DNA of 63,190 nt, filler included, from Octopus bimaculoides (lineage: Eukaryota), in assembly GCF_001194135.2 (NCBI RefSeq). It is 6 parts of 6 records of this genome, joined end to end, with 100 filler letters (N's around TTAATTAATTAA, not from the genome) between each part and the next. Parts side by side here need not be neighbours in the genome. Positions count along the whole stretch, not along the records: positions 1 to 14,201 come from NC_069000.1; positions 14,302 to 22,893 come from NC_068996.1; positions 22,994 to 42,880 come from NC_068985.1; positions 42,981 to 53,217 come from NC_068981.1; positions 53,318 to 58,927 come from NW_026296188.1; 1 more part is not named here. One strand, 5' to 3'. Below the pieces are notes generated by a model. The model saw nothing but the letters and a program-made list of their open reading frames with translations, was not told the origin of the DNA and searched no databases. Below are positions 1-63,190 of the stretch, one piece after another; within the stretch, counting starts at the first letter, position 1, and each line of letters opens with the position of its first letter. The position numbers and the translations under genes are program-made.

Positions 1-649
1 TACAAGAATGTTATTACGAAATTTCTAAGAAAGAAAGTAAGAAATATCAAATATTTTCAGCTGTAAAGGATAAGCAAAAACTATGAAAATGTTATTTATA
101 TGATTCTTTCGAAACTCTGGGTCTTGTTCAAATGATTTGAATCTGAAATGTAATGGAAAATAGGCCAGTTTTAAAACATTGATGTCCAAGTTACAAAAGC
201 AAAGTTTGAAGGAAATGGTTGTTATTTCTTTTGATTTCTAGATAGAAGCAAATTGGAAATAACACTTACTGACCAAAGACAAGAAAAAAATCAATAAAAA
301 TGTTGTTACGCTGTGTTATTTGTAGTGAAAAGTACACTGGCCGGTTGGTTCCATTGTGCCACAAGTCACGTGGTCTGAAACACGTACTGGGGCTTCGTCA
401 TAGCCTCGGCAGTACAGCATTGTATTAGACCAGTAACTACTTCCAAATTCTACTCTGACCTCACTGAATATTTTAATACGATGCCAACAGGAGAAGTCCT
501 AGAGTACAAGAGCTCCCAAAAGCCAAAAGGTGTGGTTAGCTGGCATGAAGATGAAAACGAGAAGAAAATACAGACCAGACAAATAAAAATGTTAACTCAC
601 ATTCATGACATGATTTAAATCGTTTTATCATAGTAATGGTTTCCAATTT

Positions 650-1208
650 CTGGCACAAGGCCAGCAAGCTCGGGAGGGCGGAGGTTAAGTCGATCACATC
701 GACCCCAGTACCCGGTTCTTATTTTTTCGACCCCGAAAGGATGAAAGATAAAGTCGACCTCAGCGGAGTTTGAACTCAGAACGTAAAGCCGAACGAAATG
801 CCGCTAGGCATCTTATCCGGCGTGCTAACGATTCTGCCAGCTCGCTGACTTCAGTAATCATCATGGTAATCCTCTCTACTAAAGGCACAAGGCCTGAAAT
901 TTTGGGGCGGGAGCTAGTCAACTATATCGACCCTCGTACGTAACTGGTACTTATTTCATTGACCCCGAAAGGGTAAAAAGCGAAGTTGACCTCGGCGAAA
1001 TTTGAACTCAGGACCTAAAGACAGACAAAATGCCGCTAGGCATTTTGCCCGACGTGCTAACGATTCTGCTTCTCTACTCTAGGCACAAGGCCCGAAATTT
1101 TGGGGGGGAGATCCAGTCGATTAGATCGATCCCAGCACGCAACTGGTACTTAATTTATCGACCCCGAAAGGATGCCCGACGTGCTAACGATTCTACTGGT
1201 TCGTTGCC
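650..1208 (-). mobile_element. Three tandem copies of tRNA-derived SINE family B
   Basis: Repeated blocks gaccccgaaaggatgaaag..gtcgacctcggcggaatttgaactcag..gtgctaacgattctgccagctcgc. The minus strand carries the B box GAGTTCAAAT. Confidence 0.88.
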
Positions 1209-1466
1209 TTGAATAATCATCATCATAATCATTGATAATTATCATTGCCCATAAATAAAAATGAAGATACGAATGATCGTTTAGCGTGTTACTCGCGCGC
1301 GCACAGACGCTTCTCTGGCATAAACATATTTACATAATATATCAATGTACGTAGGTGTATAATTATATTATACATGAAAATGAATAGATGTGTATGTGTG
1401 TGTGTGTGTCTGTATGTATGGAGTCGAGAGTACTGTAGGTTACATATGTGCGTGTGTGTGTGTGTG

Positions 1467-1497
<31 letters not shown>

Positions 1498-1504
1498 TAT
1501 TTTT

Positions 1505-1790
1505 TAATTTTTTACTTGTTTCAATCATTGGACTACGGCCATACTGGGGCACCGCCTTGAAGAAATTTCAGTCAAATTAATAGACCCCAGCACTTATTTT
1601 CTTTAAGCTTGATACTTATTCTATTGGGGTCTTATGTCGAACCGCCAAGTTAAGGGACGTAAGCACCCCAACACCGGTTGTCAAGCGGTGGAGGAACAAA
1701 TACACACACACACATACACACACACATACATATATATACACGACGGGTTTCTTACAGTTTCCGTTTACCAAATCTACTCACAAGTCCTTG
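1505..1790 (-). mobile_element. tRNA-derived SINE family A, 3' two-thirds
   Basis: gactacggccatactggggcaccgcc..gaaccgccaagtta..ccggttgtcaagcg..(CA)n..cagtttccgtttaccaaatctactcacaag. Confidence 0.85.
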
Positions 1791-1880
1791 GCGGAATTTG
1801 AACCCAGAACATAAAGACAGACGAAATACCGCCAAGCATTTCGCCCAGCGTGCTAACGTTTCTACCAGCTCGCCGCCTTG
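1790..1880 (-). mobile_element. SINE family B head
   Basis: Same head as 650-1208. Confidence 0.8.
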
Positions 1881-2494
1881 CTGACGGGATATATCAACGT
1901 AAAACTGTGAAAAACTTTAAAATGCATCATCTTAGCTACTAAAGGTTAAAGACATAACGCAAATGCTCTTTTATTATCGTTTACATCTCTGGGTTGGGGT
2001 GTAAGATAATATCTGCTATATGTAATTAATATGATACGCATAATATGTGACATGTGTAAAGTGATATATATGTGGTATGCAAAATTGTCTCAAAAACATG
2101 TGTACATATATATTCTCTCGAAAAAATGTATATACAAATAGTTTAGTGTTTTCACACATACGTGTAAAGAGACAAAATATTAAAAATCTTCATATGCTTG
2201 TTTGTGTGTGTGTGTGTGTGTGTGTGTTAGTGTAATGTGTGTGCGCTCCCGCGTGTATAAGCATAGTGAAAATATGTCGTCATAAGTGGAAGCACGCAGA
2301 AAGAAGATGTCTTAATAAGATGTATATGTAAACGGGGAAATAATAAACTAGATTCGAAGATATATGTAAACAGAAATGGCTCCATAGATATATGCAAACA
2401 GACAAAGCATATTATAAAAGGAATTTTTCTGAGCGACAAAAAAAACATATGGATAGATAGATATGTATATACATATAAGATACAGAAATAAATT

Positions 2495-2720
2495 TATTTC
2501 TCAAACGCGTGATAAAGCTATAAATAGCTTGATCAGGATAAATTATCCATTTATTGCAGAAAAATACGTTACTGGCCGGACACGAAATTCGAACTCACAT
2601 TTCTGTGATTACGCGTCAAGTGTTTTACCATTAAACTAAACTGCCCAGCAACGAATTCTTCTGCAATTTTAGAACTTATGAATTTAGCTTCATAAGACGC
2701 TAACGTTAAATTCAACTTTA
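2495..2720 (-). mobile_element. Repeat with an internal tRNA-like segment (2573-2647); second copy at 20860-21065
   Basis: Minus strand gggcagtttagtttaatggtaa..gagttcgaatttc. Both flanks are shared with 20860-21065. Confidence 0.65.
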
Positions 2721-3354
2721 CGATGCGGGTGTATAGAGTGTGTGTGTTTGTGTGTGTGTCTGTATATACTTATACACATACATGTATGTGTGTATATANN
2801 NNNNNNNNNNNNNNNNNNNNNNNNNNNNNNNNNNNNNNNNNNNNNNNNNNNNNNNNNNNNNNNNNNNNNNNNNNNNNNNNNNNNNNNNNNNNNNNNNNNN
2901 NNNNNNNNNNNNNNNNNNNNNNNNNNNNNNNNNNNNNNNNNNNNNNNNNNNNNNNNNNNNNNNNNNNNNNNNNNNNNNNNNNNNNNNNNNNNNNNNNNNN
3001 NNNNNNNNNNNNNNNNNNNNNNNNNNNNNNNNNNNNNNNNNNNNNNNNNNNNNNNNNNNNNNNNNNNNNNNNNNNNNNNNNNNNNNNNNNNNNNNNNNNN
3101 NNNNNNNNNNNNNNNNNNNNNNNNNNNNNNNNNNNNNNNNNNNNNNNNNNNNNNNNNNNNNNNNNNNNNNNNNNNNNNNNNNNNNNNNNNNNNNNNNNNN
3201 NNNNNNNNNNNNNNNNNNNNNNNNNNNNNNNNNNNNNNNNNNNNNNNNNNNNNNNNNNNNNNNNNNNNNNNNNNNNNNNNNNNNNNNNNNNNNNNNNNNN
3301 NNNNNNNNNNNATATGCATATACATACACATGCATATACATATATATATAGACA

Positions 3355-3361
3355 GACATAC

Positions 3362-3425
<64 letters not shown>

Positions 3426-3611
3426 GTGTGTGTGTGTGTATACATATAGTAATATACATATATATGCATATGTGTACTTAGAGAGATAGACAGATAAATA
3501 GACAGATTATTTCAGATAGATAGGCAAACAGACACAGACAGACAGATCGATAGATAGATAGATAAGTAAACAGACAGAGAGACAGGTAGATAGACAGACA
3601 GACAGACAGAC

Positions 3612-3678
<67 letters not shown>

Positions 3679-3700
3679 CAGACAGATAGATGGATAGATA
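3355..3700. repeat. (AGAT)n/(AGAC)n microsatellites
   Basis: Directly visible. Confidence 0.97.
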
Positions 3701-3889
3701 CACAGTCATATGTATGTATACATGTATGTATACATGTATGTATGATTATTTCGAGTGGTGTGTAGACTCTATATATTAAGGAAAAGGAGATGGTCATTGT
3801 TTAACTTTTTCGTTGCTCTAAGGAATTCATCATGAATGATGTTTTTATAGAAAATTCATAGTTGTTATAAGTGTGTGTGCGTGTGTATA

Positions 3890-3924
<35 letters not shown>

Positions 3925-3960
3925 AAGAGAGAGAAAGAAAGAGAGAGAGAGAGAGAGAGG

Positions 3961-4000
<40 letters not shown>

Positions 4001-4083
4001 GGAAAATCTTTATGGGGTTTTCGGGAAGAGGTTGTTTTTTGGGGAGTGCTTGAGAATTTTTCCTTTGTTATTTTGAATCAACT

Positions 4084-4120
<37 letters not shown>

Positions 4121-4827
4121 NNNNNNNNNNNNNNNNNNNNNNNNNNNNNNNNNNNNNNNNNNNNNNNNNNNNNNNNNNNNNNNNNNNNNNNNNNNNNNNN
4201 NNNNNNNNNNNNNNNNNNNNNNNNNNNNNNNNNNNNNNNNNNNNNNNNNNNNNNNNNNNNNNNNNNNNNNNNNNNNNNNNNNNNNNNNNNNNNNNNNNNN
4301 NNNNNNNNNNNNNNNNNNNNNNNNNNNNNNNNNNNNNNNNNNNNNNNNNNNNNNNNNNNNNNNNNNNNNNNNNNNNNNNNNNNNNNNNNNNNNNNNNNNN
4401 NNNNNNNNNNNNNNNNNNNNNNNNNNNNNNNNNNNNNNNNNNNNNNNNNNNNNNNNNNNNNNNNNNNNNNNNNNNNNNNNNNNNNNNNNNNNNNNNNNNN
4501 NNNNNNNNNNNNNNNNNNNNNNNNNNNNNNNNNNNNNNNNNNNNNNNNNNNNNNNTACTTGTTTCAGTCATTAGATTGCTGCCATGCTGGAGCACCACCT
4601 TGAAGAATAATAAAGTTGTACTCTGCAAGTGAATAGAGTAACGCAATGCTTTTTATTGTTATAACTAAACATAAAAACAAACATTAATATCTATACACAC
4701 ACACACTCACTCATCATTTCTGAATGAAGAATCGTATCTCTTAAATCTAAATTAAGTGATTATATATTTTTACTTGAATATTGCATGACGATGTTTGTAT
4801 TTGAACCATTGAAGCAACTGTAGAACA

Positions 4828-4930
4828 TGAATTCTTTGCAGTTTTATATTTAAGAGATGAGGAATTATGTACATTATTTACTTTATTTACATTATTTAGA
4901 TTTGACGGATATTTGTCCTCATCTTGTCAA
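4828..4930 (-). mobile_element. 3' fragment of the hammerhead-SINE body, lacking the ribozyme part
   Basis: tatatttaagagatgaggaattatgtacattatttac...gacggatatttgtcctcatcttg matches the 3' end of the body. Confidence 0.7.
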
Positions 4931-4974
4931 ATGTAAATAATGTAAATAATATGAATCCGTTATACTTTTACTAT

Positions 4975-5070
4975 TCATATACACTCGCCCAAGGTGCCAC
5001 AAAGTAGGACTGAACCCGGAATCATGTGGTTGGTTAGCAAGCTACTTACCACACAACCACTCCTGCTCCT
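4975..5070 (-). mobile_element. SINE family A head
   Basis: gcccaaggtgccac..ggactgaacccggaatcatgtggttgg..gctacttaccacac. Confidence 0.85.
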
Positions 5071-7470
5071 ATGAAGAGTTTTGCTCAAGAACGGTCCTGG
5101 AATGCATCGCCCGGTCCTGGAATCGAAACCACAAACTTTACGATCATAGTCAAATTCCATTTCCACAAGAACACTTCCAGAAAACCCTTACCGACTTTCA
5201 GCATAACCACCCCAGTGCGTTTCATTCTTTCATCCTTTTCACAGCAATCGCAAACCGGGTGTGTCTATTCACCTCCAACTATAAAGAGCACTTGTTATAT
5301 TTCATTCCATATCAACTATCTCTGATGAGTGCAGGGTTACATAATCGGACTCTTACCTAACACTCCTTTGCATTACTAGTGCGAAACTGATTGGTAAGAT
5401 CGACCGTAATGGCTATATAATACTGTACAAATAGGATAATACAATCACTCTGTTGACAGATATACGAGTGCGTTTTTCCTGACATATGGACTCGTGTATA
5501 TATATATATATATATATATACAACTGACACGGAACTTATAACTGAAGTTTAAACATCCACGTCTTCTACCCATGGCAAGAATCTGTAATACTTCGGAGTT
5601 GTCAGCTTTGTCTGGTTCTCTCACAAACCGATCTCCTGCGACTGCCGCTCCCCTCTAACAATTATTTGTTTACGTCAGGATGTATTTTTTCATCAACGTA
5701 TTACAATCATTCATTGAAATGACCATCCTTAAATAATTGCCTCGCTTTTCCCATTTGGACTGTCACAAAATATAGATGTGTATGTGTATACGTATATATA
5801 CTTATATATATANNNNNNNNNNNNNNNNNNNNNNNNNNNNNNNNNNNNNNNNNNNNNNNNNNNNNNNNNNNNNNNNNNNNNNNNNNNNNNNNNNNNNNNN
5901 NNNNNNNNNNNNNNNNNNNNNNNNNNNNNNNNNNNNNNNNNNNNNNNNNNNNNNNNNNNNNNNNNNNNNNNNNNNNNNNNNNNNNNNNNNNNNNNNNNNN
6001 NNNNNNNNNNNNNNNNNNNNNNNNNNNNNNNNNNNNNNNNNNNNNNNNNNNNNNNNNNNNNNNNNNNNNNNNNNNNNNNNNNNNNNNNNNNNNNNNNNNN
6101 NNNNNNNNNNNNNNNNNNNNNNNNNNNNNNNNNNNNNNNNNNNNNNNNNNNNNNNNNNNNNNNNNNNNNNNNNNNNNNNNNNNNNNNNNNNNNNNNNNNN
6201 NNNNNNNNNNNNNNNNNNNNNNNNNNNNNNNNNNNNNNNNNNNNNNNNNNNNNNNNNNNNNNNNNNNNNNNNNNNNNNNNNNNNNNNNNNNNNNNNNNNN
6301 NNNNNNNNNNNNNNNNNNNNNNNNNNNNNNNNNNNNNNNNNNNNNNNNNNNNNNNNNNNNNNNNNNNNNNNNNNNNNNNNNNNNNNNNNNNNNNNNNNNN
6401 NNNNNNNGTCAGTGAGTGAATAAGAGTGAGAGTGAGGAAGGAAGAAAGGGGGGGGAGGCAGAGAAATAGAGAGTGAATGAATGAGAGAGAGAGAGAGAGA
6501 GAGAGAGGGGGGAAAGAAAGAAAAAAATACACGGAGAAACACGAAAACTCTGTTAACTTTTTCACACACACCAGACAGGAATCTACACAAAATACACTCA
6601 CATACACACATATACACATGCGCGCATAGATACACAAACAAAACATGAAAAGGAGTCATAGTATAAAGCTCACACACACACACACACACACATACACATA
6701 ATTACATAATTGACATTTGAACATTCCTCAGACAAGCGAACCCTTAACGTAGTTCTTGTGGAGGTTCAGGATGTAACAAGGTTGGCCCTTCTTTTTTTTT
6801 TTTTTTTTTTTNNNNNNNNNNNNNNNNNNNNNNNNNNNNNNNNNNNNNNNNNNNNNNNNNNNNNNNNNNNNNNNNNNNNNNNNNNNNNNNNNNNNNNNNN
6901 NNNNNNNNNNNNNNNNNNNNNNNNNNNNNNNNNNNNNNNNNNNNNNNNNNNNNNNNNNNNNNNNNNNNNNNNNNNNNNNNNNNNNNNNNNNNNNNNNNNN
7001 NNNNNNNNNNNNNNNNNNNNNNNNNNNNNNNNNNNNNNNNNNNNNNNNNNNNNNNNNNNNNNNNNNNNNNNNNNNNNNNNNNNNNNNNNNNNNNNNNNNN
7101 NNNNNNNNNNNNNNNNNNNNNNNNNNNNNNNNNNNNNNNNNNNNNNNNNNNNNNNNNNNNNNNNNNNNNNNNNNNNNNNNNNNNNNNNNNNNNNNNNNNN
7201 NNNNNNNNNNNNNNNNNNNNNNNNNNNNNNNNNNNNNNNNNNNNNNNNNNNNNNNNNNNNNNNNNNNNNNNNNNNNNNNNNNNNNNNNNNNNNNNNNNNN
7301 NNNNNNNNNNNNNNNNNNNNNNNNNNNNNNNNNNNNNNNNNNNNNNNNNNNNNNNNNNNNNNNNNNNNNNNNNNNNNNNNNNNNNNNNNNNNNNNNNNNN
7401 NNNNNNNNNNNNNNNNNNNNNNNNNNNNNNNNNNNNNNNNNNNNNNNNNNNNNNNNNNNNNNNNNNNNNN

Positions 7471-7501
<31 letters not shown>

Positions 7502-7781
7502 CAGTAATTATTTGAGTATATAAACCTTTGTCGGGGACCTAGTTTAATCATTCCGGAAAATACTGTCAAAACCACCACCACCACCACCACCAACACCACC
7601 AACAACAACGGCAACAACAGCAACATTATCATTAAACGACGTGAATGACTTACAGAAAATAATTATGAGAATTTGGGATAATGGCGACTGAGGTTAACAG
7701 CAGATACCACTAACCCTCGTTAATAGACACGTAGTAGCCATAGACATAAATACTTACTTACATGTGTACAACATATACAGT

Positions 7782-7956
7782 CTTGAGCGTGGATGTGTGA
7801 TAAAAAGTTTGCTTCCAAATCGCATGGCACCCGGTTCGACCCCCACAGCGTGGCAGCTCGGGAAGGTGTCTTCTCCTACTACAACAGGCTTCGGGCCGAG
7901 CAAAGCTTTGAGAGTGGATTTGGTAGACGGAAGACGGAAACTGAAAGATGCTCGTC

Positions 7957-7957
<1 letters not shown>
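7782..7957 (+). mobile_element. SINE family A 5' half, decayed
   Basis: ggttcgacccc..gtgtcttct..cgggccgagcaaagctttgagagtggatttggtagacggaa. Confidence 0.8.
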
Positions 7958-7998
<41 letters not shown>

Positions 7999-8956
7999 GT
8001 GAAACAAGGGGAAACAAGAGCCTGTTTGTCAAACAATATAGTGATATAAGCATTGTTTCGGGGGATGTTATAACTATTTTGCAAGATTTACGCAACTGAA
8101 GGGTATTCTTTTTCAATTGTCGTACTAATGATTGTTCTCTTGCCAGAAACATGTGTCAACGATCGCCCTCTTGTCTCCAGACGATGAACTTGTCCTTTTC
8201 CGTAATGGCGTTTCAGTTTTGAAAAGTCTTGGTTCTTGAAATCATCTCCCCTTCTATAATGGTGGTGGTCTTTAATTGCCATTTGACAATTATGATACAT
8301 CCTCTGGAAGCGGAGATAATTTTTAATAACTCAATAATTTATCTGGCATGGAATTTTAGATACGTAGTCAATGTTTTAAAAATTATTCGAATTATCTAGG
8401 TCATAAACTGTTTTCTACTCTGTTTTGTATAAATTTAAGTTCTTTGGCTATAGGTGTCAAGGCGGCTATTTAGCTAGGAACATGTCTACGACTGTCCCTT
8501 TCTCTCTAGACAATAAGTCGGCCCTTTTCCTAAATGTCTATCCTGGAGAATACTTCCTTCTAGAGATAATTCATTTCTCAAAGGGGGCTGTTCTATGTTT
8601 CTATTTGGTAACTAAAATACGTTCTGTCGAGGCGAAGATAATGTTAATAAACCAAGCATTTATGTTGTATGGTATCTAATATATCTGTACATGTCTATTC
8701 ACAAGTTTGTTTACCGCTATTAATTACATTTGACTATTTTTCAGAAATTTAGAAAAATTCTTAAGAAAGTCGCTAACAATATTTGAGAATGGTTAGATTT
8801 TGAAATCAAATAGGTTTTTAAAACTTAACTCAGTAACCGAGAAAAAGTATGTAATTAGCGAATATAACCAATTGTGATCCACGAAAGTCGTGGGCGGTGG
8901 AATCTTTGCATCGCTAATGATGTCATAATACGACTGAAACATGAATCGACTGACGA

Positions 8957-9052
8957 CGGCAAGTTGACAGAAACGTTAGCACGCCGGGCGAAATGCTTAG
9001 TGGTATTTCGTCTGCCGCTACGTTCTGAGTTCAAATTCCGCCGAGGTCGATT
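8957..9052 (+). mobile_element. SINE family B head
   Basis: cagaaacgttagcacgccgggcgaaatgcttag..ctgagttcaaattccgccgaggtcga. Confidence 0.85.
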
Positions 9053-10421
9053 TTGAAAAATCTTGCCTCTCACAATATGGAAATATTTTTCATGGTACCA
9101 CAGACAAAATGGAAAAGGCTTTTTCGCAGGGGATAGCGAGGAAGATGCGCTGAAACAGCCATTCTAACTCACAGGACTCGCACTTGCGGACAACCATCTC
9201 CGCTCCGACAGCGGTGAGCAGGAATATATCCGCCGTACCATATCCCTNNNNNNNNNNNNNNNNNNNNNNNNNNNNNNNNNNNNNNNNNNNNNNNNNNNNN
9301 NNNNNNNNNNNNNNNNNNNNNNNNNNNNNNNNNNNNNNNNNNNNNNNNNNNNNNNNNNNNNNNNNNNNNNNNNNNNNNNNNNNNNNNNNNNNNNNNNNNN
9401 NNNNNNNNNNNNNNNNNNNNNNNNNNNNNNNNNNNNNNNNNNNNNNNNNNNNNNNNNNNNNNNNNNNNNNNNNNNNNNNNNNNNNNNNNNNNNNNNNNNN
9501 NNNNNNNNNNNNNNNNNNNNNNNNNNNNNNNNNNNNNNNNNNNNNNNNNNNNNNNNNNNNNNNNNNNNNNNNNNNNNNNNNNNNNNNNNNNNNNNNNNNN
9601 NNNNNNNNNNNNNNNNNNNNNNNNNNNNNNNNNNNNNNNNNNNNNNNNNNNNNNNNNNNNNNNNNNNNNNNNNNNNNNNNNNNNNNNNNNNNNNNNNNNN
9701 NNNNNNNNNNNNNNNNNNNNNNNNNNNNNNNNNNNNNNNNNNNNNNNNNNNNNNNNNNNNNNNNNNNNNNNNNNNNNNNNNNNNNNNNNNNNNNNNNNNN
9801 NNNNNNNNNNNNNNNNNNNNNNNNNNNNNNNNNNNNNNNNNNNNNNNNNNNNNNNNNNNNNNNNNNNNNNNNNNNNNNNNNNNNNNNNNNNNNNNNNNNN
9901 NNNNNNNNNNNNNNNNNNNNNNNNNNNNNNNNNNNNNNNNNNNNNNNNNNNNNNNNNNNNNNNNNNNNNNNNNNNNNNNNNNNNNNNNNNNNNNNNNNNN
10001 NNNNNNNNNNATATATATATATATAAACCAGACGTTCACACAAGCAAACACGCATGTATACACACACACATATTTATATATATATGCACATACATAGGGA
10101 GAGCTGTGAACTGACTCGATGTATTTACGCCTACCTGTCAAGAGCGAAAAATTTTCTTCTTGACAAAATACGGTGAATGTCTTTCTCACGGGTTCGAATA
10201 TGCCTCAAGGATATTTGAAGTGGTAACATGTTTGCATTTATAAGCATCACTGCTAAGCGTTGTCACCCCGCACGCACACACAACACACACGCACAAATAC
10301 AGATGCAAACGCATGTGCATATCAGGATACATATCATAGAATAGGATGGACTGAGTGGAGCAGGAGTACACACGAGGACGGAAAGTGTCGCTGAAGAGGT
10401 CGCTGGAAAAAGTATATATAT

Positions 10422-10664
10422 ATTTGCATTGAGAAGCACTTCCCATCGCCAACCGGTGGTTGTCACACGCTGATGATGGGTCAATGTCCAGAAACTCGGG
10501 TCCGTGTGTATCACGTCAGGCTGGTGATGGGAAAGATGACTTCCCTTTGCAAATCCTGATAGGGCACAGAAAATGTGTCAATAGCCAGCTGGGGGAGATG
10601 TCTTCATGGGGCTACAAGCTACAGTAGCAACAACCCTTAAGGGTTAGCCACATTTAGGTGGCAA
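10422..10664 (+). mobile_element. Fold-back element with a hammerhead at its apex; diverged relative of the element at 24231-24875
   Basis: Imperfect inverted arms flank the ribozyme (atttgca...ttcccatcgccaacc versus ggctggtgatgggaa...tgcaaat). The 3' part (gggcacagaa..tagcc..ggggcta..ccacatttaggtggcaa) resembles the right arm of the element at 24745-24875. Confidence 0.6.
10464..10508 (+). ncRNA. Type I hammerhead ribozyme motif, intact core
   Basis: CACACG / CTGATGA / TGGG-tcaatg-TCCA / GAAAC-tcgg-GTC / CGTGTG. Perfect 6-bp stem I, both core boxes present, 4-bp stem II, GUC triplet with predicted cleavage after 10502. Confidence 0.85.
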
Positions 10665-11128
10665 ATATACTTCACGATATATGTATGTGTGTGTGTACAT
10701 ATATATATACAATGTTTGGGGGTTTAGTTCACAGGTGATCTAAATGATTAGGTACGCTAAGTAAGTGGTGTAACGGACTACTGGGGCTCCAAGGTCATTG
10801 TCGAAACGGTAGTTATGGAGCCATTGCAGATTTCCGATGCAGCGGATATATAATTGTTAAACAGTACGTCAAACGTTAAGGCAAGGTAAACATCTCAAGT
10901 CATATATAATATTATTACAAGAAGAAATTCAAAATCTCACAGGTCATGGATCTACGCAGGATTGAACCTAAGGACTCCTGCTCTTGTCTCTATAACTTCG
11001 GAAAGTTCAACTATGAACTTTTATGCTTCTTTTTTCTTCTCTCTTTCCATCTCCTTATTCTTCTACTCCCTTCCTCTATGTTGTCATCTTATTAATTTAT
11101 ACCATTTTCCATATTTTTCCCCCAATTT

Positions 11129-11184
11129 GTCTCTGATGACGGAATATCCCATACTCGCGGATATCCCAGAAACAGCTGTAAGAC
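11129..11184 (+). ncRNA. Minimal type I hammerhead ribozyme motif in a Penelope pLTR-like context
   Basis: GTCT / CTGATGA / CGGAATATCC-catactcgc-GGATATCCCA / GAAAC-agct-GTA / AGAC. Stem I is 4 bp. Stem II is 10 bp with two mismatches, one at its base. Stem III lies in the palindrome ACAGCTGT. GUA triplet. Confidence 0.75.
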
Positions 11185-11616
11185 TTTGAATTTCTTCCTA
11201 GTTTCCATTTGCCTGGCAGACGATCAGACCGCCATTTAATTATGTTTTTTTTTTCTAAATATTATTATTGTTTTTGTTGAAAAAAATTTGTTGGAAAAAA
11301 GCCGTGATAATTATGCACCAACCCAATATAACACAATTGGCACATTTTGCACTTATTCTGAAGTTAACACCCAATGTTGTAAAAGTGCCTCATATGACCC
11401 ACATGATACATAGAAAGAAACAAAAGAAACACTAAAATAACAGCAACAACGAGAAGAAAAGGCCAAACCCACGATGAAGTAAATTAGGTGTGACACATGA
11501 ACACCAGCCGACATCTGTAGCAGACGGCTGCGCAAATCTCAATAAGAAGGAGACGCAACGGGTGGTGCAGCTGAAACCTGCGTGAGTCTGTTGAAAACAT
11601 GATGATGATAGAAAGG

Positions 11617-11717
11617 AGGAGGAGGAAAACAAGAAGACGACGACGTAGAAGAAGAAGCAGAAGAAGAAGAAGAAGAAGAAGAAGAAGAAGAATAAGAAGA
11701 AGAAGAAGAAGAAGAAG

Positions 11718-11750
<33 letters not shown>
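11617..11750. repeat. Compound (GAA)n-(CAA)n microsatellite
   Basis: Directly visible. Confidence 0.97.
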
Positions 11751-11751
<1 letters not shown>

Positions 11752-11854
11752 TATATATATATATATATACTTAACATAGATTATAACACTTCTTGGCACA
11801 CACACACACCTTACGTTGAGCACTTTTGAATTGAGTAAAAATAACATCAGCAAA

Positions 11855-11958
11855 ACAAACCACAACACTTACCCGTGGTACGCAGAGCTGCGCTCGGTAG
11901 TGCAGTGAAAGCACGCGATAAAAATAAAACTATTGACAAAAAACAACGATAACAACAG

Positions 11959-12018
<60 letters not shown>
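11855..12018 (+). mobile_element. R4/Dong-clade LINE 3' UTR with (AAT)n tail
   Basis: cagagctgcgctcggtagtgcagtgaaagcac..ataaaaataaaacta matches the 3' UTR that follows the ORF stop at 21880-22180. Confidence 0.75.
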
Positions 12019-12019
<1 letters not shown>

Positions 12020-12748
12020 GAATATGTGGAGATGGACAAGAAACAATAAATCATATTATCTCTGGCTGCCCAGTCCTGGCTAAGAAGGAATATATTCGCA
12101 GACACGACAGAGCTGTGACCTATATACACTGGAAGCTATGCCAACACTATGGAATAACAACAGAAAAAAGATGGTATAAACCCACGCCAGAAAAGGTCAC
12201 AGAAAACGAGAAAGCAACCATACTCTGGGATATGCCAATACACANNNNNNNNNNNNNNNNNNNNNNNNNNNNNNNNNNNNNNNNNNNNNNNNNNNNNNNN
12301 NNNNNNNNNNNNNNNNNNNNNNNNNNNNNNNNNNNNNNNNNNNNNNNNNNNNNNNNNNNNNNNNNNNNNNNNNNNNNNNNNNNNNNNNNNNNNNNNNNNN
12401 NNNNNNNNNNNNNNNNNNNNNNNNNNNNNNNNNNNNNNNNNNNNNNNNNNNNNNNNNNNNNNNNNNNNNNNNNNNNNNNNNNNNNNNNNNNNNNNNNNNN
12501 NNNNNNNNNNNNNNNNNNNNNNNNNNNNNNNNNNNNNNNNNNNNNNNNNNNNNNNNNNNNNNNNNNNNNNNNNNNNNNNNNNNNNNNNNNNNNNNNNNNN
12601 NNNNNNNNNNNNNNNNNNNNNNNNNNNNNNNNNNNNNNNNNNNNNNNNNNNNNNNNNNNNNNNNNNNNNNNNNNNNNNNNNNNNNNNNNNNNNNNNNNNN
12701 NNNNNNNNNNNNNNNTGAAAGCACGTTATAAAAATAAAACTACTGAAC

Positions 12749-12813
<65 letters not shown>

Positions 12814-12843
12814 TAATAATGATAATAATGATGATAATAATAA
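12019..12843 (+). mobile_element. 5'-truncated R4/Dong-clade LINE spanning a gap, between (AAT)n arrays
   Basis: Translation RICGDGQETINHIISGCPVLAKKEYIRRHDRAVTYIHWKLCQHYG..WYKPTPEKVTENEKATILWDMPIH, which contains the end of the CCHC knuckle plus the RHD motif. The family 3' end aaagcacgttataaaaataaaactactgaac plus (AAT)n lies after the gap. Confidence 0.88.
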
Positions 12844-12859
12844 CTGGTGGGAACACAAA

Positions 12860-13190
12860 CTACCGCCAGTGCTCGAAAATGGTCCCATTTCACTCATCTG
12901 GAACTTCACCATTCAAACTGACAGGAAGACAGATGCAAATAGGTCAGACATGATATCGAAAGACTGTCTCAATCGACATAGAGGTATCTGTCAAGACTTA
13001 CCAAACAAACTGAGCAAGTATAAAGATCTTGAAATAGAAATTAGTAAAATGTGGAACTTGAAGACTAAAACAATACCTGTTGTCATAGATGCCCTAGGAA
13101 TGATAGCAAAGGGGGCTGATTGCTACCTAGCTCAGATTCCAGGAAACCCCAAAATGGCAGAAATTCAAAAGATAGTGCTTATATGAACTG
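12860..13190 (+). mobile_element. R4/Dong-clade LINE restriction-like endonuclease fragment, second subfamily
   Basis: ENGPISLIWNFTIQTDRKTDANRSD...KLSKYKDLEIEISKMWNLKTKTIPVVIDALGMI...IQKIVL. NRSD is a degenerate NRPD motif. Confidence 0.88.
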
Positions 13191-13430
13191 GGGACAGTAT
13201 CAGAAGTTATCAAGAGGCATATAAAGGAAATCGGAATAGAGTGCCCAGTTGAACTGTAACAAAACGTTTGCCTCCTTGGCACGGCCAGAATAATCAGGGA
13301 AATATTAGATAATTGAAAAGAACAGATAGCATGGCACCGTAGACTGCAGGCAGCAACCCCGCTACGCATGCAAGACTCCAGGAGTCCCAACAAAACCTCA
13401 GTTAATAATAATAGTAATAATAACTCCACA
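13190..13430 (+). mobile_element. R4/Dong-clade LINE C-terminus, 3' UTR and AAT tail, third subfamily
   Basis: Translation GTVSEVIKRHIKEIGIECPVEL*QNVCLLGTARIIREILDN*, then a UTR ending in taataat repeats. Confidence 0.7.
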
Positions 13431-13441
13431 TTTGAGTTACC

Positions 13442-13492
<51 letters not shown>

Positions 13493-13730
13493 GGGACCTT
13501 TTGAGCGGAATGGGCTACTCAACCTGAAGAAAATTCTAACTGGGCCCCACCTGCGAGGTCATGCGCTGTTTATCTTGATATGAGATCACCATGTCGCGCA
13601 CATATGGTTGTGATGCATGTGCCCGGTCTACCCTTATCAGACGGGTAGTCATGATGGATATAATGGACTTTGTATATTTTACCCCAGTGTCACTTTGATG
13701 TTATGCACTGCTCTCTCACTCAATAATAAT
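13493..13730. mobile_element. Unclassified interspersed repeat of about 240 bp embedded in (AAT)n
   Basis: Complex sequence flanked by AAT repeats on both sides. I recall it as a common octopus repeat, but it is single-copy in this window. Confidence 0.4.
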
Positions 13731-14301
13731 AATAGTAACGACGGGTGTCGCATTGTATTATTCTTCAGCAACTCAGAATCTATTTCAGGCCTATAAATAT
13801 GTTGCCGATATTAAATATTCTTTTACATACCTCAGCTGTTAAGACGACGAACTAACGTCCTACGTGACGTTCTGCTTGCTTTATATTGTTGAAATTCAGT
13901 CTATCCGCTTTTTGATTTTTGTACTAATTTTAGTCTGTTTAATAATAACTCCACACTTCACTTTCGCAATCAAAAATGGTAGTTTTGCTTTCATCTGACG
14001 AGCGTGCTAATTACGCCATGAAACACTGAAATAATTATCTCGCAATAGATCTAAATATGTTTTAAACATTCAAATATAATTCTTGGATATAGTTTCACGT
14101 ACTTAACTATTTGCTAATTTATCTGCGTGATGTCTCATATAGTTTGACTGTATCTTCTTTTATTACTATTTACTAGATTAACTGTCACTCGTAAACGAAT
14201 ANNNNNNNNNNNNNNNNNNNNNNNNNNNNNNNNNNNNNNNNNNNNTTAATTAATTAANNNNNNNNNNNNNNNNNNNNNNNNNNNNNNNNNNNNNNNNNNN
14301 N

Positions 14302-14495
14302 AAAAACACCAGGACTTACAAATATATATAACATACAGAAAATTGCGCTACTGGGTACTGCACACATTCTACGCAAAACACTTTCAATACAGTAAACATA
14401 AGAGCACCACAGCAAACCACAGCACATACCCAAGGCGCACAGAGCTGCGCTCGGTAGTGAAGTGAAAGCACGTTATAAAAATAAAACTACTGAAC

Positions 14496-14551
<56 letters not shown>

Positions 14552-14567
14552 TAATAATAATAATAAT

Positions 14568-14605
<38 letters not shown>
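14302..14605 (+). mobile_element. R4/Dong-clade LINE 3' end with (AAT)n tail
   Basis: KTPGLTNIYNIQKIALLGTAHILRKTLSIQ* plus 3' UTR; near-identical to 21985-22180. Confidence 0.88.
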
Positions 14606-14608
<3 letters not shown>

Positions 14609-14799
14609 TCGACCTACCACTCTATACATTGATCTTCTTTGCTCTACACGTCGGGAAGACACACGGTAAGAAAAAAAAACTGAGAGAAGAAAATCTCATA
14701 ACAATAATAGTAATAACCACAAGATAAAATACCAGCTAAATTAGCATGCACTAGCGTATTGCTGTTGTTGTTGTTGTTATTATTATCATCATCATTATT

Positions 14800-15000
14800 A
14801 TTCGGTAGTCGTATTTTGATAAAGTGCCTTCACTGCACTACCGAGCGCAGCTCTGTGTGTCTTGGATTTGTGCTGTGGTTTGCTGTGATGCTCTTATTTT
14901 TATTGTATTGAAAGTGTTTTACGTAGGATGTGTGCGGAGCCTAGTAGTGCTATTTTCTGTATGATATATATACTTGTAAGTCTTGGTGTATTTGTCTGAA
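14800..15000 (-). mobile_element. R4/Dong-clade LINE 3' end, inverted and diverged
   Basis: Reverse complement of the same ORF end and 3' UTR, abutting (ATT)n/(GTT)n. Confidence 0.82.
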
Positions 15001-15312
15001 TTTTTTTTTTTCCTCATACAGAATATTCTGTAAGCATCCTTCAAAGAAGAATGTTAACCATAGTTCTATAAGCTCAAAATAACCATGAAGAAGTTCTGCC
15101 CCATATAGCTTTAAAAAAATGATACCTTTCTTAGCATATAACCAAATGGTTAAAATCGTACATCAATTAGGCGTTAGAACTGAAACATATATGTAGGTTT
15201 TTTTTTTTCAGATTTGAGCTTTACAACTTATAATGTATTTGTATTGTTATGTCTTTTGAAGAATATTCGACATATTATATAATTCCTACTGTGGAGTTAA
15301 CTTCCTCGAATT

Positions 15313-15346
<34 letters not shown>

Positions 15347-15941
15347 NNNNNNNNNNNNNNNNNNNNNNNNNNNNNNNNNNNNNNNNNNNNNNNNNNNNNN
15401 NNNNNNNNNNNNNNNNNNNNNNNNNNNNNNNNNNNNNNNNNNNNNNNNNNNNNNNNNNNNNNNNNNNNNNNNNNNNNNNNNNNNNNNNNNNNNNNNNNNN
15501 NNNNNNNNNNNNNNNNNNNNNNNNNNNNNNNNNNNNNNNNNNNNNNNNNNNNNNNNNNNNNNNNNNNNNNNNNNNNNNNNNNNNNNNNNNNNNNNNNNNN
15601 NNNNNNNNNNNNNNNNNNNNNNNNNNNNNNNNNNNNNNNNNNNNNNNNNNNNNNNNNNNNNNNNNNNNNNNNNNNNNNNNNNNNNNNNNNNNNNNNNNNN
15701 NNNNNNNNNNNNNNNNNNNNNNNNNNNNNNNNNNNNNNNNNNNNNNNNNNNNNNNNNNNNNNNNNNNNNNNNNNNNNNNNNNNNNNNNNNNNNNNNNNNN
15801 NNNNNNNNNNNNNNNNNNNNNNNNNNNNNNNNNNNNNNNNNNNNNNNNNNNNNNNNNNNNNNNNNNNNNNNNNNNNNNNNNNNNNNNNNNNNNNNNNNNN
15901 NNNNNNNNNNNNNNNNNNNNNNNNNNNNNNNNNNNNNNNNN

Positions 15942-15983
<42 letters not shown>

Positions 15984-16234
15984 CAAATAATATATGTATA
16001 TATGTGCATATATACAGATGTCTGTCTACATACTTACATCTATACATATATATGTATATGCATATGTAGGCACAGGACGTCACGAAACGTGTACAACAAA
16101 AAGTTTGAGTACATGGAATATGAACCATTTTTTCGAACAACGAAAAACACAAATGGGAAACAAGACAAACAACATAAAGAACGACCCTTCATCGGTTGTT
16201 GGCTGTTTTTCTACTCTCGTATTTCGAGCATGCC

Positions 16235-16266
<32 letters not shown>

Positions 16267-16591
16267 GGCAATTTCTGTCTGTCTGTCCGTCTGTCTGTTA
16301 CCATCTTACTGCCTAAAAAAACCGAACGTTGCTTGCATGTTACACTAGCATCCAGTTCAATAATAGGTTAACTGGGTCTCAATAAAAATTTATGATGTAC
16401 CTACTACACCATGGGCGTTGGGCGAATTATATAATGAAATTAGAAAGTTTCAAAAAGTCTGACGTAGTAACAGAGAGCGGGTGACTTATATCAGTGAAGG
16501 CGAGAACAACGGTGAAAATGGGATGATAACATTAATAAAACTGTCATATACACGTGATGTTACATACATACTTTCGTAAGTACATAGATAC

Positions 16592-16592
<1 letters not shown>

Positions 16593-16672
<80 letters not shown>
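16593..16672. repeat. (CA)n microsatellite
   Basis: Directly visible. Confidence 0.98.
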
Positions 16673-16674
<2 letters not shown>

Positions 16675-16909
16675 CAAGGTGGGTGTGAGAAATACGTAGC
16701 TTTAAGGGGAGAGGGGACAGGTAGCTTTTCTGTTGTCCATCGCAAAGAAACATTCACATACAGACACACATACACATATACATACATATATATCATATAT
16801 ATAAGTGTGTGTGTGTGTGTGTGTGTGTGTGCATACATACGTACATACATACATATGTCTGCTATACACCATTTTAAACTCGTGATTACCTGTGTGTTCG
16901 TTTGTAAGA

Positions 16910-16950
<41 letters not shown>

Positions 16951-18009
16951 CATTCTATAACTGACTGTCTCTCTACTTTGTAGGGTCTTCCCTGTTGCTG
17001 TGACATGTGAGATTTTAAAATTACATCAAAATTTTCAAATTTGGTATACTGAAATAATTTTTCACGTTAAATCCGATTTTGTCATTTATTTGTTCCTAAC
17101 AACCAGTTGAATTATAGGTGAATTGGATTTCGATAAAAAAAAATCTATAATGAGCCCTCTAAGGAGTGGGGTTGTAGCACATCATTAGAAACCAGCTACG
17201 ATAAGCTATGACAGGGACAACTTCTGCTACAATACGCGGAATATTTGTCGATGTATCTGTAAATCTATCTATTTAGCTAATTTATTTTACTCAGATGCAA
17301 AGTCGCTTGTTAAAATCATATAGGGACATTCCGTATTCATCCTATAATCGAATTAATAGGTTGTAATACCTACTTTTAATAACAGACTACTACCATAAAC
17401 GACGGATTGGGCATAACGACTGGAGCTGATCAGGAAACGCAGTAGGACATGGAACAGTGTAATGTTAAACGGGAAGTGGAGATAACCTCCACTTTCCTGG
17501 TATTACCGTTCAATTCATTTATTATACTCAGATTCATAATCGTTTGTTAATATAATGTAGAGACATTCCTTATTCACTCACTATTTTTAGCAATAAACTA
17601 TTACCAGAAAGGTTAATAAAATATTTAATGGCTTAATTAACCCTGATTCTAAAATTTATATATTGACATAGGATTGGGGATAGGAATGGGAGCGGAACTA
17701 AAACGGGAACTGAAGAGGGGATGGATAGGAATTAACCCCTGCTTTTCTAGATATTATCTGGTAATTCAGCTAGTATGTGAATGAATGAATGAATGAATGA
17801 ATGAATAAATAAATATGTGTGTGTGTGTTTGTATGTTTTTTTATGTATGCATATATGTAAGTATGTTCCCTTCTTCTGAGCCCCCTCCTAATACAATTAG
17901 AGGGTGAATAAGGAATGTGGTTTGTAGGAGGAGGTATTTGAGTCATGCAGGCCAGGTGAGCCTTCAAAAACCTCACAGGAATCGATCTATGATAAACAAT
18001 GAACTTGCT

Positions 18010-18275
18010 ATTAAAATTCACCACAGAACATGTGCAAAAAGTGGAAGGGTGTGCCTCTCAGCTGGAGGTCTAAAAGGACTTGTTAAGAGAGTGCATATGG
18101 TGACATCTGTTTCTCCTGCCAGCCAGCACAGTTGTCCAGTGTGTAATAAAGTGTGTAAAAGCTTGGCCGGGCTTAAAAGTCTTATAAGGGCATCACATGG
18201 CAACAATAATGAATAATTTCAGTAAGTCTTCTTGGCAATGGCTTTTCTCGTGTAACGAGGGTGCAGCTATGATGT
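18010..18275 (+). mobile_element. RTE-clade LINE 3' end with two decayed C2H2-like fingers
   Basis: TCAKSGRVCLSAGGLKGLVKRVH..HSCPVCNKVCKSLAGLKSLIRASH, followed by a short UTR and a simple-repeat tail. Confidence 0.7.
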
Positions 18276-18318
18276 AAGTATGTATGCATGTATATGTATG
18301 CGTGTGTGTGTGTGTGTG

Positions 18319-19044
18319 TATTTATATGCAGTTAAGTAAGTATATGTCCGGTCATAGAGTAACCAATGGTTTCGCACCCATAAATGGTTTAGGCCCATGG
18401 ATGACTCGTCAAACTCTACAGTCAAATGCCATACAGTTCTTCAAACCTAGGGGGTAGAAATCCGTTAAGGTCAGTTAGTGACTAAACAAGGAATAAACGA
18501 TTAACAAGCCATGTGTGGCACCTCAAAGATGAAGGGTTCCCATATCATATCAAGTGGAAGATCACAGAGCAGTCGGTATCATATATTAACAGGAGCGGAC
18601 GCTGCTAGCTTTGCATAGTTGAGTGAGCAAGGATCCACAAAGACTCCCTGGAACAAGGATTATTGAATTCCCGGCAAGAAATTTACATTTTCTGTATCCC
18701 ACTCAAACGCTACCTGTTACAAGCATGATATTTCCCATTCAACGATTAGATCCGAAGTGCCCTTAGAGCTAGAAGCTAATTTAAGGGCGGATTTCTCCGG
18801 TCCCCTTTTTTTTACGCATGTGGACTGGCGTAAGGGTGATAACCCGTCCTCGCCGACCTGGATTGTTTATTCTTTGTTTACTCACTAACTAACTGACCGT
18901 AACGGATTTCTACCTCTGCAGTTTGAAGAACTATATGGCCTTCGGCTGTAGAGGCTGACGGTTCGTCCATGGGGCTAAGCGCTTTATGGATGCAAAACCA
19001 TTAGTCATTCTATGACCGGACATAGACTTAACTGCATATAAATA
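18319..19044. mobile_element. Non-autonomous fold-back element with diverged TIRs of about 180 bp
   Basis: 18319-18500 is an imperfect reverse complement of 18861-19044. Shared blocks include tatgtccggtcataga, cccatgga, gttcttcaaac and ggtagaaatccgtta. Confidence 0.85.
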
Positions 19045-19054
19045 TATTTATGTC

Positions 19055-19281
19055 TTTATTGCCTACAAGGGGCTAAACATAGAGGGGACACACAAGGACA
19101 GACAAAGAGATTAAGTCGATTACATCGACTCCAGTTTGTAACTGGTAATTATGTAATCGATACCGAAAAGATGAAAGGCAAAGTCAACCTAGGTGGAATT
19201 TGAACTCAAAACATAAAGACTGACGAAATGCCACTAAACATTTCGCCCGGCGTGCTAACGATTCTGCCAGCTCACCGCCCT
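19055..19281 (-). mobile_element. SINE family B, near full length
   Basis: Head plus tail (cctacaaggggctaaacatagagggg..gattaagtcgattacatcgac). Confidence 0.88.
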
Positions 19282-19325
19282 GCTCTGTGTTGTGTGCTTC
19301 TTTTTCGGATATATGATACACTGAC

Positions 19326-19374
<49 letters not shown>

Positions 19375-20454
19375 CAGATCAAATCAGATCTATGAATTCT
19401 GATATTCCACAGTTTTTAAAGAACAACCAATTCTAATATTCATTAGAAAACATGAAGAACTGCTCATGAATCCCTGAAAAATGCTTACTTTCAATAACAC
19501 CAGTTAAATGAATCACTATATCTAACATTTTACGGATATTCAAGGAAATCGGTTCTTTTTCTGAACCAATTTTAATATTTTCTTATATTTCAATGACTAC
19601 CAATGGTAGTTCAGCGAAAAATATAGAATATAAAAACTGTTGATACTTCACTAAGAATCTGGGAATGTGGAATATTAGATCTTTTTTCTCAATGAAAGGG
19701 ATTAAACAATATTGGAACAGTTCACAGTTCAATGAACAATTTAAAATATTAGATCTGTGGTGGGCAAGGGTAACATTTCTATAACCTACATATATACACA
19801 CACCCTTCAGACTGCCTCTCAACCACCCACCTTCTGTCTGACCATCCCATCTACGCACATGCGTAGATGGGATGGTCAACCACCCATACATACACCTTTC
19901 ACCATAGCTGCTGACCTTTCACTACGACTTTATCAGACACACAGATCACTTACATTAACACTTGTAAACAGTTAATATCGTACACCACACACACACACGC
20001 TACCATGCGCGCACACACACATGCTCACAGTTACTGTCACACATACACACACATATGGTATCAAACCCACATACCTCCACCACACGCACACAGACACTCA
20101 ATTATTGCTACACATACGCTTTCATACACACACGCTATCACACCCATACCCACATTCCACTGCATACCCAGCCACACATACACAGAGACACCAACCATTC
20201 TCCTGTCCCAGAAAGCACTTTCTCTTTGTCCATCTACTTTTTGTATTTTCCATAACGTAACTACACGTGGAATGTTGGTGATTCTTTTCCTTCTTCCTTT
20301 CCTTTTGGACTTTCTTATGTCTCCTGTTTCCGAAGGAGAGCTATGCTCGAAACGTAAAACATCTCTTCTTTCTTTCGTTCTCTGAGTGTCTTATTAATAG
20401 TTTGCATGTACCGCATCCTCGCGTTTCTTTTTCTTGTCTTTTTAATCCGTTTTT

Positions 20455-20486
<32 letters not shown>

Positions 20487-20561
20487 TTTTATACTGTGAA
20501 ACTTAATTTAATTTTAATTTCTAATAAATTGAATTTAATTGAGTTTTTACCTGTAAATTTG

Positions 20562-20810
20562 GATATATACCAGGGATGGTAAGCCTGGTATCATTTTCAA
20601 ATAGGTTTCAGTACCCTTTTTTTTTTATCATTCCTAGAGATCCTACAATCACTGGTATGGTAGTCGCCTTGAGATGCCACATTTTTTTCAATTTCTATTA
20701 GCAAGTCTTTATATTTACTGATCTTGTCAAATTCTTTCGCCGCTATATTGTGATCGCAAGGAATATTCATGTCAGTTATGTATGATTATTATTATTATTA
20801 TTATTATTAG
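20562..20810 (-). mobile_element. R4/Dong-clade LINE endonuclease fragment
   Basis: Minus-strand translation ITDMNIPCDHNIAAKEFDKISKYKDLLIEI..MWHLKATTIPVIVGSLGMI..GTETYLKMIPGLPSL, with frameshifts. The 5' end abuts (AAT)n. Confidence 0.8.
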
Positions 20811-20859
20811 AAAGTTAAAGAAGTGATTTTAAATTCTCAATCGCAGAATAATGCTAATA

Positions 20860-21065
20860 ATATAGCCTGAACAGGATAAACTATCCCTATTTTGCAGAGA
20901 AAAGTGTAGGTGGCTAGCTGTGAACTCGAACTCACATCCCCGTCATTACATGTGACGATGCTTTGACCGATTAAGCTAAACTACCCAATACAAATTCCTC
21001 TGCAAATTAAGATATATAAATCTCGTTTTATGAGACGCTCTCATATGTTAAATTCAAATTATGCT
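20860..21065 (-). mobile_element. Second, diverged copy of the tRNA-containing repeat
   Basis: caggataaa..ttgcaga..tcgaactcacat..taaact.ccca..aattc.tctgcaa..tta.gagacgct..gttaaattcaa, collinear with 2520-2715. Confidence 0.65.
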
Positions 21066-21149
21066 AAATTCGAATTTTCGTTGACAGAGTGTATTGTAAG
21101 CTTATTATACACTCTGTCTTCCCTATCAATCATTTAAATTATACTAAAT

Positions 21150-21275
21150 GTGCAACCTGGTGTTTTTGTTATGTATTTGTCTGAATATTTTTTATTATAC
21201 CTAATGCGCCTACTATGATAGGAATTGTTTCTGCTTTTAGATTCCACATTTGAGTTACCTCTATTTCCAAGTATG
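21150..21275 (-). mobile_element. R4/Dong-clade LINE fragment joined to the inverted hammerhead-SINE body
   Basis: LEIEVTQMWNLKAETIPIIVGALGII..DKYITKTPG. Confidence 0.85.
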
Positions 21276-21289
21276 AGCAGAATTTAGGC

Positions 21290-21441
21290 TAGTTGAAATA
21301 TACAGTTCTATATTTAAGAGATGAGGAATTGTGTACATTATTTACATTCAACGGATATTTGTCCTCATCTTGTTTGTTGTTAACACAACGTTCCGGCTGA
21401 TATACCCTCCAGCCTCCATCAGGTGTCTTGGGGAAATTTCC
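21290..21441 (-). mobile_element. Hammerhead-SINE body, inverted copy with a mutated core
   Basis: Reverse complement of 21382-21427 reads gacac-ctgatgg-a-ggctg..cagcc-ggaac-gtt-gtgtt, which has two core substitutions. Confidence 0.8.
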
Positions 21442-21453
21442 ATAATTGCCCAT

Positions 21454-21524
21454 GGTTATATGGCGTAGTGGTTAAGAGCTCGGGCTAGTAACCCCAAGAA
21501 TCCGAATTCGATTCCAGGCAGTGA

Positions 21525-21594
<70 letters not shown>

Positions 21595-21852
21595 GACAAC
21601 AACAACAACAACAACAGCAACAACAAAATAATAATAATAATAATAATAATAACAACAACAACAACAACAACAATAACATCGAAAGATACCTTAGGAATGA
21701 GAACCCAGGTTCAAAATTTCCCCAAGACACCTGATGAAGGTTGGAGGGTATATCAGCCGGAACGTTGTGTTAACAACAAACAAGATGAGGGCAAATATCC
21801 GTTGAATGTAAATAATGTAAATAGTTCCTCATCTCTTAAATATAGAACTGTA
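21454..21852 (+). mobile_element. tRNA-headed SINE-like element: tRNA-like head, (AAT)n/(AAC)n tract, body carrying a hammerhead motif
   Basis: Head has A box TGGCGTAGTGG (21461-21471) and a B-box-like AATTCGATTCC. A microsatellite follows at about 21529-21676. The body contains GACAC-CTGATGA-A-GGTTG..CAGCC-GGAAC-GTT-GTGTT (21726-21771); this copy has GGAA in place of GAAA. Confidence 0.75.
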
Positions 21853-21879
21853 TATTTCAACTAGCCTAAATTCTGCTCA

Positions 21880-22180
21880 TACCTGGAAATAGAGGTAACT
21901 CGAATGTGGAATCTAAAGACAGAAATAATTCCTATTATAGTAGGTGCATTAGGTATAATAAAAAAATATTCAAACAAATACATAACAAAAACACCAGGAC
22001 TTACAAATATATATAACATACAGAAAATTGCACTACTGGGTACTGCACACATCCTACGCAAAACACTTTCAATACAGTAAACATAAGAGCACCACAGCAA
22101 ACCACATCACATACCCAAGGCGCACAGAGCTGCGCTCGGTAGTGAAGTGAAAGCACGTTATAAAAATAAAACTACTGAAC

Positions 22181-22258
<78 letters not shown>
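21880..22258 (+). mobile_element. R4/Dong-clade LINE 3' end: ORF C-terminus, 3' UTR and (AAT)n tail
   Basis: LEIEVTRMWNLKTEIIPIIVGALGIIKKYSNKYITKTPGLTNIYNIQKIALLGTAHILRKTLSIQ*, then UTR and tail. Confidence 0.9.
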
Positions 22259-22259
<1 letters not shown>

Positions 22260-22405
22260 GCATTGAAAAATACTTTAGGAATGAGAACCCAGGTCCGAAA
22301 TTTCCCCAAGACACCTGATGAAGGCTGGAGGGTATATCAGCTGAAACGTTGTGTTAACAACAAAGATGAGGACAAATATCCGTTGAATGTAAATAATGTA
22401 AATAG
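22259..22405 (+). mobile_element. Hammerhead-SINE body without head, following an (AAT)n tract
   Basis: Near-identical to 21677-21825. Confidence 0.8.
22310..22355 (+). ncRNA. Minimal type I hammerhead motif, intact core, GUU triplet
   Basis: GACAC / CTGATGA-A / GGCTG-gagggtatat-CAGCT / GAAAC-GTT / GTGTT. Stem I is 5 bp, stem II is 5 bp, stem III is the palindrome ACGT with no loop. Confidence 0.7.
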
Positions 22406-22792
22406 TTGAAATATGCTTGTGATATATTTCAACTGCTAAAAAGCATTGCATTGCAGTTATCTCTCTTATGGTAAAAAGCTGTGAAAAATCGTTTTTATGT
22501 TCAGTATTAGGAATCTCAAAATAGACGTTGCGAGCTATTTCCGCTCTCATCAATGAGATGTACCTAAGAGAGGTAACTTTGAACTAATTTAGAGACCTAT
22601 AGCTTTATGTATAATCCAGTCAATACATTGACTGATTTGTGCTAGTAGATCGCCCGACATAAATAACGAAGCGTTAGCGCGAAGCAGCGTTTATTTATTA
22701 TAAGAGATTTATTCTCCACGGTAACTGAGTGTATTTGCTTTTAGCAGTTGAAATATGTCTGTGACGTATTTCAACTAGCCTAAATTCTGCTC
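22404..22792. mobile_element. Unclassified element with a palindromic hairpin at each end
   Basis: AGTTGAAATAT-gcttgtgat-ATATTTCAACT (22404-22434) and AGTTGAAATA-tgtctgtgacg-TATTTCAACT (22746-22776). The inner flanks gctaaaaagc and gcttttagc are inverted. Confidence 0.55.
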
Positions 22793-22829
22793 TTATGTAC
22801 ATAAATACATACATACATGCATACATACA

Positions 22830-22893
<64 letters not shown>

Positions 22894-23192
22894 NNNNNNN
22901 NNNNNNNNNNNNNNNNNNNNNNNNNNNNNNNNNNNNNTTAATTAATTAANNNNNNNNNNNNNNNNNNNNNNNNNNNNNNNNNNNNNNNNNNNNCAGGTAA
23001 GTCTTTTTCTGTAATGCTGTATTTGTACAGTATTTTTGTTTTCTTCTTGTTACTTAGTAGTGTTGATTGTTTACTAATTTCGTTGAGAATCGATAAATCT
23101 TTTCTCTTTTTTTAAATTTTGTTCTGGATGTTATTTATCCACAAGGTCTGTTTGGGTGGTAGAACTCCTGTTCGGATGGGTTTGAGTGAGTA

Positions 23193-23262
<70 letters not shown>

Positions 23263-24230
23263 GCTTGTGTTAGTATGTGTGTGTGTGTATGAGTGTGTCT
23301 GTTTAACTATCTGATGACGTCTGTTTCAACTTCTCGGCCTATAGAGTGCACCTAATAATTATAGTGTAATGTCATGTGCTACAGATTGCGAAATATATCT
23401 ATGTATCTATCAATACAGGTATATGTAGACACGTATATACACATGTAGATATATACATATATATGCATACATGTGTGTGTGTGTTTGTGTGTATGTGTAC
23501 ATCAAAATAAGTAGCCGGATGTCAACTAGTAATGCAATACGACCATTTCAGGCGGCTTCATTTAATTGAACAATGCAATCATTTCATCAATTTAAATACA
23601 GCACTATCTTCAGCTGCACAAAATACGGATTTTCAATAGACAAGCCATATTAATATAATCTTTAAAAAAATATTTTAACAGAGCAAGAGGATAATACCGG
23701 ACTGACTTGGTCCTTCAATTTAAGTACCTAATTCAACTGAATAGTAATTACGCTATATATATAAATTTCAAATGTCAGTGTTCATATTCACTCAACATAT
23801 TTCAAAGCATCGGAATACTTCACAGCATACATAGGTGCATTCATATACATAAGATATAATATAAAAATTTATAGATATATAAATATATGAAAATACATAA
23901 ATGTACTTGCGAGGTTGTATGTTCGTATTAAAATCAATGGGGATATTAAAGTATGCGGATGGTGAATGTATGGCGGTAATCCAAATAGATAAAAAAGTTG
24001 GTATAAAATGATCTTAAAGGAATCTTGAGCAGGTGCAAAGTCTGACGGCCGTTTCGAGAAGAGATCGGTTGATATGGGCAAGTTAATTCCAAGCGTAACA
24101 ATCATCTATGTTTCTCTCATCAGAATTAATATAAGGAGCAGCATGAGAAATTTAAGAATTTTTAATATATAAATATATACATAAATATAAATATCACATT
24201 TATAAATCTCCCAGAGAGATTTATGCACGA

Positions 24231-24875
24231 TAAAGTGTTGGATTGTTGCCACTTAATGTGGCAGTCCCAGGAAAGGGAAGAATGTTACTGTTATTTAGCC
24301 CCAGGAAACAATTTCTAGTTGGCTACGCGACACAAGCGTTCTGTGCCCTTAAGTTTTCAAGAAGGGCAATTATCCTGAAATTAGTCTCTGGATGCTGGCT
24401 TTGTTGGGAGGTGGTGCTTTCTAGCCAACCAGAAACGGTGTTTCTTGGGGCTAAATAACATTAACATTCTTCCCTTTCCTGGGACTGCCACATTAAATAG
24501 GCAACAAGACATCACTTTATCGTGCTGTTACTGCATAACTCTCTCTGAGAGATTTAGAAATGTGATATCTCTAATTTTGAAGATCAGTGAATGTATTTCT
24601 CTTGAAATTCTTTTTTTTTTCAACAGCGGTTTAGCAGCGACATCTACCAGAGCCAAGATACTCCAGACTGATGAAGGGCAATTACCTTGAAACTAGTCTC
24701 TCGGTGCTGGCTTTGTTGGGTGGAGGTGCTTATCTCCCCTGTTTGAAAACTTAAGGACACAGAACGCTTGTTTCGCGTAGCCGACTAGAAACAGTGTTTC
24801 TTGGAGCTAAATAACAGCAACATTTTTCCCTTTCCTGGGACTGCCACATTAAGTTGGCAACAAGCCATCACTTTA
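24231..24875 (+). mobile_element. Two partial tandem copies of a long-TIR fold-back element with a central hammerhead
   Basis: Copy A (24231-24519) has inverted arms of about 85 bp. Copy B (about 24640-24875) has a right arm of about 130 bp that is the reverse complement of the left arm at 24231-24360. Both share the core segment gaagggcaatta..gaaa.tagtctct. Confidence 0.85.
24663..24704 (+). ncRNA. Minimal type I hammerhead ribozyme motif, intact core
   Basis: CCAGA / CTGATGA / AGGG-caatta-CCTT / GAAAC-ta-GTC / TCTcGG. Stem III is the palindrome ACTAGT, GUC triplet, predicted cleavage after 24698. Copy A has TCCT and TCTGG at the same positions, which completes the pairing. Confidence 0.8.
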
Positions 24876-25685
24876 TGTATATATATTGTATAGATGCAAA
24901 TTTTATACAGCTATAAGCGTATCCATGTTAACATTTGTACATACAGTAATACACACACACACACACACACATATATATACATATATATATATATATGTGT
25001 GTGTGTGTATAGATAGATACATGCATATATATGTANNNNNNNNNNNNNNNNNNNNNNNNNNNNNNNNNNNNNNNNNNNNNNNNNNNNNNNNNNNNNNNNN
25101 NNNNNNNNNNNNNNNNNNNNNNNNNNNNNNNNNNNNNNNNNNNNNNNNNNNNNNNNNNNNNNNNNNNNNNNNNNNNNNNNNNNNNNNNNNNNNNNNNTAT
25201 ATATATATATATATATATAGATAGATAGATAGATAGATACGTGTACGTGCGTATGTGTGTATACATGTGAGAGAGAGAGAAAGATGGGAAGAGAGAAATA
25301 GAGGGGGAGAGAGGAAGAGGGATTCTTATGCTTCGATGTGTAATATGTTGTCTGGTGTCACTGAACTTTTTCTGTCTTTTTGTCCTGAATTAAAATGGAG
25401 TAAATAGGGTGACAAATGTTAAGGCTGTCTCACCAACAACTGGTAAATACACTCACAAGCAAATATGCATACAGTACATATATGCATCCGGACACGTATC
25501 CAATCCGTGCACAGATATATCTGCTAAACAAACGTATATATGCACAAACATGTTCCAGCGTGTCTGCATGTATATAGGTTGATCTTTGCGTTTGTATGTA
25601 TAGACTCACTATGTATATATATATATAGACGCACATACAGAGCCATATACACTACACATACATGCATGCATACACACACGCACGC

Positions 25686-25767
<82 letters not shown>

Positions 25768-25829
25768 TGTACATATGTACGCATATGTCTGTACGGATAT
25801 AGCTGTAAGTATGTTGAAGAGTTTGAGTA

Positions 25830-26014
25830 TGTAAGTTTGCTTGTGCGGTAAGAAGCCTGCCTCCCAAACATAAGGTTCCTGATTCAGTCCCACAGCGTGG
25901 AACCTTGGGCAAGTGTCTTCTACTATAGCCTCGGGCCGACCATAGCCTTGTGAATGGGTTTGGTAGACGGAAACTGAAAGAAGCCTGCTGTATATATGTA
26001 TGTATGTGTGTGTG

Positions 26015-26056
<42 letters not shown>

Positions 26057-26280
26057 TGTATCTGTATCTTTGTGTCTGTGTTTGTCCTCCCGTAACCGCT
26101 AGAAACCGGTGTTGGTGTGTTTACGTCACTGTGTTTTAGCGGTTCGGCAAAAGAGACTAATAAAATAAGTATCAGTAAATACTGTAGTTGATTCATTCGA
26201 CTAAATATTTAAGGTGGTGCTCCAGCATGGCTGCAGTCTAATAACTGTAACAAGTACAAGGTAGAAGATATGTACATACA
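25830..26280 (+). mobile_element. SINE family A, full length with an internal microsatellite
   Basis: Head, CORE-like ccttgggcaagtgtcttct, (TG/TA)n tract, then tail ..gcggttcggcaaaagagac..ggtggtgctccagcatgg. Confidence 0.88.
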
Positions 26281-26350
26281 GATATGCATATATATGTGTG
26301 TTTATGTACACACACACACACACACACACACACGCACGCACACACACACA

Positions 26351-26385
<35 letters not shown>

Positions 26386-26400
26386 ACACATACGCATATA

Positions 26401-26963
26401 CAGGGTTTGGACAAAATAATGGAAACACCTCAAAATTTTTAATAAATTAATTTTAATATGGGGGTAGGATCGCCTTTGTGGAAACTGGGTTTTCGAGGTG
26501 GTCGTTAAGCTCTGCTGTAATTTTGGGAGCTGTACTTTTGTGACCCATTCTAACAATTCGCGTAAGAGTCCGACAGTCTCTATCTGAACATTTTTGGTAT
26601 TCTTCCGGAGTCTTGTTTCAACCAGGAGGTTTTTCCCTCTTTCTCAAAGGCTGTCATTACTTTCGAGACAGTACTTTTTGATACACCAAACGTTTCGGTT
26701 GTTTTCGTTTCGCTAGTGCCTGCTATACGAGCACCAACAATCTGACCTCTTTAAAAGTCCGATAGGTCTGTCATTTCAATGAATCTTAATTACCTTTTTC
26801 TGATGGTATCTGAAAAGAAACACCAATTTTAGCAAAACATATTAAGCAACACTAATAATAAATCAAGAAACATAAAAATAAACAAGCTTTTGACGGTTTT
26901 ATAGATACTTTAAAATTGTGATGCTATGGTGCTAGGTGTTTCCATTATTTTGTCCAACCCCTG
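26401..26963 (-). mobile_element. Tc1-like internal-deletion derivative of 563 bp with both TIRs and TA flanks
   Basis: 30-bp TIR CAGGG(T/G)TTGGACAAAATAATGGAAACACCT, 29/30 identical, with TA on both sides. The minus strand encodes a transposase N-terminus MTDLSDF.RGQIVGARIAGTSETKTTETFGVSKSTVSKVMTAFEKEG..KITAELNDHLENPVSTK. Confidence 0.92.
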
Positions 26964-26995
26964 TATATATATATAGAGAGAGAGAGAGAGACAGG

Positions 26996-27018
26996 CAGAC
27001 AGATAGATAAATAAATAA

Positions 27019-27078
<60 letters not shown>

Positions 27079-27079
27079 G

Positions 27080-27173
<94 letters not shown>

Positions 27174-27175
27174 CA
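26996..27175. repeat. (AGAT)n microsatellite
   Basis: Directly visible. Confidence 0.98.
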
Positions 27176-29269
27176 TTAGTAATGACTATGAGTGTGTTCG
27201 CCCTCAAAATTTATTTGCTATTATTTTACAATTTCATACAGCATACACGTGTCGGTCATTATACTATACTGTATAAAATTGTAAATTAAAAGAAAATCGA
27301 ATTTGATGGTGAACACGTCTCCTTACTCCTAATAATTATTACTAATATATACTCCAGACAATATTGCCGTCCAGCGAAGCGAAACAGGAATTAACCATCG
27401 GAGGAATTCACAGAGTGACTGGTAACTAATAGCAGTTACGGACGTTAAATATTGATCAATATGGTTAGTCGCAAACTGGAGAGAGCGAGAGAATGAGAGA
27501 GAAACATGGTTAAATTTGGAAACGGATAGAAAGAGATGTTTTCGGTGTTGGTAGCAATAGAAATGACACTTGTGATATTAGTGGCTGGAGTGCTGGCATT
27601 GATAGTAATGGTAAATGTCTGGTTCTGGCGATAGTAGTGTTCGTGGTGACGGTGGTAAGGATCTTGTGAGTAGAAGTGGCGGGTGGCTCTGATGCTAATA
27701 GTGGCAGTGGTGATAACGGTAGTGATCCAGAGGTTGATGGCTGTAGCGATGGTGTTGGTGGCGGTGGTGGTTGTCATCGTTTTAATGGAAGTGATGGTAT
27801 TAGTAGTAGTGACAGTTGTAACAGTGGTGGTGGCGACGGTAGTGGTGGAAGTGATAAAACTATTTGAAATATCTGCTGATTCAGAAGGGGTTGTGTGTTT
27901 TTAATCTAAAGGTGTTCACTATCTGATCAATGGCGGAGATATGGAAATGACGAAATGCAAAAACGAGAGTTCGGAATCTCAGTGGGAAATGCTGTTTCAA
28001 CAGCACATCGAGCAAGTGACAAAGATAAGAATGATATTGTTCAGCTTGTTTGGAATCTTGTTTGACATTTAGTTTTATAACGGTTACTAATTTGTTTGGA
28101 GGGAAATGGTGTGGCGTATTTTGGAAGCAACGGAAAAACCTAGTCAGACATGTTTTCTGTCACAAGTCAATCATTTCTTTCTTTTTTTGCCCTTCCGTCT
28201 GACATCTCATGTTCTTCCTTTTCGTCTTATCAACCATTCTTTCTTCTTTCTCTTATTTGTCAGTTGTTCTTTTTGGCTTATTTTTCTTTTACACTTCGAC
28301 TTACATTTCACTCTTTCTCTGTTTATTTTCCGTTCTTCCTCATTCCTCGACATATCCTTCACTCTTTCTATTGTTTCTATATTTATCTTCTGCTTCTAAT
28401 TTTACTTTCACTATCAAATATCCCCCCTCCCTTTTCTCTCGCTGACAGCTTTTCATTTTCCTTACATCCCCATTTTCAATATTGCTCTCCTTCTTACTCT
28501 TCATACTACTATTCCGATATACATAAAAGCGCATACGTCTATACAGCGCAAATAACGCTTTCTTTCTTTCTTTCNNNNNNNNNNNNNNNNNNNNNNNNNN
28601 NNNNNNNNNNNNNNNNNNNNNNNNNNNNNNNNNNNNNNNNNNNNNNNNNNNNNNNNNNNNNNNNNNNNNNNNNNNNNNNNNNNNNNNNNNNNNNNNNNNN
28701 NNNNNNNNNNNNNNNNNNNNNNNNNNNNNNNNNNNNNNNNNNNNNNNNNNNNNNNNNNNNNNNNNNNNNNNNNNNNNNNNNNNNNNNNNNNNNNNNNNNN
28801 NNNNNNNNNNNNNNNNNNNNNNNNNNNNNNNNNNNNNNNNNNNNNNNNNNNNNNNNNNNNNNNNNNNNNNNNNNNNNNNNNNNNNNNNNNNNNNNNNNNN
28901 NNNNNNNNNCAAACAAACAAACAAACAGAGAATCGAGACATGCTACATAAAGAGTCTATCCCTTCGTCAGTTGTCCCTGTCCATCTACTCCGCGTTTCGA
29001 AGGCAAGGAAAATACGCGACTTCGTTGGAACAGTCCTTCCCGTAAAGCAAAGTAAATAAAATTTGGAATTTTTTTTTGCGGACGGTGAAAGTGCTAACAA
29101 GAACAGGACAGTGAGAACAAGACAGTAAAAACAATACTGTAAAAACAATAAAAACAGTTTAAAAAAAGTAAAAACAAGACAGAAAAACAAACGGTGTGGG
29201 CTGTTGGACCAAGACGATCGAAAATTATGAACGCTAAGTAGGAGAGACAGAAAAATCACGTCTGTTCTT

Positions 29270-29452
29270 TAGGAAGACCAGGTTCGAAATTTCCCCAAGA
29301 CACCTGATGAAGGCTTGAGGGTATATCAGCCGAAACGTTGTGCTAACAACAAACAAGATGTGGACAAATATCCGTCAAATGTAAATAATGTAAATAATGT
29401 ACATAATTCCCCATCTCTTAAATATAGAAAGATATTGTTATATTTCGGGATA
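29270..29452 (+). mobile_element. Hammerhead-SINE body, dispersed copy
   Basis: Homologous to 21690-21850 (ccaggttcgaaatttccccaagacacctgatg...ctcttaaatatagaa). Confidence 0.8.
29299..29344 (+). ncRNA. Minimal type I hammerhead motif, intact core, weakened stems
   Basis: GACAC / CTGATGA-A / GGCTT..CAGCC / GAAAC-GTT / GTGCT. One mismatch each in stems I and II. Confidence 0.6.
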
Positions 29453-29661
29453 GTCATTTTTTTTTCGCAAATAGTGCGTGCTCATTTGGTAACAAAAACC
29501 AAGCAAAAGAAGTCCATCCTGAAATATAACAATATATGTACATATAAATNNNNNNNNNNCTTCCCAATTGGCGGTGGCCGCAAAAAAGTTTTCTTGCGTA
29601 GAATTAGGGACAAGAACAAACAAAACGCACATACACACACATGCATACACACACACGCACA

Positions 29662-29698
<37 letters not shown>

Positions 29699-29935
29699 GC
29701 ATACATACGGTCACATTACTCTTGCTGATGTTGTTATTGTTGTTATTGAAGCTGTTGTTGTGGCTGTGTTGTTTTGCTGATGACAATTTCGCCAGACGTT
29801 TTAGCCTAAGATGTTGCGATGTGTACCACCGGAATGTGATATTTTATTTCATTTCTTTAACTTATGAGTTCCACATTATTACAGATCATGTTCCAGATGT
29901 GTGCTGTGGAATGAAGAGGTGGTCAGTAAACTCAC

Positions 29936-30036
29936 CAGATGACCTGACATGACACATGTATCTATAACTTCGTTCCAATGTCAGCTCCAATGGTCCCAGC
30001 CGTGTCCATCTGATGGATTCGAATTTCCCATGAGGT
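29936..30036 (-). CDS. Candidate internal exon of 101 nt from an unidentified gene
   Basis: Acceptor gtctcttctttag and donor CTG/gtgagt. Only one frame is open: xPHGKFESIRWTRLGPLELTLERSYRYMCHVRSS. No recognised homology. Confidence 0.3.
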
Positions 30037-30244
30037 CTAAAGAAGAGACTTTCACATTGAATTCATACCACTATTCAGAATGTTTGCCTCTCTGTAAACA
30101 CATATCCCAATCGTTATATCAACCAATCCTTCTCCTTCACTTCTTACACTGCCTTGTTCACATATCCCCCTCTTTCTTTGCCTTCTTTGCCTTCTTTCTT
30201 CCTTTCTTTCTTTCCTTCTTTCTTTCTTTCTTTCTTTTTTTCAT

Positions 30245-30276
<32 letters not shown>

Positions 30277-30570
30277 TATTTCGTAATCATCATTGCCATC
30301 ATCTACGCCATCTGTCTCCGTTGTCTCCGTTGTCGACGTTGTCGTTCACGTTGGCTTCCTTATCATCAGCATATTCGTCATCAGCATCATCATTATCGTC
30401 CAAGTCAACAATACCTCCATTTGGCATTGCGCTCTTCCTCCTTACCATCATGTCGTCGTCGCCATCATCACCACAGCCACCACCACCACCACTACCACCA
30501 CCACCACCACCACCGCCGTAACTATGTCATAACTGTGATAATGATGACAATGCTTAACAGTATTTTAGTC

Positions 30571-30703
30571 ATTCTTCTTCTTCTTCTTCTTCTTCTTCTT
30601 CTTCTTCTTCTTCTTCTTCTTCTTCTTCTTCTTCTTCTTCTTCTTCTTCTTCTTCTTCTTCTTCTCCTTCTTCTTCCGCCGCCGCCGCCGCTGCTGCTGT
30701 TGA

Positions 30704-30751
<48 letters not shown>

Positions 30752-30774
30752 AGCTGCTGCTGCTGCTCCTCCTG

Positions 30775-30815
<41 letters not shown>
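30571..30815. repeat. Compound (CTT)n-(CTA)n microsatellite
   Basis: Directly visible. Confidence 0.97.
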
Positions 30816-30816
<1 letters not shown>

Positions 30817-31236
30817 TTTCCCTCTCCTCTTCCTCCTCTTCTTCGTCCACCTCTTCCTGCTGCTCCCCCTCCTCGTCCGTCACCGACATCACTGCCATCG
30901 TCGTCATCATCATAATCATCAAATAAAGTCCGTTTATCGTTTAAAATGTACTAACATAACTGGATGTTTCAATATTTAAACCAACCACGTGAAACAAATA
31001 TGTTTTTCGCAGTTGACGATCAGACAAAATTCTCTGTGCAGTGTGTAAATGATGATGATGATGATGATGATGATGATAATAGTAATAGTAACAATAATAT
31101 TTTTAATAATGAAACAAAACTATTTTTATAACATTGCTGAAAATATTTATGTTTGTGATTAATAAAATTTTGACAACTCGTATTAAAGATGAGTTCAATA
31201 ATGAAAAATGAGGCATTTCTTTAACGTATCAATATC

Positions 31237-31285
<49 letters not shown>

Positions 31286-32410
31286 TTCATTTTATTTCAT
31301 TTTTATTTTATTTCTTGCAGATTATAACAATATTATGATATAAATCAAAGCCGTAAAGTTTGCTGATCAACCAAATAGCTTTTAAAGCAAATAGAGCCAA
31401 AAAAAAAAAAATATCCGTTCCAAAAGAAGACTTGTGAAATTACAGAGAAAGAAAAGCGAGACGCGCTCTTAATAGATATTATGAAGATTAGTAGCCGAAA
31501 CACTCGCATGTACGGTTTCATACTAGCATAATGTGTGTGGTGGTGGCGGTGGTGATGGTGGATAGTGGAATGATAAGGCGCATTTAAGCTTTGAATGACA
31601 ATTTCAATTGTATGTTACGTGAGGCAGAATATGCGATACTATATCACGCCGGACAGTCAAGATTTTTCTCATTCTCATCTCATTCTATTTTACTCCATCC
31701 TCGCACAAACCCCTTAACACTACTCACTACAACAAACAGCATCCACCACCACCACCACTACTCCCACACCTCCTCTTTACCATTACAGATAATCGTAGCA
31801 ATCGTGGACAGTTGAAATAAAGCACTGCCTCTTCTACGAATCTTGTCGTATACAATTCTTTGAAAAGCCAAAATCTTTTTTACTACAAGTGTATCATTGG
31901 AGTCAATAGCTGTTATTTGGCGGGAAACACATTTCATTGTCTAACTTCCATCTTTTATTCATGTGTTCTCTTGCAATTCTAATAGTCCACCCTATTCTCT
32001 ATTTACTATCCGTCGCAGGACTCGAGCATAACCTTGAGTTCTTTCTCTTCGTTTTGTCTGGGGGTTTTTCTTGTTTTGTGATTAAACTCTCTTGGTTTTA
32101 TTGTAGTCGCTTATTTCTCTTGGAATTTTTGCATTGTTTCGTTATGGCGTTGCGTATCGTCTCCTTCCTCGTTTTGTTGTTGTGGATATTGTCTTTCTGT
32201 CTCACTCTGTCACTCTGTCTCTTTGTATGTGCGTGTATCTGTGTGCATCTATCTGCTTATGTGTAGATACATACATACATACATACATACATGTACGAAC
32301 GTACGTACGTACGTACGTATGTATGTATAAACATGCATCCATATATGTAAGTATACATACACATACACGCACACACACACATATATATTTTATATATATA
32401 TGTATATATA

Positions 32411-32453
<43 letters not shown>

Positions 32454-33514
32454 TATATATATATACGTATGTATACGTACACACACATATATATAGACGT
32501 GCATACATATATGTACACACGTAGAAGAACGAGGGGAAAGATTAGGAATAAAGGACATGAATATCTATATATATAGTTATATAAATAGCTATGTATATGT
32601 AAATTTCTACACACACACACCCGGACTCATACACAAACACACACAGGTATATAGACACGTATAAACAAACTCACTCATATATATGTATATGTATATGTAA
32701 CTTGTTCGCTAGCTCGCACTTTCACCTATTAACACATAGCTTGCCTGAATGAACTGAGAGAAGTAGAAAAAAAATATGCGGAGTGGGGCGGCGGAGATGC
32801 AGTTAGCCATATGTGTGGGGGACCGATCAGGAGTGATTAAGCATTATACAAGTATTATAGGAAAATGGTTGCTTTTGTCGTTTCGTAGTTAATAAGTGCT
32901 GACTGACTCTCTGCTGAGTTTATCAGTAAGGAATCCGAGGAAACGAAACAAGGGGTTGAAGAATGAAGATTTGTAACAAAGGATATTATCCATGTTTCAC
33001 AAATTTAATACCACCACCTTTCAGTGGAAACCCAAATGCGAAGAAGGACAATGAAGAGAATGATAAATTCGAAACCTCCCCACCCCAAAAAAAAAAAATA
33101 ATAATAAATAAAGTAAATGGGGAGAAAAACAATATGAAATGAAATAAAATGAAATAAAATAAAATAAAATAATATAATGGTTAGAAAAGGAAAAATAGGA
33201 GAAAATATCAAATAAGAGAGTAGAAGGAAAAGTGAAAATGTCTGGAGGCACACGTAACAATAATAAGGGAACATTTGTGGCATTATCACTAACAATGAAG
33301 TGTGACAATATTAGCAACGATAACAAGAACTTTAGCAACGACACCAGCAATAGCAACAACAACACCAACATGAACAATTTTAGCGACAACAGGACTAACA
33401 ATAACAACAACAAATCCAACAACAACAACAACAATACTGTTCCAGTCAACACTTACGAAAATAACACTAACAGCAACATTGCTATTCGTAATAATTACGA
33501 CTGCAAAAACAGTA

Positions 33515-33529
33515 GCAAGTAGTAGTAGC

Positions 33530-33574
<45 letters not shown>

Positions 33575-33821
33575 GGTGGTGGTGGTGGTGGTGGTGGTGG
33601 TGGTGGTGGTAGTAGTAGTAGTAGTAGCAGTAGTAGCAGTAATAGTAGTAGTGGTGGTTGTAGTAGTAGTAGTGCCGGTGTCGGCGTTGGTGATAGTAGT
33701 AGTATTAGCGGTGGTGTTGGTGTTGGTAGTAATAGTAGTAGTAGTAGTAATAATAGCAGTAGTGTTGGTGTTGGTGGTGGTAGTAGTACTATTAATAGTA
33801 GAAGTAGTAGTGTTGGTGTTG

Positions 33822-33860
<39 letters not shown>
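33515..33860. repeat. Compound (GTA)n/(GGT)n low-complexity tract
   Basis: Directly visible. Confidence 0.97.
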
Positions 33861-33861
<1 letters not shown>

Positions 33862-34257
33862 GTGCAGTACCAGCAGCAACAATGCAGCAATACGTAATAA
33901 ACATGTGAGTTTCGAACATAGACCTCCACCATCATCATCATCGTCACCACCGGCGTCATCTTCGTCATCATCGCCATTCACGCCCTCACCGTACCACCAC
34001 AAACACTAAACCACTATCATCATCGTCGTCACCATCCTTGACTTCCTCCTCCTCCTATAATCATCATCATCATCATATTCATCATTAGTTGTTTGAGATT
34101 AAGCAACAAAAGTAGGAGATAACCCAATTACCGCTAGAGCTGAGAGTAACCTCTGAAGTCCAGATTTAATAGAGATATATCGCTACATTCACCCAGATCC
34201 AATATGCAGTTTGATATACTCATGCTACTCACTTATAGCTAATAGGGTGTATGTACT

Positions 34258-34388
34258 CCAATCCACTCCGAAAGGATGAAAGGCAAAGTCAACGGGGGTG
34301 GAATTTGAACTCAGAATGTAGTGACAAGGTGAAATACCGCTAAGCATTTAGTCCAGCGTGTTAACTATTCTGCCAACTCTCCGCCTTC
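34258..34388 (-). mobile_element. SINE family B fragment
   Basis: ccgaaaggatgaaaggcaaagtcaac..ggaatttgaactcagaa. Confidence 0.82.
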
Positions 34389-34415
34389 AATAACAACATC
34401 GACAAAAATAATGCA

Positions 34416-34448
<33 letters not shown>

Positions 34449-35134
34449 AAACAACAACAACACTAACAATAACAGAAAGAGCAATAGTTACAGCAACAGT
34501 AATAACGACCATAAACACAGCAGCTTTATAATAAGTACTGGACTCGATTTGATCGACTAAACCTTTCAAGTCAGTGTCCCATCATGGCTGTAGTTCAAGG
34601 GTAAAAACAAAAAGAAGAATAATAAAAGAATGCCTATGCATGCTTTTTTTGTTTTTGTTTTTGGCTGTATAATGGAGGTAATCTGCAATGGGTATTGGAA
34701 CCGTGTGTACTGGTTTGCTTAATTAAATGATAGATTATTTGCCAACACTAAACAACGACATAAATAATGGGTTGTTTCTGTGGATTAGAAGGCCGTAAAT
34801 ACTCGGCTTGTTTGCTACTACTACTACTACTACTACAACTGCTGCCATTACTACTACTAACCTTCAACTGCTGTTGTTACTACTACTACTACTATAAACT
34901 TTCATGAATATGCGCTTCAGAAAGTCGACCTCGATTCTGAATAGCCAACTCTTTAACATCAAGAGTAAGTAATGCAGGATTTGATCGGAAAACCAAATTT
35001 TACTAGGAACGGTGGTAGAACCTGATTAGTTCCTCTATCCTGTATGCCTTTAATAATCATCTCTAAATTTGCCATTAAATCACAGGAGTCTTGAGAAGTT
35101 TAGGTATAGTTGATTTAAGTGAAATCCGTATTTA

Positions 35135-35502
35135 AATGGTACATTATTTTATCGACGTGGAAAAGATGAAATGAGAAGTTGACCTCGGCTAAATTCGAAC
35201 TCCAAACCCTGATGTTGCACAAACAACTATCATTCAGTATTCAGTTTAGCATCTTACCAGTTGTGCCAATCCTTCTGTCTTTTTACAAGTCTTGAAAATA
35301 TGATACGAAATAGATATTCTTTTCTCCTCTAAGCACAAAGCCCGAAATTCTTTTTGGGTGGGGGACAGTGGATTAGACCGACCCAGTATGCAACTAGTAC
35401 TTAATTAAGCGACCTCGAAAGGATGAAAGGCAAAGTCGACCTCGGCTGAATTTGAACTCAGAACGTAAAGACAGACGAAATACCGCTAAGCATTTCGCCC
35501 GG
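35135..35502 (-). mobile_element. Two adjacent SINE family B copies, one decayed
   Basis: About 35135-35275 is decayed; 35322-35502 is well conserved. Confidence 0.8.
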
Positions 35503-35949
35503 GACACGAAATAGATATTGGACTGGAACTCTGCAGACATCAGGATGACAGTGCACATCTGGGAAAGAACTGTGGACTAGCGGTGATTACTGTCAATGAT
35601 GTAATTCATCAGAGATTTTTTTCTGTGTCCCCTTGTTCTTCTAGAGTAGTTGTAAACTAAGAAACAATTCATTCCAGCATCTTCTACGTCTCGTTTTCCT
35701 GAGAGGGTCGTGAGAATCCATGCGCGCCTCTTTCATAAGGTCCAATCAAAAGCAACCGTCATTACACTTTCTAGCTGAATTCCCAAACGTGACTCTACGG
35801 ATATTAACCAACATCTCATTTTAGGTCTACTCTCAGGCCTCTTGCTGGTTGCCTCGCCTTCAAGAATTTATCTTGCTATTTTTTCCTGCGACGTTTTAAT
35901 TGCAGATTCGTAGTACCGGAGCCTTTACTTCTCAATGTAAGGTAACAAC

Positions 35950-50098: not shown

Positions 50099-50397
50099 CG
50101 TGTGCAATGCGTTTCCAAAAAGGAAAACTATAATTGTTACTAAATATAACTAGGGTGTTAGAACACCTACATTGCTAGAAATAAGAGCTAAAAAGCTCTA
50201 ATGTGGTAGTTAAAGCACATATTTGTATACATTAATATTGACAGGGACTGTAATCGCCGCAAACATATGTCAAGTACATATGTATATAATTAATGCTACA
50301 GCGTTAGAGCTTTTTAGCTCTTATTTCTAGCAATATAGGTGTTCTAACAACCTAGTCACATTTATAGTTTTTCCATTTTGGTAACACATTGCACACG
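50099..50397. repeat. Fold-back element with arms of about 140 bp; partial extra arm at about 49790-49910
   Basis: gttagaacacctacattgctagaaataagagctaaaaagctctaa (50158-50202) recurs inverted at about 50304-50348 and in direct orientation at about 49807. Confidence 0.85.
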
Positions 50398-50440
50398 CTT
50401 GTATATATTAAATTTATGTATGTGTGTATGTATGTATGTA

Positions 50441-50508
<68 letters not shown>

Positions 50509-50536
50509 TGTGTCTGTGTGTGTGTGTATATATGTA

Positions 50537-50965
50537 TAAGGTCGTCAAGTATGAAATTTGTGGAGAAGAAAAAAAGTTTGCTAATGTTTTATTTATACAA
50601 GAAATTGTTTTATTCATCAAAGTATGCGCCCATATTGTCAATACGCTTTTGCCATATCAGCTTTTCCAGTCCGGAATTGTAAAAGCCTGGCAATCTAAAG
50701 TCAATAAAGTCTTGGAAAGCCTGTTTTACAGCATCGTCGGATTTGAACTTTTTTCTTGTCAAAACGTTATCCAAATTCTGGAAGAAGTTGTAGTCAGTGG
50801 GGGTAAGATCAGGTGAGTATGGTGGATGATGGAGAACTTCCAACTTCAACCCCTATAGTTTCGCCAATGTCATTTTTGCGATGTGTGGTCTGGCGTTGTC
50901 TTGCAATAAAATAGGAGTGGATCTGTTGACTAATCTAGGTTGTTTTTTGTAAGTTTCTACTAATA
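50537..50965 (-). mobile_element. mariner transposon 3' remnant
   Basis: ILLQDNARPHIAK..LEVLHHPPYSPDLTPTDYNFFQNLDN..WQKRIDNMGAYFDE*, containing the YSPDL motif. A probable TIR abuts TA at about 50537. Confidence 0.9.
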
Positions 50966-50989
50966 TTTTCAAAATTTACAAAAAATACA

Positions 50990-52021
50990 CTGTTCCTTCG
51001 TGGATGACTTAAAACTTTATGCAAAGAGTATGCATGAGATGAAAAAGAGCCTTGACCTAATTACAACATTCTCAAAGGATGTAAGGTTGGAGTTTGGTCA
51101 GGATAAATGTTGCTATATGATTGTGAAAAGGGGGAAGACTACAAACCAGACTAGTAACATCTTCATCAATGACTTGACTGTTTCCCCTGTATCTGATGAG
51201 GAATGTTACAGGTACCTAGGGGTGGATGAAAATATATCTTACAATGGCACCTGTAACAAAACATGTATCATAAAGAAAGTTTAAATCTAAGATCTCTCTT
51301 CATTCAATAAAACAGTGGCCCACAATGTGTTTGCAGTGCCAATAATCATACCAGCATTTGGGCTGCTTGATTGGACGCTTGATGAGATCCGAGCCATTGA
51401 TGTAAAAACCCGAAAAACACTAACAAGCGCACATAATTTCCACATAAACAGTGACCTTTGAATGTTGCATCATATCCCTTCGGCAACATCTTTTAACCAC
51501 CAAGCGTCGAAGTGCATCCCTTGACCAAGTTTGCATACATGAGGCTGATAACATCATAAGACTTTGAAGCTATCTCCTTGAGCAACACTCTGTGTCTGAT
51601 AACCTGGAATACATGTCCAAAGAAGTCGCACGACTCTACCGTAACGTATCATCAGATGAAAGAATGAGTTTATATGAGCAGAAGACTATGCATGGATATA
51701 TTAGTAGAAAGCGCCGAGATGATAGTAACATTGACCATCACAGCAGTTTATCATGGGCCAATAAACGGATTACTACCTCCCACACTGAAGGGTATGAGCT
51801 TGCAATTCAGGAACAGGAAATATCAAACAAGTAACTGATGCACAAAAGGGATAGAGATGCAGAAAAAGAAGTAAAATGTTACAACCGATGCAGACTTTGC
51901 GGAGTTCACACTGAAGATGTCACCCACATCATAAGCAGTTGTCCGAAAATATCATCGTGGTAATATCTACCGATGAGACATGACGTTGTAGCAAGGACAC
52001 TCTATAATGAAATCCTATACG
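50990..52021 (+). mobile_element. Decayed R4/Dong-clade LINE: RT domain end to CCHC knuckle
   Basis: VDDLKLYAKS..FSKDVRLEFGQDKC..YRYLGVDE; NVFAVPIIIPAFGLLDWTLDEIRAIDVKTRK; AIQEQEISNK; CRLCGVHTEDVTHIISSCPK..RHDVVA. In-frame stops are present. Confidence 0.88.
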
Positions 52022-52230
52022 AGCGTGCGCTTTCGCGCAGCTCGCTTAAGTTCTTCACGCTGGATACGTGCTCTCTCAAAAGTGTCGATCCCCTCCTTAA
52101 CCTGCTTCCTCCATTTGTGGTGATGACAGGCATTGTTCTCTCAATCAGTGTTCTGAATATAACAGGCCTTTAATGAAGACTTGACACAGTCCTTAAATCG
52201 TAGCCTTGGTTTCTGTCGGAGTCTCCTTCC
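52022..52230 (-). mobile_element. RTE-clade LINE C-terminal fragment
   Basis: Minus-strand RQKPRLRFKDCVKSSLKACYIQNTD*ENNACHHHKWRKQVKEGIDTFERARIQREELKRAARK. Confidence 0.8.
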
Positions 52231-53055
52231 ATTCACAATACATACATACATACATACAAAAATATCCTGTTGTTGATGTTGAAATTCCAGTGAAGGGGCC
52301 TTGGATCTAGGTTAGCAACCGGTTCTTTCTCTATTGGCAAGAAATTTTGTAATAAACTGAATAATGACATACGTGAATACATACATACATGCATGCAAGG
52401 ACAACAATCACTAAATCAACAAAGAACGCAATACGTGAATTACAGAAATATTTTATTTTAAAAAGTTGGTAATGACTTCGAAGCTTTGCCCATGTCAGCT
52501 CGTCAAACTGATGCAGAAGAACTAAGAATAACGGTATAGATAGCAGTATAAATATATTCAGCAAAATACAAAGATAAGCGAATTATAAATAATACGTGAG
52601 AAAAATGGTTCCAGAAAGAAAACAAGCAAATAGAAATTACTGGTGAATGAACGACATCTGTATATGCTTAAAGAGCGCTCAAGGGGAAAATCCATGAAGG
52701 AATCACATTCAAATCAATAATATTGCGTTAATGTATGTAGGTGGATGTAGGTATAATGATTGGGTTACCTTGCGAGTTGAGGAAATACATAAAGTTAAGC
52801 CTCAAGAATTTGAAATGTTAAAGTGTATGATAATGTGATGTAAAACTGAGTAGGTACGTAGTTGATGCTAACTAGAATAAGCTCGAAGTCAATGGCAAAA
52901 ATTGTGTTAACTCTACTATGAAAAAATGCAAGTATATATATCTATGTATTCATATCTATTTATCTATCTACCTATCTAGCTAGCTAGCTATTATCTATCT
53001 ATCTGTCTATTTATCTATCTATTTATTTGTCTATCTATCTATTTGTCTGTCTGTC

Positions 53056-53188
53056 TATTCCCCGACAACTACGTTAAGGGTACACGTGTCTGTGGAGTGC
53101 TCAGCCAGTTGCACGCTAATTTCACGAGCAGGATGTTCCCGTTGATCGGATCAACTGGAACCCTCCATGTCGTAAGCGACGGAGTGCC
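53056..53188 (+). mobile_element. SINE family C, 5'-truncated
   Basis: Aligns to about 48685-48816. Confidence 0.88.
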
Positions 53189-53458
53189 ACACAATATACA
53201 TACATATATATATATATNNNNNNNNNNNNNNNNNNNNNNNNNNNNNNNNNNNNNNNNNNNNTTAATTAATTAANNNNNNNNNNNNNNNNNNNNNNNNNNN
53301 NNNNNNNNNNNNNNNNNTGGCTGAAACACATAAATAAATAAATAAATAAATAAATATATAATATATACATGTATATATACATATAATATATACATGTATA
53401 TATATATAATATATACATAATATATACATGTACATATATAATATATACATATACATAC

Positions 53459-53524
<66 letters not shown>

Positions 53525-55814
53525 GATATAAATATATATATCAGAGAAAAAATGTTGGGGGAAGAGAAAGAAAATGAAATTGGTGACTGAGAAGAAGAGA
53601 AAAAGAGGGGAGTGAGGGGGAGAAAGGGAGAAACATTTGAATATAGCAAAGAACCATTACTACTACTATTACTGCAGCATGTTGATAGATAGTGGTTCAC
53701 ACATGATCATTTCAAATATCACTTGTGACTGGTTCAGGCTAATTTGTAGGCAACATTACATTTCCACAAAGCATTTGTTATTGTAATTGTTGTTGTTGTT
53801 GTTGTTGTTGTCATGGTTGCCTACTTTACTTTAGAAATTTTTTATGGTGTAGTCGTTTGTTATTAAAGCTTGTTTTAACTATTACTATCATTGTTTCTTG
53901 TAGCAGTTGATGGTCTCTCTATAGAATAACGTCTGAAATTATGTAATACACCCAAAACTGAAATTCCTTCAAATGTGTATGATTTTTGGCATCATAGGTT
54001 AGGGTTCTAATAAATAAATGGTGCAAAATAAAGAAAGAAAGAATAAGAAAAGTTGTGGAAGTACCTCTCTCTTTTTTATAATTTTTCAGTTTTGACTTTA
54101 CAAAATTGTTTTTTTTCCCTAGTCTGTTTTTAAAAGCAACGCATATTTTTTAAGACCCACAATTTCAGACATCTAAGATGATTTTCCAAAGAAAGTCAAA
54201 TCTGAAAAACTACTGAAAGTTTACCATTTATTTATCCAACAAAAAGATTACTATTTATTTATTTATTTTGTGAAATCTTTTTACCTTTTATCTTTTACAT
54301 TTTTCAGTCATTGGTCAGCAAACATGTTGGGACACCATCTTGCAGGGTTTAGTAAAAAAAAAATCGATTCCTGTACTTGCTTTTTTTCTTTTTTTTTAAG
54401 TAAGGTACATACTTATTCTATCACTATTCTATGTGATTAAGAAGCAAACTTCTTACCATACAGCCAATTCACGATTATCTTATATAACAACGCTAAATAA
54501 TTAGATCCATTGTGGTGAATCCTGCCAAAAAATAACCTAGACACCATATTCATGGAAAAGCAATGCTTTCCAGTTGTTCTTTTAAACTAAATGTGGCTCT
54601 GCTGATTATGTTATAGTCTTAGTCCATACTTACCCTCTGACTCACCAACTACAACAGAATTGATATCCTATAACCAAGGTGCCACATAAAAAGTATTTGT
54701 GTTAGTGTTGATGCCACTTAAAAAAGCACTGGGCTACATAAAGAGCACCAAATACACTCCGTAAGGTGGTTGGCTTTAGGAAGGGCATGCAACTGTAGAA
54801 ATCATGCCAAAACAGATTATGGAATCACACACACATATATATACAAGAGTTACAAAATGAAGTATGGAAAATCCAGGCTACATATGTTTCACAGTGAATG
54901 GAACCTCAGAAGTGGTAAAATCCAAGCGAGGTGTATAACACTGGCTATTCTTCAGGCCAAGGATATCTTGATAAGATAAAAGGCTACATTGTCACAAGGA
55001 GGTACATGTTGACACAAAGAAGATTTGATCAAAATGTGTGGGGGGGTGCAGAATGTGAGGGGTATATAAATGTGGGGAGAAATAAGTAATAGAAGACGGG
55101 AAGAAAGAGAAAGAAAAATAAATAAATAAATAAAGTAGAATAAAATATAATATAGGGGAGTGAGAGAAAGGAGGAATTGGACAGCATGGAATTTTGTCAG
55201 TGAACAGGTCGCAGTCTCAAAGCGACGAAAATATTTTGGCAAATTAAATTTAAATGTTGAAGTGAATCTAACGGTTTTTGTGTGTTATTAAATGGCTTAT
55301 AAACACCTTCCACGCTGCAATTGTTTTTGTTCCAGCACACGATCTCAGATCAGGTCACTTGCTATGCAAGTACATCTCTGTAATATATATATATATATAT
55401 TTATTTATTTCACTTTTGGATTTGGTGTGCAAGATTCTTTATGTGAAGCATATGGTCATGTGTTTCAGTCTTCATGTGTGTATGTGTGCTTGTCTGTTCA
55501 TATTACCTATGTACCTACCCATCTCTATGTGTATTTGTTTACATTCATATCCATTTGCCTACATACATGTACATATACATATACCTATATACATATATAA
55601 ACACACACAAGCATACATGTGTTCTTGTGTGAAGTGAAGTGTGGGTATATATGGTCATGTTTTAGTCTTCATTTATGTATGTGTGTATGTGTGCTTGTCT
55701 GTGCATATTACCAATGCACCTATCCGTTTGTATGTCAATCTGTTTACATTGATATTCATTTGCCTACATACATGTGCATACATGTGTATTTAGAGAAGGT
55801 GTGTTTAGCCTTGT

Positions 55815-56240
55815 GAAGGCAAGAAACATTTCTCTCCTTAAGAGAATTAACAAGCATGCATTTCCTATTCTTAGCATTATACACGGGTGCTGTGGTTAGA
55901 ATCTTCCAATATAGGTTGTAGCTAACTCCCCTATCATTGAGTTCCCATATATAGTTGCTTAATCCCGTTGAATTCCTCCTATTTCTGTTTCTAAAAGTAT
56001 ACCTATGGTGATTAAGCTTATTTTTCATATTATTCTGGGTGGCTCCTACATATACCTTATTACCTGATTGGGTACTCACTACACATTGGTATACCACTTC
56101 CTTTCAAATACAATTACTATTAAATACAAAATTACGGCTAATTCTACAATCACAGGTCCTATACTGCTGTGTGGGGGTAACATTGGGGATAAAATTTGGT
56201 ATTGCATTATTAATGCTATGGCTGTTGCTAATATTAATAA
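55815..56240 (-). mobile_element. Penelope-like element remnant: Cys-rich linker and GIY-YIG endonuclease
   Basis: RTCDCRISRNFVFNSNCI*KEVVYQCVVSTQSGNKVYVGATQNNMKNKLNHHRYTFRNRNRRNSTGLSNYIWELNDRGVSYNLYWKILTTAPVYNAKNRKCML. This matches the CxCR..C..VVY..YVG.T..H..ST.LS.YIW.L pattern. Confidence 0.88.
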
Positions 56241-56244
56241 TAAC

Positions 56245-56760
56245 TAGCAGGGATACCTGGCCTTGCTCAGTTTTGAAGACCTCTATATCCATGTCTTGCA
56301 GGTATCTCAATTGTTTTGGCAGAGCATTAAAGAGCCGAGATCCTCTGAAACCAAGGTTGTTGCAGTACCTTGTTCTTGCGTGAGAAGCAGTGGATGGTAC
56401 TCTTGGTACTATGCAGTGGCGACCTGTGCGGGCATTCGTGTAGTACTTGATGCCAAAGTTCAGTACCAGTCCTTCCAGTATTTTCTAAATGTATCTCTCC
56501 CGCCTGCGCTCCAGGGAGTAGAGACTTAGTGCCTTCAGTCGCTCCCTGTAGTTCATCTGCTAGACTGTGGCGATCTTTTTTGTATAATAACGCTGAATTG
56601 CCTCAAGTTCTGCTGTCAGCTTAGGGCAATAATCTAGGCGGCTCAGAACAAATGTCTTCCATAGAGTCAACATGACATTTTGATCCCTTGTTCTGGATGT
56701 CTTCAGTATCCACCCTGCCAGTTGTCTGCACTTTGCTGTCAACTTGACAATGTGCATGTG
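56245..56760 (-). mobile_element. CR1/L2-group LINE ORF2 C-terminal fragment
   Basis: KCRQLAGWILKTSRTRDQNVMLTLWKTFVLSRLDYC..AELEAIQRYYTKKI..NYRERLKALSLYSLERRRERYI..GRHCIVP..LGFRGSRLFNALPKQLR. Confidence 0.88.
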
Positions 56761-56780
56761 AAAGAATGCAACACTACACA

Positions 56781-56824
<44 letters not shown>

Positions 56825-56919
56825 CATATATCTGTATACATATAAATATATATATATATATCGACATGAAGGAATTGGTCAATTTGAATTCTGGTTTAAG
56901 CACCACATGTAACTCCTTT

Positions 56920-57060
56920 CAGGCGCAGGAGTGGCTGTGTGGTAAGTAGCTTGCTTACCAACCACACGATTCTGGGTTCAGTCCCACTGCGTGGTACCTT
57001 GGGCAAGTGTCTTCTACTATAGCCTCGGGCCGACCAAAGCCTTGTGAGTGGATTTGTTAG
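56920..57060 (+). mobile_element. SINE family A head, well conserved, truncated by a gap
   Basis: ggcgcaggagtggctgtgtggtaagtagcttgc..gggttcagtcccactgcgtggtaccttgggcaagtgtcttct. Confidence 0.9.
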
Positions 57061-57837
57061 NNNNNNNNNNNNNNNNNNNNNNNNNNNNNNNNNNNNNNNN
57101 NNNNNNNNNNNNNNNNNNNNNNNNNNNNNNNNNNNNNNNNNNNNNNNNNNNNNNNNNNNNNNNNNNNNNNNNNNNNNNNNNNNNNNNNNNNNNNNNNNNN
57201 NNNNNNNNNNNNNNNNNNNNNNNNNNNNNNNNNNNNNNNNNNNNNNNNNNNNNNNNNNNNNNNNNNNNNNNNNNNNNNNNNNNNNNNNNNNNNNNNNNNN
57301 NNNNNNNNNNNNNNNNNNNNNNNNNNNNNNNNNNNNNNNNNNNNNNNNNNNNNNNNNNNNNNNNNNNNNNNNNNNNNNNNNNNNNNNNNNNNNNNNNNNN
57401 NNNNNNNNNNNNNNNNNNNNNNNNNNNNNNNNNNNNNNNNNNNNNNNNNNNNNNNNNNNNNNNNNNNNNNNNNNNNNNNNNNNNNNNNNNNNNNNNNNNN
57501 NNNNNNNNNNNNNNNNNNNNNNNNNNNNNNNNNNNNNNNNNNNNNNNNNNNNNNNNNNNNNNNNNNNNNNNNNNNNNNNNNNNNNNNNNNNNNNNNNNNN
57601 NNNNNNNNNNNNNNNNNNNNNNNNNNNNNNNNNNNNNNNNNNNNNNNNNNNNNNNNNNNNNNNNNNNNNNNNNNNNNNNNNNNNNNNNNNNNNNNNNNNN
57701 NNNNNNNNNNNNNNNNNNNNNNNNNNNNNNNNNNNNNNNNNNNNNNNNNNNNNNNNNNNNNNNNNNNNNNNNNNNNNNNNNNNNNNNNNNNNNNNNNNNN
57801 NNNNNNNNNNNNNNNNNNNNNNNNNNNNNNNNNNNNN

Positions 57838-58275
57838 TCACAAATTTTACTTCAGGAATTGACATTTGGTGCATGAGAGAGTTTGATGCATCTGCTCTCA
57901 TCTGCACCTCCTGCCGTGAAGTTGGTTCATCTGCGACACCTGACAGGAAAAGGTCCAGCAGCCTCATCTTGAAGACACCTACATCCACCACATGCAGGTC
58001 TCTCAGGTCCTTCAGGAGGATATTGAAGAGCTGTGGACCTCTGAAGCCCAGGCTATTGCAGTATCTTGTCCTACATCTTGATGGCAAATTTGGAGTCCTT
58101 GGCACTATGCAATGGCGTCCAGTTCTTTTATTTGTGTAACTTTCGATGCCAAAGTTTGGGACAATTCCTTCAAGGATCTTCCAGATGTATATTATGGCAT
58201 ATCTTTCTCGTCTATGCTCTAAGGAATAGAAGTTGTGAATCCAACCAACTAAGGGATAGTATCTATCCAATATAC
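57838..58275 (-). mobile_element. CR1/L2-group LINE ORF2 C-terminus, second copy of the same family
   Basis: YSLEHRRERYAIIYIWKILEGIVPNFGIESYTNKRTGRHCIVP..LGFRGPQLFNILLKDLR..LDLFLSGVADEP. Confidence 0.88.
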
Positions 58276-59124
58276 TGCTGGTAGAATACCCAATTATTAA
58301 TACACAAGTGTTTTTTCATTGCATGATAATTACACTACTGAATAAATGGGTGAGGGTAAAAAATTTTTTACCCTTAATTTATACAGCGATAAGAAAATGT
58401 AGGGCATCAAGAGATGGTTTTCATCAACTTTTAGACGTTATTTTCAAAAAACAATTATAACAATATACATACATGTATAACTTATTATGCTTTACATGTA
58501 TAGCATATAAAAATACCAGTTATTTGGATAGGATCTTACCTCACTCTACTTCCATTCCTTCAGTGAACTGAAGTATTTGGCAGATAAAGATTAAGGTACT
58601 TGGATGTGTTTCTGGGCTTCGTCAGAGAGTTTAGAAAGTGGGGAACTATGAACTCTTGGCTGAAACAGCTGTAAGATACTAGCCTATTTTTTATGCTCTA
58701 CATTATATATTTTAATAATTGCTGGTATTTTTATATATTATATATGTAAACCATAATATGTTATACATGTATCTATATTATTACAATTGCTTTTTTTTTT
58801 TTTTAAATAAATAAACATAATATAATGTCAAAAAGTTGATGAAAACCACCTCTTCATCCCCTACATTTTCTTATTGCTGTATATATACATATAATACACA
58901 CACATATATATGGATATATATATATATNNNNNNNNNNNNNNNNNNNNNNNNNNNNNNNNNNNNNNNNNNNNTTAATTAATTAANNNNNNNNNNNNNNNNN
59001 NNNNNNNNNNNNNNNNNNNNNNNNNNNCCGAATCCACTACATACATACATACATACATACATACATACATTCATACATACATACATGCATGCATGCATCT
59101 ATCTATCTATCTATCTTGGGTAAG

Positions 59125-59200
59125 TATCTGCTCCTATAGCCTCGGGCCGAATAAATCCTTGTGAGTGGATTTGGTAGACGGAAACTGAAAGAAGCCCGTC

Positions 59201-59254
<54 letters not shown>

Positions 59255-59480
59255 GTATATGTATGTGTGTGTTTGTAATTTTTGTCTGTGTTTGTCTCCA
59301 CCCGCGATCGCTTGACAACCGATGTTGGTGTGTTTAGCCCCTGTAACTTATCGGTTCGGCAAAAGAAAACGATAGAATAAGTACTAGGCTTACAAAGAAT
59401 AAGTCTGAGGGTCGATTTGCTCGACTAAAGGCGGTGCTCTAGCATGGCCGCAGTGAAATGACTGAAACAAATAAAAGAAT
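59125..59480 (+). mobile_element. SINE family A lacking the tRNA head
   Basis: ctatagcctcgggccga..ggaaactgaaagaagcccgtcg-(TA)n-..ggcggtgctctagcatggccgcag. Confidence 0.88.
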
Positions 59481-59514
59481 ATATATATACACACACACAC
59501 ANNNNNNNNNNNNA

Positions 59515-59590
<76 letters not shown>

Positions 59591-59594
<4 letters not shown>

Positions 59595-60039
59595 TTGGGG
59601 AGAAGATTTTTTTTTTCAAAGTTTCAAGATTGAGAAAAGAAACTTTTTAGAAAGTCAAAGGACACTAATCTTTGGGAAGAGATTTCACGAAATGTGTGTG
59701 GGCATTGTTTTTATAGATGTGCAAGATCATTTATAATAAGAAATCGTATTATCATAATCGTTTTCTGAATCACTTTCACTCGCACTAGACTTGCGCACAC
59801 TTGTAGACGTGATCGCTGATTTACAAGCACTCAATGTGTGCAAGTCTAGTGTTGAAAGTGATTCAGAATATGATTATAATGATATTATTTCTTAATATAA
59901 ATGATCTTGCATATCTATAAAAGCAAATCCCACAGACATATTATGAAATCTTTTCGCAAAGGTTAGTGTCTTTTGACTTTCTTGAAAGTTTCTTTTCTCA
60001 ATCTTAAGACATTGAGATAAAAATCTCCTCTCCAAATAT
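59591..60039. repeat. Fold-back element with arms of about 210 bp and a short loop
   Basis: The left half is an imperfect reverse complement of the right half throughout, for example cactagacttgcgcacac versus gtgtgcaagtctagtg and aagattgagaaaagaaacttt versus aaagtttcttttctcaatctt. Confidence 0.92.
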
Positions 60040-60684
60040 TGTAACTGTATCAAGGAATTTTCAAAAATCACTCTAAATATATATATATATATATATATAT
60101 ANNNNNNNNNNNNNNNNNNNNNNNNNNNNNNNNNNNNNNNNNNNNNNNNNNNNNNNNNNNNNNNNNNNNNNNNNNNNNNNNNNNNNNNNNNNNNNNNNNN
60201 NNNNNNNNNNNNNNNNNNNNNNNNNNNNNNNNNNNNNNNNNNNNNNNNNNNNNNNNNNNNNNNNNNNNNNNNNNNNNNNNNNNNNNNNNNNNNNNNNNNN
60301 NNNNNNNNNNNNNNNNNNNNNNNNNNNNNNNNNNNNNNNNNNNNNNNNNNNNNNNNNNNNNNNNNNNNNNNNNNNNNNNNNNNNNNNNNNNNNNNNNNNN
60401 NNNNNNNNNNNNNNNNNNNNNNNNNNNNNNNNNNNNNNNNNNNNNNNNNNNNNNNNNNNNNNNNNNNNNNNNNNNNNNNNNNNNNNNNNNNNNNNNNNNN
60501 NNNNNNNNNNNNNNNNNNNNNNNNNNNNNNNNNNNNNNNNNNNNNNNNNNNNNNNNNNNNNNNNNNNNNNNNNNNNNNNNNNNNNNNNNNNNNNNNNNNN
60601 NNNNNNNNNNNNNNNNNNNNNNNNNNNNNNNGGGGGGGGGTGCGAGCATGCGTCTACGCACGTGCATATGTATGTTTTTGTATC

Positions 60685-61092
60685 TTTTTCAGTTATTAGA
60701 CTGCAGTCATGCTGGGGTACTGCCTTGAAGAATTTTACTCGACCCCAGTACTAGCTCTTTTTAAAGCGTGATAAACTGTCTATTGCCATCTTTTACTAAA
60801 TTACGTTGACATGAACACACCAGTACCGGTTGTCAATCTATGGCGTAGAACAAAGACATACGGACGCGTGCGCATGCGCATACATGCATATACACACAAA
60901 CACAAATACACACACATACACACATACAAATATACTGAAGGGATCCTTCCATCTCCGTCTACCAGATCCGGTTACAAAAGTGCAATCAACCTGAGTCTAT
61001 AATAGGAGACAGTCGCCCAAGATACAGGCCGTGAGGCTGAACCCAAAATCATGTGATAGGAACGTTAACTTCTTACCACACAGACACACGCC
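60685..61092 (-). mobile_element. SINE family A, decayed
   Basis: gactgcagtcatgctgggg..accggttgtcaa..gtcgcccaag..cttcttaccacac. Confidence 0.75.
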
Positions 61093-61099
61093 TGCCTGG

Positions 61100-61345
61100 A
61101 AAAAATCTATCAGATGTTATTGTACACCGTTTGTTGTGAGATTCGAATGATGCCACCGCACTAGCTATGTGGTCAGTCCAACATTTCGACAGAAAAGGAC
61201 GCCAGTCTGGCGTAGGTTTATCATTTATAGGTGAGTGGATTCGAGGAACGTGACATGAAATGTTTTTTCTAAAGAACACTGACCGTTGGGAAATCGAAAC
61301 TACGCTCTCGCGAGCAACAACCTTAGCACAAGGCTACGCGCCTTC
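61100..61345 (-). mobile_element. Probable further tRNA-derived SINE, decayed
   Basis: Minus strand ggcgcgtagccttgtgctaagg..gtttcgatttcc, then a CORE/Meta-like cagtgttctttag..catttcatgtcacgttcctcgaatccactcacc. Confidence 0.5.
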
Positions 61346-61350
61346 CTATA

Positions 61351-62007
61351 TATTGGGTTTGCAAGAAAGTAATTGCATTTTTCGCAAATAGATAGAGTTA
61401 CGATTTTTTAAATGACTTTTGTCAATATTATGATTTTTTTTGCTTTTGACATTTGATAACCCTTTCTTTTCGCTTACTTTAGAAGCAAATTGGGCGTAAT
61501 TTTGTTTTCCGTTGTAAGTTCAGTATCAATTTATGCGTGGAGTGCAAAAACGAACATTTCTCAATATTTTGCTTTTGTTTTTCCGTAAGGCAAGAAAGTT
61601 ACTGAGGCTCACGAGGTGATATTTGAAGGTTATGGCGTTGATTGCTTAACAGAACGCATATGTCAGAAATGGTTTTAAAATTTCAGTTCAAGAAATTTTT
61701 CGCTCAAAGATGACCAATATTCTGGACGACCTACTGAAGTTGATGATAACCGAATCAAAACCATAATTCAATCTGATTGTCATACAATTGTGCGAGAGAA
61801 AGCAGAGAGGATAAATGTATCACATACAACAATTGAAAATCACTTACAATATCTTGGATTCCTTAAGAAACTCGATATTTTGGTTCCACATAATTTGAAA
61901 GAGATTCACACACACACACACAGACACACAAAAAAGAAATCAATATTTGTGACATGCATCTCAAACACAATGAAATCGACATGTTTTTTGAAACGAATCA
62001 TCACTGA

Positions 62008-62010
<3 letters not shown>
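61351..62010 (+). mobile_element. mariner transposon 5' remnant
   Basis: Probable TIR ta-ttgggtttgcaagaaagtaattgc. N-terminal transposase ..CQKWF*NFSSRNFSLKDDQYSGRPTEVDD..VSHTTIENHLQYLGFLKKLDILVPHNLKE..FLKRIITDD; VPHNL is a decayed WVPHEL motif. Confidence 0.88.
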
Positions 62011-62045
<35 letters not shown>

Positions 62046-62178
62046 NNNNNNNNNNNNNNNNNNNNNNNNNNNNNNNNNNNNNNNNNNNNNNNNNNNNNNN
62101 NNNNNNNNNNNNNNNNNNNNNNNNNNNNNNNNNNNNNNNNNNNNNNNNNNNNNNNNNNNNNNCGCATATACATTTATA

Positions 62179-62221
<43 letters not shown>

Positions 62222-62269
62222 CTATCGATCGATCTATTTCTCTATTTATCTCCCTCTCTCATCCTCTGT

Positions 62270-62625
62270 CCTTGTCTGTTTCAGTCATTTGACTGCGGCC
62301 ATGTTGGACACCATTTTAAAGGAGTTTAGACAAACAATTCGAGCCCAGGATTGTTCTTTGTAGGCCTAGTACATATTTTATCGGTCTCTTTTGCTGAACA
62401 GGTAATTTACTGGGACGTAAACACACCAAGATCGGCTGTCACGCGAAGATGAGGGGAAGGAAACACAAACAAAAAAACACAAATAAATATTTATATATAA
62501 ATACGACAAGTTTCCGTCTACCAAATTCACTCACAAGGCTTTGGTTGCCCCGAGGTTATAGTAAAAAATACTTGCCCAAGGCGTCACGCAGTGGGACTGA
62601 GCATGTAACCATGTGGTTGGGAAAC
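62270..62625 (-). mobile_element. SINE family A
   Basis: gtttcagtcatttgactgcggccatg..gtttccgtctaccaaattcactcacaaggctttgg..cttgcccaagg..cagtgggactga. Confidence 0.85.
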
Positions 62626-63118
62626 AATGTATATATAAGGATAGACACGTATGCACCTGAGTATGTGTATGAGTGTGTACCACATATCAGCAACCATAAT
62701 CCCATATACAAAACACAAACCAGGAGAAAAAATTCAATTCATTTTTATCCGACATTACTCAACTTTCCGCATTGAAAACGTCTAATATTTGAAACACAAG
62801 TTAACTTAAACGAACGTTATATTTAGTAACATAACGCAACCGTGCTAAAGCTACTTTATGGCAAATTCCATTCTTATATTCTATTCTTTACCTAGTAGTT
62901 TTCGAAATATAATCTTCATTCGGAAGTTGAATATGAGTTAAAACTATTATAATGTTAAAAAGTCATCGTATTGCATAATGTCATTCTATAAAGGTTGTAG
63001 AAATTCTTAGAAAATTTAATATATTTCTTCTTCGGTATCTACTACACACACAGAAACACGTCTGAGTGTGCGAGTGTGTTTTTGTGCACGTGCGCGTGAG
63101 TGTATTTATGTATTTATG

Positions 63119-63152
<34 letters not shown>

Positions 63153-63190
63153 TGTATGTATGTCCATATATATATAAATAAATATATATA

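Follow-up and report, generated by a model that had tools for sequence, protein, structure and literature searches.

Hammerhead motifs in the window

The analysed window (63,190 nt of Octopus bimaculoides DNA, of which 53,870 are called bases) contains sequences matching the core of type I hammerhead ribozymes (CUGANGA ... GAAA ... UH), several repeats with direct and inverted copies, and a remnant of a Penelope-like element (PLE) endonuclease. A relaxed descriptor, which tolerated one mismatch in each helix and an additional base after A9, recovered all five intact-core motifs proposed in a sequence-only reading of the window, all on the plus strand (cores 10470, 11133, 22315, 29304 and 24668); its first version recovered only two of the five. 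As that reading had claimed, each has a self-complementary helix III: ACUCGGGU in 10470, ACAGCUGU in 11133, ACGU in 22315 and 29304, and ACUAGU in 24668. The same relaxed descriptor was used for the shuffle controls, which yielded means of 0.028 and 0.013 and a maximum of one match (400 + 400 dinucleotide shuffles), against five matches in the window.

A descriptor for long helices II added +5322, -24123 and -54955 as intact cores (7 matches versus a mean of 0.022 in 500 shuffles), and the widest one returned seven C3-G8 motifs plus a G3-C8 motif at +55200, with a C3-G8 expectation of 0.0075 per shuffle. No match was obtained with the widest descriptor in the reversed and complemented window. 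Counting -24123, an intact core with a weak helix I, as the ninth motif, there are eight C3-G8 motifs and one (55200) with a compensated G3-C8 pair; the five motifs proposed earlier are real, and their number was an undercount by three long-helix-II cores and one G3-C8 core. The motifs far exceed the shuffles with all three descriptors, which were tuned on the window under study. The Rfam hammerhead models gave no match at E≤10 in four targeted scans (29304, 5322, 24123 and 54955 lay outside those scans), and no hammerhead was present among the 150 of 280 Rfam matches listed for the whole window.

Helix I is open-ended and, in eight of the nine motifs, consists of 3-7 contiguous bp. Clean helices I and II appeared in the minimum-energy fold of the monomer only in 55200, and the fold z-scores of the five originally noted motifs ranged from +0.19 to -1.42. 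BLAST comparison of 12 motif neighbourhoods linked only the pairs 22315-29304 and 41590-54955, and the intact motifs therefore come from 7-8 unrelated contexts, where at least three had been claimed. Judged by their sequences, these are genuine type I hammerhead motifs drawn from at least seven unrelated repeat families.

The intact canonical-type hammerhead at 10424..10552 (+; core 10470, H17 10502) caps a long interrupted helix I (fold z -3.72), and the intact-core hammerhead at 11129..11184 (+; core 11133, H17 11180) has an 8-bp helix II behind a C-A mismatch and an 8-nt palindrome. Three intact cores carry long helix II regions: (i) 5318..5400 (+; core 5322), with a helix II region of 54 nt and ambiguous pairing, a helix I of 4 bp, and a (TA)n run approximately 95 nt past the cut site, outside the range given earlier, (ii) 24042..24125 (-; core -24123), with a helix II of 61 nt, an 8-nt palindrome and a helix I of only 2 bp, and (iii) 54845..54966 (-; core -54955), with a branched helix II and a TA run approximately 35 nt past the cut site. 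The last has a decayed sibling at 41576..41690 (+; 72.8% over 103 bp) with an A9G change, a shortened helix III and a (TA)n end. A further relic (13989..14023, +) retains the first half of the core with helices I and II, GAAA and helix III being gone according to sequence and fold.

The relics described earlier were found at 24361, 13995, 41590 and 58625/58662, in addition to a hammerhead-less tail at 4839-4927. Three core-damaged copies had also been reported and are present, at +21731, -21422 and -49973; the first two are not independent, since one lesion is common to both.

Family A and its composite locus

The family comprising 22315 and 29304 (family A) is the only one fitting the definition of a minimal hammerhead, and the description of all motifs as minimal was not upheld: 10470 and 24668 are of canonical type (helix II of 4-5 bp, without the extra base), unlike the minimal PLE form. 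Family A agrees with the published minimal consensus in the extra base after A9, the 7-bp helix II and ACGU. The minimal PLE form, with its extra base between 9 and 10.1, long helix II, short helix I and palindromic 15.2-16.2, is found in 22315 and 29304 and is absent from 10470 and 24668; the extra base also occurs in 55200. A G10.1-C11.1 pair is present in two of the three plus-strand copies, 22315 having G-U. The family also forms an opposite-strand pair 100-700 bp apart, as do published minimal hammerheads.

Two direct copies lie in one locus (C). Copy 1 (21677..21852, +; core 21731) has a minimal hammerhead with an A13G lesion, and copy 2 (22260..22407, +; core 22315, H17 22350) an intact one with an extra A after A9 and the ACGU helix III. 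Between them lies a LINE 3' end with an (AAT)26 tract (21886..22258, +; 98% to 14302-14495), which we take to be Dong/R4-like. An inverted arm (21139..21440, -) contains the family A hammerhead, its tail, a 30-bp flank and a piece of the LINE; it is identical to 21714-22016 at 283 of 300 positions, and its hammerhead (-21422) bears the core lesions A9G and A13G. The host flank within this arm is unexplained by a simple tail model. Between arm and copy 1 are a tRNA-like head recognised by eye (21454..21528, +; A-box-like sequence at 21461-21471 and a B-box-like sequence with one mismatch) and an (AAT)n(AAC)n tract (21529..21676, +) that joins it to the family A body. The unit of the locus measures 584 nt, outside the approximately 170-400 nt range of retrozymes. 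Elsewhere, family A is represented by a 5'-truncated copy 3 with an intact minimal hammerhead (29267..29429, +; core 29304) and by a 3' tail without hammerhead (4839..4927, -), a relic truncated at its 5' end that has a short inverted piece behind it in self-BLAST.

Loci with direct and inverted copies

Locus D consists of an inverted arm (24180..24366, -), which shares 6 nt with the first direct copy and extends about 40 nt beyond the final 3' end in a tail-like manner, a first direct copy truncated at its 5' end within the hammerhead core (24361..24579, +), and a second direct copy (24640..24876, +; core 24668, H17 24698) with an intact canonical-type hammerhead, ending at a TA-rich run. Locus F (49787..50415, -) has a damaged core (-49973; a short deletion across the cut site) with its 3' segment; a direct copy lies upstream, and 50268-50415 forms an inverted arm. 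The unit size is 312 nt in D (cut-to-cut spacing) and 352 nt in F (offset of direct copies). At locus G (58377..58886) two hammerhead half-relics on opposite strands (-58625, +58662) lie between paired inverted arms, a reading that is uncertain.

Loci C, D and F each contain two direct copies and one inverted copy, equal to the arrangement published for PLEs, and their first units are damaged or truncated. The 'fold-back carriers' proposed earlier as a class of their own match this ordinary PLE layout. A partial tandem with an inverted 5' copy and an optional tail of 30-40 bp describes D and F; C differs by the host flank in its arm, and G conforms in part. A search for target-site duplications found only simple-sequence repeats of 7-8 nt. 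TATATA occurs ≤200 nt downstream of the cut site in 8 of 12 scorable sites versus a 33% background (p 0.019, post hoc), two of 14 sites having been dropped where a gap was reached first.

The PLE endonuclease remnant and the swapped-core motif

The GIY-YIG remnant of a PLE noted earlier was confirmed at 55792..56250 on the minus strand. It is broken by one in-frame stop and a C-terminal deletion. Of its CxCX5C linker the CxC is retained and the third C, present in the relatives of 64-75% identity, is replaced; at the C-terminus CxH is retained and CxxC is lost to the deletion. The remnant has 2384 relatives at E≤0.001, the best named being an O. bimaculoides GIY-YIG protein (75% identity), and matches Pfam GIY-YIG with an E of only 0.04. 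Its sequence, having a CxC linker and no CCHH, assigns it to the Hydra-type PLEs. No reverse transcriptase for it was found in the window, a LINE fragment occupying the upstream position; one relative (P0110) has a reverse-transcriptase motif upstream.

No motif in the window could be tied to a PLE reading frame; for the five originally noted motifs no link to the remnant was found. The sole candidate is -54955, which lies on the remnant's strand, 837 bp downstream, with other insertions between. The swapped-core motif, on the opposite strand, faces the remnant. It belongs to a unit of approximately 226 bp between two TAATATA words (55155..55380, +), present in one copy in the window; the G3-C8 motif (55192-55244; core 55200, H17 55236) has a helix I of 7-8 bp and a helix II of 5 bp. 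Swapped-core matches arise at 0.09 per shuffled window, which makes 55200 alone less secure; one as strong as 55200, with any swapped core, occurred in 2 of 400 shuffles.

Origin of the motifs

It is likely that the motifs mark the 3' terminal repeats of PLEs and short non-coding derivatives copied independently by PLE enzymes. A PLE origin in general, as suggested earlier, is supported by the anatomy, the endonuclease remnant, the direct-plus-inverted layouts and a published Octopus PLE hammerhead. The motifs are not one system; they are several unrelated families of a type already published, PLE terminal-repeat hammerheads along with short non-coding derivatives, behaving like independent insertions, and the 'window-level system' of the sequence-only reading found no support.

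Published PLE biology suggests how such copies could arise. A PLE protein would nick AT-rich DNA and reverse-transcribe from the 3' region of the element; most copies would stop early, leaving just the hammerhead-bearing 3' end at the new site, frequently together with a second, inverted copy. A single RNA is predicted to close helix III poorly, and cutting would therefore need two palindrome-paired copies or the help of a PLE protein. Most single genomic copies, diverged by 4-10%, are probably inert.

There is nearly an even chance that the family A copies belong to a polymerase III SINE that has a tRNA-like head, contains the hammerhead internally and is mobilised by PLE enzymes; the alternative is a bare PLE end behind an unrelated SINE. 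Both copies whose 5' body is complete begin directly behind an (AAT)n tract, the inverted arm stops 13 nt short of the predicted start of the tRNA, where it should stop if the inserted RNA began with the head, and none of the three copies has a TTTT terminator, a lack shared by 41% of random windows of 170 nt. Schistosomes are known to possess hammerhead SINEs. Against this, the head was not called by ARAGORN or Rfam, a strict box pattern gave no match, and it occurs once in the window, in front of one of the two complete bodies, a LINE 3' end taking its place in the other. The LINE ends here likewise finish in CTGAA and (AAT)n, so the head may represent a distinct SINE that depends on LINEs. 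The SINE-like carrier proposed earlier, with its single head, was not substantiated.

A more tentative proposal, rather unlikely on our assessment, is that loci D and F, possibly together with 10470, represent active non-LTR retrozymes, i.e. units of approximately 350 nt that undergo double self-cleavage, circularise and are re-inserted. It partly shares its origin with the preferred explanation and differs by claiming present activity via RNA circles. The unit spacing, the canonical-type hammerheads with a long helix I, and the folds of the D and F monomers, somewhat better than shuffles (z -2.34 and -1.89), point in this direction, and mussel retrozymes of 350-390 bp form circles; however, neither D nor F has two complete hammerheads, the criterion of Li et al. 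(10.64898/2026.07.22.740005), copies within each locus are just ~85-91% identical, and only one of nine tested Xenopus dimers cleaved.

That the inverted arms arose as local DNA fold-back duplications, due to repair or replication errors or assembly artefacts and unrelated to PLE insertion, is improbable. The arm of locus C does copy an already damaged hammerhead, host flank and a LINE piece, three of seven long inverted spans contain no detected hammerhead, and the association of hammerheads with inverted pairs is weak (4 of 13 loci, p 0.026; 3 of 12, p 0.09, without the locus found via its fold-back). The arms are, however, 77-94% identical and therefore not assembly duplicates, and D and F repeat a three-part layout with a tail-like extension, D having a 6-nt junction overlap as described for PLEs. 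A coordinated, host-used ribozyme system would suit the high local density and is very improbable given unrelated families, many decayed copies, motifs on both strands, no shared spacing and no nearby host gene in a six-frame survey of the window. Chance matches in simple-sequence-rich DNA, to which the absent Rfam matches, the post hoc descriptors and the swapped-core rate would lend some weight, are scarcely credible, and as an explanation of the whole motif set they were ruled out by the shuffle controls (seven C3-G8 matches, against a maximum of one in 400 local 300-nt block shuffles).

Density and comparison with known systems

The 7-9 intact motifs correspond to approximately 130-167 per Mb (Poisson range 52-317), an upper-leaning estimate, since the window was picked for its motifs and the descriptors differ from those of the axolotl count (126,247 motifs, 4.5 per Mb). 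The very large ribozyme repertoire suggested earlier for this genome is supported as a possibility, and would matter more if the density held genome-wide. We consider it unlikely that the octopus combines the densest animal hammerhead repertoire counted so far (~10^5 intact motifs, many PLE families), a multi-copy natural G3-C8 family missed by CUGA searches and a tRNA-headed SINE with a PLE, not a LINE, as partner. If the second were true, CUGA-only descriptors would under-count PLE ribozymes; the third would be a SINE-partner pairing not found in our literature search.

Minimal hammerheads sit in the pseudo-LTRs of metazoan PLEs, at 2,000-9,000 per genome, with U3-A8 variants reported (Cervera and de la Pena 2014, PMC4209133). 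Family A shares with them the extra base after A9, the long helix II, the 5-bp helix I and the ACGU palindrome; further likenesses are the opposite-strand pairs, the presence of many families in one genome and the prevalence of single copies truncated at the 5' end. The canonical-type 10470 and 24668, the three motifs with a 54-61 nt helix II region and the G3-C8 core of 55200 are unlike them.

As to the prior cataloguing asked about earlier, one Octopus bimaculoides PLE family with a hammerhead, Hydra-1_Obim of the Hydra clade, is already catalogued (Craig et al. 2021, PMC8557442), other than the families described here; four short window motifs were sought in the supplement of that paper and none was found. 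The clade and the window have in common the C-terminal GIY-YIG with a CxC linker and no CCHH and a near-palindromic helix III of 8-10 nt; the clade's hammerhead close to the 3' end and its (TA)n targets may also have counterparts in the window. By eye, the longer palindromes of the window resemble the Hydra-clade hammerheads of that study. The window's endonuclease and hammerheads, again by eye, differ from those of Hydra-1_Obim, and a reverse transcriptase is absent from the window.

Non-LTR retrozymes have been proposed to derive from PLEs (Cervera and de la Pena 2020, PMC7229834; Li et al. 2026, 10.64898/2026.07.22.740005). D and F resemble them as non-coding, partly tandem units with type I hammerheads, of a size within the retrozyme range and matching mussel retrozymes; the differences are that no window locus has two complete hammerheads and that inverted 5' arms are present. 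The schistosome Sm-alpha and Sj-alpha elements are hammerhead SINEs (reviewed in PMC6765202) in which, as at locus C, a polymerase III-type head precedes the hammerhead; locus C differs in its minimal PLE-type hammerhead, microsatellite spacer, PLE-type inverted arm and head found once.

In a PLE hammerhead, cleavage was recovered in part by an engineered C3G/G8C double change (Frangieh et al. 2024, PMC11167929; PMC3884650), and U3-A8 variants occur naturally (Perreault et al. 2011, PMC3088659). Both share a compensated 3-8 pair with 55200, which, unlike the engineered form, is a natural genomic copy of a putative ribozyme, single in the window. PLE terminal hammerheads, retrozymes and one listed Octopus family are known; the window adds further Octopus families to this pattern.

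Census of hammerhead motifs

Descriptor searches covered the 53,870 called bases of the window, which also holds 9,320 N and abundant microsatellites (130 rows); CTGANGA is present 36 times, where about 20 occurrences would be expected. The first version of a strict type I descriptor recovered two of the five intact motifs of the sequence-only reading. A relaxed descriptor, which tolerates one mismatch in each helix and an additional base following A9, returned exactly these five (10470, 11133, 22315, 24668 and 29304, all on the plus strand), compared with shuffle means of 0.028 and 0.013 and a maximum of 1 (400 + 400 runs). The five are thus real, and each has the self-complementary helix III ascribed to it. 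With a longer helix II, seven matches were obtained, three of them new (+5322, -24123 and -54955; mean of 0.022 in 500 shuffles). A unified descriptor yielded seven motifs with the usual C3-G8 core pair and one, +55200, with the swapped pair G3-C8; C3-G8 matches numbered 0.0075 per shuffle (maximum 1, 400 shuffles), and the reversed or complemented window gave none. All descriptors were tuned on the window itself, which biases them towards matches; the margin over the shuffles is nonetheless large, with the relaxed, the longer-helix II and the unified descriptor alike.

Swapped cores appeared at 0.09 per shuffled window, with a strength equal to that of 55200 in 2 of 400 shuffles; shuffle tests over six core types gave 7/500 and 7/500. 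Candidates at +8760, -33947, -33938, +49625, +8950 and +19220 (part of a different repeat family) were dropped as chance or undecidable, as was +51193, which lies within a LINE reading frame. Four targeted Rfam scans brought up no hammerhead (E<=10), and none stood among the matches listed for the whole window (150 of 280); the microRNA matches are simple-repeat noise.

Motif families and their predicted folding

Only two pairs, 22315-29304 and 41590-54955, can be aligned among 12 motif neighbourhoods, so the proposed single window-level system is not borne out; the motifs represent a known kind of element. Family A, a repeat carrying the hammerheads 22315 and 29304, comprises five pieces at three loci (4839-4927, 21306-21440, 21677-21852, 22260-22407 and 29267-29429). 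Its four hammerhead-bearing copies are 91-96% identical, and the 3′ end is common to four of the five pieces. Its anatomy is that of the minimal hammerhead of Cervera and de la Pena 2014 (PMC4209133). The designation "minimal" suits this family, but not 10470 and 24668, which have the canonical anatomy (short helix II, no extra base, long interrupted helix I). Core damage in the family A copies -21422 and +21731 is real, but the two are not independent: both carry A13G, and the inverted arm at this locus duplicates, in addition, 30 bp of flanking sequence and part of a LINE (283/300 identical), which indicates a single event.

Minimum-energy folds of the five intact motifs were not better than those of shuffles (z +0.19 to -1.42) and were mostly alternative folds, while 55200 alone folded directly into helices I and II (z -1.93). 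For 10470, the longer hairpin that surrounds the motif is significant (z -3.72); its counterpart at 24668 is less so (z -1.91). The predicted helix III duplexes of dimers reach -8.9 (10470), -11.1 (11133) and -4.8 kcal/mol (24668), and are weak for family A (-1.7) and 55200 (-0.2 kcal/mol). Self-cleavage of the window copies is doubtful.

Upstream of an (AAT)n tract and the first family A copy lies a tRNA-like head that has an A-box and, one mismatch aside, a B-box, occurring once in the window and called by neither ARAGORN, Rfam nor a strict box pattern. Family A could be a tRNA-headed SINE with an internal hammerhead, the head being integral to the unit, a serious possibility that we lean slightly against. 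Both complete bodies begin directly behind an (AAT)n tract, and the inverted arm stops 13 nt before the predicted tRNA start, both of which favour an integral head; at the other complete body, however, the head's place is occupied by a LINE 3′ end, and these LINE ends have the same finish as the head tract. The head-tract-body combination and the G3-C8 unit may both be common Octopus repeats.

LINE 3′ fragments at 11953-13200, 14302-14609, 14757-14995 and 21886-22258 end in (AAT)n tracts; one such fragment also starts behind an (AAT)n tract, and two copies are 98% identical. Their match to Pfam zf-RVT reaches only E 0.02, and we take them to be of the restriction-like endonuclease type, Dong/R4-like. 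A tRNA-Thr-like match at 20909-20986 on the minus strand (ARAGORN; Rfam 32.3 bits) lies in a repeat with a second copy at 2477-2718 (71% identity) and is likely a tRNA-derived SINE head.

Organization of the inverted-arm loci

Four hammerhead-bearing loci contain inverted arms. Locus D (24180-24876) consists of an inverted arm, a direct copy truncated inside the core, a spacer and a direct copy with an intact hammerhead; the cut-to-cut distance is 312 nt, and the arm shares 6 nt with the first direct copy and extends about 40 nt beyond the final 3′ end. Locus F (49787-50415) repeats this three-part arrangement on the minus strand; its offset is 352 nt. Published insertions of Penelope-like retroelements (PLEs) comprise a partial tandem, an inverted 5′-truncated copy and an optional 30-40 bp tail, and the layout of loci D and F matches them, the "fold-backs" included. 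At locus C (about 21139-22407), two direct copies lie 584 nt from each other and a further copy is inverted; locus G (58377-58886) appears to be a single inverted pair, with a hammerhead half on each strand. Since the arms are 77-94% identical, they are old and not assembly duplicates. Four of 13 hammerhead loci lie inside inverted spans, which cover 9.2% of the called bases (p 0.026), or 3 of 12 without locus G (p 0.09), a weak statistical link. No convincing target-site duplications were found.

The inverted spans 18319-19044 and 59591-60039, in which no hammerhead relic was found, have arms of about 180-200 bp beside TA-rich runs and are possibly MITE-like DNA elements. Around locus C there are 29-bp direct and 31-39-bp inverted duplications (21853-21881, 22404-22441 and 22739-22795), which a simple PLE tail model does not explain. 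At 26396-26968, 35-bp terminal inverted repeats enclose about 500 bp, presumably a deleted Tc1/mariner-type element. Paired 44-base N runs with 12 called bases between them (14246-14257, 22938-22949 and similar) are a masking or scaffolding pattern, not biology.

The PLE endonuclease remnant and its neighbours

The GIY-YIG remnant reported at about 55815-56240 proved genuine, extending over 55792-56250 on the minus strand with one stop. Its Pfam match is weak (E 0.04), and a protein search gave 2384 representatives at E<=0.001, the best named relative being an Octopus bimaculoides protein (75% identity); against longer proteins, the endonuclease had no match at E<=0.001. It has a CxC linker and a C-terminal CxH and lacks CCHH, features of the Hydra clade, to which it is assigned on their basis. 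Craig et al. (PMC8557442) describe Hydra-1_Obim of O. bimaculoides, which targets (TA)n and bears a hammerhead close to its 3′ end; compared by eye, the window copy belongs to a different family, and none of four window motifs was found in their supplement.

The remnant's neighbourhood includes none of the five intact motifs of the sequence-only reading. The motif -54955, on the remnant's strand and 837 bp downstream, terminates in a TA run, a trait shared with its sibling 41590, and may be the remnant's terminal hammerhead. The motif 55200 belongs to a unit, about 226 bp long and bordered by TAATATA on either side, that is likely a separate insertion; the motif is ruled out as the remnant's own terminal repeat because it lies on the opposite strand, and as the 3′ end of Octopus Naiad elements because published Naiad ends differ.

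In the PMC8557442 supplement, the Naiad_Obim and Naiad_Ovul 3′ ends, inspected by eye, have CTGATGA downstream of GAAAC, flanked by pairing segments, like a permuted hammerhead, and the authors give a "half core" for one Octopus Naiad end; these ends are absent from the window. Decayed LINE reading frames occur at 50700-52000, 56250-56760 and 57839-58315 (RVT_1, E 1.2e-06 at 50964-51281); near 50600-50900, the minus strand holds a fragment of a mariner-like transposase.

At least half of the sequence words in 54000-56760 are contained in each of 13 sequencing runs; no RNA run is among those listed, which has no bearing on expression. As DNA, relatives gave 0 matches in viral contigs and 0 in prokaryote genomes; the 16 metagenome matches of a 19-mer were chance occurrences that lacked the hammerhead context, and translated repeat frames provided no candidates for further copies.

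Comparison with known systems

The motif density is 130-167 per Mb in this one window, selected for motifs, which scaled to 2.0-2.5 Gb would give about 2.6-4.2 x 10^5 motifs, an extrapolation from a single selected window. Literature on hammerheads, Penelope and octopus yielded no genome-wide count for Octopus; a search for a G3-C8 core found an engineered variant and no natural one, though such variants may already be described in Lunse 2017 and Hammann 2012, and no PLE-driven tRNA SINE was found in the literature searched. That a record density, a natural G3-C8 family and a PLE-driven SINE hold jointly is unlikely.

According to Frangieh et al. 2024 (PMC11167929), a PLE protein cleaves AT-rich DNA on both strands, reverse transcription begins at two neighbouring internal sites, which produces the tail, and the hammerhead cuts only with the protein present and is dispensable for insertion in vitro; the C3G/G8C double change partly restores cutting. 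For minimal motifs, cleavage is weak and confined to dimers (Cervera and de la Pena 2014, PMC4209133), and one of nine Xenopus dimers cut (Li et al. 2026, 10.64898/2026.07.22.740005). From the motifs, layouts and remnant we infer a probable PLE origin of the motif families: each would represent a PLE 3′ end, or that of a short derivative which was copied in trans. Most copies would be truncated and in decay, and their cleavage would be weak and depend on a partner.

For PLE hammerheads, PMC4209133 records many families within one genome, pairs on opposite strands and a variant with U3-A8, and Cervera 2020 (PMC7229834) and Li 2026 (10.64898/2026.07.22.740005) treat retrozymes as PLE derivatives; 235 Rfam hammerheads are given for the giant squid genome. 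Further comparison was made with Arkhipova 2013, Weinberg 2019, Perreault 2011 (PMC3088659), PMC3884650, PMC6155905 and PMC10085705. It is well supported that the window motifs are further PLE terminal hammerheads and retrozyme-like derivatives, of a kind already known, and not a new system.
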